This document shows, one piece after another, positions 1-64,000 of a stretch of DNA of 64,000 nucleotides (the first letter of the stretch is position 1; the number at the start of each line of letters is the position of its first letter). The notes beneath the pieces were generated by a model that saw nothing but the letters and a program-made list of their open reading frames with translations, made no database searches and was not told where the DNA came from. Source of the DNA: Eledone cirrhosa (Eukaryota). The stretch is from the NCBI GenBank assembly GCA_964016885.1, contig OZ024755.1, forward strand, positions 43,090,001 through 43,154,000, read 5' to 3'. Both the position numbers and the translations under genes were made by a program.

Positions 1-2459
1 GAGGGTGCTGGGTGTGTAGGTGGTTATGGGCTGTGTGTGATGGTGTTGGGTCTGGAGGTGGTTATGTGCTGTGTGTGATGGTGAGGGTGCTGGGTGTGGA
101 GGTGGTTATGGGCTTTGTGTGATGGTGAGGGTGCTGGGTGTGGAGGTGGTTATGGGCTGTGTGTGATGGTGAGGGTGCTGGGTGTGAAGGTGGTTATGGG
201 CTGTGTGATGGTGAGGGTGTTGGGTGTGGAGGTGGTTATGTGCTGTGTGTGATGGTGGGGGTGTTGGGTGTGGAGATGGTTATGGGCTGTGTGTGATGGT
301 GAGGGTGTTGGGTGTGGAGGCGGTTATGGGCTGTGTGTGATGGTGAGGGTGGTGGGTGTGGAGGTGGTTATGGGCTGTGTGTGATGGTGAGGGTGGTGGG
401 TGTGGATGTGGTTATGGGCTGTGTGTGAAGGCAAGGATGTTGGGTGTGGAGATGGTTATGGGCTGTGTGTGATGGTGAGGGTGCTGGGTGTGGAGGTGGT
501 TATGTGCTGTGTGTTATGGTGAGGGTGTTGGGTGTGGAGGTGGTTATGTGCTGTGTGTGATGGTGAGGGTGCTGGGTGTGGAGGTGGTTATGGGCTGTGT
601 GTGATGGTGGGGGTGTTGGGTGTGGAGGTGGTTATGGGCTGTGTGTGATGGTGAGGGTGTTGGGTGTGGAGGTGGTTATGTGCTGTGTGTGATGGTGAGG
701 GTGTTGGGTGTGGAGATGGTTATGGGCTGTGTGTGATGGTGGGGGTGTTGGGTGTGGAGGTGGTTATGGGCTGTGTGTGATGGTGAGGGTGTTGGGTGTG
801 GAGGTGGTTATGTGCTGTGTGTGATGGTGAGGGTGTTGGGTGTGGAGGTGGTTATGGGCTGTGTGTGATGGTGGGGGTGTTGGGTGTGGAGGTGGTTATG
901 GGCTGTGTGTGATGGTGAGGGTGTTGGGTGTGGAGGTGGTTATGTGCTGTGTGTGATGGTGAGGGTGTTGGGTGTGGAGGTGGTTATGGGCTGTGTGTGA
1001 TGGTGTTGGGTGTGGAGGTGGTTATGTGCTGTGTGTGATGGTAAGGGTGTTGGGTGTGGAGGTGGTTATGGGCTGTGTGATGGTGTTGGGTGTGGAGGTG
1101 GTTATGTGCTGTGTGTGATGGTGAGGGTGCTGGGTGTGGAGGTGGTTATAGGCTGTGTGTGATGATAAGGGTGTTGGGTGTGGAGGTGGTTATGGGCTGT
1201 GTGTGATGGTGTTGGGTGTGGAGGTGGTTATGTGCTGTGTGTGATGGTGAGGGTGCTGGGTGTGGAGGTGGTTATGGGCTGTGTGTGATGGTGAGGGTGC
1301 TGGGTGTGGAGGTGGTTATGGGCTGTGTGTGATGGTGAGGGTGCTGTGTGTGGAGGTGATTATGGGCTGTGTGTGATGGTGAGGGTGCTTGGTGTGGAGG
1401 TGGTTATGGGCTGTGTGTGATGGTGGGGGTGTTGGGTGTGGAGGTGGTTATGGTCTGTGTGTGATGGTGAGGGTGCTGGGTGTGGAGGTGATTATGGGCT
1501 GTGTGTGATGGTGAGGGTGCTGGGTGTGGAGGTGGTTATGGGCTGTGTGTGATGGTGAGGATGTTGGGTGTGGAGGTGGTTATGTGCTGTGTGTGATGGT
1601 GAGGGTGTTGGGTGTGGAGGTGGTTATGGGTTGTGTGTGATGGTGAGGGTGTTGGGTGTGGAGGTGGTTATGGGCTGTGTGTGATGGTGAGGGTGGTGGG
1701 TGTGGAGGTGGTTATGGGCTGTGTGTGATGGTGAGGGTGCTGGGTGTGGTGATGTTTATGGGCTCTGTGTGATGGTGAGGGTGTTGGGTGTGGAGGTGGT
1801 TATGGGCTGTGTGTGATGGTGAGGGGGCTGGGTGTGGAGGTGGTTATGGGCTGTGTGTGATGGTGAGGGTGTTGGTGTGGAGGTGGTTATGGGCTGTGTG
1901 TGATGGTGAGGGTGCTGGGTATGGAGGTGGTTATGTGCTGTGTGTGATGGTGAGGGTGTTGGGTGTGGAGGTGGTTATGGGCTGTGTGTGATGGTGAGGG
2001 TGTGGGGTGTGGAGGTGGTTATGGGCTGTGTGTGATGGTGAGGGTGTTGGGTGCGGAGGTGGTTATGGGCTGTGTGTGATGGTGAGGGTGTTGGGTGTGG
2101 AGGTGGTTATGGGCTGTGTGTGATGGTGAGGGTGCTGGGTGTGGAGGTGGTTATGGGCTGTGTGTGATGGTGAGGGTGCTGGGTGTGGAGGTGGTTATGG
2201 GCTGTTTGTGATGGTGAGGGTGCTGGGTGTGGAGGTGGTTATGTGCTGTGTTTGATGGTGAGGGTGCTGGGTGTGGAGGTGGTTATGTGCTGTGTGTGAT
2301 GGTGAGAGTGCTGGGTGTGGAGGTGGTTATGGGCTGTGTGTGATGGTGAGGGTGTTGGGTGTGGAGGTGGTTATGGGCTGTGTGTGATGGTGAGGGTGCT
2401 GGGTGTGTAGGTGGTTATGGGCTGTGTGTGATGATAAGGGTGTTGGGTGTGGAGGTGGT

Positions 2460-3940
2460 TATGGGCTGTGTGTGATGGTGTTGGGTGTGGAGGTGGTTAT
2501 GTGCTGTGTGTGATGGTGAGGGTGCTGGGTGTGGAGGTGGTTATGGGCTGTGTGTGATGGTGAGGGTGCTGGGTGTGGAGGTGGTTATGGGCTGTGTGTG
2601 ATGGTGAGGGTGCTGTGTGTGGAGGTGATTATGGGCTGTGTGTGATGGTGAGGGTGCTGGGTGTGGAGGTGGTTATGGGCTGTGTGTGATGGTGAGGGTG
2701 TTGGGTGTGGAGGTGGTTATGGGCTGTGAGTGATGGTGAGGGTGTCGGGTGTGGAGGTGATTATGGGCTGTGTGTGATGGTGAGGGTGCTGGGTGTGGAG
2801 CTGGTTATGGGCTGTGTGTGATGGTGAGGGTGTTGGGTGTGGAGGTGGTTATGGGCTGTGTGTGATGGTGAGGGTGTTGGGTGTGGAGGTGGTTATGTGC
2901 TGTGTGTGATGGTGAGGGTGCTGGGTGTGGAGGTGGTTATGGGCTGTGTGTGATGGTGAGGGTGTTGGGTGTGGAGGTGGTTATGGGCTGTGTGTGATGG
3001 TGAGGGTGCTGGGTGTGGAGGTGGTTTTGGGCTGTGTGTGATGGTGAGGGTGCTGGGTGTGGAGGTGGTTATGGGCTGTGTGTGATGGTGAGGGTGCTGT
3101 GTGTGGAGGTGGTTATGGGCTGTGTGTGATGGTGAGGGTGCTGGGTGTGGAGGTGTTTATGGGCTGTGTGTGATGGTGAGGGTGTTGGGTGTGGCGGTGG
3201 TTATGGGCTGTGTGTGATGGTGTTGGGTGTGGAGGTGGTTATGTGCTGTGTGTGATGGTGAGGGTGCTGGGTGTGGAGGTGGTTATGGGCTGTGTGTGAT
3301 GGTGAGGGTGCTGGGTGTGGAGGTGGTTATGGGCTGTGTGTGATGGTGTGGGTGCTGTGTGTGGAGGTGATTATGGGCTGTGTGTGATGGTGAGGGTGCT
3401 GGGTGTGGAGGTGGTTATGGGCTGTGTGTGATGGTGAGGGTGTTGGGTGTGGAGGTGGTTATGGGCTGTGTGTGATGGTGAGGGTGTCGGGTGTGGAGGT
3501 GATTATGGGCTGTGTGTGATGGTGAGGGTGCTGGGTGTGGAGCTGGTTATGGGCTGTGTGTGATGGTGAGGGTGTTGGGTGTGGAGGTGGTTATGGGCTG
3601 TGTGTGATGGTGAGGGTGTTGGGTGTGGAGGTGGTTATGTGCTGTGTGTGATGGTGAGGGTGCTGGGTGTGGAGGTGGTTATGGGCTGTGTTTGATGGTG
3701 AGGGTGTTGGGTGTGGAGGTGGTTATGGGCTGTGTGTGATGGTGAGGGTGCTGGGTGTGGAGGTGGTTTTGGGCTGTGTGTGATGGTGAGGGTGCTGGGT
3801 GTGGAGGTGGTTATGGGCTGTGTGTGATGGTGAGGGTGCTGGGTGTGGAGGTGTTTATGGGCTGTGTGTGATGGTGAGGGTGTTGGGTGTGGCGGTGGTT
3901 ATGGGCTGTGTGTGATGGTGAGGGTGTTGGGTGTGGATGT
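2460..3940 (+). repeat. 742-bp tandem duplication (17 units) within the 44-bp array
   Basis: The GTGTCGGG variant has its TCGG at 2745 and 3487. GGAGCTGG and GGTTTTGG variants repeat with the same offset. 742 = 17x44 - 6. Boundaries are approximate. Confidence 0.8.
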
Positions 3941-6900
3941 GGTTATGTGCTGTGTGTGATGGTGAGGGTGCTGGGTGTGAAGGTGGTTATGGGCTGTGTG
4001 TGATGTTGAGGGTGCTGGGTGTGGAGGTGGTTATTTGCTGTGTGTGATGGTGAGGGTGGTGGGTGTGGAGGTGGTTATGGGCTGTGTGTGATGGTGAGGG
4101 TGTTGGGTGTGGAGGTGGTTATGGGCTGTGTGTGATGGTGAGGGTGTTGGGTGTGGAGGTGGTTATGGGCTGAGTGTGATGGTGAGGGTGTTGGGTGTGG
4201 AGGTTGTTATGGGCTGTGTGTGATGGTGAGGGTGCTGGGTGTGGAGGTGGTTATGGGCTGTGTGTGATGGTGAGGGTGCTGGGTGTGGAGGTGGTTATGG
4301 GCTGTGGGTGATGGTGAGGGTGCTGGGTGTGGAGGTGGTTATGGGCTGTGTGTGATGGTGTTGGGTGTGGAGGTGGTTATGGGCTCTGTGTGATGGTGAG
4401 GGTGTTGGGTGTGGTGGTGGTTATGGGCTGTGTGTGATGGTAAGGGTGTTGGATGTGGAGATGGTTATGGGCTGTGTGTGATGGTGAGGGTGCTGGGTGT
4501 GGAGGTGGTTATGTGCTGTGTGTGATGGTGAGGGTGCTGGGTGTGGAGGTGGTTATGGGCTGTGTGTGATGGTGCGGGTGTTGGGTGTGGAGGTGGTTAT
4601 GGGCTGTGTGTGATGGTGAGGGTGTTGGGTGTGGAGGTGGTTATGGGCTGTGTGTGATGGTGAGGGTGTTGGGTGTGGAGGTGATTATGGGCTGTGTGTG
4701 ATGGTGCGGGTGTTGGGTGTGTAGGTGGTTATGGGCTGTGTGTGATGGTGAGGGTGTTGGGTGTGGAGGTGGTTATGGGCTGTGTGTGATGGTGAGGGTG
4801 TTGGGCGTGGAGGTGGTTATGGGCTGTGTGTGATGGTAAGGGTGTTGGGTGTGGAGGTGGTTATGGGCTGTGTGTGATGGTGAGGGTGTTGGGTGTGGAG
4901 GTGGTTATGGGCTGTGTGTGATAGTGAGGGAGCTGGGTGTGGAGGTGGTTATGGGCTGTGTGTGATGGTGAGGGTGCTGGGTGTGTAGGTGGTTATGGGC
5001 TGTGTGTGATGGTGTTGGGTCTGGAGGTGGTTATGTGCTGTGTGTGATGGTGAGGGTGCTGGGTGTGGAGGTGGTTATGGGCTTTGTGTGATGGTGAGGG
5101 TGCTGGGTGTGGAGGTGGTTATGGGCTGTGTGTGATGGTGAGGGTGCTGGGTGTGAAGGTGGTTATGGGCTGTGTGATGGTGAGGGTGTTGGGTGTGGAG
5201 GTGGTTATGTGCTGTGTGTGATGGTGAGGGTGCTGGGTGTGGAGGTGGTTATGGGCTGTGTGTGATGGTGAGGGTGCTGGGTGTGGAGGTGGTTATGGGC
5301 TGTGTGTGATGGTGTTGGGTGTGGAGGTGGTTATGTGCTGTGTGTGATGGTGAGGGTGCTGGGTGTGGAGGTGGTTATGGGCTGTGTGTGATGGTGAGGG
5401 TGCTGGGTGTGGAGGTGGTTATGGGCTGTGTGTGATGGTGTGGGTGCTGTGTGTGGAGGTGATTATGGGCTGTGTGTGATGGTGAGGGTGCTGGGTGTGG
5501 AGGTGGTTATGGGCTGTGTGTGATGGTGAGGGTGTTGGGTGTGGAGGTGGTTATGGGCTGTGTGTGATGGTGAGGGTGTCGGGTGTGGAGGTGATTATGG
5601 GCTGTGTGTGATGGTGAGGGTGCTGGGTGTGGAGCTGGTTATGGGCTGTGTGTGATGGTGAGGGTGTTGGGTGTGGAGGTGGTTATGGGCTGTGTGTGAT
5701 GGTGAGGGTGTTGGGTGTGGAGGTGGTTATGTGCTGTGTGTGATGGTGAGGGTGCTGGGTGTGGAGGTGGTTATGGGCTGTGTTTGATGGTGAGGGTGTT
5801 GGGTGTGGAGGTGGTTATGGGCTGTGTGTGATGGTGAGGGTGCTGGGTGTGGAGGTGGTTTTGGGCTGTGTGTGATGGTGAGGGTGCTGGGTGTGGAGGT
5901 GGTTATGGGCTGTGTGTGATGGTGAGGGTGCTGGGTGTGGAGGTGTTTATGGGCTGTGTGTGATGGTGAGGGTGTTGGGTGTGGCGGTGGTTATGGGCTG
6001 TGTGTGATGGTGAGGGTGTTGGGTGTGGATGTGGTTATGTGCTGTGTGTGATGGTGAGGGTGCTGGGTGTGAAGGTGGTTATGGGCTGTGTGTGATGTTG
6101 AGGGTGCTGGGTGTGGAGGTGGTTATTTGCTGTGTGTGATGGTGAGGGTGGTGGGTGTGGAGGTGGTTATGGGCTGTGTGTGATGGTGAGGGTGTTGGGT
6201 GTGGAGGTGGTTATGGGCTGTGTGTGATGGTGAGGGTGTTGGGTGTGGAGGTGGTTATGGGCTGAGTGTGATGGTGAGGGTGTTGGGTGTGGAGGTTGTT
6301 ATGGGCTGTGTGTGATGGTGAGGGTGCTGGGTGTGGAGGTGGTTATGGGCTGTGTGTGATGGTGAGGGTGCTGGGTGTGGAGGTGGTTATGGGCTGTGGG
6401 TGATGGTGAGGGTGCTGGGTGTGGAGGTGGTTATGGGCTGTGTGTGATGGTGTTGGGTGTGGAGGTGGTTATGGGCTCTGTGTGATGGTGAGGGTGTTGG
6501 GTGTGGTGGTGGTTATGGGCTGTGTGTGATGGTAAGGGTGTTGGATGTGGAGATGGTTATGGGCTGTGTGTGATGGTGAGGGTGCTGGGTGTGGAGGTGG
6601 TTATGTGCTGTGTGTGATGGTGAGGGTGCTGGGTGTGGAGGTGGTTATGGGCTGTGTGTGATGGTGCGGGTGTTGGGTGTGGAGGTGGTTATGGGCTGTG
6701 TGTGATGGTGAGGGTGTTGGGTGTGGAGGTGGTTATGGGCTGTGTGTGATGGTGAGGGTGTTGGGTGTGGAGGTGATTATGGGCTGTGTGTGATGGTGCG
6801 GGTGTTGGGTGTGTAGGTGGTTATGGGCTGTGTGTGATGGTGAGGGTGTTGGGTGTGGAGGTGGTTATGGGCTGTGTGTGATGGTGAGGGTGTTGGGCGT

Positions 6901-7310
6901 GGAGGTGGTTATGGGCTGTGTGTGATGGTAAGGGTGTTGGGTGTGGAGGTGGTTATGGGCTGTGTGTGATGGTGAGGGTGTTGGGTGTGGAGGTGGTTAT
7001 GGGCTGTGTGTGATAGTGAGGGAGCTGGGTGTGGAGGTGGTTATGGGCTGTGTGTGATGGTGAGGGTGCTGGGTGTGTAGGTGGTTATGGGCTGTGTGTG
7101 ATGGTGTTGGGTCTGGAGGTGGTTATGTGCTGTGTGTGATGGTGAGGGTGCTGGGTGTGGAGGTGGTTATGGGCTTTGTGTGATGGTGAGGGTGCTGGGT
7201 GTGGAGGTGGTTATGGGCTGTGTGTGATGGTGAGGGTGCTGGGTGTGAAGGTGGTTATGGGCTGTGTGATGGTGAGGGTGTTGGGTGTGGAGGTGGTTAT
7301 GTGCTGTGTG
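3200..7310 (+). repeat. 2092-bp higher-order tandem duplication (48 units) within the 44-bp array
   Basis: Markers at a constant 2092-bp offset: TCGG 3487/5579, TTGGGCG 4801/6893, ATAGTG 4921/7013, GTAGG 4985/7077. 2092 = 48x44 - 3x6 - 2. Confidence 0.9.
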
Positions 7311-8911
7311 TGATGGTGGGGGTGTTGGGTGTGGAGATGGTTATGGGCTGTGTGTGATGGTGAGGGTGTTGGGTGTGGAGGCGGTTATGGGCTGTGTGTG
7401 ATGGTGAGGGTGGTGGGTGTGGAGGTGGTTATGGGCTGTGTGTGATGGTGAGGGTGGTGGGTGTGGATGTGGTTATGTGCTGTGTGTGAAGGCAAGGATG
7501 TTGGGTGTGGAGATGGTTATGGGCTGTGTGTGATGGTGATGGTGCTGGGTGTGGAGGTGGTTATGTGCTGTGTGTTATGGTGAGGGTGTTGGGTGTGGAG
7601 GTGGTTATGTGCTGTGTGTGATGGTGAGGGTGCTGGGTGTGGAGGTGGTTATGGGCTGTGTGTGATGGTGGGGGTGTTGGGTGTGGAGGTGGTTATGGGC
7701 TGTGTGTGATGGTGAGGGTGTTGGGTGTGGAGGTGGTTATGTGCTGTGTGTGATGGTGAGGGTGTTGGGTGTGGAGATGGTTATGGGCTGTGTGTGATGG
7801 TGGGGGTGTTGGGTGTGGAGGTGGTTATGGGCTGTGTGTGATGGTGAGGGTGTTGGGTGTGGAGGTGGTTATGTGCCGTGTGTGATGGTGAGGGTGTTGG
7901 GTGTGGAGGTGGTTATGTGCTGTGTGTGATGGTGAGGGTGTTGGGTGTGGAGGTGGTTATGGGCTGTGTGTGATGGTGTTGGGTGTGGAGGTGGTTATGT
8001 GCTGTGTGTGATGGTAAGGGTGTTGGGTGTGGAGGTGGTTATGGGCTGTGTGATGGTGTTGGGTGTGGAGGTGGTTATGTGCTGTGTGTGATGGTGAGGG
8101 TGCTGGGTGTGGAGGTGGTTATAGGCTGTGTGTGATGATAAGGGTGTTGGGTGTGGAGGTGGTTATGGGCTGTGTGTGATGGTGTTGGGTGTGGAGGTGG
8201 TTATGTGCTGTGTGTGATGGTGAGGGTGCTGGGTGTGGAGGTGGTTATGGGCTGTGTGTGATGGTGAGGGTGTCGGGTGTGGAGGTGATTATGGGCTGTG
8301 TGTGATGGTGAGGGTGCTGGGTGTGGAGCTGGTTATGGGCTGTGTGTGATGGTGAGGGTGTTGGGTGTGGAGGTGGTTATGGGCTGTGTGTGATGGTGAG
8401 GGTGTTGGGTGTGGAGGTGGTTATGTGCTGTGTGTGATGGTGAGGGTGCTGGGTGTGGAGGTGGTTATGGGCTGTGTGTGATGGTGAGGGTGTTGGGTGT
8501 GGAGGTGGTTATGGGCTGTGTGTGATGGTGAGGGTGCTGGGTGTGGAGGTGGTTATTTGCTGTGTGTGATGGTGAGGGTGGTGGGTGTGAAGGTGGTTAT
8601 GGTCTGTGTGTGATGGTGAGGGTGTTGGGTGTGGAGGTGGTTATGTGCTGTGTGTGATGGTGGGGGTGTTGGGTGTGGAGATGGTTATGGGCTGTGTGTG
8701 ATGGTGAGGGTGTTGGGTGTGGAGGTGGTTATGGGCTGTGTGTGATGGTGAGGGTGTTGGGTGTGGAGGTGGTTATGGGCTGTGTGTGATGGTGAGGGTG
8801 CTGGGTGTGGAGGTGGTTATGGGCTGTGTGTGATGGTGAGGGTGCTGGGTGTGGAGGTGGTTATGGGCTGTGGGTGATGGTGAGGGTGCTGGGTGTGGAG
8901 GTGGTTATGGG

Positions 8912-8940
8912 TTAGGGTTAGGGTTAGGGTTAGGGTTAGG
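8912..8940 (+). repeat. Short interstitial telomeric tract (TTAGGG)4TTAGG
   Basis: Perfect TTAGGG hexamers at 8912, 8918, 8924 and 8930, then TTAGG at 8936. TTAGGG is the canonical telomere repeat of vertebrates and many other eukaryotes. Confidence 0.93.
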
Positions 8941-9999
8941 CTTAGGATAGCTTAGCTTAGCTTAGCTTAGGATAGCTTAGCTTAGCTTAGCTTAGGATAG
9001 CTTAGCTTAGCTTAGCTTAGGATAGCTTAGCTTAGGATAGCTTAGCTTAGGATAGCTTAGCTTAGGTTAGCTTAGCTTAGCTTAGCTTAGGATAGCTTAG
9101 GATAGCTTAGCTTAGGATAGCTTAGCTTAGCTTAGCTTAGGATAGCTTAGGATAGCTTAGGATAGCTTAGCTTAGCTTAGCTTAGGATAGCTTAGCTTAG
9201 GATAGCTTAGCTTAGCTTAGGATAGCTTAGCTTAGCTTAGCTTAGGATAGCTTAGCTTAGGATAGCTTAGCTTAGGATAGCTTAGCTTAGGATAGCTTAG
9301 GATAGCTTAGCTTAGGATAGCTTAGGATAGCTTAGCTTAGGTAGCTTAGCTTAGCTTAGCTTAGGATAGCTTAGCTTAGCTTAGGATAGCTTAGCTTAGC
9401 TTAGCTTAGGATAGCTTAGCTTAGGATAGCTTAGGATAGCTTAGCTTAGCTTAGCTTAGGATAGCTTAGCATAGCTTAGGATAGCTTAGCTTAGCTTAGG
9501 ATAGCTTAGCTTAGGATAGCTTAGCTTAGCTTAGCTTAGGATAGCTTAGCTTAGCTTAGCTTAGGATAGCTTAGCTTAGCTTAGCTTAGGATAGCTTAGC
9601 TTAGCTTAGCTTAGGATAGCTTAGCTTAGCTTAGCTTAGGATAGCTTAGCTTAGCTTAGCTTAGCTTAGCTTAGCTTAGCTTAGCTTAGCTTAGCTTAGG
9701 ATAGCTTAGCTTAGCTTAGCTTAGGATAGCTTAGCTTAGCTTAGGAGAGCTTAGCTTAGCTTAGCTTAGGATAGCTTAGCTTAGCTTAGCTTAGGATAGC
9801 TTAGCTTAGCTTAGCTTAGGATAGCTTAGCTTAGCTTAGCTTAGGATAGCTTAGCTTAGCTTAGCTTAGGATAACTTAGCTTAGCTTAGCTTAGGATAGC
9901 TTAGCTTAGCTTAGCTTAGGATAGCTTAGCTTAGCTTAGCTTAGGATAGCTTAGCTTAGCTTAGCTTAGGATAGCTTAGGATAGCTTAGCTTAGGATAG

Positions 10000-12900
10000 C
10001 TTAGGATAGCTTAGCTTAGGATAGCTTAGGATAGCTTAGCTTAGGATAGCTTAGGATAGCTTAGCTTAGCTTAGCTTAGCTTAGCTTAGCTTAGCTTAGC
10101 TTAGCTTAGGATAGCTTAGGATAGCTTAGCTTAGGATAGCTTAGCTTAGGATAGCTTAGCTTAGGATAGCTTAGCTTAGGATAGCTTAGCTTAGGATAGC
10201 TTTGCTTAGGATAGCTTAGGATAGCTTAGCTTAGGATAGCTTAAGATAGCTTAGCTTAGGATAGCTTAGCTTAGGATAGCTTTGGATAGCTTAGCTTAGC
10301 TTAGCTTAGGATAGCTTAGTTTAGCTTAGCTTAGGATAGCTTAGCTTAGCTTAGGATAGCTTAGCTTAGCTTTGCTTAGGATAGCTTAGCTTAGGATAGC
10401 TTAGCTTAGCTTAGCTTAGGATAGCTTAGCTTAGCTTAGCTTAGGATAGCTTAGCTTAGCTTAGCTTAGGATAGCTTAGCTTAGCTTAGGATAGCTTAGC
10501 TTAGCTTAGGATAGCTTAGCTTAGCTTAGGATAGCTTAGCTTAGCTTAGCTTAGGATAGCTTAGCTTAGCTTTGCTTAGGATAGCTTAGCTTAGCTTAGC
10601 TTAGGATAGCTTAGCTTAGGTTAGCTTAGGATAGCTTAGCTTAGCTTAGGATAGCTTAGCTTAGCTTAGCTTAGGATAGCTTAGATTAGCTTAGCTTATG
10701 ATAGCTTAGCTTAGCTTAGGATAGCTTAGCTTAGCTTAGCTTAGGATAGCTTAGCTTAGCTTAGCTTAGGATAGCTTAGCTTAGCTTAGCTTAGGATAGC
10801 TTAGCTTAGCTTAGCTTAGGATAGCTTAGCTTAGCTTAGCTTAGGATAACTTAGCTTAGCTTAGCTTAGCTTAGGATAGCTTAGCTTAGGATAGCTTAGC
10901 TTAGCTTAGGATAGCTTAGCTTAGCTTAGCTTAGGATAGCTTAGCTTAGCTTAGCTTAGGATAGCTTAGCTTAGCTTAGCTTAGCTTAGCTTAGGATAGC
11001 TTAGCTTAGCTTAGCTTAGCTTAGCTTAGGATAGCTTAGCTTATGTTAGCTTAGCTTAGCTTAGCTTAGGATAGCTTAGGATAGCTTAGCTTAGGATAGT
11101 TTAGCTTAGCTTAGCTTAGGATAGCTTAGCTTAGCTTAGCTTAGGATAGCTTAGCTTAGGATAGCTTAGCTTAGGATAGCTTAGGATAGCTTAGCTTAGG
11201 ATAGCTTAGCTTAGGATAGCTTAGGATAGCTTAGCTTAGGATAGCTTAGGATAGCTTAGCTTAGCTTAGCTTAGGATAGCTTAGCTTAGCTTAGCTTAGG
11301 ATAGTTTAGCTTAGCTTAGCTTAGGATAGCTTAGCTTAGCTTAGCTTAGGATAGCTTAGCTTAGCTTAGGATAGCTTAGCTTAGCTTAGCTTAGGATAGC
11401 TTAGCTTAGCTTAGCTTAGGATAGCTTAGCTTAGCTTAGCTTAGGATAGCTTAGCTTAGCTTAGCTTAGGATAGCTTAGCTTAGCTTAGCTTAGGATAGC
11501 TTAGCTTAGCTTAGGATAGCTTAGCTTAGCTTAGCTTAGGATAGCTTAGCTTAGCTTAGGATAGCTTAGCTTAGCTTAGGAGAGCTTAGCTTAGCTTAGG
11601 AGAGCTTAGCTTAGCTTAGCTTAGGATAGCTTAGCTTAGCTTAGGAGAGCTTAGCTTAGCTTAGCTTAGGATAGCTTAGCTTAGCTTAGCTTAGGATAGC
11701 TTAGCTTAGCTTAGCTTAGGATAGCTTAGCTTAGCTTAGCTTAGGATAGCTTAGCTTAGCTTAGCTTAGGATAGCTTAGGATAGCTTACCTTAGGAGAGC
11801 TTAGCTTAGGATAGCTTAGCTTAGGATAGTTTAGGATAGCTTAGCTTAGGATAGCTTAGCTTAGAATAGCTTAGCTTAGGATAGCTTAGGATAGCTTAGC
11901 TTAGGATATCTTAGCTTAGCTTAGCTTAGGATAGCTTAGCTTAGCTTAGCTTAGGATAGCTTAGGATAGCTTAGCTTAGGATAGCTTAGGATAGCTTAGC
12001 TTAGGATAGCTTAGCTTAGGATAGCTTAGGATAGCTTAGCTTAGCTTAGCTTAGGATAGCTTAGCTTAGCTTAGCTTTGGATAGCTTAGCTTAGCTTAGC
12101 TTTGAATAGCTTAGCTTAGCTTAGCTTAGGATAGCTTAGGATAGCTTAGCTTAGGATAGCTTAGGATAGTTTAGCTTAGGATAGCTTAGGATAGCTTAGC
12201 TTAGGATAGCTTAGGATAGCTTAGCTTAGGAATAGCTTAGCTTAGGAGAGCTTAGCTTAGCTTAGCTTAGGATAGCTTAGCTTGGGATAGCTTAGCTTAG
12301 GATAGCTTAGCTTAGGATAGCTTAGCTTAGGATAGCTTAGGATAGCTTAGCTTAGCTTAGCTTAGGCTAGCTTAGCTTAGCTTAGCCTAGGATAGCTTAG
12401 CTTAGCTTACGATAGCTTAGCTTAGCTTAGCTTAGGATAGCTTAGCTTAGCTTAGGATAGCTTAGCTTAGCTTTGCTTAGGATAGCTTAGCTTAGCTTAG
12501 CTTAGGATAGCTTAGCTTAGCTTAGCTTAGGATAGCTTAGCTTAGGATAGCTTAGCTTAGGATAGCTTAGCTTAGGATAGCTTAGCTTAGGATAGCTTAG
12601 GATAGCTTAGCTTAGGATAGCTTAGCTTAGCTTAGCTTAGGATAGCTTAGCTTAGGATAGCTTAGCTTAGGATAGCTTAGCTTAGCTTAGCTTAGGTTAG
12701 CTTAGCTTAGCTTAGCTTAGGATAGCTTAGCTTAGCTTAGCTTAGCTTAGCTTAGCTTAGGATAGCTTAGCTTAGCTTAACTTAGGATAGCTTAGCTTAG
12801 CTTAGCTTAGGATAGCTTAGCTTAGCTTAGCTTAGGATAGCTTAGCTTAGCTTAGCTTAGGATAGCTTAGCTTAGCTTAGCTTAGCTTAGGATAGCTTAG

Positions 12901-15900
12901 CTTAGATTAGCTTAGGATAGCTTAGCTTAGCTTAGCTTAGGATAACTTAGCTTAGCTTAGCTTAGGATAGCTTAGCTTAGCTTAGCTTAGGATAGCTTAG
13001 CTTAGCTTAGCTTAGGATAGCTTAGCTTAGCTTAGCTTAGGATAGCTTAGGATAGCTTAGCTTAGGATAGCTTAGGATAGCTTAGCTTAGGATAGCTTAG
13101 GATAGCTTAGCTTAGGATAGCTTAGGATAGCTTAGCTTAGGATAGCTTAGCTTAGGATAGCTTAGGATAGCTTAGCTTAGCTTAGCTTAGGATAGCTTAG
13201 CTTAGCTTAGCTTAGGATAGCTTAGCTTAGCTTAGCTTAGGATAGCTTAGCTTAGCTTAGCTTAGGATAGCTTAGCTTAGCTTAGCTTAGGATAGCTTAG
13301 CTTAGGATAGCTTAGCTTAGGATAGCTTAGGATAGCTTAGCTTAGGATAGCTTAGCTTAGGATAGCTTAGCTTAGGATAGCTTAGGATAGCTTAGCTTAG
13401 GATAGCTTAAGATAGCTTAGCTTAGGATAGCTTAGCTTAGCTTAGGATAGCTTAGTTTAGCTTAGCTTAGGATAGCTTAGCTTAGCTTAGGATAGCTTAG
13501 CTTAGCTTAGGATAGCTTAGCTTAGCTATGCTTAGGATAGCTTAGCTTAGCTTAGCTTAGGATAGCTTAGCTTAGCTTAGCTTAGGATAGCTTAGCTTAG
13601 CTTAGCTTAGGATAGCTTAGCTTAGCTTAGCTTAGGGTAGCTTAGCTTAGCTTAGGATAGCTTAGCTTAGCTTAGGATAGCTTAGCTTAGCTTAGGATAG
13701 CTTAGCTTAGCTTAGCTTAGGATAGCTTAGCTTAGCTTTGCTTAGGATAGCTTAGCTTAGCTTAGCTTAGGATAGCTTAGCTTAGGTTAGCTTAGGATAG
13801 CTTAGCTTAGCTTAGCTTAGGATAGCTTAGCTTAGCTTAGCTTAGGATAGCTTAGCTTAGCTTAGCTTAGGATAGCTTAGATTAGCTTAGCTTAGGATAG
13901 CTTAGCTTAGCTTAGGATAGCTTAGCTTAGCTTAGCTTAGGATAGCTTAGCTTAGCTTAGCTTAGGATAGCTTAGCTTAGCTTAGCTTAGGATAGCTTAG
14001 CTTAGCTTAGCTTAGGATAGCTTAGCTTAGCTTAGCTTAGGATAGCTTAGCTTAGCTTAGCTTAGGATAGCTTAGCTTAGGATAGCTTAGGATAGCTTAG
14101 CTTAGGATAGCTTAGGATAGCTTAGCTTAGGATAGCTTAGGATAGCTTAGCTTAGGATAGCTTAGGATAGCTTAGCTTAGCTTAGCTTAGCTTAGCTTAG
14201 CTTAGCTTAGCTTAGGATAGCTTAGCTTAGGATAGCTTAGGATAGCTTAGCTTAGGATAGCTTAGCTTAGGATAGCTTAGCTTAGGATAGCTTAGCTTAG
14301 GATAGCTTTGCTTAGGATAGCTTAGGATAGCTTAGCTTAGGATAGCTTAAGATAGCTTAGCTTAGGATAGCTTAGCTTAGGATAGCTTTGGATAGCTTAG
14401 CTTAGCTTAGCTTAGGATAGCTTAGTTTAGCTTAGCTTAGGATAGCTTAGCTTAGCTTAGGATAGCTTAGCTTAGCTTTGCTTAGGATAGCTTAGCTTAG
14501 GATAGCTTAGCTTAGCTTAGCTTAGGATAGCTTAGCTTAGCTTAGCTTAGGATAGCTTAGCTTAGCTTAGCTTAGGATAGCTTAGCTTAGCTTAGGATAG
14601 CTTAGCTTAGCTTAGGATAGCTTAGCTTAGCTTAGCTTAGGATAGCTTAGCTTAGCTTTGCTTAGGATAGCTTAGCTTAGCTTAGCTTAGGATAGCTTAG
14701 CTTAGGTTAGCTTAGGATAGCTTAGCTTAGCTTAGGATAGCTTAGCTTAGCTTAGCTTAGGATAGCTTAGATTAGCTTAGCTTATGATAGCTTAGCTTAG
14801 CTTAGGATAGCTTAGCTTAGCTTAGCTTAGGATAGCTTAGCTTAGCTTAGCTTAGGATAGCTTAGCTTAGCTTAGCTTAGGATAGCTTAGCTTAGCTTAG
14901 CTTAGGATAGCTTAGCTTAGCTTAGCTTAGGATAACTTAGCTTAGCTTAGCTTAGCTTAGGATAGCTTAGCTTAGGATAGCTTAGCTTAGCTTAGGATAG
15001 CTTAGCTTAGCTTAGCTTAGGATAGCTTAGCTTAGGATAGCTTAGGATAGCTTAGCTTAGCTTAGCTTAGGATAGCTTAGCTTAGCTTAGCTTAGGATAG
15101 CTTAGCTTAGCTTAGCTTAGCTTAGCTTAGGATAGCTTAGCTTAGCTTAGCTTAGCTTAGCTTAGGATAGCTTAGCTTAGCTTAGCTTAGAATAGCTTAG
15201 CTTAGCTTAGCTTAGGATAGCTTAGCTTAGCTTGGCTTAGGATAGCTTAGCTTAGCTTAGCTTAGGATAGCTTAGCTTAGGATAGCTTAGCTTAGGATAG
15301 CTTAGCTTATGTTAGCTTAGCTTAGCTTAGGATAGCTTAGCTTATGTTAGCTTAGCTTAGCTTAGCTTAGGATAGCTTAGGATAGCTTAGCTTAGGATAG
15401 TTTAGCTTAGCTTAGCTTAGGATAGCTTAGCTTAGCTTAGCTTAGGATAGCTTAGCTTAGGATAGCTTAGCTTAGGATAGCTTAGGATAGCTTAGCTTAG
15501 GATAGCTTAGCTTAGGATAGCTTAGCTTAGGATAGCTTAGCTTAGGATAGCTTAGGATAGCTTAGCTTAGCTTAGCTTAGGATAGCTTAGCTTAGCTTAG
15601 CTTAGGATAGCTTAGCTTAGCTTAGCTTAGGATAGCTTAGCTTAGCTTAGCTTAGGATAGCTTAGCTTAGCTTAGCTTAGGATAGCTTAGCTTAGCTTAG
15701 CTTAGGATAGCTTAGCTTAGCTTAGCTTAGGATAGCTTAGCTTAGCTTAGCTTAGGATAGCTTAGCTTAGCTTAGCTTAGGATAGCTTAGCTTAGCTTAG
15801 GATAGCTTAGCTTAGCTTAGCTTAGGATAGCTTAGCTTAGCTTAGGATAGCTTAGCTTAGCTTAGGAGAGCTTAGCTTAGCTTAGGAGAGCTTAGCTTAG

Positions 15901-18350
15901 CTTAGCTTAGGATAGCTTAGCTTAGCTTAGCTTAGGATAGCTTAGCTTAGCTTAGCTTAGGATAGCTTAGCTTAGCTTAGCTTAGGATAGCTTAGCTTAG
16001 CTTAGCTTAGGATAGCTTAGCTTAGCTTAGCTTAGGATAGCTTAGGATAGCTTACCTTAGGAGAGCTTAGCTTAGGATAGCTTAGCTTAGGATAGTTTAG
16101 GATAGCTTAGCTTAGGATAGCTTAGCTTAGAATAGCTTAGCTTAGGATAGCTTAGGATAGCTTAGCTTAGGATATCTTAGCTTAGCTTAGCTTAGGATAG
16201 CTTAGCTTAGCTTAGCTTAGGATAGCTTAGGATAGCTTAGCTTAGGATAGCTTAGGATAGCTTAGCTTAGGATAGCTTAGCTTAGGATAGCTTAGGATAG
16301 CTTAGCTTAGCTTAGCTTAGGATAGCTTAGCTTAGCTTAGCTTTGGATAGCTTAGCTTAGCTTAGCTTTGAATAGCTTAGCTTAGCTTAGCTTAGGATAG
16401 CTTAGGATAGCTTAGCTTAGGATAGCTTAGGATAGTTTAGCTTAGGATAGCTTAGGATAGCTTAGCTTAGGATAGCTTAGGATAGCTTAGCTTAGGAATA
16501 GCTTAGCTTAGGAGAGCTTAGCTTAGCTTAGCTTAGGATAGCTTAGCTTGGGATAGCTTAGCTTAGGATAGCTTAGCTTAGGATAGCTTAGCTTAGGATA
16601 GCTTAGGATAGCTTAGCTTAGCTTAGCTTAGGCTAGCTTAGCTTAGCTTAGCCTAGGATAGCTTAGCTTAGCTTACGATAGCTTAGCTTAGCTTAGCTTA
16701 GGATAGCTTAGCTTAGCTTAGGATAGCTTAGCTTAGCTTTGCTTAGGATAGCTTAGCTTAGCTTAGCTTAGGATAGCTTAGCTTAGCTTAGCTTAGGATA
16801 GCTTAGCTTAGGATAGCTTAGCTTAGGATAGCTTAGCTTAGGATAGCTTAGCTTAGGATAGCTTAGGATAGCTTAGCTTAGGATAGCTTAGCTTAGCTTA
16901 GCTTAGGATAGCTTAGCTTAGGATAGCTTAGCTTAGGATAGCTTAGCTTAGCTTAGCTTAGGTTAGCTTAGCTTAGCTTAGCTTAGGATAGCTTAGCTTA
17001 GCTTAGCTTAGGATAGCTTAGCTTAGCTTAGCTTAGGATAGCTTAGCTTAGCTTAACTTAGGATAGCTTAGCTTAGCTTAGCTTAGGATAGCTTAGCTTA
17101 GCTTAGCTTAGGATAGCTTAGCTTAGCTTAGCTTAGGATAGCTTAGCTTAGCTTAGCTTAGCTTAGGATAGCTTAGCTTAGATTAGCTTAGGATAGCTTA
17201 GCTTAGCTTAGCTTAGGATAACTTAGCTTAGCTTAGCTTAGGATAGCTTAGCTTAGCTTAGCTTAGGATAGCTTAGCTTAGCTTAGCTTAGGATAGCTTA
17301 GCTTAGCTTAGCTTAGGATAGCTTAGGATAGCTTAGCTTAGGATAGCTTAGGATAGCTTAGCTTAGGATAGCTTAGGATAGCTTAGCTTAGGATAGCTTA
17401 GGATAGCTTAGCTTAGGATAGCTTAGCTTAGGATAGCTTAGGATAGCTTAGCTTAGCTTAGCTTAGGATAGCTTAGCTTAGCTTAGCTTAGGATAGCTTA
17501 GCTTAGCTTAGCTTAGGATAGCTTAGCTTAGCTTAGCTTAGGATAGCTTAGCTTAGCTTAGCTTAGGATAGCTTAGCTTAGGATAGCTTAGCTTAGGATA
17601 GCTTAGGATAGCTTAGCTTAGGATAGCTTAGCTTAGGATAGCTTAGCTTAGGATAGCTTAGGATAGCTTAGCTTAGGATAGCTTAAGATAGCTTAGCTTA
17701 GGATAGCTTAGCTTAGGATAGCTTAGGATAGCTTAGCTTAGCTTAGGATAGCTTAGTTTAGCTTAGCTTAGGATAGCTTAGCTTAGCTTAGGATAGCTTA
17801 GCTTAGCTTAGGATAGCTTAGCTTAGCTTTGCTTAGGATAGCTTAGCTTAGCTTAGCTTAGGATAGCTTAGCTTAGCTTAGCTTAGGATAGCTTAGCTTA
17901 GCTTAGCTTAGGATAGCTTAGCTTAGCTTAGCTTAGGGTAGCTTAGCTTAGCTTAGGATAGCTTAGCTTAGCTTAGGATAGCTTAGCTTAGCTTAGGATA
18001 GCTTAGCTTAGCTTAGCTTAGGATAGCTTAGCTTAGCTTTGCTTAGGATAGCTTAGCTTAGCTTAGCTTAGGATAGCTTAGCTTAGGTTAGCTTAGGATA
18101 GCTTAGCTTAGCTTAGCTTAGGATAGCTTAGCTTAGCTTAGCTTAGGATAGCTTAGCTTAGCTTAGCTTAGGATAGCTTAGATTAGCTTAGCTTAGGATA
18201 GCTTAGCTTAGCTTAGGATAGCTTAGCTTAGCTTAGCTTAGGATAGCTTAGCTTAGCTTAGCTTAGGATAGCTTAGCTTAGCTTAGCTTAGGATAGCTTA
18301 GCTTAGCTTAGCTTAGGATAGCTTAGCTTAGCTTAGCTCAGGATAGCTTA
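10000..18350 (+). repeat. ~4.1-4.3-kb higher-order duplication in the pentamer array (2 copies)
   Basis: CTTACC 11785/16051, GATATC 11905/16171 and the +1 insertion (G)AATAG 12231/16497 all have offset 4266. TTTG 10201/14307 has offset 4106, and CTTAGGGTAG 13631/17932 has offset 4301. Confidence 0.85.
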
Positions 18351-21249
18351 GCTTAGCTTAGCTTAGGATAGCTTAGCTTAGCTTAGCTTAGGATAACTTA
18401 GCTTAGCTTAGCTTAGCTTAGGATAGCTTAGCTTAGCTTAGCTTAGGATAGCTTAGCTTAGCTTAGCTTAGGATAGCTTAGCTTAGCTTAGCTTAGCTTA
18501 GGATAGCTTAGCTTAGCTTAGCTTAGGATAGCTTAGCTTAGCTTAGCTTAGCTTAGGATAGCTTAGCTTAGCTTAGCTTAGGATAGCTTAGCTTAGCTTA
18601 GCTTAGCTTAGCTTAGGATAGCTTAGCTTAGCTTAGCTTAGGATAGCTTAGCTTAGCTTAGCTTAGGATAGCTTAGCTTAGATTGGCTTAGGATAGCTTA
18701 GCTTAGCTTAGCTTAGCTTAGCTTAGGATAGCTTAGGATAGCTTAGCTTAGGATAGCTTAGGATAGCTTATCTTAGGATAGCTTAGCTTAGGATAGCTTA
18801 GCATAGCTTAGCTTAGGATAGCTTAGGATAGCTTAGCTTAGGATAGCTTAGCTTAGGATAGCTTAGGATAGCTTAGCTTAGCTTAGCTTTGGATAGCTTA
18901 GCTTAGCTTAGCTTAGGATAGCTTAGCTTAGCTTAGCTTAGGATAGCTTAGGATAGCTTAGCTTAGGATAGCTTAGGATAGCTTAGCTTAGGTAGCTTAG
19001 GATAGCTTAGCTTAGGATAGCTTAGGATAGCTTAGCTTAGGATAGCTTAGGATAGCTTAGCTTAGGATAGCTTAGCTTAGGATAGCTTAGCTTAGCTTAG
19101 CATAGGATAGCTTAGCTTAGCTTAGCTTAGGATAGCTTAGCTTAGCTTAGCTTAGGATAGCTTAGCTTAGGATAGCTTAGCTTAGGATAGCTTAGGATAG
19201 CTTAGCTTAGGATAGCTTAGGATAGCTTAGCTTAGGATAGCTTAGGATAGCTTAGCTTAGGATAGCTTAGCTTAGGATAGCTTAGGATAGCTTAGCTTAG
19301 GATAGCTTAGCTTAGGATAGCTTAGGATAGCTTAGCTTAGCTTAGGATAGCTTAGTTTAGCTTAGCTTAGGATAGCTTAGCTTAGCTTAGGATAGCTTAG
19401 CTTAGCTTAGGATAGCTTAGCTTAGCTTTGCTTAGGATAGCTTAGCTTAGCTTAGCTTAGGATAGCTTAGCTTAGCTTAGCTTAGGATAGCTTAGCTTAG
19501 CTTAGGATAGCTTAGCTTAGCTTAGGATAGCTTAGCTTAGCTTAGGATAGCTTAGCTTAGCTTAGCTTAGGATAGCTTAGCTTAGCTTTGCTTAGGATAG
19601 CTTAGCTTAGGTTAGCTTAGGATAGCTTAGCTTAGGATAGCTTAGCTTAGCTTAGCTTAGGATAGCTTAGCTTAGCTTAGCTTAGGATAGCTTAGATTAG
19701 CTTAGCTTAGGATAGCTTAACTTAGCTTAGCTTAGGATAGCTTAGCTTAGCTTAGCTTAGGATAGCTTAGCTTAGCTTAGCTTAGGATAACTTAGCTTAG
19801 CTTAGCTTAGCTTAGGATAGCTTAGCTTAGGATAGCTTAGCTTAGCTTAGCTTAGGATAGCTTAGCTTAGCTTAGCTTAGGATAGCTTAGCTTAGCTTAG
19901 CTTAGGATAGCTTAGCTTAGCTTAGCTTAGCTTAGGATAGCTTAGCTTAGCTTAGCTTAGGATAGCTTAGCTTAGCTTAGCTTAGCTTAGCTTAGCTTAG
20001 GATAGCTTAGCTTAGCTTAGCTTAGGATAGCTTAGCTTAGCTTAGCTTAGGATAGCTTAGCTTAGCTTGGCTTAGGATAGCTTAGCTTAGCTTAGCTTAG
20101 GATAGCTTAGGATAGCTTAGCTTAGGATAGCTTAGGATAGCTTATCTTAGGATAGCTTAGCTTAGGATAGCTTAGGATAGCTTAGCTTAGGATAGCTTAG
20201 GATAGCTTAGCTTAGGATAGCTTAGCTTAGGATAGCTTAGGATAGCTTAGCTTAGCTTAGCTTTGGATAGCTTAGCTTAGCTTAGCTTTGGATAGCTTAG
20301 CTTAGCTTAGCTTTGGATAGCTTAGCTTAGCTTAGCTTTGGAAAGCTTAGCTTAGCTTAGCTTAGGATAGCTTAGCTTAGCTTAGCTTAGGATAGCTTAG
20401 GATAGCTTAGCTTAGGATAGCTTAGGATAGCTTAGCTTAGGATAGCTTAGCTTAGGATAGCTTAGCTTAGCTTAGCTTAGGATAGCTTAGCTTGGGATAG
20501 CTTAGGATAGCTTAGCTTAGGATAGCTTAGCTTAGGATAGCTTAGCTTAGGATAGCTTAGGATAGCTTAGCTTAGCTTAGCTTAGGATAGCTTAGCTTAG
20601 CTTAGCTTAGGATAGCTTAGCTTAGCTTAGGATAGCTTAGCTTAGCTTGGCTTAGGATAGCTTAGCTTAGCTTAGCTTAGGATAGCTTAGGATAGCTTAG
20701 CTTAGGATAGCTTAGGATAGCTTATCTTAGGATAGCTTAGCTTAGGATAGCTTAGCTTAGGATAGCTTAGCTTAGGATAGCTTAGGATAGCTTAGCTTAG
20801 GATAGCTTAGCTTAGGATAGCTTAGGATAGCTTAGCTTAGCTTAGCTTTGGATAGCTTAGCTTAGCTTAGCTTAGGATAGCTTAGGATAGCTTAGGATAG
20901 CTTAGCTTAGGATAGCTTAGGATAGCTTAGCTTAGGATAGCTTAGGATAGCTTAGCTTAGGATAGCATAGCTTAGGATAGCTTAGCTTAGCTTAGCTTAG
21001 GATAGCTTAGCTTGGGATAGCTTAGGATAGCTTAGCTTAGGATAGCTTAGCTTAGGATAGCTTAGCTTAGGATAGCTTAGGATAGCTTAGGATAGCTTAG
21101 CTTAGGATAGCTTAGCTTAGCTTAGCTTAGGATAGCTTAGCTTAGCTTAGGATAGCTTAGCTTAGCTTAGCTTAGGATAGCTTAGCTTAGCTTAGCTTAG
21201 GTAGCTTAGCTTAGCTTAGCTTAGGATAGCTTAGCTTAGCTTAGCTTAG

Positions 21250-24200
21250 GATATCTTAGGTTAGCTTAGGATAGCTTAGCTTAGCTTAGCTTAGGATAGC
21301 TTAGCTTAGGATAGCTTAGCTTAGGATAGCTTAGGATAGCTTAGCTTAGGATAGCTTAGGATAGCTTAGCTTAGGATAGCTTAGCTTAGCTTAGGATAGC
21401 TTAGCTTAGCTTAGGATAGCTTAGCTTAGCTTAGCTTAGGATAGCTTAGCTTAGGATAGCTTAGGATAGCTTAGCTTAGCTTAGCTTAGGATAGCTTAGC
21501 ATAGCTTAGGATAGCTTAGCTTAGCTTAGGATAGCTTAGCTTAGCTTAGGATAGCTTAGGATAGCTTAGCTTAGGATAGCTTAGCTTAGCTTAGGATAGC
21601 TTAGCTTAGCTTAGCTTAGGATAGCTTAGCTTAGCTTAGCTTAGGATAGCTTAGCTTAGCTTAGCTTAGGATAGCTTAGCTTAGCTTAGCTTAGGATAGC
21701 TTAGCTTAGCTTAGGATAGCTTAGCTTAGGATAGCTTAGCTTAGCTTAGGATAGCTTAGCTTAGCTTAGCTTAGGATAGCTTAGCTTAGCTTAGGAGAGC
21801 TTAGCTTAGCTCAGCTTAGGATAGCTTAGCTTAGCTTGGCTTAGGATAGCTTAGCTTAGCTTAGCTTAGGATAGCTTAGCTTGGCTTAGCTTAGGATAGC
21901 TTAGCTTAGATTAGCTTAGGATAGCTTAGCTTAGCTTAGCTTAGGATAGCTTAGCTTACTTTAGGATAGCTTAGCTTAGCTTAGCTTAGGATAGCTTAGC
22001 TTAGCTTGGCTTAGGATAGCTTAGCTTAGCTTAGCTTAGGATAGCTTAGCTTTGGATAGCTTAGCTTAGGATAGCTTAGCTTAGGATAGCTTAGGATAGC
22101 TTAGCTTAGGATAGCTTAGGATAGCTTAGCTTAGGATAGCTTAGGATAGCTTAGCTTAGGATAGCTTAGCTTAGGATAGCTTAGCTTAGCTTAGCTTAGG
22201 ATAGCTTAGCCTAGCTTAGCTTAGGATAGCTTAGGATAGCTTAGCTTAGGATAGCTTAGGATAGCTTAGCTTAGGATAGCTTAGCTTAGGATAGCTTAGC
22301 TTAGGATAGCTTAGCTTAGGATAGCTTAGCTTAGCTTAGGTTAGCTTAGCTTAGGATAGCTTACGATAGCTTAGCTTAGGATAGCTTAGCTTAGGATAGC
22401 TTAGGATAGCTTAGCTTAGCTTAGCTTAGGATAGCTTAGCTTAGCTTAGCTAAGGATAGCTTAGCTTAGCTTAGGATAGCTTAGCTTAGCTTAGCTTAGG
22501 ATAGCTTAGCTTAGCTTAGCTTAGGATAGCTTAGCTTAGCTTAGCTTAGGATAGCTTAGCTTAGCTTAGGATAGCTTAGCTTAGCTTAGCTTAGGATAGC
22601 TTAGGATAGCTTAGCTTAGCTTAGCTTAGGATAGCTTAGCTTAGCTTAGGATAGCTTAGCTTAGCTTGGCTTAGGATAGCTTAGCTTAGCTTGGCTTAGG
22701 ATAGCTTAGCTTAGCTTAGGATAGCTTAGCTTAGCTTAGCTTAGGATAGCTTAGCTTAGCTTAGCTTAGGATAGCTTAGCTTAGCTTAGCTTAGGATAGC
22801 TTAGCTTAGCTTAGGATAGCTTAGCTTAGCTTAGCTTACGATAGCTTAGCTTAGCTTAGCTTAGGATAGCTTAGCTTAGCTTAGCATAGCTTAGCTTAGC
22901 TTAGCTTAGGAGAGCTTAGCTTAGCTTAGCTTAGGATAGCTTAGCTTAGCTTAGCTTAGGATAGCTTAGCTTAGCTTAGCTAAGGATAGCTTAGCTTAGC
23001 TTAGCTTAGGATAGCTTAGCTTAGCTTAGCTTAGGATAGCTTAGGATAGCTTAGGATAGCTTACCTTAGGAGAGCTTAGCTTAGGATAGCTTAGCTTAGG
23101 ATAGCTTAGGATAGCTTAGCTTAGGATAGCTTAGGATAGCTTAGCTTAGCTTAGCTTAGGTTAGCTTAGCTTAGCTTAGCTTAGGATAGCTTAGCTTAGC
23201 TTAGCTTAGGATAGCTTAGCTTATGATAGCTTAGGATAGCTTAGCTTAGCTTAGCTTAGGTTAGCTTAGCTTAGCTTAGCTTAGGTTAGCTTAGCTTAGC
23301 TTAGCTTAGGATAGCTTAGCTTAGCTTAGCTTAGGATAGCTTAGCTTAGCTTAGCTTAGGATAGCTTAGCTTAGCTTAACTTAGGATAGCTTAGCTTAGC
23401 TTAGCTTAGGATAGCTTAGCTTAGCTTAGCTTAGGATAGCTTAGCTTAGCTTAGCTTAGGATAGCTTAGCTTAGCTTAGCTTAGGATAGCTTAGCTTAGC
23501 TTAGCTTAGGATAGCTTAGCTTAGCTTAGCTTAGGATAGCTTAGCTTAGCTTAGCTTAGGATAGCTTAGGATAGCTTAGCTTAGGATAGCTTAGGATAGC
23601 TTAGCTTAGGATAGCTTAGGATAGCTTAGCTTAGGATAGCTTAGCTTAGGATAGCTTAGGATAGCTTAGCTTAGCTTAGCTTAGGATAGCTTAGCTTAGC
23701 TTAGCTTAGGATAGCTTAGCTTAGGATAGCTTAGCTTAGCTTAGCTTAGGATAGCTTAGCTTAGCTTAGGATAGCTTAGCTTAGGATAGCTTAGCTTAGG
23801 ATAGCTTAGGATAGCTTAGCTTAGGATAGCTTAGGATAGCTTAGCTTAGGATAGCTTAGCTTAGGATAGCATAGCTTAGGATAGCTTAGGATAGCTTAGC
23901 TTAGGATAGCTTAAGATAGCTTAGCTTAGGATAGCTTAGCTTAGGATAGCTTAGGATAGCTTAGCTTAGCTTAGGATAGCTTAGTTTAGCTTAGCTTAGG
24001 ATAGCTTAGCTTAGCTTAGCTTAGGATAGCTTAGATTAGCTTAGCTTAGGATAGCTTAGCTTAGCTTAGGATAGCTTAGCTTAGCTTAGCTTAGGATAGC
24101 TTAGCTTAGCTTAGCTTAGGATAGCTTAGCTTAGCTTAGCTTAGGATAGCTTAGCTTAGCTTAGCTTAGGATAGCTTAGCTTAGCTTAGCTTAGGATAGC

Positions 24201-27100
24201 TTAGCTTAGCTTAGCTTAGGATAGCTTAGCTTAGCTTAGCTTAGGATAGCTTAGCTTAGCTTAGCTTAGGATAGCTTAGCTTAGCTTAGCTTAGGATAAC
24301 TTAGCTTAGCTTAGCTTAGCTTAGGATAGCTTAGCTTAGGATAGCTTAGCTTAGCTTAGCTTAGGATAGCTTAGCTTAGCTTAGCTTAGGATAGCTTAGC
24401 TTAGCTTAGCTTAGGATAGCTTAGCTTAGCTTAGCTTAGCTTAGGATAGCTTAGCTTAGCTTAGCTTAGGATAGCTTAGCTTAGCTTAGCTTAGCTTAGC
24501 TTAGGATAGCTTAGCTTAGCTTAGGATAGCTTAGCTTAGCTTGGCTTAGGATAGCTTAGCTTAGCTTAGCTTAGGATAGCTTAGGATAGCTTAGCTTAGG
24601 ATAGCTTAGGATAGCTTAGCTTAGGATAGCTTAGCTTAGGATAGCTTAGCTTAGCTTAGCTTAGGATAGCTTAGCTTAGGATAGCTTAGGATAGCTTAGC
24701 TTAGGATAGCTTAGCTTAGGATAGCTTAGGATAGCTTAGCTTAGCTTAGCTTTGGATAGCTTAGCTTAGCTTAGCTTTGGATAGCTTAGCTTTGGATAGC
24801 TTAGCTTAGCTTAGCTTAGGATAGCTTAGCTTAGCTTAGCTTAGGATAGCTTAGGATAGCTTAGCTTAGGATAGCTTAGCTTAGGATAGCTTAGGATAGC
24901 TTAGCTTAGCTTAGCTTTGGATAGCTTAGCTTAGCTTAGCTTTGGATAGCTTAGCTTAGCTTAGCTTTGGATAGCTTAGCTTAGCTTAGCTTTGGATAGC
25001 TTAGCTTAGCTTAGCTTAGGATAGCTTAGCTTAGCTTAGCTTAGGATAGCTTAGCTTAGCTTAGCTTAGGATATCTTAGGTTAGCTTAGGATAGCTTAGC
25101 TTAGCTTAGCTTAGGATAGCTTAGCTTAGGATAGCTTAGCTTAGGATAGCTTAGCTTAGGATAGCTTAGGATAGCTTAGCTTAGGATAGCTTAGGATAGC
25201 TTAGCTTAGGATAGCTTAGCTTAGGATAGCTTAGGATAGCTTAGCTTAGGATAGCTTAGCTTAGCTTAGGATAGCTTAGCTTAGCTTAGGATAGCTTAGC
25301 TTAGCTTAGGATAGCTTAGCTTAGGATAGCTTAGGATAGCTTAGCTTAGCTTAGCTTAGGATAGCTTAGCATAGCTTAGGATAGCTTAGCTTAGCTTAGG
25401 ATAGCTTAGCTTAGCTTAGGATAGCTTAGGATAGCTTAGCTTAGGATAGCTTAGCTTAGCTTAGCTTAGGATAGCTTAGCTTAGCTTAGCTTAGGATAGC
25501 TTAGCTTAACTTAGCTTAGGATAGCTTAGCTTAGCTTAGCTTAGGATAGCTTAGCTTAGCTTAGCTTAGGATAGCTTAGCTTAGCTTAGGATAGCTTAGC
25601 TTAGCTTAGCTTAGGATAGCTTAGCTTAGCTTAGGAGAGCTTAGCTTAGCTCAGCTTAGGATAGCTTAGCTTAGCTTGGCTTAGGATAGCTTAGCTTAGC
25701 TTAGCTTCGGATAGCTTAGCTTGGCTTAGCTTAGGATAGCTTAGCTTAGATTAGCTTAGGATAGCTTAGCTTAGCTTAGCTTAGGATAGCTTAGCTTACT
25801 TTAGGATAGCTTAGCTTAGCTTAGCTTAGGATAGCTTAGCTTAGCTTGGCTTAGGATAGCTTAGCTTAGCTTAGCTTAGGATAGCTTAGCTTTGGATAGC
25901 TTAGGATAGCTTAGCTTAGGATAGCTTAGCTTAGGATAGCTTAGCTTAGGATAGCTTAGGATAGCTTAGCTTAGGATAGCTTAGGATAGCTTAGCTTAGG
26001 ATAGCTTAGGATAGCTTAGCTTAGGATAGCTTAGCTTAGGATAGCTTAGCTTAGCTTAGCTTAGGATAGCTTAGCCTAGCTTAGCTTAGGATAGCTTAGG
26101 ATAGCTTAGCTTAGGATAGCTTTGGATAGCTTAGCTTAGGATAGCTTAGCTTAGGATAGCTTAGCTTAGGATAGCTTAGGATAGCTTAGCTTAGCATAGG
26201 ATAGCTTAGCTTAGCTTAGCTTAGCTTAGCTTAGGATAGCTTAGCTTAGCTTAGCTTAGGATAGCTTAGGATAGCTTAGGATAGCTTAGGATAGCTTAGC
26301 TTAGGATAGCTTAGCTTAGGATAGCTTAGCTTAGGATAGCTTAGCTTAGCTTAGCTTAGGTTAGCTTAGCTTAGGATAGCTTACGATAGCTTAGCTTAGG
26401 ATAGCTTAGCTTAGGATAGCTTAGGATAGCTTAGCTTAGCTTAGCTAAGGATAGCTTAGCTTAGCTTAGGATAGCTTAGCTTAGCTTAGCTTAGGATAGC
26501 TTAGCTTAGCTTAGCTTAGGATAGCTTAGCTTAGCTTAGCTTAGGATAGCTTAGCTTAGCTTAGGATAGCTTAGCTTAGCTTAGCTTAGGATAGCTTAGC
26601 TTAGCTTAGGATAGCTTAGCTTAGCTTAGCTTAGGATAGCTTAGGATAGCTTAGGATAGCTTAGGATAGCTTAGCTTAGGATAGCTTAGCTTAGGATAGC
26701 TTAGCTTAGGATAGCTTAGCTTAGCTTAGCTTAGGATAGCTTAGCTTAGCTTGGCTTAGGATAGCTTAGCTTAGCTTAGCTTAGGATAGCTTAGCTTAGC
26801 TTAGCTTAGGATAGCTTAGCTTAGCTTAGCTTAGGATAGCTTAGCTTAGCTTAGCTTAGGATAGCTTAGCTTAGCTTAGCTTAGGATAGCTTAGCTTAGC
26901 TTAGCTTAGGATAGCTTAGCTTAGCTTAGGATAGCTTAGCTTAGCTTAGCTTAGGATAGCTTAGCTTAGCTTAGGATAGCTTAGCTTAGCTTAGCTTAGG
27001 ATAGCTTAGCTTAGCTTAGGATAGCTTAGCTTAGCTTAGCTTAGGATAGCTTAGCTTAGCTTAGCATAGCTTAGCTTAGCTTAGCTTAGGATAGGATAGC
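21250..27100 (+). repeat. ~3.8-kb-offset duplication in the pentamer array
   Basis: ATATCTTAGGTTAG 21251/25071 (offset 3820), TCAGC 21811/25651 and TTAGCTTACT 21951/25791 (3840), TTACG 22361/26381 (4020). Confidence 0.8.
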
Positions 27101-29100
27101 TTAGCTTAGCTTAGCTTAGGATAGCTTAGGATAGCTTAGGAGAGCTTAGCTTAGGATAGCTTAGCTTAGGATAGCTTAGGATAGCTTAGCTTAGCATAGG
27201 ATAGCTTAGCTTAGCTTAGCTTAGCTTAGCTTAGGATAGCTTAGCTTAACTTAGCTTAGGATAGCTTAGGATAGCTTAGGATAGCTTAGGATAGCTTAGC
27301 TTAGCTTAGCTAAGGATAGCTTAGCTTAGCTTAGGATAGCTTAGCTTAGCTTAGCTTAGGATAGCTTAGCTTAGCTTAGCTTAGGATAGCTTAGCTTAGC
27401 TTAGCTTAGGATAGCTTAGCTTAGGATAGCTTAGGATAGCTTAGCTTAGCTTAGCTAAGGATAGCTTAGCTTAGCTTAGGATAGCTTAGCTTAGCTTAGC
27501 TAAGGATAGCTTAGCTTAGCTTAGGATAGCTTAGCTTAGCTTAGCTTAGGATAGCTTAGCTTAGCTTAGCTTAGGATAGCTTAGCTTAGCTTAGAATAGC
27601 TTAGGATAGCTTAGCTTAGGATAGCTTAGGATAGCTTAGCTTAGCTTAGGATAGCTTAGCTTAGCTTAGCTTAGGATAGCTTAGCTTAGCTTAGGATAGC
27701 TTAGCTTAGCTTAGCTTAGGATAGCTTAGCTTAGCTTAGGATAGCTTAGCTTAGCTTAGCTTAGGATAGCTTAGCTTAGCTTAGCTTAGGATAGCTTAGG
27801 ATAGCTTAGGATAGCTTAGCTTAGCTTAGCTTAGGATAGCTTAGCTTAGCTTGGCTTAGGATAGCTTAGCTTAGCTTAGCTTAGGATAGCTTAGCTTAGC
27901 TTAGCTTAGGATAGCTTAGCTTAGCTTAGCTTAGGATAGCTTAGCTTAGCTTAGCTTAGGATAGCTTAGCTTAGCTTAGCTTAGGATAGCTTAGCTTAGC
28001 TTAGCTTAGGATAGCTTAGCTTAGCTTAGGATAGCTTAGCTTAGCTTAGCTTAGGATAGCTTAGCTTAGCTTAGGATAGCTTAGCTTAGCTTAGCTTAGG
28101 ATAGCTTAGGATAGCTTAGGATAGCTTAGGATAGCTTAGCTTAGGATAGCTTAGCTTAGGATAGCTTAGCTTAGGATAGCTTAGCTTAGCTTAGCTTAGG
28201 TTAGCTTAGCTTAGGATAGCTTACGATAGCTTAGCTTAGGATAGCTTAGCTTAGGATAGCTTAGGATAGCTTAGCTTAGCTTAGCTAAGGATAGCTTAGC
28301 TTAGCTTAGGATAGCTTAGCTTAGCTTAGCTTAGGATAGCTTAGCTTAGCTTAGCTTAGGATAGCTTAGCTTAGCTTAGCTTAGGATAGCTTAGCTTAGC
28401 TTAGAATAGCTTAGGATAGCTTAGCTTAGGATAGCTTAGGATAGCTTAGCTTAGCTTAGGATAGCTTAGCTTAGCTTAGCTTAGGATAGCTTAGCTTAGC
28501 TTAGGATAGCTTAGCTTAGCTTAGCTTAGGATAGCTTAGCTTAGCTTAGGATAGCTTAGCTTAGCTTAGCTTAGGATAGCTTAGGATAGCTTAGGATAGC
28601 TTAGCTTAGCTTAGCTTAGGATAGCTTAGCTTAGCTTGGCTTAGGATAGCTTAGCTTAGCTTAGCTTAGGATAGCTTAGCTTAGCTTAGCTTAGGATAGC
28701 TTAGCTTAGCTTAGCTTAGGATAGCTTAGCTTAGCTTAGCTTAGGATAGCTTAGCTTAGCTTAGCTTAGGATAGCTTAGCTTAGCTTAGCTTAGGATAGC
28801 TTAGCTTAGCTTAGGATAGCTTAGCTTAGCTTAGCTTAGGATAGCTTAGCTTAGCTTAGGATAGCTTAGCTTAGCTTAGCTTAGGATAGCTTAGCTTAGC
28901 TTAGGATAGCTTAGCTTAGCTTAGCTTAGGATAGCTTAGCTTAGCTTAGCATAGCTTAGCTTAGCTTAGCTTAGGATAGGATAGCTTAGCTTAGCTTAGC
29001 TTAGGATAGCTTAGGATAGCTTAGGAGAGCTTAGCTTAGGATAGCTTAGCTTAGGATAGCTTAGGATAGCTTAGCTTAGCTTAGGATAGCTTAGCTTAGC
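26200..29100 (+). repeat. Nested ~1.85-kb and ~0.8-kb duplications
   Basis: TTACG 26381/28221 (offset 1840), GATAG-GATAG doublet ~27091/28976 (1885), TTAGAATAG 27591/28401 (810). Confidence 0.7.
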
Positions 29101-29329
29101 TTAGGATAGCTTAGGATAGCTTAGCTTAGGATAGCTTAGCTTAGGATAGCTTAGCTTAGGATAGCTTAGGATAGCTTAGCTTAGCTTAGGATAGCTTAGC
29201 TTAGCTTAGCTTAGGATAGCTTAGGATAGCTTAGCTTGGGATAGCTTAGCTTAGAATAGCTTAGCTTAGCTTAGCTTAGGATAGCTTAGCTTGGGATAGC
29301 TTAGGATAGCTTAGGATAGCTTAGCTTAG

Positions 29330-30161
29330 CTAAGCTATCCTAAGCTAAGCTAAGCTATCCTAAGCTAAGCTAAGATAAGCTACCTAAGCTAAGCTATCCT
29401 AAGCTATCCTAAGCTAAGCTATCCTAAGCTATCCTAAGCTAAGCTATCCTAAGCTAAGATATCCTAAGCTAAGCTAAGCTAAGCTATCCTAAGCTAAGCT
29501 AAGCTATCCTAAGCTAAGCTAAGATAAGCTACCTAAGCTAAGCTATCCTAAGCTATCCTAAGCTAAGCTATCCTAAGCTATCCTAAGCTAAGCTATCCTA
29601 AGCTATCCTAAGCTAAGCTATCCTAAGCTATCCTAAGCTAAGCTAAGCTAACCTAAGCTAAGCTATCCTAAGCTAAGCTATCCTAAGCTAAGCTATCCTA
29701 AGCTAAGCTAAGCTAAGCTATCCTAAGCTAAGCTAAGCTAAGCTATCCTAAGCTAAGCTAAGCTAAGCTATCCTAAGCTAAGCTAAGCTAAGCTAAGCTA
29801 TCCTAAGCTAAGCTAAGCTAAGCTATCCTAAGCTAAGCTAAGCTATCCTAAGCTAAGCTAAGATAAGCTACCTAAGCTAAGCTATCCTAAGCTATCCTAA
29901 GCTAAGCTATCCTAAGCTATCCTAAGCTAAGCTATCCTAAGCTATCCTAAGCTAAGCTATCCTAAGCTATCCTAAGCTAAGCTAAGCTAACCTAAGCTAA
30001 GCTATCCTAAGCTAAGCTATCCTAAGCTAAGCTATCCTAAGCTAAGCTAAGCTAAGCTATCCTAAGCTAAGCTAAGCTAAGCTATCCTAAGCTAAGCTAA
30101 GCTAAGCTATCCTAAGCTAAGCTAAGCTAAGCTATCCTAAGCTAAGCTAAGCTATCCTAAG
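29330..30161 (-). repeat. Inverted block of the pentamer satellite (reads CTAAG/CTATC on +), ~830 bp
   Basis: The sequence switches from ...GCTTAG to CTAAGCTATCC... at 29329/29330 and back from ...CCTAAG to CTTAG... at 30161/30162. Confidence 0.97.
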
Positions 30162-33100
30162 CTTAGCTTAGCTTAGCTTAGGATAGCTTAGCATAGCTTA
30201 GGATAGCTTAGCTTAGCTTAGGATAGCTTAGCTTAGCTTAGGATAGCTTAGCTTAGCTTAGCTTAGGATAGCTTAGCTTAGCTTAGCTTAGGATAGCTTA
30301 GCTTAGCTTAGCTTAGGATAGCTTAGCTTAGCTTAGCTTAGGATAGCTTAGCTTAGCTTAGGATAGCTTAGCTTAGCTTGGCTTAGGATAGCTTAGCTTA
30401 GCTTAGCTTAGGATAGCTTAGCTTAGCTTAGCTTAGGATAGCTTAGCTTAGCTTAGGATAGCTTATCTTAGTTTAGGATAGCTTAGCTTAGCTTGGCTTA
30501 GGATAGCTTAGCTTAGCTTGGCTTAGGATAGCTTAGCTTAGCTTAGCTTAGGATAGCTTAGCTTAGGATAGCTTAGGATAGCTTAGCTTAGGATAGCTTA
30601 GGATAGCTTAGCTTAGGATAGCTTAGGATAGCTTAGCTTAGGATAGCTTAGCTTAGGATAGCTTAGGATAGCTTAGCTTAGGATAGCTTAGGATAGCTTA
30701 GCTTAGGATAGCTTAGCTTAGGATAGCTTAGGATAGCTTAGCTTAGGATAGCTTAGGATAGCTTAGCTTAGGATAGCTTAGCTTAGGATAGCTTAGCTTA
30801 GCTTAGCTTAGCTTAGCTTAGCTTAGCTTAGGATAGCTTTGGATAGATTAGCTTAGGATAGCTTAGCTTAGGATAGCTTAGCTTAGGATAGCTTAGGATA
30901 GCTTAGCTTAGGATAGCTTAGGATAGCTTAGCTTAGCTTAGGATAGCTTAGGATAGCTTAGGTTAGCTTAGCTTAGGATAGCTTAGGATAGCTTAGGTTA
31001 GCTTAGCTTAGGATAGCTTAGGATAGCTTAGGATAGCTTAGCTTAGCTTAGGATAGCTTAGCTTAGCTTAGCTTAGGATAGCTTAGCTTATCTTAGCTTA
31101 GGATAGCTTAGCTTAGCTTAGGATAGCTTAGCTTAGCTTAGCTTAGGATAGCTTAGCTTAGGATAGCTTAGGATAGCTTAGCTTAGCTTAGCTTAGGATA
31201 GCTTAGCTTAGCTTAGCTTAGGATAGCTTAGCTTAGCTTAGCTTAGGATAGCTTAGCTTAGCTTAGCTTAGGATAGCTTAGCTTAGCTTAGCTTAGGATA
31301 GCTTAGCTTAGCTTAGGATAGCTTAGCTTAGCTTAGGATAGCTTAGCTTAGCTTAGCTTAGGATAGCTTAGCTTAGCTTAGCTTAGGATAGCTTAGCTTA
31401 GCTTAGGATAGCTTAGCTTAGCTTAGGATAGCTTAGCTTAGCTTAGCTTAGGATAGCTTAGCTTAGCTTAGGATAGCTTAGCTTAGCTTAGCTTAGGATA
31501 GCTTAGCTTAGCTTAGCTTAGGATAGCTTAGCTTAGCTTAGCTTAGGATAGCTTAGCTTAGCTTAGCTTAGCTTAGCTTAGGATAGCTTAGCTTAGCTTA
31601 GCTTAGCTTAGTTTAGCTTAGCTTAGGATAGCTTAGCTTAACTTAGGATAGCTTAGCTTAGCTTAGCTTAGGATAGCTTAGCTTAGCTTAGCTTAGGATA
31701 GCTTAGCTTAGCTTAGCTTAGGATAGCTTAGCTTAGCTTAGCTTAGGATAGCTTAGCTTAGCTTAGCTTAGGATAGCTTAGCTTAGCTTAGCTTAGGATA
31801 GCTTAGCTTAGCTTAGCATAGCTTAGCTTAGCTTAGCTTAGGATAGCTTAGCTTAGCTTAGCTTAGGATAGCTTAGCTTAGCTTAGCTTAGGATAGCTTA
31901 GCTTAGCTTAGGATAGCTTAGGATAGCTTACCTTAGGATAGCTTAGGATAGCTTAGCTTAGGATAGCTTAGCTTAGGATAGCTTAGCTTAGGATAGCTTA
32001 GCTTAGCTTAGGATAGCTTAGCTTAGCTTAGGATAGCTTAGCTTAGCTTAGCTTAGGATAGCTTAGGATAGCTTAGCTTAGGGTAGCTTAGCTTAGGATA
32101 GCTTAGGATAGCTTAGCTTAGCTTAGCTTAGGATAGCTTAGCTTAGCTTAGCTTAGGATAGCTTAGGATAGCTTAGCTTAGGGTAGCTTAGCTTAGGATA
32201 GCTTAGGATAGCTTAGCTTAGCTTAGCTTAGGATAGCTTAGCTTGGGATAGCTTAGGATAGCTTAGCTTAGGATAGCTTACTTTAGGATAGCTTAGGATA
32301 GCTTAGCTTAGCTTAGCTTAGGATAGCTTACGATAGCTTAGGATAGCTTAGCTTAGCTTAGGATAGCTTAGCTTAGCTTAGCTTAGGATAGCTTAGCTTA
32401 GCTTAGCTTAGGATAGCTTAGCTTAGGATAGCTTAGGATAGCTTAGCTTAGCTTAGGATAGCTTAGCTTAGCTTAGCTTAGGATAGCTTAGCTTAGCTTA
32501 GCTTAGGATAGCTTAGCTTATCTTAGCTTAGGATAGCTTAGCTTAGCTTAGCTTAGGATAGCTTAGCTTAGCTTAGCTTAGGATAGCTTAGCTTAGGATA
32601 GCTTAGCTTAGGATAGCTTAGCTTAGGTAGCTTAGGATAGCTTAGCTTAGCATATCTTAGGATAGCTTAGCTTAGGATAGCTTAGCTTAGCTTAGCTTAG
32701 GATAGCTTAGCTTAGGATAGCTTAGGATAGCTTAGCTTAGCTTAGCTTAGGATAGCTTAGCTTAGCTTAGCTTAGGATAGCTTAGCTTAGCTTAGGATAG
32801 CTTAGCTTAGCTTAGGATAGCTTAGCTTAGCTTAGCTTAGGATAGCTTAGCTTAGCTTAGCTTAGGATAGCTTAGCTTAGCTTAGCTTAGGATAGCTTAG
32901 CTTAGCTTAGGATAGCTTAGCTTAGCTTAGCTCAGGATAGCTTAGCTTAGCTTAGCTTAGGATAGCTTATCTTAGCTTAGCTTAGGATAGCTTAGCTTAG
33001 GTTAGCTTAGGATAGCTTAGCTTAGCTTGGCTTAGGGTAGCTTAGCTTAGCTTAGCTTAGGATAGCCTAGCTTAGCTTAGCTTAGGATGGCTTAGCTTAG

Positions 33101-34529
33101 CTTAGCTTAGGATAGCTTAGCTTAGCTTAGCTTAGGATAGCTTAGCTTAGTTTAGGATAGCTTAGCTTAGCTTAGCTTAGCTTAGGATAGCTTAGGATAG
33201 CTTAGCTTAGGATAGCTTAGGATAGCTTAGCTTAGGATAGCTTAGCATAGCTTATCTTGGGATAGCTTAGCTTAGGATAGCTTAGCTTAGGATAGCATAG
33301 GATAGCTTAGCTTAGGATAGCTTAGGATAGCTTAGCTTAGGATAGCTTAGGATAGCTTAGCTTAGGATAGCTTAGCTTAGTATAGCTTAGGAAAGCTTAG
33401 CTTAGCTTAGGATAGCTTAGCTTAGCTTAGCTTAGGATAGCTTAGCTTAGCTTAGCTTAGGATAGCTTAGCTTAGCTTAGGATAGCTTAGCTTAGCTTAG
33501 GATAGCTTAGCTTAGCTTAGCTTAGGATAGCTTAGCTTAGGATAGCTTAGGATAGCTTAGCTTAGCTTAGCTTAGGATAGCTTAGCTTAGCTTAGCTTAG
33601 GATAGCTTAGCTTAGCTTAGCTTAGGATAGCTTAGCTTAGCTTAGCTTAGGATAGCTTAGCTTAGCTTAGCTTAGGATAGCTTAGCTTAGCTTAGGATAG
33701 CTTAGCTTAGGTTAGCTTAGGATAGCTTAGCTTAGCTTAGGATAGCTTAGGATAGCTTAGCTTAGCTTAGCTTAGGATAGCTTAGCTTAGCTTAGCTTAG
33801 GATAGCTTAGCTTAGCTTAGGATAGCTTAGCTTAGCTTAGGATAGCTTAGCTTAGGATAGCTTAGGATAGCTTAGCTTAGGATAGCTTAGCTTAGGATAG
33901 CTTAGGATAGCTTAGCTTAGCTTAGCTTAGGATAGCTTAGCTTAGCTTAGCTTAGGATAGCTTAGCTTAGCTTAGCTTAGGATAGCTTAGAATAGCTTAG
34001 GATAGCTTAGCTTAGGATAGCTTAGCTTAGCTTAGGATAGCTTAGCTTAGGATAGCTTAGGATAGCTTAGCTTAGGATAGCTTAGCTTAGGATAGCTTAG
34101 GATAGCTTAGCTTAGCTTAGCTTAGGATAGCTTAGCTTAGCTTAGGATAGCTTAGCTTAGCTTAGCTTAGGATAGCTTAGCTTAGCTTAGCTTAGGATAG
34201 CTTAGGATAGCTTAGCTTAGGATAGCTTAGGATAGCTTAGCTTAGGATAGCTTAGGATAGCTTAGCTTAGGATAGCTTAGCTTAGGATAGCTTAGGATAG
34301 CTTAGCTTAGGATAGCTTAGGATAGCTTAGCTTAGCTTAGCTTAGGATAGCTTAGCTTAGTTTAGGATAGCTTAGCTTAGCTTGGCTTAGGATAGCTTAG
34401 CTTAGCTTAGCTTAGGATAGCTTAGCTTAGGATAGCTTAGCTTAGGATAGCTTAGGATAGCTTAGCTTAGGATAGCTTAGCTTAGGATAGCTTAGGACAG
34501 CTTAGCTTAGGATAGCTTAGGATAGCTTA

Positions 34530-37500
34530 GCTTAGGATAGCTTAGGATAGCTTAGCTTAGGATAGCTTAGCTTAGGATAGCTTAGCTTAGCTTAGCTTAG
34601 GATAGCTTAGCTTAGGATAGCTTTGGATAGCTTAGCTTAGGATAGCTTAGCTTAGGATAGCTTAGCTTAGGATAGCTTAGGATAGCTTAGCTTAGGATAG
34701 CTTAGGATAGCTTAGCTTAGGATAGCGTAGCTTAGCTTAGCTTAGCTTAGGATAGCTTAGCTTAGGATAGCTTAGGATAGCTTAGGATAGCTTAGCTTAG
34801 GATAGCTTAGCTTAGGATAGCTTAGCTTAGCTTAGGTTAGCTTAGGATAGCTTAGCTTAGGATAGCTTAGCTTAGGATAGCTTAGCTTAGGATAGCTTAG
34901 CTTAGGATAGCTTAGCTTAGCTTAGCTTAGGATAGCGTAGCTTAGCTTAGCTTAGCTTAGGATAGCTTAGCTTAGGATAGCTTAGGATAGCTTAGGATAG
35001 CTTAGCTTAGGATAGCTTAGCTTAGGATAGCTTAGCTTAGCTTAGGTTAGCTTAGGATAGCTTAGCTTAGGATAGCTTAGCTTAGCTTAGCTTAGGTTAG
35101 CTTAGGATAGCTTAGCTTAGGATAGCTTAGCTTAGGATAGCTTAGGATAGCTTAGCTTAGCTTAGTTTAGGATAGCTTAGCTTAGCTTAGCTAAGGATAG
35201 CTTAGCTTAGCTTAGGATAGCTTAGCTTAGCTTAGCTTAGGATAGCTTAGCTTAGCTTAGCTTAGGATAGCTTAGCTTAGCTTAGCTTAGGATAGCTTAG
35301 CTTAGGATAGCTTAGCTTAGGATAGCTTAGGATAGCTTAGCTTAGCTTAGCTTAGGATAGCTTAGCTTAGCTTAGCTTAGCTTAGGATAGCTTAGCTTAG
35401 CTTAGGATAGCTTAGCTTAGCTTAGCTTAGGATAGCTTAGCTTAGCTTAGCTTAGGATAGCTTAGGATAGCTTAGCTTAGCTTAGCTTAGCTTAGCTTAG
35501 GATAGCTTAGCTTAGCTTAGCTTAGGATAGCTTAGCTTAGCTTAGCTTAGGATAGCTTAGCTTAGCTTAGGATAGCTTAGCTTAGCTTAGCTTACGATAG
35601 CTTAGCTTAGCTTAGCTTAGGATAGCTTAGCTTAGCTTAGCTTAGGATAGCTTAGCTTAGCTTAGCTTAGCATAGCTTAGCTTAGCTTAGCTTAGGATAG
35701 CTTAGCTTAGCTTAGCTTAGGATAGCTTAGCTTAGCTTAGGATAGCTTAGGATAGCTTAGCTTAGGATAGCTTAGGATAGCTTTCCTTAGGAGAGCTTAG
35801 CTTAGGATAGCTTAGCTTAGGATAGCTTAGGATAGCTTAGCTTAGGATAGCTTAGCTTAGGATAGCTTAGGATAGCTTAGCTTATCTTAGGATAGCTTAG
35901 CTTAGCTTAGGATAGCTTAGGATAGCTTAGCTTAGGATAGCTTAGGATAGCTTAGCTTAGGATAGCTTAGGATAGCTTAGCTTAGCTTAGCTTAGGATAG
36001 CTTAGCTTAGCTTAGCTTAGGATAGCTTAGCTTAGCTTAGCTTAGCTTAGGATAGCTTAGGATAGCTTAGCTTAGGTTAGCTTAGGATAGCTTAGCTTGG
36101 GATAGCTTAGGATAGCTTAGCTTAGGATAGCTTAGGATAGCTTAGCTTAGCTTAGCTTAGGATAGCTTAGCTTAGCTTAGCTTAGGATAGCTTAGCTTAG
36201 CTTAGGATAGCTTAGCTTAGGATAGCTTAGCTTAGCTTAGCTTAGGATAGCTTAGCTTAGCTTAGGATAGCTTAGCTTAGGATAGCTTAGCTTAGCTTAG
36301 CTTAGGATAGCTTAGCTTAGCTTAGGATAGCTTAGCTTAGCTTAGGATAGCTTAGCTTAGGATAGCTTAGCTTAGGATAGCTTAGGATAGCTTAGCTTAG
36401 GATAGCTTAGCTTAGCTTAGCTTAGGATAGCTTAGCTTAGCTTAGCTTAGGATAGCTTAGCTTAGGATAGCTTAGGATAGCTTAGCTTAGCTTAGCTTAG
36501 GATAGCTTAGCTTAGCTTAGCTTAGGATAGCTTAGCTTAGCTTAGGATAGCCTAGCTTAGCTTAGCTTAGGATGGCTTAGCTTAGCTTAGCTTAGGATAG
36601 CTTAGCTTAGTTTAGGATAGCTTAGCTTAGGATAGCTTAGCTTAGGATAGCTTAGGATAGCTTAGCTTAGGATAGCTTAGGATAGCTTAGCTTAGGATAG
36701 CTTAGCTTAGGATAGCTTAGGAAAGCTTAGCTTAGCTTAGCTTAGCATAGCTTAGCTTAGCTTAGGATAGCTTAGCTTAGCTTAGCTTAGGATAGCTTAG
36801 CTTAGCTTAGCTTAGGATAGCTTAGCTTAGCTTAGCTTAGGATAGCTTAGGATAGCTTAGCTTAGGTTAGCTTAGCTTAGGATAGCTTAGGATAGCTTAG
36901 CTTAGGATAGCTTAGGATAGCTTAGCTTAGGATAGCTTAGCTTAGCTTAGCTTAGGATAGCTTAGCTTAGCTTAGCTTAGGATAGCTTAGCTTAGCTTAG
37001 CTTAGCTTAGGATAGCTTAGCTTAGCTTAGCTTAGGATAGCTTAGGATAGCTTAGGATAGCTTAGCTTAGGATAGCTTAGCTTAGGATAGCTTAGCTTAG
37101 CTTAGCTTAGGATAGCTTAGCTTAGGATAGCTTAGGATAGCTTAGCTTAGGATAGCTTAGCTTAGGATAGCTTAGGATAGCTTAGCTTAGCTTAGCTTAG
37201 CTTAGCTTAGCTTAGGATAGCTTAGCTTAGCTTAGCTTAGGATAGCTTAGCTTAGCTTAGCTTAGCTTAGCTTAGCTTAGGATAGCTTAGCTTAGGATAG
37301 CTTAGCTTAGCTTAGCTTAGGATAGCTTAGCTTAGCTTAGGATAGCTTAGCTTAGCTTAGCTTAGGATAGCTTAGCTTAGGATAGCTTAGGATAGCTTAG
37401 CTTAGGATAGCTTAGCTTAGGATAGCTTAGCTTAGCTTAGCTTAGGATAGCTTAGCTTAGGATAGCTTTGGATAGCTTAGCTTAGGATAGCTTAGCTTAG

Positions 37501-39800
37501 GATAGCTTAGCTTAGGATAGCTTAGGATAGCTTAGCTTAGGATAGCTTAGGATAGCTTAGCTTAGGATAGCGTAGCTTAGCTTAGCTTAGCTTAGGATAG
37601 CTTAGCTTAGGATAGCTTAGGATAGCTTAGGATAGCTTAGCTTAGGATAGCTTAGCTTAGGATAGCTTAGCTTAGCTTAGGTTAGCTTAGGATAGCTTAG
37701 CTTAGGATAGCTTAGCTTAGGATAGCTTAGCTTAGGATAGCTTAGCTTAGGATAGCTTAGCTTAGCTTAGCTTAGGATAGCGTAGCTTAGCTTAGCTTAG
37801 CTTAGGATAGCTTAGCTTAGGATAGCTTAGGATAGCTTAGGATAGCTTAGCTTAGGATAGCTTAGCTTAGGATAGCTTAGCTTAGCTTAGGTTAGCTTAG
37901 GATAGCTTAGCTTAGGATAGCTTAGCTTAGCTTAGCTTAGGTTAGCTTAGGATAGCTTAGCTTAGGATAGCTTAGCTTAGGATAGCTTAGGATAGCTTAG
38001 CTTAGCTTAGTTTAGGATAGCTTAGCTTAGCTTAGCTAAGGATAGCTTAGCTTAGCTTAGGATAGCTTAGCTTAGCTTAGCTTAGGATAGCTTAGCTTAG
38101 CTTAGCTTAGGATAGCTTAGCTTAGCTTAGCTTAGGATAGCTTAGCTTAGGATAGCTTAGCTTAGGATAGCTTAGGATAGCTTAGCTTAGCTTAGCTTAG
38201 GATAGCTTAGCTTAGCTTAGCTTAGCTTAGGATAGCTTAGCTTAGCTTAGGATAGCTTAGCTTAGCTTAGCTTAGGATAGCTTAGCTTAGCTTAGCTTAG
38301 GATAGCTTAGGATAGCTTAGCTTAGCTTAGCTTAGCTTAGCTTAGGATAGCTTAGCTTAGCTTAGCTTAGGATAGCTTAGCTTAGCTTAGCTTAGGATAG
38401 CTTAGCTTAGCTTAGGATAGCTTAGCTTAGCTTAGCTTACGATAGCTTAGCTTAGCTTAGCTTAGGATAGCTTAGCTTAGCTTAGCTTAGGATAGCTTAG
38501 CTTAGCTTAGCTTAGCATAGCTTAGCTTAGCTTAGCTTAGGATAGCTTAGCTTAGCTTAGCTTAGGATAGCTTAGCTTAGCTTAGGATAGCTTAGGATAG
38601 CTTAGCTTAGGATAGCTTAGGATAGCTTACCTTAGGAGAGCTTAGCTTAGGATAGCTTAGCTTAGGATAGCTTAGGATAGCTTAGCTTAGGATAGCTTAG
38701 CTTAGGATAGCTTAGGATAGCTTAGCTTATCTTAGGATAGCTTAGCTTAGCTTAGGATAGCTTAGGATAGCTTAGCTTAGGATAGCTTAGGATAGCTTAG
38801 CTTAGGATAGCTTAGGATAGCTTAGCTTAGCTTAGCTTAGGATAGCTTAGCTTAGCTTAGCTTAGGATAGCTTAGCTTAGCTTAGCTTAGCTTAGGATAG
38901 CTTAGGATAGCTTAGCTTAGGTTAGCTTAGGATAGCTTAGCTTGGGATAGCTTAGCTTAGCTTAGCTTAGGATAGCTTAGCTTAGCTTAGGATAGCTTAG
39001 CTTAGGATAGCTTAGCTTAGCTTAGCTTAGGATAGCTTAGCTTAGCTTAGGATAGCTTAGCTTAGGATAGCTTAGCTTAGCTTAGCTTAGGATAGCTTAG
39101 CTTAGCTTAGGATAGCTTAGCTTAGCTTAGGATAGCTTAGCTTAGGATAGCTTAGCTTAGGATAGCTTAGGATAGCTTAGCTTAGGATAGCTTAGCTTAG
39201 CTTAGCTTAGGATAGCTTAGCTTAGCTTAGCTTAGGATAGCTTAGCTTAGGATAGCTTAGGATAGCTTAGCTTAGCTTAGCTTAGGATAGCTTAGCTTAG
39301 CTTAGCTTAGGATAGCTTAGCTTAGCTTAGGATAGCCTAGCTTAGCTTAGCTTAGGATGGCTTAGCTTAGCTTAGCTTAGGATAGCTTAGCTTAGTTTAG
39401 GATAGCTTAGCTTAGGATAGCTTAGCTTAGGATAGCTTAGGATAGCTTAGCTTAGGATAGCTTAGGATAGCTTAGCTTAGGATAGCTTAGCTTAGGATAG
39501 CTTAGGAAAGCTTAGCTTAGCTTAGCTTAGCATAGCTTAGCTTAGCTTAGGATAGCTTAGCTTAGCTTAGCTTAGGATCGCTTAGCTTAGCTTAGCTTAG
39601 GATAGCTTAGCTTAGCTTAGCTTAGGATAGCTTAGGATAGCTTAGCTTAGGTTAGCTTAGCTTAGGATAGCTTAGGATAGCTTAGCTTAGGATAGCTTAG
39701 GATAGCTTAGCTTAGGATAGCTTAGGATAGCTTAGCTTAGCTTAGCTTAGGATAGCTTAGCTTAGCTTAGCTTAGGATAGCTTAGCTTAGCTTAGCTTAG
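34530..39800 (+). repeat. ~2.8-kb higher-order tandem duplication containing a 210-bp internal duplication
   Basis: CGTAG 34726/37571 and 34936/37781, CTAAG 35191/38036 and CTTAC 35591/38436 all have offset 2845. CCTAG 36551/39336 and GAAAG 36721/39506 have offset 2785. Confidence 0.87.
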
Positions 39801-42800
39801 CTTAGGATAGCTTAGCTTAGCTTAGCTTAGGATAGCTTAGCTTAGCTTAGCTTAGGATAGCTTAGCTTAGCTTAGGATAGCTTAGCTTAGCTTAGCTTAG
39901 GATAGCTTAGCTTAGCTTAGCTTAGGATCGCTTAGCTTAGCTTAGCTTAGGATAGCTTAGCTTAACTTAGCTTAGGATAGCTTAGCTTAGCTTAGCTTAG
40001 GATAGCTTAGTTTAGCTTAGCTTAGGATAGCTTAGCTTAGCTTAGCTTAGGATCGCTTAGCTTAGCTTAGCTTAGGATAGCTTAGCTTAGCTTAGGATAG
40101 CTTAGCTTAGCTTAGGATAGCTTAGCTTAGGATAGCTTAGCTTAGCTTAGGATAGCTTAGCTTAGCTTAGCTTAGGATAGCTTAGCTTAGCTTAGGATAG
40201 CTTAGGATAGCTTAGCTTAGGAGAGCTTAGCTTAGCTTAGCTTAGGATAGCTTAGCTTAACTTAGCTTAGGATAGCTTAGCTTAGCTTAGCTTAGGATAG
40301 CTTAGCTTAGCTTAGCTTAGGATAGCTTAGCTTAGGATAGCTTAGCTTAGCTTAGCTTAGGATAGCTTAGGATAGCTTACCTTAGGAGAGCTTAGCTTAG
40401 GATAGCTTAGCTTAGGATAGCTTAGGATAGCTTAGGATAGCTTAGCTTAGGATAGCTTAGCTTAGCTTAGCTTAGCTTAGCTTAGCTTAGCTTAGGATAG
40501 CTTAGCTTAGCTTAGCTTAGGATAGGTTAGCTTAGCTTAGCTTAGGATAGCTTAGCTTAGCTTAGCTTAGCATAGCTTAGGATAGCTTAGCTTAGGATAG
40601 CTTAGCTTAGCTTAGCTTAGGATAGCTTAGCTTAGCTTAGGATAGCTTAGCTTAGCTTAGCTTAGGATAGCTTAGCTTAGGATAGCTTAGGATAGCTTAG
40701 CTTAGCTTAGCTTAGGATAGCTTAGCTTAGGATAGCTTAGGATAGCTTAGCTTAGCTTAGCTTAGGATAGCTTAGCTTAGCTTAGCTTAGGATAGCTTAG
40801 CTTAGCTTAGGATAGCTTAGCTTAGCTTAGCTTAGGATAGCTTAGCTTAGCTTAGCTTAGGATAGCTTAGCTTAGCTTAGCTTAGCTTTGCTTAGGATAG
40901 CTTAGTTTAGCTTAGCTTAGGATAGCTTAGCTTAGCTTAGCTTAGGATAGCTTAGCTTAGCTTAGCTTAGGATAGCTTAGGATAGCTTAGCTTATCTTAG
41001 GATAGCTTAGCTTAGCTTAGGATAGCTTAGGATAGCTTAGCTTAGGATAGCTTAGGATAGCTTAGCTTAGGATAGCTTAGGATAGCTTAGCTTAGCTTAG
41101 CTTAGGATAGCTTAGCTTAGCTTAGCTTAGGATAGCTTAGCTTAGCTTAGGATAGCTTAGCTTAGGATAGCTTAGCTTAGGATAGCTTAGGATAGCTTAG
41201 CTTAGGATAGCTTAGCTTAGCTTAGCTTAGGATAGCTTAGCTTAGCTTAGCTTAGGATAGCTTAGCTTAGGATAGCTTAGGATAGCTTAGCTTAGCTTAG
41301 CTTAGGATAGCTTAGCTTAGCTTAGCTTAGGATAGCTTAGCTTAGCTTAGGATAGCCTAGCTTAGCTTAGCTTAGGATGGCTTAGCTTAGCTTAGCTTAG
41401 GATAGCTTAGCTTAGTTTAGGATAGCTTAGCTTAGGATAGCTTAGCTTAGGATAGCTTAGGATAGCTTAGCTTAGGATAGCTTAGGATAGCTTAGGAAAG
41501 CTTAGCTTAGCTTAGCATAGCTTAGCTTAGCTTAGCTTAGGATAGCTTAGCTTAGCTTAGCTTAGGATAGCTTAGCTTAGCTTAGCTTAGGATAGCTTAG
41601 GATAGCTTAGCTTAGGTTAGCTTAGCTTAGGATAGCTTAGGATAGCTTAGCTTAGGATAGCTTAGGATAGCTTAGCTTAGGATAGCTTAGGATAGCTTAG
41701 CTTAGCTTAGCTTAGGATAGCTTAGCTTAGCTTAGCTTAGGATAGCTTAGCTTAGCTTAGCTTAGCTTAGGATAGCTTAGGATAGCTTAGGATAGCTTAG
41801 CTTAGGATAGCTTAGCTTAGGATAGCTTAGCTTAGCTTAGCTTAGGATAGCTTAGCTTAGGATAGCTTAGGATAGCTTAGCTTAGGATAGCTTAGCTTAG
41901 GATAGCTTAGGATAGCTTAGCTTAGCTTAGCTTAGCTTAGCTTAGCTTAGGATAGCTTAGCTTAGCTTAGGATAGCTTAGCTTAGCTTAGGATAGCTTAG
42001 CTTAGCTTAGCTTAGGATAGCTTAGCTTAGCTTAGCTTAGCTTAGGATAGCTTAGGATAGCTTAGGATAGCTTAGCTTAGGATAGCTTAGCTTAGGATAG
42101 CTTAGCTTAGCTTAGCTTAGGATAGCTTAGCTTAGGATAGCTTAGGATAGCTTAGCTTAGGATAGCTTAGCTTAGGATAGCTTAGGATAGCTTAGCTTAG
42201 CTTAGCTTAGCTTAGCTTAGCTTAGGATAGCTTAGCTTAGCTTAGCTTAGGATAGCTTAGCTTAGCTTAGGATAGCTTAGCTTAGCTTAGCTTAGGATAG
42301 CTTAGCTTAGCTTAGCTTAGCTTAGCTTAGCTTAGGATAGCTTAGCTTAGCTTAGCTTAGGATAGCTTAGCTTAGGATAGCTTAGCTTAGGATAGCTTAG
42401 CTTAGCTTAGCTTAGGATAGCTTAGCTTAGCTTAGGATAGCTTAGCTTAGCTTAGCTTAGGATAGCTTAGCTTAGCTTAGCTTAGGATAGCTTAGCTTAG
42501 CTTAGGATAGCTTAGCTTAGCTTAGCTTAGGATAGCTTAGCTTAGCTTAGCTTAGGATCGCTTAGCTTAGCTTAGCTTAGGATAGCTTAGCTTAACTTAG
42601 CTTAGGATAGCTTAGCTTAGCTTAGCTTAGGATAGCTTAGTTTAGCTTAGCTTAGGATAGCTTAGCTTAGCTTAGCTTAGGATCGCTTAGCTTAGCTTAG
42701 CTTAGGATAGCTTAGCTTAGCTTAGTTTAGCTTAGCTTAGGATAGCTTAGCTTAGGATAGCTTAGCTTAGCTTAGGATAGCTTAGCTTAGCTTAGCTTAG

Positions 42801-42949
42801 GATAGCTTAGCTTAGCTTAGGATAGCTTAGGATAGCTTAGCTTAGGAGAGCTTAGCTTAGCTTAGCTTAGGATAGCTTAGCTTAACTTAGCTTAGGAGAG
42901 CTTAGCTTAGCTTAGCTTAGGATAGCTTAGCTTAGCTTAGCTTAGGATA

Positions 42950-45900
42950 GCTTAGCTTAGCTTAGGATAGCTTAGCTTAGCTTAGCTTAGGATAGGTTAG
43001 CTTAGCTTAGCTTAGGATAGCTTAGCTTAGCTTAGCTTAGCATAGCTTAGGATAGCTTAGCTTAGGATAGCTTAGCTTAGCTTAGCTTAGGATAGCTTAG
43101 CTTAGCTTAGGATAGCTTAGCTTAGCTTAGCTTAGGATAGCTTAGCTTAGGATAGCTTAGGATAGCTTAGCTTAGCTTAGCTTAGGATAGCTTAGCTTAG
43201 GATAGCTTAGGATAGCTTAGCTTAGCTTAGCTTAGGATAGCTTAGCTTAGCTTAGCTTAGCTTTGCTTAGGATAGCTTAGTTTAGCTTAGCTTAGGATAG
43301 CTTAGCTTAGCTTAGCTTAGGATAGCTTAGCTTAGCTTAGCTTAGGATAGCTTAGCTTAGCTTAGCTTAGGATAGCTTAGCTTAGGATAGCTTAGCTTAG
43401 CTTAGCTTAGGATAGCTTAGCTTAGCTTAGCTTAGGATAGCTTAGCTTAGCTTAGCTTAGGATAGCTTAGCTTAGCTTAGCTTAGCTTAGGATAGCTTAG
43501 CTTAGGATAGCTTAGGATAGCTTAGCTTAGCTTAGCTTAGGATAGCTTAGGATAGCTTAGGATAGCTTAGCTTAGGATAGCTTAGCTTAGGATAGCTTAG
43601 CTTAGGATAGCTTAGGATAGCTTAGCTTAGGATAGCTTAGGATAGCTTAGCTTAGGATAGCTTAGGATAGCTTAGCTTAGGATAGCTTAGCTTAGGATAG
43701 CTTAGGATAGCTTAGCTTAACTTAGCTTAGCTTAGGATAGCTTAGCTTAGCTTAGCTTAGGATAGCTTAGCTTAGCTTAGCTTAGGATAGCTTAGGATAG
43801 ATTAGCTTAGGATAGCTTAGCTTAGGATAGCTTAGCCTAGGATAGCTTAGCTTAGCTTAGCTTAGCTTAGCTTAGGATAGCTTAGGATAGCTTAGCTTCG
43901 GATAGCTTAGGATAGCTTAGCTTAGGATAGATTAGGATAGCTTAGCTTAGGATAGCTTAGGATAGCTTAGCTTAGGATAGCTTAGCTTAGGATAGCTTAG
44001 CTTAGGATAGCTTAGGATAGCTTAGCTTAGCTTAGCTTAGGATAGCTTAGGATAGATTAGCTTAGGATAGCTTAGCTTAGGATAGCTTAGCTTAGGATAG
44101 CTTAGCTTAGCTTAGCTTAGCTTAGCTTAGGATAGCTTAGGATAGCTTAGCTTCGGATAGCTTAGGATAGCTTAGCTTAGGATAGATTAGGATAGCTTAG
44201 CTTAGGATAGCTTAGGATAGCTTAGCTTAGGATAGCTTAGCTTAGGATAGCTTAGCTTAGGATAGCTTAGCTTAGCTTAGCTTAGGATAGCTTAGCTTAG
44301 CTTAGGATAGCTTAGCTTAGCTTAGCTTAGGATAGCTTACCTTAGGAGAGCTTAGCTTAGGATAGCTTAGCTTAGGATAGCTTAGCTTAGGATAGCTTAG
44401 GATAGCTTAGCTTAGCATAGCTTAGGATAGCTTAGCTTAGCTTAGCTTAGGATAGGTTAGCTTAGCTTAGCTTAGGATAGCTTAGCTTAGCTTAGCTTAG
44501 CATAGCTTAGGATAGCTTAGCTTAGGATAGCTTAGCTTAGCTTAGCTTAGGATAGCTTAGCTTAGCTTAGGATAGCTTAGCTTAGCTTAGCTTAGGATAG
44601 CTTAGCTTAGGATAGCTTAGGATAGCTTAGCTTAGCTTAGCTTAGGATAGCTTAGCTTAGGATAGCTTAGGATAGCTTAGCTTAGCTTAGCTTAGGATAG
44701 CTTAGCTTAGCTTAGCTTAGCTTTGCTTAGGATAGCTTAGTTTAGCTTAGCTTAGGATAGCTTAGCTTAGCTTAGCTTAGGATAGCTTAGCTTAGCTTAG
44801 CTTAGGATAGCTTAGGATAGATTAGCTTAGGATAGCTTAGCTTAGGATAGCTTAGCCTAGGATAGCTTAGCTTAGCTTAGCTTAGCTTAGCTTAGGATAG
44901 CTTAGGATAGCTTAGCTTCGGATAGCTTAGGATAGCTTAGCTTAGGATAGATTAGGATAGCTTAGCTTAGGATAGCTTAGGATAGCTTAGCTTAGGATAG
45001 CTTAGCTTAGGATAGCTTAGCTTAGGATAGCTTAGGATAGCTTAGCTTAGCTTAGCTTAGGATAGCTTAGGATAGATTAGCTTAGGATAGCTTAGCTTAG
45101 GATAGCTTAGCTTAGGATAGCTTAGCTTAGCTTAGCTTAGCTTAGCTTAGGATAGCTTAGGATAGCTTAGCTTCGGATAGCTTAGGATAGCTTAGCTTAG
45201 GATAGATTAGGATAGCTTAGCTTAGGATAGCTTAGGATAGCTTAGCTTAGGATAGCTTAGCTTAGGATAGCTTAGCTTAGGATAGCTTAGCTTAGCTTAG
45301 CTTAGGATAGCTTAGCTTAGCTTAGGATAGCTTACCTTAGGAGAGCTTAGCTTAGGATAGCTTAGCTTAGGATAGCTTAGCTTAGGATAGCTTAGGATAG
45401 CTTAGCTTAGCATAGCTTAGGATAGCTTAGCTTAGCTTAGCTTAGGATAGGTTAGCTTAGCTTAGCTTAGGATAGCTTAGCTTAGCTTAGCTTAGCATAG
45501 CTTAGGATAGCTTAGCTTAGGATAGCTTAGCTTAGCTTAGCTTAGGATAGCTTAGCTTAGCTTAGGATAGCTTAGCTTAGCTTAGCTTAGGATAGCTTAG
45601 CTTAGGATAGCTTAGGATAGCTTAGCTTAGCTTAGCTTAGGATAGCTTAGCTTAGGATAGCTTAGGATAGCTTAGCTTAGCTTAGCTTAGGATAGCTTAG
45701 CTTAGCTTAGCTTAGCTTTGCTTAGGATAGCTTAGTTTAGCTTAGCTTAGGATAGCTTAGCTTAGCTTAGCTTAGGATAGCTTAGCTTAGCTTAGCTTAG
45801 GATAGCTTAGCTTAGCTTAGCTTAGGATAGCTTAGCTTAGGATAGCTTAGGATAGCTTAGCTTAGCTTAGCTTAGGATAGCTTAGCTTAGCTTAGCTTAG

Positions 45901-48900
45901 CTTTGCTTAGGATAGCTTAGTTTAGCTTAGCTTAGGATAGCTTAGCTTAGCTTAGCTTAGGATAGCTTACCTTAGGAGAGCTTAGCTTAGGATAGCTTAG
46001 CTTAGGATAGCTTAGCTTAGGATAGCTTAGGATAGCTTAGCTTAGCATAGCTTAGGATAGCTTAGCTTAGCTTAGCTTAGGATAGGTTAGCTTAGCTTAG
46101 CTTAGGATAGCTTAGCTTAGCTTAGCTTAGCATAGCTTAGGATAGCTTAGCTTAGGATAGCTTAGCTTAGCTTAGCTTAGGATAGCTTAGCTTAGCTTAG
46201 GATAGCTTAGCTTAGCTTAGCTTAGGATAGCTTAGCTTAGGATAGCTTAGGATAGCTTAGCTTAGCTTAGCTTAGGATAGCTTAGCTTAGGATAGCTTAG
46301 GATAGCTTAGCTTAGCTTAGCTTAGGATAGCTTAGCTTAGCTTAGCTTAGCTTTGCTTAGGATAGCTTAGTTTAGCTTAGCTTAGGATAGCTTAGCTTAG
46401 CTTAGCTTAGGATAGCTTAGCTTAGGATAGCTTAGCTTAGCTTAGCTTAGGATAGCTTAGCTTAGCTTAGCTTAGGATAGCTTAGCTTAGCTTAGGATAG
46501 CTTAGCTTAGCTTAGCTTAGGATAGCTTAGCTTAGGATAGCTTAGGATAGCTTAGCTTAGCTTAGCTTAGGATAGCTTAGCTTAGGATAGCTTAGGATAG
46601 CTTAGCTTAGCTTAGCTTAGGATAGCTTAGCTTAGCTTAGCTTAGCTTTGCTTAGGATAGCTTAGTTTAGCTTAGCTTAGGATAGCTTAGCTTAGCTTAG
46701 CTTAGGATAGCTTAGCTTAGCTTAGCTTAGGATAGCTTAGCTTAGCTTAGCTTAGGATAGCTTAGCTTAGGATAGCTTAGCTTAGCTTAGCTTAGGATAG
46801 CTTAGCTTAGCTTAGCTTAGGATAGCTTAGCTTAGCTTAGCTTAGGATAGCTTAGCTTAGCTTAGCTTAGCTTAGGATAGCTTAGCTTAGGATAGCTTAG
46901 GATAGCTTAGCTTCGGATAGCTTAGGATAGCTTAGCTTAGGATAGATTAGGATAGCTTAGCTTAGGATAGCTTAGGATAGCTTAGCTTAGGATAGCTTAG
47001 CTTAGGATAGCTTAGCTTAGGATAGCTTAGGATAGCTTAGCTTAGCTTAGCTTAGGATAGCTTAGGATAGATTAGCTTAGGATAGCTTAGCTTAGGATAG
47101 CTTAGCTTAGGATAGCTTAGCTTAGCTTAGCTTAGCTTAGCTTAGGATAGCTTAGGATAGCTTAGCTTCGGATAGCTTAGGATAGCTTAGCTTAGGATAG
47201 ATTAGGATAGCTTAGCTTAGGATAGCTTAGGATAGCTTAGCTTAGGATAGCTTAGCTTAGGATAGCTTAGCTTAGGATAGCTTAGCTTAGCTTAGCTTAG
47301 GATAGCTTAGCTTAGCTTAGGATAGCTTAGCTTAGCTTAGCTTAGGATAGCTTACCTTAGGAGAGCTTAGCTTAGGATAGCTTAGCTTAGGATAGCTTAG
47401 CTTAGGATAGCTTAGGATAGCTTAGCTTAGCATAGCTTAGGATAGCTTAGCTTAGCTTAGCTTAGGATAGGTTAGCTTAGCTTAGCTTAGGATAGCTTAG
47501 CTTAGCTTAGCTTAGCATAGCTTAGGATAGCTTAGCTTAGGATAGCTTAGCTTAGCTTAGCTTAGGATAGCTTAGCTTAGCTTAGGATAGCTTAGCTTAG
47601 CTTAGCTTAGGATAGCTTAGCTTAGGATAGCTTAGGATAGCTTAGCTTAGCTTAGCTTAGGATAGCTTAGCTTAGGATAGCTTAGGATAGCTTAGCTTAG
47701 CTTAGCTTAGGATAGCTTAGCTTAGCTTAGCTTAGCTTTGCTTAGGATAGCTTAGTTTAGCTTAGCTTAGGATAGCTTAGCTTAGCTTAGCTTAGGATAG
47801 CTTAGCTTAGCTTAGCTTAGGATAGCTTAGCTTAGCTTAGGATAGCTTAGCTTAGCTTAGCTTAGGATAGCTTACCTTAGGAGAGCTTAGCTTAGGATAG
47901 CTTAGCTTAGGATAGCTTAGCTTAGGATAGCTTAGGATAGCTTAGCTTAGCATAGCTTAGGATAGCTTAGCTTAGCTTAGCTTAGGATAGGTTAGCTTAG
48001 CTTAGCTTAGGATAGCTTAGCTTAGCTTAGCTTAGCATAGCTTAGGATAGCTTAGCTTAGGATAGCTTAGCTTAGCTTAGCTTAGGATAGCTTAGCTTAG
48101 CTTAGGATAGCTTAGCTTAGCTTAGCTTAGGATAGGTTAGCTTAGCTTAGCTTAGGATAGCTTAGCTTAGCTTAGCTTAGCATAGCTTAGGATAGCTTAG
48201 CTTAGGATAGCTTAGCTTAGCTTAGCTTAGGATAGCTTAGCTTAGCTTAGGATAGCTTAGCTTAGCTTAGCTTAGGATAGCTTAGCTTAGGATAGCTTAG
48301 GATAGCTTAGCTTAGCTTAGCTTAGGATAGCTTAGCTTAGGATAGCTTAGGATAGCTTAGCTTAGCTTAGCTTAGGATAGCTTAGCTTAGCTTAGCTTAG
48401 CTTTGCTTAGGATAGCTTAGTTTAGCTTAGCTTAGGATAGCTTAGCTTAGCTTAGCTTAGGATAGCTTAGCTTAGCTTAGCTTAGGATAGCTTAGGATAG
48501 ATTAGCTTAGGATAGCTTAGCTTAGGATAGCTTAGCCTAGGATAGCTTAGCTTAGCTTAGCTTAGCTTAGCTTAGGATAGCTTAGGATAGCTTAGCTTCG
48601 GATAGCTTAGGATAGATTAGGATAGCTTAGCTTAGGATAGCTTAGGATAGCTTAGCTTAGGATAGCTTAGCTTAGGATAGCTTAGCTTAGGATAGCTTAG
48701 GATAGCTTAGCTTAGCTTAGCTTAGGATAGCTTAGGATAGATTAGCTTAGGATAGCTTAGCTTAGGATAGCTTAGCTTAGGATAGCTTAGCTTAGCTTAG
48801 CTTAGCTTAGCTTAGGATAGCTTAGGATAGCTTAGCTTCGGATAGCTTAGGATAGCTTAGCTTAGGATAGATTAGGATAGCTTAGCTTAGGATAGCTTAG

Positions 48901-51900
48901 GATAGCTTAGCTTAGGATAGCTTAGCTTAGGATAGCTTAGCTTAGGATAGCTTAGCTTAGCTTAGCTTAGGATAGCTTAGCTTAGCTTAGGATAGCTTAG
49001 CTTAGCTTAGCTTAGGATAGCTTACCTTAGGAGAGCTTAGCTTAGGATAGCTTAGCTTAGGATAGCTTAGCTTAGGATAGCTTAGGATAGCTTAGCTTAG
49101 CATAGCTTAGGATAGCTTAGCTTAGCTTAGCTTAGGATAGGTTAGCTTAGCTTAGCTTAGGATAGCTTAGCTTAGCTTAGCTTAGCATAGCTTAGGATAG
49201 CTTAGCTTAGGATAGCTTAGCTTAGCTTAGCTTAGGATAGCTTAGCTTAGCTTAGGATAGCTTAGCTTAGCTTAGCTTAGGATAGCTTAGCTTAGGATAG
49301 CTTAGGATAGCTTAGCTTAGCTTAGCTTAGGATAGCTTAGCTTAGGATAGCTTAGGATAGCTTAGCTTAGCTTAGCTTAGGATAGCTTAGCTTAGCTTAG
49401 CTTAGCTTTGCTTAGGATAGCTTAGTTTAGCTTAGCTTAGGATAGCTTAGCTTAGCTTAGCTTAGGATAGCTTAGCTTAGCTTAGCTTAGGATAGCTTAG
49501 GATAGATTAGCTTAGGATAGCTTAGCTTAGGATAGCTTAGCCTAGGATAGCTTAGCTTAGCTTAGCTTAGCTTAGCTTAGGATAGCTTAGGATAGCTTAG
49601 CTTCGGATAGCTTAGGATAGCTTAGCTTAGGATAGATTAGGATAGCTTAGCTTAGGATAGCTTAGGATAGCTTAGCTTAGGATAGCTTAGCTTAGGATAG
49701 CTTAGCTTAGGATAGCTTAGGATAGCTTAGCTTAGCTTAGCTTAGGATAGCTTAGGATAGATTAGCTTAGGATAGCTTAGCTTAGGATAGCTTAGCTTAG
49801 GATAGCTTAGCTTAGCTTAGCTTAGCTTAGCTTAGGATAGCTTAGGATAGCTTAGCTTCGGATAGCTTAGGATAGCTTAGCTTAGGATAGATTAGGATAG
49901 CTTAGCTTAGGATAGCTTAGGATAGCTTAGCTTAGGATAGCTTAGCTTAGGATAGCTTAGCTTAGGATAGCTTAGCTTAGCTTAGCTTAGGATAGCTTAG
50001 CTTAGCTTAGGATAGCTTAGCTTAGCTTAGCTTAGGATAGCTTACCTTAGGAGAGCTTAGCTTAGGATAGCTTAGCTTAGGATAGCTTAGCTTAGGATAG
50101 CTTAGGATAGCTTAGCTTAGCATAGCTTAGGATAGCTTAGCTTAGCTTAGCTTAGGATAGGTTAGCTTAGCTTAGCTTAGGATAGCTTAGCTTAGCTTAG
50201 CTTAGCATAGCTTAGGATAGCTTAGCTTAGGATAGCTTAGCTTAGCTTAGCTTAGGATAGCTTAGCTTAGCTTAGGATAGCTTAGCTTAGCTTAGCTTAG
50301 GATAGCTTAGCTTAGGATAGCTTAGGATAGCTTAGCTTAGCTTAGCTTAGGATAGCTTAGCTTAGGATAGCTTAGGATAGCTTAGCTTAGCTTAGCTTAG
50401 GATAGCTTAGCTTAGCTTAGCTTAGCTTTGCTTAGGATAGCTTAGTTTAGCTTAGCTTAGGATAGCTTAGCTTAGCTTAGCTTAGGATAGCTTAGCTTAG
50501 CTTAGCTTAGGATAGCTTAGCTTAGCTTAGCTTAGGATAGCTTAGCTTAGGATAGCTTAGCTTAGCTTAGCTTAGGATAGCTTAGCTTAGCTTAGCTTAG
50601 GATAGCTTAGGATAGATTAGCTTAGGATAGCTTAGCTTAGGATAGCTTAGCTTAGGATAGCTTAGCTTAGCTTAGCTTAGCTTAGCTTAGGATAGCTTAG
50701 GATAGCTTAGCTTCGGATAGCTTAGGATAGCTTAGCTTAGGATAGATTAGGATAGCTTAGCTTAGGATAGCTTAGGATAGCTTAGCTTAGGATAGCTTAG
50801 CTTAGGATAGCTTAGCTTAGGATAGCTTAGCTTAGCTTAGCTTAGGATAGCTTAGCTTAGCTTAGGATAGCTTAGCTTAGGAGAGCTTAGCTTAGGATAG
50901 CTTAGCTTAGGATAGCTTAGCTTAGGATAGCTTAGGATAGCTTAGCTTAGCATAGCTTAGGATAGCTTAGCTTAGCTTAGCTTAGGATAGGTTAGCTTAG
51001 CTTAGCTTAGGATAGCTTAGCTTAGCTTAGCTTAGCATAGCTTAGGATAGCTTAGCTTAGGATAGCTTAGCTTAGCTTAGCTTAGGATAGCTTAGCTTAG
51101 CTTAGGATAGCTTAGCTTAGCTTAGCTTAGGATAGCTTAGCTTAGGATAGCTTAGGATAGCTTAGCTTAGCTTAGCTTAGGATAGCTTAGCTTAGGATAG
51201 CTTAGGATAGCTTAGCTTAGCTTAGCTTAGGATAGCTTAGCTTAGCTTAGCTTAGCTTTGCTTAGGATAGCTTAGTTTAGCTTAGCTTAGGATAGCTTAG
51301 CTTAGCTTAGCTTAGGATAGCTTAGCTTAGCTTAGCTTAGGATAGCTTAGGATAGATTAGCTTAGGATAGCTTAGCTTAGGATAGCTTAGCCTAGGATAG
51401 CTTAGCTTAGCTTAGCTTAGCTTAGCTTAGGATAGCTTAGGATAGCTTAGCTTCGGATAGCTTAGGATAGCTTAGCTTAGGATAGATTAGGATAGCTTAG
51501 CTTAGGATAGCTTAGGATAGCTTAGCTTAGGATAGCTTAGCTTAGGATAGCTTAGCTTAGGATAGCTTAGGATAGCTTAGCTTAGCTTAGCTTAGGATAG
51601 CTTAGGATAGATTAGCTTAGGATAGCTTAGCTTAGGATAGCTTAGCTTAGGATAGCTTAGCTTAGCTTAGCTTAGCTTAGCTTAGGATAGCTTAGGATAG
51701 CTTAGCTTCGGATAGCTTAGGATAGCTTAGCTTAGGATAGATTAGGATAGCTTAGCTTAGGATAGCTTAGGATAGCTTAGCTTAGGATAGCTTAGCTTAG
51801 GATAGCTTAGCTTAGGATAGCTTAGCTTAGCTTAGCTTAGGATAGCTTAGCTTAGCTTAGGATAGCTTAGCTTAGCTTAGCTTAGGATAGCTTACCTTAG

Positions 51901-54900
51901 GAGAGCTTAGCTTAGGATAGCTTAGCTTAGGATAGCTTAGCTTAGGATAGCTTAGGATAGCTTAGCTTAGCATAGCTTAGGATAGCTTAGCTTAGCTTAG
52001 CTTAGGATAGGTTAGCTTAGCTTAGCTTAGGATAGCTTAGCTTAGCTTAGCTTAGCATAGCTTAGGATAGCTTAGCTTAGGATAGCTTAGCTTAGCTTAG
52101 CTTAGGATAGCTTAGCTTAGCTTAGGATAGCTTAGCTTAGCTTAGCTTAGGATAGCTTAGCTTAGGATAGCTTAGGATAGCTTAGCTTAGCTTAGCTTAG
52201 GATAGCTTAGCTTAGGATAGCTTAGGATAGCTTAGCTTAGCTTAGCTTAGGATAGCTTAGCTTAGCTTAGCTTAGCTTTGCTTAGGATAGCTTAGTTTAG
52301 CTTAGCTTAGGATAGCTTAGCTTAGCTTAGCTTAGGATAGCTTAGCTTAGCTTAGGATAGCTTAGCTTAGCTTAGCTTAGGATAGCTTACCTTAGGAGAG
52401 CTTAGCTTAGGATAGCTTAGCTTAGGATAGCTTAGCTTAGGATAGCTTAGGATAGCTTAGCTTAGCATAGCTTAGGATAGCTTAGCTTAGCTTAGCTTAG
52501 GATAGGTTAGCTTAGCTTAGCTTAGGATAGCTTAGCTTAGCTTAGCTTAGCATAGCTTAGGATAGCTTAGCTTAGGATAGCTTAGCTTAGCTTAGCTTAG
52601 GATAGCTTAGCTTAGCTTAGGATAGCTTAGCTTAGCTTAGCTTAGGATAGCTTAGCTTAGGATAGCTTAGGATAGCTTAGCTTAGCTTAGCTTAGGATAG
52701 CTTAGCTTAGGATAGCTTAGGATAGCTTAGCTTAGCTTAGCTTAGGATAGCTTAGCTTAGCTTAGCTTAGCTTTGCTTAGGATAGCTTAGTTTAGCTTAG
52801 CTTAGGATAGCTTAGCTTAGCTTAGCTTAGGATAGCTTAGCTTAGCTTAGCTTAGGATAGCTTAGCTTAGCTTAGCTTAGGATAGCTTAGCTTAGGATAG
52901 CTTAGCTTAGCTTAGCTTAGGATAGCTTAGCTTAGCTTAGCTTAGGATAGCTTAGGATAGATTAGCTTAGGATAGCTTAGCTTAGGATAGCTTAGCTTAG
53001 GATAGCTTAGCTTAGCTTAGCTTAGCTTAGCTTAGGATAGCTTAGGATAGCTTAGCTTCGGATAGCTTAGGATAGCTTAGCTTAGGATAGATTAGGATAG
53101 CTTAGCTTAGGATAGCTTAGGATAGCTTAGCTTAGGATAGCTTAGCTTAGGATAGCTTAGCTTAGGATAGCTTAGCTTAGCTTAGCTTAGGATAGCTTAG
53201 CTTAGCTTAGGATAGCTTAGCTTAGCTTAGCTTAGGATAGCTTACCTTAGGAGAGCTTAGCTTAGGATAGCTTAGCTTAGGATAGCTTAGCTTAGGATAG
53301 CTTAGGATAGCTTAGCTTAGCATAGCTTAGGATAGCTTAGCTTAGCTTAGCTTAGGATAGGTTAGCTTAGCTTAGCTTAGGATAGCTTAGCTTAGCTTAG
53401 CTTAGCATAGCTTAGGATAGCTTAGCTTAGGATAGCTTAGCTTAGCTTAGCTTAGGATAGCTTAGCTTAGGATAGCTTAGCTTAGCATAGCTTAGGATAG
53501 CTTAGCTTAGGATAGCTTAGCTTAGCTTAGCTTAGGATAGCTTAGCTTAGGATAGCTTAGCTTAGGATAGCTTAGGATAGCTTAGCTTAGGATAGCTTAG
53601 CTTAGGATAGCTTAGCTTAGGATAGCTTAGGATAGCTTAGCTTAGCTTAGCTTAGGATAGCTTAGGATAGATTAGCTTAGGATAGCTTAGCTTAGGATAG
53701 CTTAGCTTAGGATAGCTTAGCTTAGCTTAGCTTAGCTTAGCTTAGGATAGCTTAGGATAGCTTAGCTTCGGATAGCTTAGGATAGCTTAGCTTAGGATAG
53801 ATTAGGATAGCTTAGCTTAGGATAGCTTAGGATAGCTTAGCTTAGGATAGCTTAGCTTAGGATAGCTTAGCTTAGGATAGCTTAGCTTAGCTTAGCTTAG
53901 GATAGCTTAGCTTAGCTTAGGATAGCTTAGCTTAGCTTAGCTTAGGATAGCTTACCTTAGGAGAGCTTAGCTTAGGATAGCTTAGCTTAGGATAGCTTAG
54001 CTTAGGATAGCTTAGGATAGCTTAGCTTAGCATAGCTTAGGATAGCTTAGCTTAGCTTAGCTTAGGATAGGTTAGCTTAGCTTAGCTTAGGATAGCTTAG
54101 CTTAGCTTAGCTTAGCATAGCTTAGGATAGCTTAGCTTAGGATAGCTTAGCTTAGCTTAGCTTAGGATAGCTTAGCTTAGCTTAGGATAGCTTAGCTTAG
54201 CTTAGCTTAGGATAGCTTAGCTTAGGATAGCTTAGGATAGCTTAGCTTAGCTTAGCTTAGGATAGCTTAGCTTAGGATAGCTTAGGATAGCTTAGCTTAG
54301 CTTAGCTTAGGATAGCTTAGCTTAGCTTAGCTTAGCTTTGCTTAGGATAGCTTAGTTTAGCTTAGCTTAGGATAGCTTAGCTTAGCTTAGCTTAGGATAG
54401 CTTAGCTTAGCTTAGCTTAGGATAGCTTAGCTTAGCTTAGCTTAGGATAGCTTAGCTTAGGATAGCTTAGCTTAGCTTAGCTTAGGATAGCTTAGCTTAG
54501 CTTAGCTTAGGATAGCTTAGGATAGATTAGCTTAGGATAGCTTAGCTTAGGATAGCTTAGCTTAGGATAGCTTAGCTTAGCTTAGCTTAGCTTAGCTTAG
54601 GATAGCTTAGGATAGCTTAGCTTCGGATAGCTTAGGATAGCTTAGCTTAGGATAGATTAGGATAGCTTAGCTTAGGATAGCTTAGGATAGCTTAGCTTAG
54701 GATAGCTTAGCTTAGGATAGCTTAGCCTAGGATAGCTTAGCTTAGCTTAGCTTAGCTTAGCTTAGGATAGCTTAGGATAGCTTAGCTTCGGATAGCTTAG
54801 GATAGCTTAGCTTAGGATAGATTAGGATAGCTTAGCTTAGGATAGCTTAGGATAGCTTAGCTTAGGATAGCTTAGCTTAGGATAGCTTAGCTTAGGATAG

Positions 54901-57900
54901 CTTAGGATAGCTTAGCTTAGCTTAGCTTAGGATAGCTTAGGATAGATTAGCTTAGGATAGCTTAGCTTAGGATAGCTTAGCTTAGGATAGCTTAGCTTAG
55001 CTTAGCTTAGCTTAGCTTAGGATAGCTTAGGATAGCTTAGCTTCGGATAGCTTAGGATAGCTTAGCTTAGGATAGATTAGGATAGCTTAGCTTAGGATAG
55101 CTTAGGATAGCTTAGCTTAGGATAGCTTAGCTTAGGATAGCTTAGCTTAGGATAGCTTAGCTTAGCTTAGCTTAGGATAGCTTAGCTTAGCTTAGGATAG
55201 CTTAGCTTAGCTTAGCTTAGGATAGCTTACCTTAGGAGAGCTTAGCTTAGGATAGCTTAGCTTAGGATAGCTTAGCTTAGGATAGCTTAGGATAGCTTAG
55301 CTTAGCATAGCTTAGGATAGCTTAGCTTAGCTTAGCTTAGGATAGGTTAGCTTAGCTTAGCTTAGGATAGCTTAGCTTAGCTTAGCTTAGCATAGCTTAG
55401 GATAGCTTAGCTTAGGATAGCTTAGCTTAGCTTAGCTTAGGATAGCTTAGCTTAGCTTAGGATAGCTTAGCTTAGCTTAGCTTAGGATAGCTTAGCTTAG
55501 GATAGCTTAGGATAGCTTAGCTTAGCTTAGCTTAGGATAGCTTAGCTTAGGATAGCTTAGGATAGCTTAGCTTAGCTTAGCTTAGGATAGCTTAGCTTAG
55601 CTTAGCTTAGCTTTGCTTAGGATAGCTTAGTTTAGCTTAGCTTAGGATAGCTTAGCTTAGCTTAGCTTAGGATAGCTTAGCTTAGCTTAGCTTAGGATAG
55701 CTTAGCTTAGCTTAGCTTAGGATAGCTTAGCTTAGGATAGCTTAGCTTAGCTTAGCTTAGGATAGCTTAGCTTAGCTTAGCTTAGGATAGCTTAGGATAG
55801 ATTAGCTTAGGATAGCTTAGCTTAGGATAGCTTAGCTTAGGATAGCTTAGCTTAGCTTAGCTTAGCTTAGCTTAGGATAGCTTAGGATAGCTTAGCTTCG
55901 GATAGCTTAGGATAGCTTAGCTTAGGATAGATTAGGATAGCTTAGCTTAGGATAGCTTAGGATAGCTTAGCTTAGGATAGCTTAGCTTAGGATAGCTTAG
56001 CTTAGGATAGCTTAGCTTAGCTTAGCTTAGGATAGCTTAGCTTAGCTTAGGATAGCTTAGCTTAGCTTAGCTTAGGATAGCTTACCTTAGGAGAGCTTAG
56101 CTTAGGATAGCTTAGCTTAGGATAGCTTAGCTTAGGATAGCTTAGGATAGCTTAGCTTAGCATAGCTTAGGATAGCTTAGCTTAGCTTAGCTTAGGATAG
56201 GTTAGCTTAGCTTAGCTTAGGATAGCTTAGCTTAGCTTAGCTTAGCATAGCTTAGGATAGCTTAGCTTAGGATAGCTTAGCTTAGCTTAGCTTAGGATAG
56301 CTTAGCTTAGCTTAGGATAGCTTAGCTTAGCTTAGCTTAGGATAGCTTAGCTTAGGATAGCTTAGGATAGCTTAGCTTAGCTTAGCTTAGGATAGCTTAG
56401 CTTAGGATAGCTTAGGATAGCTTAGCTTAGCTTAGCTTAGGATAGCTTAGCTTAGCTTAGCTTAGCTTTGCTTAGGATAGCTTAGTTTAGCTTAGCTTAG
56501 GATAGCTTAGCTTAGCTTAGCTTAGGATAGCTTAGCTTAGCTTAGCTTAGGATAGCTTAGGATAGATTAGCTTAGGATAGCTTAGCTTAGGATAGCTTAG
56601 CCTAGGATAGCTTAGCTTAGCTTAGCTTAGCTTAGCTTAGGATAGCTTAGGATAGCTTAGCTTCGGATAGCTTAGGATAGCTTAGCTTAGGATAGATTAG
56701 GATAGCTTAGCTTAGGATAGCTTAGGATAGCTTAGCTTAGGATAGCTTAGCTTAGGATAGCTTAGCTTAGGATAGCTTAGGATAGCTTAGCTTAGCTTAG
56801 CTTAGGATAGCTTAGGATAGATTAGCTTAGGATAGCTTAGCTTAGGATAGCTTAGCTTAGGATAGCTTAGCTTAGCTTAGCTTAGCTTAGCTTAGGATAG
56901 CTTAGGATAGCTTAGCTTCGGATAGCTTAGGATAGCTTAGCTTAGGATAGATTAGGATAGCTTAGCTTAGGATAGCTTAGGATAGCTTAGCTTAGGATAG
57001 CTTAGCTTAGGATAGCTTAGCTTAGGATAGCTTAGCTTAGCTTAGCTTAGGATAGCTTAGCTTAGCTTAGGATAGCTTAGCTTAGCTTAGCTTAGGATAG
57101 CTTACCTTAGGAGAGCTTAGCTTAGGATAGCTTAGCTTAGGATAGCTTAGCTTAGGATAGCTTAGGATAGCTTAGCTTAGCATAGCTTAGGATAGCTTAG
57201 CTTAGCTTAGGATAGGTTAGCTTAGCTTAGCTTAGGATAGCTTAGCTTAGCTTAGCTTAGCATAGCTTAGGATAGCTTAGCTTAGCTTAGCTTAGGATAG
57301 CTTAGCTTAGCTTAGGATAGCTTAGCTTAGCTTAGCTTAGGATAGCTTAGCTTAGGATAGCTTAGGATAGCTTAGCTTAGCTTAGCTTAGGATAGCTTAG
57401 CTTAGGATAGCTTAGGATAGCTTAGCTTAGCTTAGCTTAGGATAGCTTAGCTTAGCTTAGCTTAGCTTTGCTTAGGATAGCTTAGTTTAGCTTAGCTTAG
57501 GATAGCTTAGCTTAGCTTAGCTTAGGATAGCTTAGCTTAGCTTAGCTTAGGATAGCTTAGCTTAGCTTAGCTTAGGATAGCTTAGCTTAGGATAGCTTAG
57601 GATAGCTTAGCTTAGCTTAGCTTAGGATAGCTTAGCTTAGCTTAGCTTAGCTTTGCTTAGGATAGCTTAGTTTAGCTTAGCTTAGGATAGCTTAGCTTAG
57701 CTTAGCTTAGGATAGCTTACCTTAGGAGAGCTTAGCTTAGGATAGCTTAGCTTAGGATAGCTTAGCTTAGGATAGCTTAGGATAGCTTAGCTTAGCATAG
57801 CTTAGGATAGCTTAGCTTAGCTTAGCTTAGGATAGGTTAGCTTAGCTTAGCTTAGGATAGCTTAGCTTAGCTTAGCTTAGCATAGCTTAGGATAGCTTAG

Positions 57901-60900
57901 CTTAGGATAGCTTAGCTTAGCTTAGCTTAGGATAGCTTAGCTTAGCTTAGGATAGCTTAGCTTAGCTTAGCTTAGGATAGCTTAGCTTAGGATAGCTTAG
58001 GATAGCTTAGCTTAGCTTAGCTTAGGATAGCTTAGCTTAGGATAGCTTAGGATAGCTTAGCTTAGCTTAGCTTAGGATAGCTTAGCTTAGCTTAGCTTAG
58101 CTTTGCTTAGGATAGCTTAGTTTAGCTTAGCTTAGGATAGCTTAGCTTAGCTTAGCTTAGGATAGCTTAGCTTAGCTTAGCTTAGGATAGCTTAGCTTAG
58201 CTTAGCTTAGGATAGCTTAGCTTAGGATAGCTTAGCTTAGCTTAGCTTAGGATAGCTTAGCTTAGCTTAGCTTAGGATAGCTTAGCTTAGCTTAGGATAG
58301 CTTAGCTTAGCTTAGCTTAGGATAGCTTAGCTTAGGATAGCTTAGGATAGCTTAGCTTAGCTTAGCTTAGGATAGCTTAGCTTAGGATAGCTTAGGATAG
58401 CTTAGCTTAGCTTAGCTTAGGATAGCTTAGCTTAGCTTAGCTTAGCTTTGCTTAGGATAGCTTAGTTTAGCTTAGCTTAGGATAGCTTAGCTTAGCTTAG
58501 CTTAGGATAGCTTAGCTTAGCTTAGCTTAGGATAGCTTAGCTTAGCTTAGCTTAGGATAGCTTAGCTTAGGATAGCTTAGCTTAGCTTAGCTTAGGATAG
58601 CTTAGCTTAGCTTAGCTTAGGATAGCTTAGCTTAGCTTAGCTTAGGATAGCTTAGCTTAGCTTAGCTTAGCTTAGGATAGCTTAGCTTAGGATAGCTTAG
58701 GATAGCTTAGCTTCGGATAGCTTAGGATAGCTTAGCTTAGGATAGATTAGGATAGCTTAGCTTAGGATAGCTTAGGATAGCTTAGCTTAGGATAGCTTAG
58801 CTTAGGATAGCTTAGCTTAGGATAGCTTAGGATAGCTTAGCTTAGCTTAGCTTAGGATAGCTTAGGATAGATTAGCTTAGGATAGCTTAGCTTAGGATAG
58901 CTTAGCTTAGGATAGCTTAGCTTAGCTTAGCTTAGCTTAGCTTAGGATAGCTTAGGATAGCTTAGCTTCGGATAGCTTAGGATAGCTTAGCTTAGGATAG
59001 ATTAGGATAGCTTAGCTTAGGATAGCTTAGGATAGCTTAGCTTAGGATAGCTTAGCTTAGGATAGCTTAGCTTAGGATAGCTTAGCTTAGCTTAGCTTAG
59101 GATAGCTTAGCTTAGCTTAGGATAGCTTAGCTTAGCTTAGCTTAGGATAGCTTACCTTAGGAGAGCTTAGCTTAGGATAGCTTAGCTTAGGATAGCTTAG
59201 CTTAGGATAGCTTAGGATAGCTTAGCTTAGCATAGCTTAGGATAGCTTAGCTTAGCTTAGCTTAGGATAGGTTAGCTTAGCTTAGCTTAGGATAGCTTAG
59301 CTTAGCTTAGCTTAGCATAGCTTAGGATAGCTTAGCTTAGGATAGCTTAGCTTAGCTTAGCTTAGGATAGCTTAGCTTAGCTTAGGATAGCTTAGCTTAG
59401 CTTAGCTTAGGATAGCTTAGCTTAGGATAGCTTAGGATAGCTTAGCTTAGCTTAGCTTAGGATAGCTTAGCTTAGGATAGCTTAGGATAGCTTAGCTTAG
59501 CTTAGCTTAGGATAGCTTAGCTTAGCTTAGCTTAGCTTTGCTTAGGATAGCTTAGTTTAGCTTAGCTTAGGATAGCTTAGCTTAGCTTAGCTTAGGATAG
59601 CTTAGCTTAGCTTAGCTTAGGATAGCTTAGGATAGATTAGCTTAGGATAGCTTAGCTTAGGATAGCTTAGCCTAGGATAGCTTAGCTTAGCTTAGCTTAG
59701 CTTAGCTTAGGATAGCTTAGGATAGCTTAGCTTCGGATAGCTTAGGATAGCTTAGCTTAGGATAGATTAGGATAGCTTAGCTTAGGATAGCTTAGGATAG
59801 CTTAGCTTAGGATAGCTTAGCTTAGGATAGCTTAGCTTAGGATAGCTTAGGATAGCTTAGCTTAGCTTAGCTTAGGATAGCTTAGGATAGATTAGCTTAG
59901 GATAGCTTAGCTTAGGATAGCTTAGCTTAGGATAGCTTAGCTTAGCTTAGCTTAGCTTAGCTTAGGATAGCTTAGGATAGCTTAGCTTCGGATAGCTTAG
60001 GATAGCTTAGCTTAGGATAGATTAGGATAGCTTAGCTTAGGATAGCTTAGGATAGCTTAGCTTAGGATAGCTTAGCTTAGGATAGCTTAGCTTAGGATAG
60101 CTTAGCTTAGCTTAGCTTAGGATAGCTTAGCTTAGCTTAGGATAGCTTAGCTTAGCTTAGCTTAGGATAGCTTACCTTAGGAGAGCTTAGCTTAGGATAG
60201 CTTAGCTTAGGATAGCTTAGCTTAGGATAGCTTAGGATAGCTTAGCTTAGCATAGCTTAGGATAGCTTAGCTTAGCTTAGCTTAGGATAGGTTAGCTTAG
60301 CTTAGCTTAGGATAGCTTAGCTTAGCTTAGCTTAGCATAGCTTAGGATAGCTTAGCTTAGGATAGCTTAGCTTAGCTTAGCTTAGGATAGCTTAGCTTAG
60401 CTTAGGATAGCTTAGCTTAGCTTAGCTTAGGATAGCTTAGCTTAGGATAGCTTAGGATAGCTTAGCTTAGCTTAGCTTAGGATAGCTTAGCTTAGGATAG
60501 CTTAGGATAGCTTAGCTTAGCTTAGCTTAGGATAGCTTAGCTTAGCTTAGCTTAGCTTTGCTTAGGATAGCTTAGTTTAGCTTAGCTTAGGATAGCTTAG
60601 CTTAGCTTAGCTTAGGATAGCTTAGCTTAGCTTAGCTTAGGATAGCTTAGCTTAGCTTAGCTTAGGATAGCTTAGCTTAGGATAGCTTAGCTTAGCTTAG
60701 CTTAGGATAGCTTAGCTTAGCTTAGCTTAGGATAGCTTAGCTTAGCTTAGCTTAGGATAGCTTAGCTTAGCTTAGCTTAGCTTAGGATAGCTTAGCTTAG
60801 GATAGCTTAGGATAGCTTAGCTTAGCTTAGCTTAGGATAGCTTAGGATAGCTTAGGATAGCTTAGCTTAGGATAGCTTAGCTTAGGATAGCTTAGCTTAG

Positions 60901-61500
60901 GATAGCTTAGGATAGCTTAGCTTAGGATAGCTTAGGATAGCTTAGCTTAGGATAGCTTAGGATAGCTTAGCTTAGGATAGCTTAGCTTAGGATAGCTTAG
61001 GATAGCTTAGCTTAACTTAGCTTAGCTTAGGATAGCTTAGCTTAGCTTAGCTTAGGATAGCTTAGCTTAGCTTAGCTTAGGATAGCTTAGGATAGATTAG
61101 CTTAGGATAGCTTAGCTTAGGATAGCTTAGCCTAGGATAGCTTAGCTTAGCTTAGCTTAGCTTAGCTTAGGATAGCTTAGGATAGCTTAGCTTCGGATAG
61201 CTTAGGATAGCTTAGCTTAGGATAGATTAGGATAGCTTAGCTTAGGATAGCTTAGGATAGCTTAGCTTAGGATAGCTTAGCTTAGGATAGCTTAGCTTAG
61301 GATAGCTTAGGATAGCTTAGCTTAGCTTAGCTTAGGATAGCTTAGGATAGATTAGCTTAGGATAGCTTAGCTTAGGATAGCTTAGCTTAGGATAGCTTAG
61401 CTTAGCTTAGCTTAGCTTAGCTTAGGATAGCTTAGGATAGCTTAGCTTCGGATAGCTTAGGATAGCTTAGGATAGCTTAGCTTAGGATAGCTTAGCTTAG
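42950..61500 (+). repeat. Homogeneous ~1020-bp higher-order repeat domain with truncated and shuffled copies and an internal 255-bp duplication
   Basis: The marker order CCTAG, CTTCG, ATTAG, ATTAG, CTTCG, ATTAG, CTTAC-CTTAG-GAGAG, CATAG, GTTAG, CATAG, CTTTG, TTTAG recurs. Offsets of 1020: CTTCG 43896/44916; CTTAC 49021/50041, 56091/57111, 59151/60171. Offset of 255: CTTCG 43896/44151. Confidence 0.9.
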
Positions 61501-64000
61501 GATAGCTTAGGATAGCTTAGCTTAGGATAGCTTAGCTTAGGATAGCTTAGCTTAGGATAGCTTAGCTTAGCTTAGCTTAGGATAGCTTAGCTTAGCTTAG
61601 GATAGCTTAGCTTAGCTTAGCTTAGGATAGCTTAGCTTAGCTTAGCTTAGGATAGCTTAGCTTAGCTTAGCTTAGGATAGCTTAGCTTAGGATAGCTTAG
61701 GATAGCTTAGCTTAGGATAGCTTAGGATAGCTTAGCTTAGGATAGCTTAGCTTAGCTTAGCTTAGGATAGCTTAGCTTAGCTTAGGATAGCTTAGCTTAG
61801 CTTAGCTTAGGATAGCTTAGCTTAGGATAGCTTAGGAAAGCTTAGCTTAGCTTAGCTTAGGATAGCTTAGCTTAGCTTAGCTTAGGATAGCTTAGCTTAG
61901 CTTAGCTTAGGATAGCTTAGCTTAGCTTAGGATAGCTTAGCTTAGCTTAGGATAGCTTAGCTTAGCTTAGCTTAGGATAGCTTAGCTTAGCTTAGCTTAG
62001 GATAGCTTAGCTTAGCTTAGCTTAGGATAGCTTAGCTTAGGATAGCTTAGGATAGCTTAGCTTAGGATAGCTTAGGATAGCTTAGCTTAGGATAGCTTAG
62101 CTTAGCTTAGCTTAGGATAGCTTAGCTTAGCTTAGGATAGCTTAGCTTAGCTTAGCTTAGGATAGCTTAGCTTAGGATAGCTTAGGAAAGCTTAGCTTAG
62201 CTTAGCTTAGGATAGCTTAGCTTAGCTTAGCTTAGGATAGCTTAGCTTAGCTTAGTTTAGGATAGCTTAGCTTAGCTTAGCTTAGCTTAGGATAGCTTTG
62301 CTTAGCTTAGCTTAGGATAAATTAGCTTAGGATAGCTTAGTTTAGGATAGCTTAGCTTAGCTTAGCTTAGGATAGCTTAGCTTAGCTTAGCTTAGGATAG
62401 CTTAGCTTAGCTTAGCTTAGGATAGCTTAGCTTAGCTTAGCTTAGGATAGCTTAGCTAAGCTTAGCTTAGCTTAGGATAGCTTAGCTTAGCTTAGCTTAG
62501 CTTAGCTTAGCTTGGCTTAGGATAGCTTAGCTTAGCGTAGCTTAGGATAGCTTAGCTTAGCTTAGCTTAGCTTAGCTTAGGATAGCTTAGCTTAGGATAG
62601 CTTAGGATAGCTTAGCTTAGGATAGCTTAGCTTAGGATAGCTTAGGATAGATTAGCTTAGCTTAGCTTAGGATAGCTTAGCTTAGCTTAGCTTAGGATAG
62701 CTTAGCTTAGCTTAGGATAGCTTAGCTTAGCTTAGCTTAGGATAGATTAGCTTAGCTTAGCTTAGGATAGCTTAGCTTAGCTTAGCTTAGGATAGCTTAG
62801 CTTAGCTTAGGATAGCTTAGCTTAGCTTAGGATAGCTTAGGATAGCTTAGCTTAGCTTAGGATAGCTTAGGATAGCTTAGCTTAGGATAGCTTAGGATAG
62901 CTTAGCTTAGGATAGCTTAGCTTAGGATAGCTTAGCTTAGCTTAGGATAGCTTAGCTTAGGATAGCTTAGGATAGCTTAGCTTAGGATAGCTTAGCTTAG
63001 GATAGCTTAGGATAGATTAGCTTAGCTTAGCTTAGGATAGCTTAGCTTAGCTTAGCTTAGGATAGCTTAGCTTAGCTTAGGATAGCTTAGCTTAGCTTAG
63101 CTTAGGATAGCTTAGCTTAGCTTAGCTTAGGATAGCTTAGCTTAGCTTAGCTTAGGATAGCTTAGCTTAGCTTAGGATAGCTTAGCTTAGCTTAGGATAG
63201 CTTAGGATAGCTTAGCTTAGCTTAGGATAGCTTAGGATAGCTTAGGATAGCTTAGCTTAGGATAGCTTAGGATAGCTTAGCTTAGCTTAGGATAGCTTAG
63301 CTTAGCTTAGCTTAGGATAGCTTAGCTTAGCTTAGCTTAGGATAGCTTAGCTTAGGTTAGCTTAGCTTAGCTTAGCTTAGGATAGCTTAGCTTAGCTTAG
63401 CTTAGCTTAGGATAGGTTAGCTTAGGATAGTTTAGGATTGCTTAGCTTAGCTTAGCTTAGGATAGCTTAGCTTAGCTTAGCTTAGGATAGCTTAGCTTAG
63501 CTTAGGATAGCTTAGCTTAGCTTAGCTTAGGATAGCTTAGCTTAGCTTAGCTTAGGATAGCTTAGCTTAGCTTAGCTTAGGATAGCTTAGCTTAGCTTAG
63601 GATAGCTTAGCTTAGCTTAGCTAAGGATAGCTTAGCTTAGCTTAGGATAGCTTAGCTTAGCTTAGCTTAGGATAGCTTAGCTTAGCTTAGCTTAGGTAGC
63701 TTAGCTTAGCTTAGCTTAGGATAGCTTAGCTTAGCTTAGCTTAGGATAGCTTAGCTTAGCTTAGCTTAGCTTAGCTTAGCTTAGCTTAGCTTAGCTTAGG
63801 ATAGCTTAGCTTAGCTTAGGATAGCTTACCTTAGGAGAGCTTAGCTTAGGATAGCTTAGCTTAGGATAGCTTAGGATAGCTTAGCTTAGGATAGCTTAGC
63901 TTAGGATAGCTTAGCTTAGGATAGCTTAGGATAGCTTAGCTTAGCTTAGCTTAGGATAGCTTAGGATAGCTTAGGATAGCTTAGCTTAGGATAGCTTAGC

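Follow-up and report, generated by a model that had tools for sequence, protein, structure and literature searches.

A short telomeric tract at the seam between two unrelated satellites of Eledone cirrhosa: an apparent scar of a known kind

Introduction

How two satellites without common sequence become neighbours, and what a few telomeric repeats between them record, is the question raised by one seam in the genome of Eledone cirrhosa. The seam lies in a stretch of 64,000 nt, analysed as a whole and called the window here, in which a 44-bp minisatellite gives way to TTAGGG repeats and these to a satellite of 5-bp units. The original prediction read it as the fossil of a de novo telomere addition, with a minisatellite break seeded by telomerase and then joined to, or extended into, the 5-mer array. 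This core idea was found plausible and over-specified. The seam appears to be real and cleanly resolved, and would be a well-defined case of a scar type already known.

Results

Layout of the window and telomeric tract

The window was composed of tandem repeats only, with unique sequence absent (TRF, 64,000 nt; Table 1), and had no Rfam matches. The two satellites were unrelated, as predicted, with no 7-mer common to the minisatellite and the 5-mer satellite on either strand.

Table 1. Features at and around the seam, in window positions
Feature	Position	Strand	Description
44-bp G-rich minisatellite	1..8911	+	TRF period 44, 204.7 copies; 205 monomers parsed; continues past the left edge
Sister monomer, array continuing uninterrupted	4302..4345	+	duplicated at 6394-6437
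Last monomer, rare position-6 G variant	8868..8911	+	variant in 3/205 monomers, the others at 4302 and 6394
Telomere-like seed GGTTATGGG	8903..8911	+	identical 9-mer closes 139/205 monomers; GGG 8909-8911 common to the tract
Telomeric tract (TTAGGG)4-TTAGG	8912..8940	+	0 mismatches, 0 variant repeats
Right seam TTAG-G-CTTAG	8940..8941	+	tract and 5-mer array share at most 1 nt (G)
Mosaic CTTAG/GATAG 5-mer satellite	8941..64000	+	11,001 units parsed; ~55 kb; continues past the right edge

The presence of a telomeric tract between the satellites was confirmed. The 44-mer ended at 8911 and was followed by the four full TTAGGG repeats that had been described (8912-8935) and by a fifth, partial repeat, TTAGG (8936-8940), that had been overlooked. 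The tract comprised 29 bp without mismatch and was internal, with other DNA extending at least 8.9 kb to its left and 55 kb to its right.

The maximal stretch in telomere register was 32 nt long (8909-8940) vs. 7 nt for the longest one outside the tract (window, either strand), and the tract is therefore foreign to both arrays. In Markov simulations of both arrays (30 each at orders 2 and 4, 60 in total), the longest register run was 11 nt at order 2 and 7 nt at order 4. The tract cannot have originated by chance from either array. Nine TTAGGG hexamers were found in the window, in tandem only at 8912-8940, and the remaining five of the nine were single GATAG>GGTAG substitutions. There were no variant hexamers inside the tract and no register runs longer than 7 nt elsewhere in the window; in this window, then, short TTAGGG runs were not common variants of the CTTAG array, so that the second outcome named as refuting the original prediction was not seen here. 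The probability of a tract without mismatch at array-level divergence was P = 0.49-0.72, and the purity of the tract thus gives no date for the event. The tract is now most likely functionless.

Parts of window positions 8300-9400 were present in 20 of 24 listed public sequencing runs; the best runs (X15-X17; one sample, one study) had 0.54-0.58 of 65 words from this segment, and a nearly complete word set was present in none of the 24. All that these shares indicate is the presence of some portions of the repeats in public runs; they are uninformative on the seam. The left seam motif had no matches in metagenome contigs, and a 28-base stretch of the minisatellite had none in metagenome, viral and prokaryote genome contigs. 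Motif searches of open-access papers gave no name for either satellite, and both may be described elsewhere. Two literature matches to CTTAG were discarded, one being an adapter (PMC12615707) and the other the flank of a fungal template (PMC10767889).

Left seam and minisatellite

The minisatellite had a GC skew of about +0.87, with its G strand oriented toward the tract, and a moderate G-quadruplex potential (G4Hunter mean 1.05; 30% of 25-nt windows ≥ 1.2). The 44-mer contained telomere-like words (TGAGGG and GGTTATGGG), and one strand of each unit had three G-triplets; the minisatellite may be subtelomeric, or derived from telomere sequence.

GTTATGGG continued as minisatellite at 140 of its 141 sites and as TTAGGG at one, and the other 204 monomers were devoid of TTAGGG. 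The monomers at 4302 and 6394 were identical to the last monomer, and the array ran on past them. The sister copies that had been adduced do exist, but they count as a single witness, since both lie within one exact duplication of 2031 bp. Upstream of both, rarer variants were also shared with the terminal stretch, but not monomer for monomer.

The duplication (3196-5226 and 5288-7318, offset 2092) either arose in tandem very recently or was introduced by the assembly. The run of monomers at 3950-4345 had a reshuffled paralog in the last ten monomers of the minisatellite (8428-8911), two of which, at 8516 and 8560, were unique in the window.

Satellite-satellite joins are weak points of assemblies, and the window has an exact 2031-bp duplication; both points would speak for a false assembly join or a chimeric long read. 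Such an artefact is nevertheless improbable as the source of the seam: the window had no N bases, the multi-kb higher-order repeats resolved in it would presumably have required overlaps far longer than 32 nt, and a chimera would imply a cut inside the first 29 bases of a telomere.

The minisatellite was abrupt and undecayed near the seam, with one mismatch in its last five monomers vs. about 0.95 per monomer (P = 0.05). No junction-specific base changes were found beside the seam, the sole variant being common to the sister monomers. As GGG was common to the 44-mer and the tract, the left breakpoint could be placed at any of four positions, from after 8908 to after 8911. The claim that the break was located to the base therefore failed, and the notion of a stop in mid-unit is meaningless in a tandem array.

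The in-register match at the left seam was 3 nt (GGG), for which the chance probability in this G-rich monomer was P = 0.125, with at least 3 shared nt in 33 of 264 random joins of monomer position and telomere phase. The corresponding figure used for ordinary DNA is 1.6% (PMC2246262, excerpt). Since 12.5% of random joins give three in-register bases, the in-register GGG is weak support for telomerase. Allowing one bulged T, the match was 8 nt and the longest among the 44 possible monomer ends, a score picked post hoc, after the site had been seen. By template-duplex energy, the left-seam end ranked third of 44 and two other ends paired better, as computed with RNA parameters and an 11-nt template deduced from the tract sequence, with the layout of vertebrate telomerase. 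The designation of this end as the best seed in the monomer was accordingly dropped as a firm claim; it is a good telomerase seed, not a unique one. The proposal of seeding at GGG thus kept its register and the capacity of GGG to pair with the template, and lost force to the chance level and the energy rank.

The 8-nt bulged match would suit strand invasion no less than pairing with a telomerase template. A broken minisatellite could have invaded existing TTAGGG through the similarity of GGTTA-GGG and copied or captured the tract without telomerase, from a telomere, a fragment or a prebuilt TTAGGG-CTTAG donor. About half of the minisatellite-telomere junctions in yeast were assigned to copying (PMC3486850, excerpt), and the recurrent 25-38-bp tracts among muntjac satellites have been proposed as recombination hubs (PMC8617201, excerpt). 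This route is rather unlikely here, with junction-specific base changes lacking beside the seam, where the lone variant is that of the sisters, and with the TTAGGG-CTTAG seam occurring just once in the 55-kb array. Since junctions in yeast arise also by copying from telomeres, the left seam does not tell which enzyme acted.

Right seam and 5-mer satellite

The 5-mer array opened with CTTAG GATAG from 8941. Within it, TTAGG occurred at 2,763 sites; the next base was A at 2,719 of them and C at 2. The seam reads TTAGG and then C, so that a 5-nt homology on offer about 2,700 times was unused. Random joins gave 0 or 1 shared base in 81% of cases, and the right seam shared at most one G. The unused 5-nt homology together with no more than 1 nt shared favours end-joining over an extension into the array. 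Joining to the CTTAG array, the first of the two outcomes left open by the original prediction, was thus favoured; the second, extension, was disfavoured by the homology of at most 1 nt and by the lack of a telomere-ward variant gradient. A later loss of four bases at the right seam could also have left TTAGG-C; no 4-base losses were seen among 10,846 forward 5-mer units.

The edge of the 5-mer array at the seam was abrupt and undecayed, with variants at 2 of its first 101 units vs. 5.2% overall (P = 0.10). The telomere-like variant GTTAG was not enriched (57, vs. 65 for ATTAG and 54 for TTTAG) and showed no gradient from the seam, with one GTTAG in the first 201 units. Blocks followed the grammar GATAG(CTTAG)n, with peaks at n of 4, 2 and 1, and higher-order duplications occurred at offsets of 1 to 17 kb.

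A local origin would make the tract a slippage product of GGTTATGGG or a GTTAG variant, or else derive the CTTAG array from a telomere by gradual change or template switch; it would account for TTA on the same strand in all three sequences. The rarity of doubled GATAG (2 of 2,842) and the block grammar are also what a stuttering template could give. Such an origin is very unlikely given the absence of TTAGGG from every monomer but the last, the GTTAG counts without enrichment or seam gradient, the scarcity of single-base insertions (2 of 10,846 units), block lengths far from geometric, and the multi-kb duplications and inversion, which are marks of recombination.

Paralogs of 9261-9760 were located at 21.3 and 25.2 kb (scores 19.5-19.8 vs. 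10.1-12.6 in 6 shuffles). For the first 320 bp of the 5-mer array, distinguishable paralogs were not found. Sister copies consequently did not serve to place the right breakpoint, the 120-nt exact matches being of low information and paralogs being available only for 9261-9760.

The 5-mer satellite also contained an inverted block of about 830 bp (29330-30161). Both of its ends were palindromes centred on AGCT, with arms of 8 and 5 nt; AGCT is supplied by every CTTAG-CTTAG step. The block did not mirror its flanks and had its own duplications of 149 and 339 bp, which carried a marker absent in forward orientation. From about 43000 to 61400 the satellite formed a young, homogeneous domain with a higher-order unit of about 1 kb, marked by CTTCG, ATTAG and CATAG variants, and with exact matches of up to 1.4 kb. 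The seam-proximal part had a 4.3-kb higher-order unit instead.

Discussion

Origin of the seam

The anatomy of the locus, the register, the abrupt edges and the near-blunt right seam are directly seen. The explanation preferred for them, with moderate confidence, is a telomerase patch followed by end-joining, as in short interstitial telomeric sequences (ITS). A break in the minisatellite would have exposed GGG, telomerase would have added about 28 bases to that end, and end-joining would then have linked the extended end to a cut 5-mer array, ahead of the formation of any lasting telomere; the break, the enzyme and the joining pathway are the parts that we infer. The event may have been a translocation or, if the two arrays were already neighbours on one chromosome, a deletion that took away their older boundary; the window fits both. 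The patch model is consistent with a paralogous copy of the array that continues past the break point, with the lack of a variant-repeat zone at the tract, and with a tract readable as ending at TTAG, which is expected by chance in about 1 in 3 cases. TTAG is the end point of a telomerase round. The length of about five repeats and the 1-nt G homology match the fusion of an eroded telomere too.

An eroded real telomere fits the data nearly as well as the telomerase patch. The tract would then be the stump of a working telomere: the 44-mer was subtelomeric, its telomere eroded or was broken to five repeats, and the end fused head-to-tail with the 5-mer satellite, either as a muntjac-type tandem fusion or by acquiring a satellite cap. 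The minisatellite has its G strand toward the tract, as at chromosome ends, and such minisatellites are termed subtelomeric (PMC3486850, excerpt). Fused short human telomeres average 5.8 repeats and 1.7 nt of homology (PMC2847243, excerpt), and muntjac fusion sites have one-direction TTAGGG adjoining satellite I (PMC2760882, excerpt). On the other side, variant repeats were lacking between the minisatellite and the tract, human fusions beyond the variant zone were just 29 of 201 (PMC2847243, excerpt), and the main muntjac fusion tracts were 168-837 bp long (PMC2760882, excerpt). A telomere stump is, on this evidence, a serious and still somewhat unlikely origin.

As the fusion of an eroded telomere fits nearly as well, the polarity of the tract is no proof of a former chromosome end. 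The use of polarity in the original prediction to place that end toward higher coordinates was unsupported; polarity shows solely which broken end was extended. A chromosome end in transition is a far-fetched further reading, whether as a newly seeded TTAGGG telomere with a grafted CTTAG/GATAG array as its present terminal cap or as the fossil of a motif switch, in which the five old repeats would be proximal and the TTAG-containing 5-mer array their distal, recombination-amplified successor.

Should reads confirm it, the seam would document at base level how unrelated satellite blocks come to adjoin each other: through a break and end-joining with a telomeric patch, rather than through the decay of one satellite into another. 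It is rare for seams within pure satellite DNA to be resolved, and the present case is a tidy example. The mechanism is already established, and one seam alters no model.

Comparison with known systems

Three classes were set aside. A head-to-head telomere fusion of the human 2q13 type was excluded, with no TTAGGG-then-CCCTAA and no CCCTAA in the window. A subtelomeric ITS or variant-repeat zone was rejected for want of degenerate units mixed with TTAGGG, and a telomere-derived CTTAG array for want of an excess of telomere-like variants and of a gradient from the tract.

Large satellites that touch telomeric repeats, as here, are described in excerpts on ape subterminal satellite caps (PMC12058530), on alpha-satellite at ALT telomeres (PMC13468120) and on a tapir satellite, which telomeric arrays flank or lie within (PMC13650154). 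Unlike at the present locus, no base-level seam of this kind is described in those excerpts. Cancer genomes contain neotelomeres, telomere-spanning fusions and insertions of 3-7 repeats (bioRxiv 10.1101/2023.11.30.569101, excerpt). Human short-telomere fusions (PMC2847243) and telomere-spanning fusions (bioRxiv 10.1101/2023.11.30.569101) resemble the seam in having about 5 repeats and about 1 nt of homology; according to the excerpts, they are somatic and mostly lie within variant repeats, whereas the repeats here are pure and fixed in the assembly.

In yeast, the G-rich human minisatellites CEB1 and CEB25 were healed by G-strand telomere addition at short homologies (PMC3486850, excerpt). The likeness lies in a G-rich repeat (39-52 bp in those minisatellites), a G strand pointing toward the new telomere and a junction at a short telomere homology. 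The yeast cases, as excerpted, are experimental, involve the yeast telomere and give a terminal product, whereas the seam here is internal and natural.

Muntjac tandem fusions have one-direction TTAGGG directly against satellite, with main blocks of 168-837 bp (PMC2760882, excerpt), and muntjac satellites I and IV contain truncated tracts of about 25-38 bp in reads (PMC8617201, excerpt). One-direction TTAGGG directly against a large satellite was likewise found here. According to the same excerpts, tracts at muntjac fusions are mostly of the longer class, and the short ones are recurrent and palindrome-flanked, unlike the present tract; judged by the descriptions in those excerpts, the satellites here are unrelated to the cervid ones.

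Most primate ITS are shorter than 50 bp, 33-40% have at least 3 nt in register, and deletion of the flanks is the commonest accompanying change (PMC2246262 and PMC7215372, excerpts). Classical cases are proven, in those excerpts, by an empty orthologous locus and have flanks from one place, whereas here two different satellites meet. The seam resembles a short ITS and is a candidate member of that class: its TTAGGG run is internal, conserved and short (29 bp), it is likewise below 50 bp, unmutated and in one direction, and the seam is compatible with a flanking deletion; the in-register match on its left side is 3 nt, an ambiguous sign given the chance level in this G-rich monomer.

Follow-up and report, generated by a model that had tools for sequence, protein, structure and literature searches.

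A short perfect telomeric tract between two tandem arrays: a probable healed chromosome break joined to a pentamer satellite

Short interstitial telomeric sites (short ITS) at repaired breaks in human and horse are short telomere runs, defined as at least 4 units with less than 1 mismatch each, and they can share in-register bases with their flanks; in horse, 1–6 such bases are reported at 31 of 40 informative loci (78%) (PMC7215372). At the head-to-tail fusion sites of the Indian muntjac, a one-directional TTAGGG block is followed by tens of kb of satellite, and in the account of seven such sites the main telomere blocks of 168–837 bp precede 12–106 kb of satellite (PMC2760882). In great apes, short-unit satellites with higher-order blocks and exchange form subterminal caps, which adjoin telomeric DNA and occur alongside telomeres (PMC12154684, PMC3643582). 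For chironomid telomeres (PMC9693754) and for C. elegans TALT (PMC4595603), tandem DNA amplified by recombination is described beyond a telomere-like tract, and tumour neotelomere fusions and telomere-centromere joins, including joins to centromeric repeats, show short telomere tracts with 0–3 shared bases (PMC11293586). Telomere-like satellites are already a known class (PMC6410037, PMC9693754), and telomeric motifs can originate inside centromeric satellite, as in Arabidopsis (bioRxiv 10.64898/2026.05.10.723265).

Each of these systems resembles in some respect the locus described here. The whole stretch of DNA that was analyzed (the window, 64 kb) contains no unique sequence: a minisatellite, a telomere stub and a pentamer satellite fill all of 1..64000, with the following features.

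1..8911, + strand: 44-bp G/T-rich minisatellite, 204 units, non-coding, continuing past the left window edge
8909..8911, + strand: GGG where the last minisatellite unit breaks off, 3 bases shared in register with the telomere repeat
8912..8940, + strand: telomere stub, TTAGGG x4 + TTAGG, 29 bp with 0 mismatches, oriented as if the end were to the right
8941..64000, + strand: pentamer satellite CTTAG/GATAG in 25-bp superunits, continuing past the right window edge
29330..30161, - strand: inverted block of the pentamer satellite, 832 bp, with breakpoints at AGCT-centred palindromes of 16 and 10 bp
43701..61400 (borders approximate), + strand: young homogenised domain with a higher-order repeat of ~1.02 kb and variable length

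The two joins, the perfect stub and the structure of the array can be read directly from the letters. TTAGGG begins at 8912, 8918, 8924 and 8930, TTAGGC at 8936 and TTAGG at 8942. This confirmed the order given in the first-pass annotation, from four TTAGGG to TTAGGC, TTAGG and then ATAGC/TTAGC, and the array that follows indeed reaches the window end (55,060 bp). The stub is not background, as the 5 other TTAGGG hexamers in the window are single point variants inside the satellite. At the left join, the last minisatellite unit breaks after TTATGGG, where the other units continue with CTGTG, and TTAGGG begins at once, with no zone of degenerate telomere variants. The GGG at this join is compatible with telomerase priming; taken alone, however, it is weak evidence, because 12 of the 44 positions of the minisatellite unit would give at least 3 in-register bases with the telomere repeat. 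As a whole, the left join has the form expected where telomere repeats are added to a broken end.

With 4 perfect units plus TTAGG, the stub agrees with the definition of a short ITS, and the GGG supplies 3 nt of in-register sequence (a weak agreement, given the 12 of 44 positions that do so). It is non-terminal in this assembly, where other sequence extends for at least 8.9 kb on one side and at least 55 kb on the other. In contrast to the short ITS described in PMC7215372, its flanks are two different tandem arrays and a simple empty allele may not exist; the stub thus joins two sequences rather than being inserted into one locus. As in the muntjac, a one-directional TTAGGG block directly adjoins a large satellite block, but at 29 bp it is far shorter than the main blocks reported there, and muntjac satellite I has a unit of about 1 kb and is centromeric, whereas the unit here is 5/25 bp (PMC2760882). 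The ape caps differ in that their unit is unrelated and in their segmental-duplication spacers, of which there are none in the 55 kb (PMC12154684, PMC3643582). The tumour joins differ in that they are somatic and their tracts are hundreds of bp long (PMC11293586).

The right join had been described as graded, with the TTAG core kept in register. We found instead a single step with one hybrid hexamer, composed of telomeric TTAGG and the C of the first CTTAG; the spacing is 6 bp up to 8942 and 5 bp from there on. The TTAGG at 8942 belongs to TTAGG-ATAGC, which is ordinary satellite content (2,562 copies in the array). Along the array, the TTAGG-like variant unit keeps an even frequency of 0.35–0.63 per 100 units in 5 zones, and a graded transition was rejected because these units are not enriched near the seed (chi-square p=0.69). 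Invasion of a CTTAG array mediated by TTAG, as previously drawn, is also at odds with the junction, since it would give TTAGC or TTAGG-ATAGC directly and not TTAGGC-TTAGG, a combination found nowhere in the array. The bases shared at this join amount to 1 nt, or to 2 nt if the partner had the CTTGG variant, which is present at 19 of 2,605 such positions; they rise to 7 nt only if the telomere already carried a TTAGGC variant.

Four places in the array repeat the first 120 bp past the right join exactly, and ordinary satellite units precede each of the ten longest matches to the post-join sequence. In the 10 kb adjoining the seed, variants are as frequent as elsewhere, with 5.2 versus 4.4–6.2 per 100 units. 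Because of this equal variant load and the even spread of the TTAGG-like unit, the array looks older than the join and independent of it. One part of the earlier proposal, a short telomere stub joined to a pre-existing CTTAG array, fits the junction.

Among 10,846 forward units of the satellite, 69.3% are CTTAG and 25.4% GATAG, and the rest are mostly single-base variants; variants amount to about 5 units per 100, and only 7 units have another length. The kb-scale duplications noticed in the first pass are real, reaching 2,008 bp at 100% identity, and exact duplications cover 67% of the array. Between GATAG units, CTTAG runs of one, two, three, four and five units numbered 505, 740, 213, 716 and 21, respectively, of 2,246 runs, and 91% of the runs that reach a fourth unit end with it (lag-1 correlation 0.30). 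Memoryless re-alignment by telomerase was rejected by these run lengths (chi-square 1,766). The duplications, the run lengths and the ~1-kb higher-order repeat support the view that the array was shaped by recombination and duplication and not by direct telomerase synthesis; a telomerase-made tract has one polarity and no higher-order copying, whereas this array has an inversion, a 1-kb higher-order repeat and runs that are not memoryless. Satellites in general, however, show such features.

Turnover appears to have been most recent in the 43.7–61.4 kb domain. There, unique 100-mers make up 3–7%, versus 13–69% elsewhere in the array, 10 variant types occur versus 15–24 in the other four zones, marker variants are spaced 255+765 or 1,020 bp, and duplications of at least 300 bp cover 97–100% of the sequence. 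Past 61.4 kb the array is heterogeneous again (51% unique 100-mers), and the youngest layer is therefore internal. The statement that stub and array lie on the same strand is correct for the array as far as the window end, with the exception of the 832-bp inverted block (29330–30161), which is on the minus strand. This block, absent from the first-pass annotation, carries 3 copies of a private variant with 0 copies in the forward array, and it matches the forward array exactly over no more than 158 bp, whereas all 17 control blocks had longer matches (168–832 bp). The (TAGCT)n-TAGGA pattern of the array recalls an immunoglobulin switch region; this identity was rejected, as the array is more than 55 kb long and has higher-order repeats, and there are no genes in the window.

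The minisatellite consists of 184 units of 44 bp, 14 of 38, 5 of 42 and 1 of 43, with an even divergence throughout (1.2–1.5 differences per unit from the consensus). It contains a 2,031-bp exact internal duplication, with copies from 3196 and 5288, and exact duplications cover 77% of it. Coding was rejected, as all six frames hold stops and the longest open stretch is 87 codons. The possibility that it is a degenerate telomere was also rejected, with 27% of 2,000 shuffles aligning equally well.

With a probability of roughly 0.72, we interpret the locus as a break in the minisatellite that was healed by telomerase and whose telomeric stub was then joined to a pre-existing satellite, which probably does not serve as a telomere. 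The minisatellite would have been broken in mid-unit after GGG, as its last unit displays. Telomerase, the likely source of the stub, would have primed on this GGG and added TTAGGG, either as a few repair units or as a full telomere that later eroded to 29 bp. However, this step need not be telomerase, because most tumour neotelomeres are attributed to end joining or telomere capture rather than to telomerase (PMC11293586). The stub would then have been end-joined to the satellite with 1–2 shared bases, or up to 7 with a pre-existing variant; the junction itself is observed, and from it we infer end joining as the route, as well as the order of events. Finally, the satellite would change by local unequal exchange, block duplication and an occasional inversion at AGCT palindromes, mechanisms suggested by products that are seen in the array. 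The satellite could represent a subterminal cap beyond which a normal telomere lies, a pericentromeric block fused head to tail, or a neighbor in interstitial heterochromatin. The junction is then short-ITS-like or fusion-like, i.e., one of two known kinds and not a new principle.

A chimaera of two repeat arrays, made by assembly or in the library, is an unlikely source of the join. Several points would suit an artifact: long repeats lie on both sides, the join is clean and neither of its edges is decayed, and assemblers can create exact duplications of 1–2 kb. However, the window contains no N gap, and the cut preceding a random ligation would have to have fallen no more than 29 bp from the base of a telomere. 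An overlap of 29 bp is also too short for joining by a long-read assembler, which counts against a chimaera.

Quite unlikely is an origin of the stub within the minisatellite, in which TTATGGG would have lost one T and slippage would have multiplied the resulting TTAGGG while the two satellites were joined illegitimately, with no telomerase involved. The break lies exactly after TTATGGG, which is one base from TTAGGG, in agreement with this model. However, TTAGGG does not occur in the 8.9-kb minisatellite (0 of 204 units, 155 of which have an intact TTATGGG), and the last TTATGGG is itself intact. In addition, the model needs a deletion and four slippage steps that happen to arrive at the canonical telomere repeat.

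The first-pass annotation proposed a different view, in which the CTTAG array would itself function as the chromosome end, maintained by recombination (BIR/ALT-like), and the stub would mark an abandoned telomerase telomere. We consider this very unlikely, although the stub and the array share the side of the G-richer strand (GC skew about +0.26), the array has exact kb-scale duplications, the window ends while still inside the array, and chironomid midges are described as maintaining telomeres by satellite recombination (PMC9693754). Within the 64-kb window nothing indicates a distal chromosome end. The 55-kb array contains neither YTAGGGTTR nor TTAGGGTTAG, which are the TRF1 and POT1 sites (PMC3241663), nor TTAGGTTAGG, an argument that is valid only if the host proteins are vertebrate-like. 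G-quadruplex patterns are likewise lacking in the 55 kb, even when two-G runs are allowed. These absences, together with the inversion and the internal position of the youngest layer, speak against the array acting as a telomere. Special hairpin stability was rejected, as folding of a 200-nt array piece gave no advantage over shuffles for either strand (z 1.95 and 0.04), and this gives no indication of a special fold-back cap. C. elegans TALT units are unique DNA with telomere repeats flanking every copy (PMC4595603), whereas here no telomere tract recurs in 55 kb, with 0 TTAGGGTTAG and 0 YTAGGGTTR in the array. As for Chironomus-type turnover, duplications are present in the array, but they are also present in the proximal minisatellite, and the youngest layer is internal. 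Chironomid satellite units are hundreds of bp long, unlike the pentamer. The duplications are no pointer to ALT, because they are common to every satellite, including the minisatellite across the seed. If the array were nevertheless the physical end and TTAGGG the ancestral repeat, this would be a rare natural example of a satellite cap outside Diptera, and it would become testable how ends are protected when shelterin sites are lacking.

A separate question is whether the satellite itself descended from a telomeric repeat, which on its sequence we regard as possible but on the unlikely side. CTTAG and GATAG are two differences apart, and each is one substitution from GTTAG, which is TTAGG in another rotation; that both units lie one step from GTTAG has a joint probability of roughly 2% by chance (32/204 x 12/90, a post hoc calculation). 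However, the alternative intermediate CATAG is as common in the array as GTTAG (61 versus 57). A 4-mer shared with TTAGGG is found in 18 of 102 pentamer classes, which counts against telomeric ancestry, and the lack of a gradient of TTAGG-like units from the seed bears on a telomere-derived satellite of the het-ITS-like kind. A 30-nt pattern of the satellite gave 0 matches in metagenome, viral and prokaryote collections. At least 119 unrelated metagenome stretches contain (CTTAG)4, interspersed with TTTAG, ATTAG or GTTAG units, which is also an argument against ancestry, whereas mixing of GTTAG with CTTAG in 7 of the 45 longest metagenome runs listed is an argument for it. Of the 119 (CTTAG)4 stretches listed, none contains TTAGGATAGC and 2 have two TTAGGG in a row. 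One of these 119 listed loci (L090) has a TTAGGG tract extending to the end of its contig, with (CTTAG)7 at the base of the tract; the two repeats share a strand there, but their order is opposite to that in the window. The one-step relation to GTTAG and this arrangement hint at a kinship of the satellite with telomeric DNA. The broader scenario, that in a TTAGGG lineage a satellite from a TTAGG-type repeat overgrew the old TTAGGG ends and now caps them by recombination, without TRF- or POT1-type sites, appears highly improbable.

Weakest of all, and extremely doubtful, is a changed telomerase template whose alternative alignments would yield the CTTAG/GATAG mix directly: both units could in principle come from a template that reads CTTAG-GATAG-CTTAG, and older TTAGGG remnants inside newer telomeres are known from budding yeast (PMC6410037), but the run lengths are far from memoryless, the kb duplications share point variants, and the array has a 1-kb higher-order repeat and an inversion. 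The perfect TTAGGG stub suggests some source of TTAGGG, either now or in the past.

Under the preferred reading, a healed and re-joined break, the locus is a base-level record of such an event beside a satellite for which we found no description. Searches with all ten pentamer rotations and longer strings retrieved no description of the satellite among the matches listed, which came mainly from open-access main texts; repeat catalogues may list it. TTAGC is indexed twice for a 1991 report on centromere probes (PMC2289018), and this is a possible lead. The junction would be useful for the karyotype history of the species, and the satellite is a ready marker, as DdeI and AluI would cut it every few bases. 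An Rfam search of the window gave 0 matches. None of the sequencing runs listed for positions 7000–11000 is RNA. Part of this segment was present in 20 of the 24 listed rows, and half of it in none; the best shares, 0.35–0.39, came from three runs of one sample, which is possibly the source, so that these are not independent. A run from a second organism had a share of 0.21, and the remaining listed rows had small shares.

The pentamer satellite contains a domain of young higher-order repeats that is flanked on both sides by older sequence, and this arrangement resembles the layering of active centromeric satellites, in which a young core lies between older flanks. Three features were delineated in the window:

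3196-7318, exact 2,031-bp duplication in the minisatellite (offset 2,092)
29330-30161, minus strand, inverted satellite block of 832 bp with AGCT-centred palindromes as breakpoints
43701-61400, young higher-order repeat domain with a period of roughly 1.02 kb

Because of the exact duplication, the minisatellite, like the pentamer satellite, has kb-scale higher-order structure. The inverted block carries a private variant, along with internal repeats that are 149 and 339 bp long. Within the window, its match to the forward array was below that of every one of 17 control blocks, and it may therefore derive from a source outside the window.

Among the listed metagenome stretches carrying (CTTAG)4, one (L099, 1-90) had a CTTAG run that flips directly to its own reverse complement. 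The left breakpoint of the window's inversion shows the same palindromic switch. Seven others (L070, L043, L031, L028, L071, L055 and L023) had short internal runs in which GTTAG (i.e., TTAGG) and CTTAG alternate or succeed each other, a pattern indicating that these pentamers interconvert in unrelated genomes. In an unrelated metagenome contig (L090, 281-426), a TTAGGG tract reaches the contig end and has CTTAG x7 at its base, where CTTAG could be either a variant repeat of the proximal telomere or the seed on which a telomere was added.

The count of AGCT palindromes in the pentamer satellite (8941-64000) is 7,718, and that of CpG only 47. When its units are written as (TAGCT)n-TAGGA, the satellite resembles the layout of immunoglobulin switch regions, a likeness that is probably coincidental.
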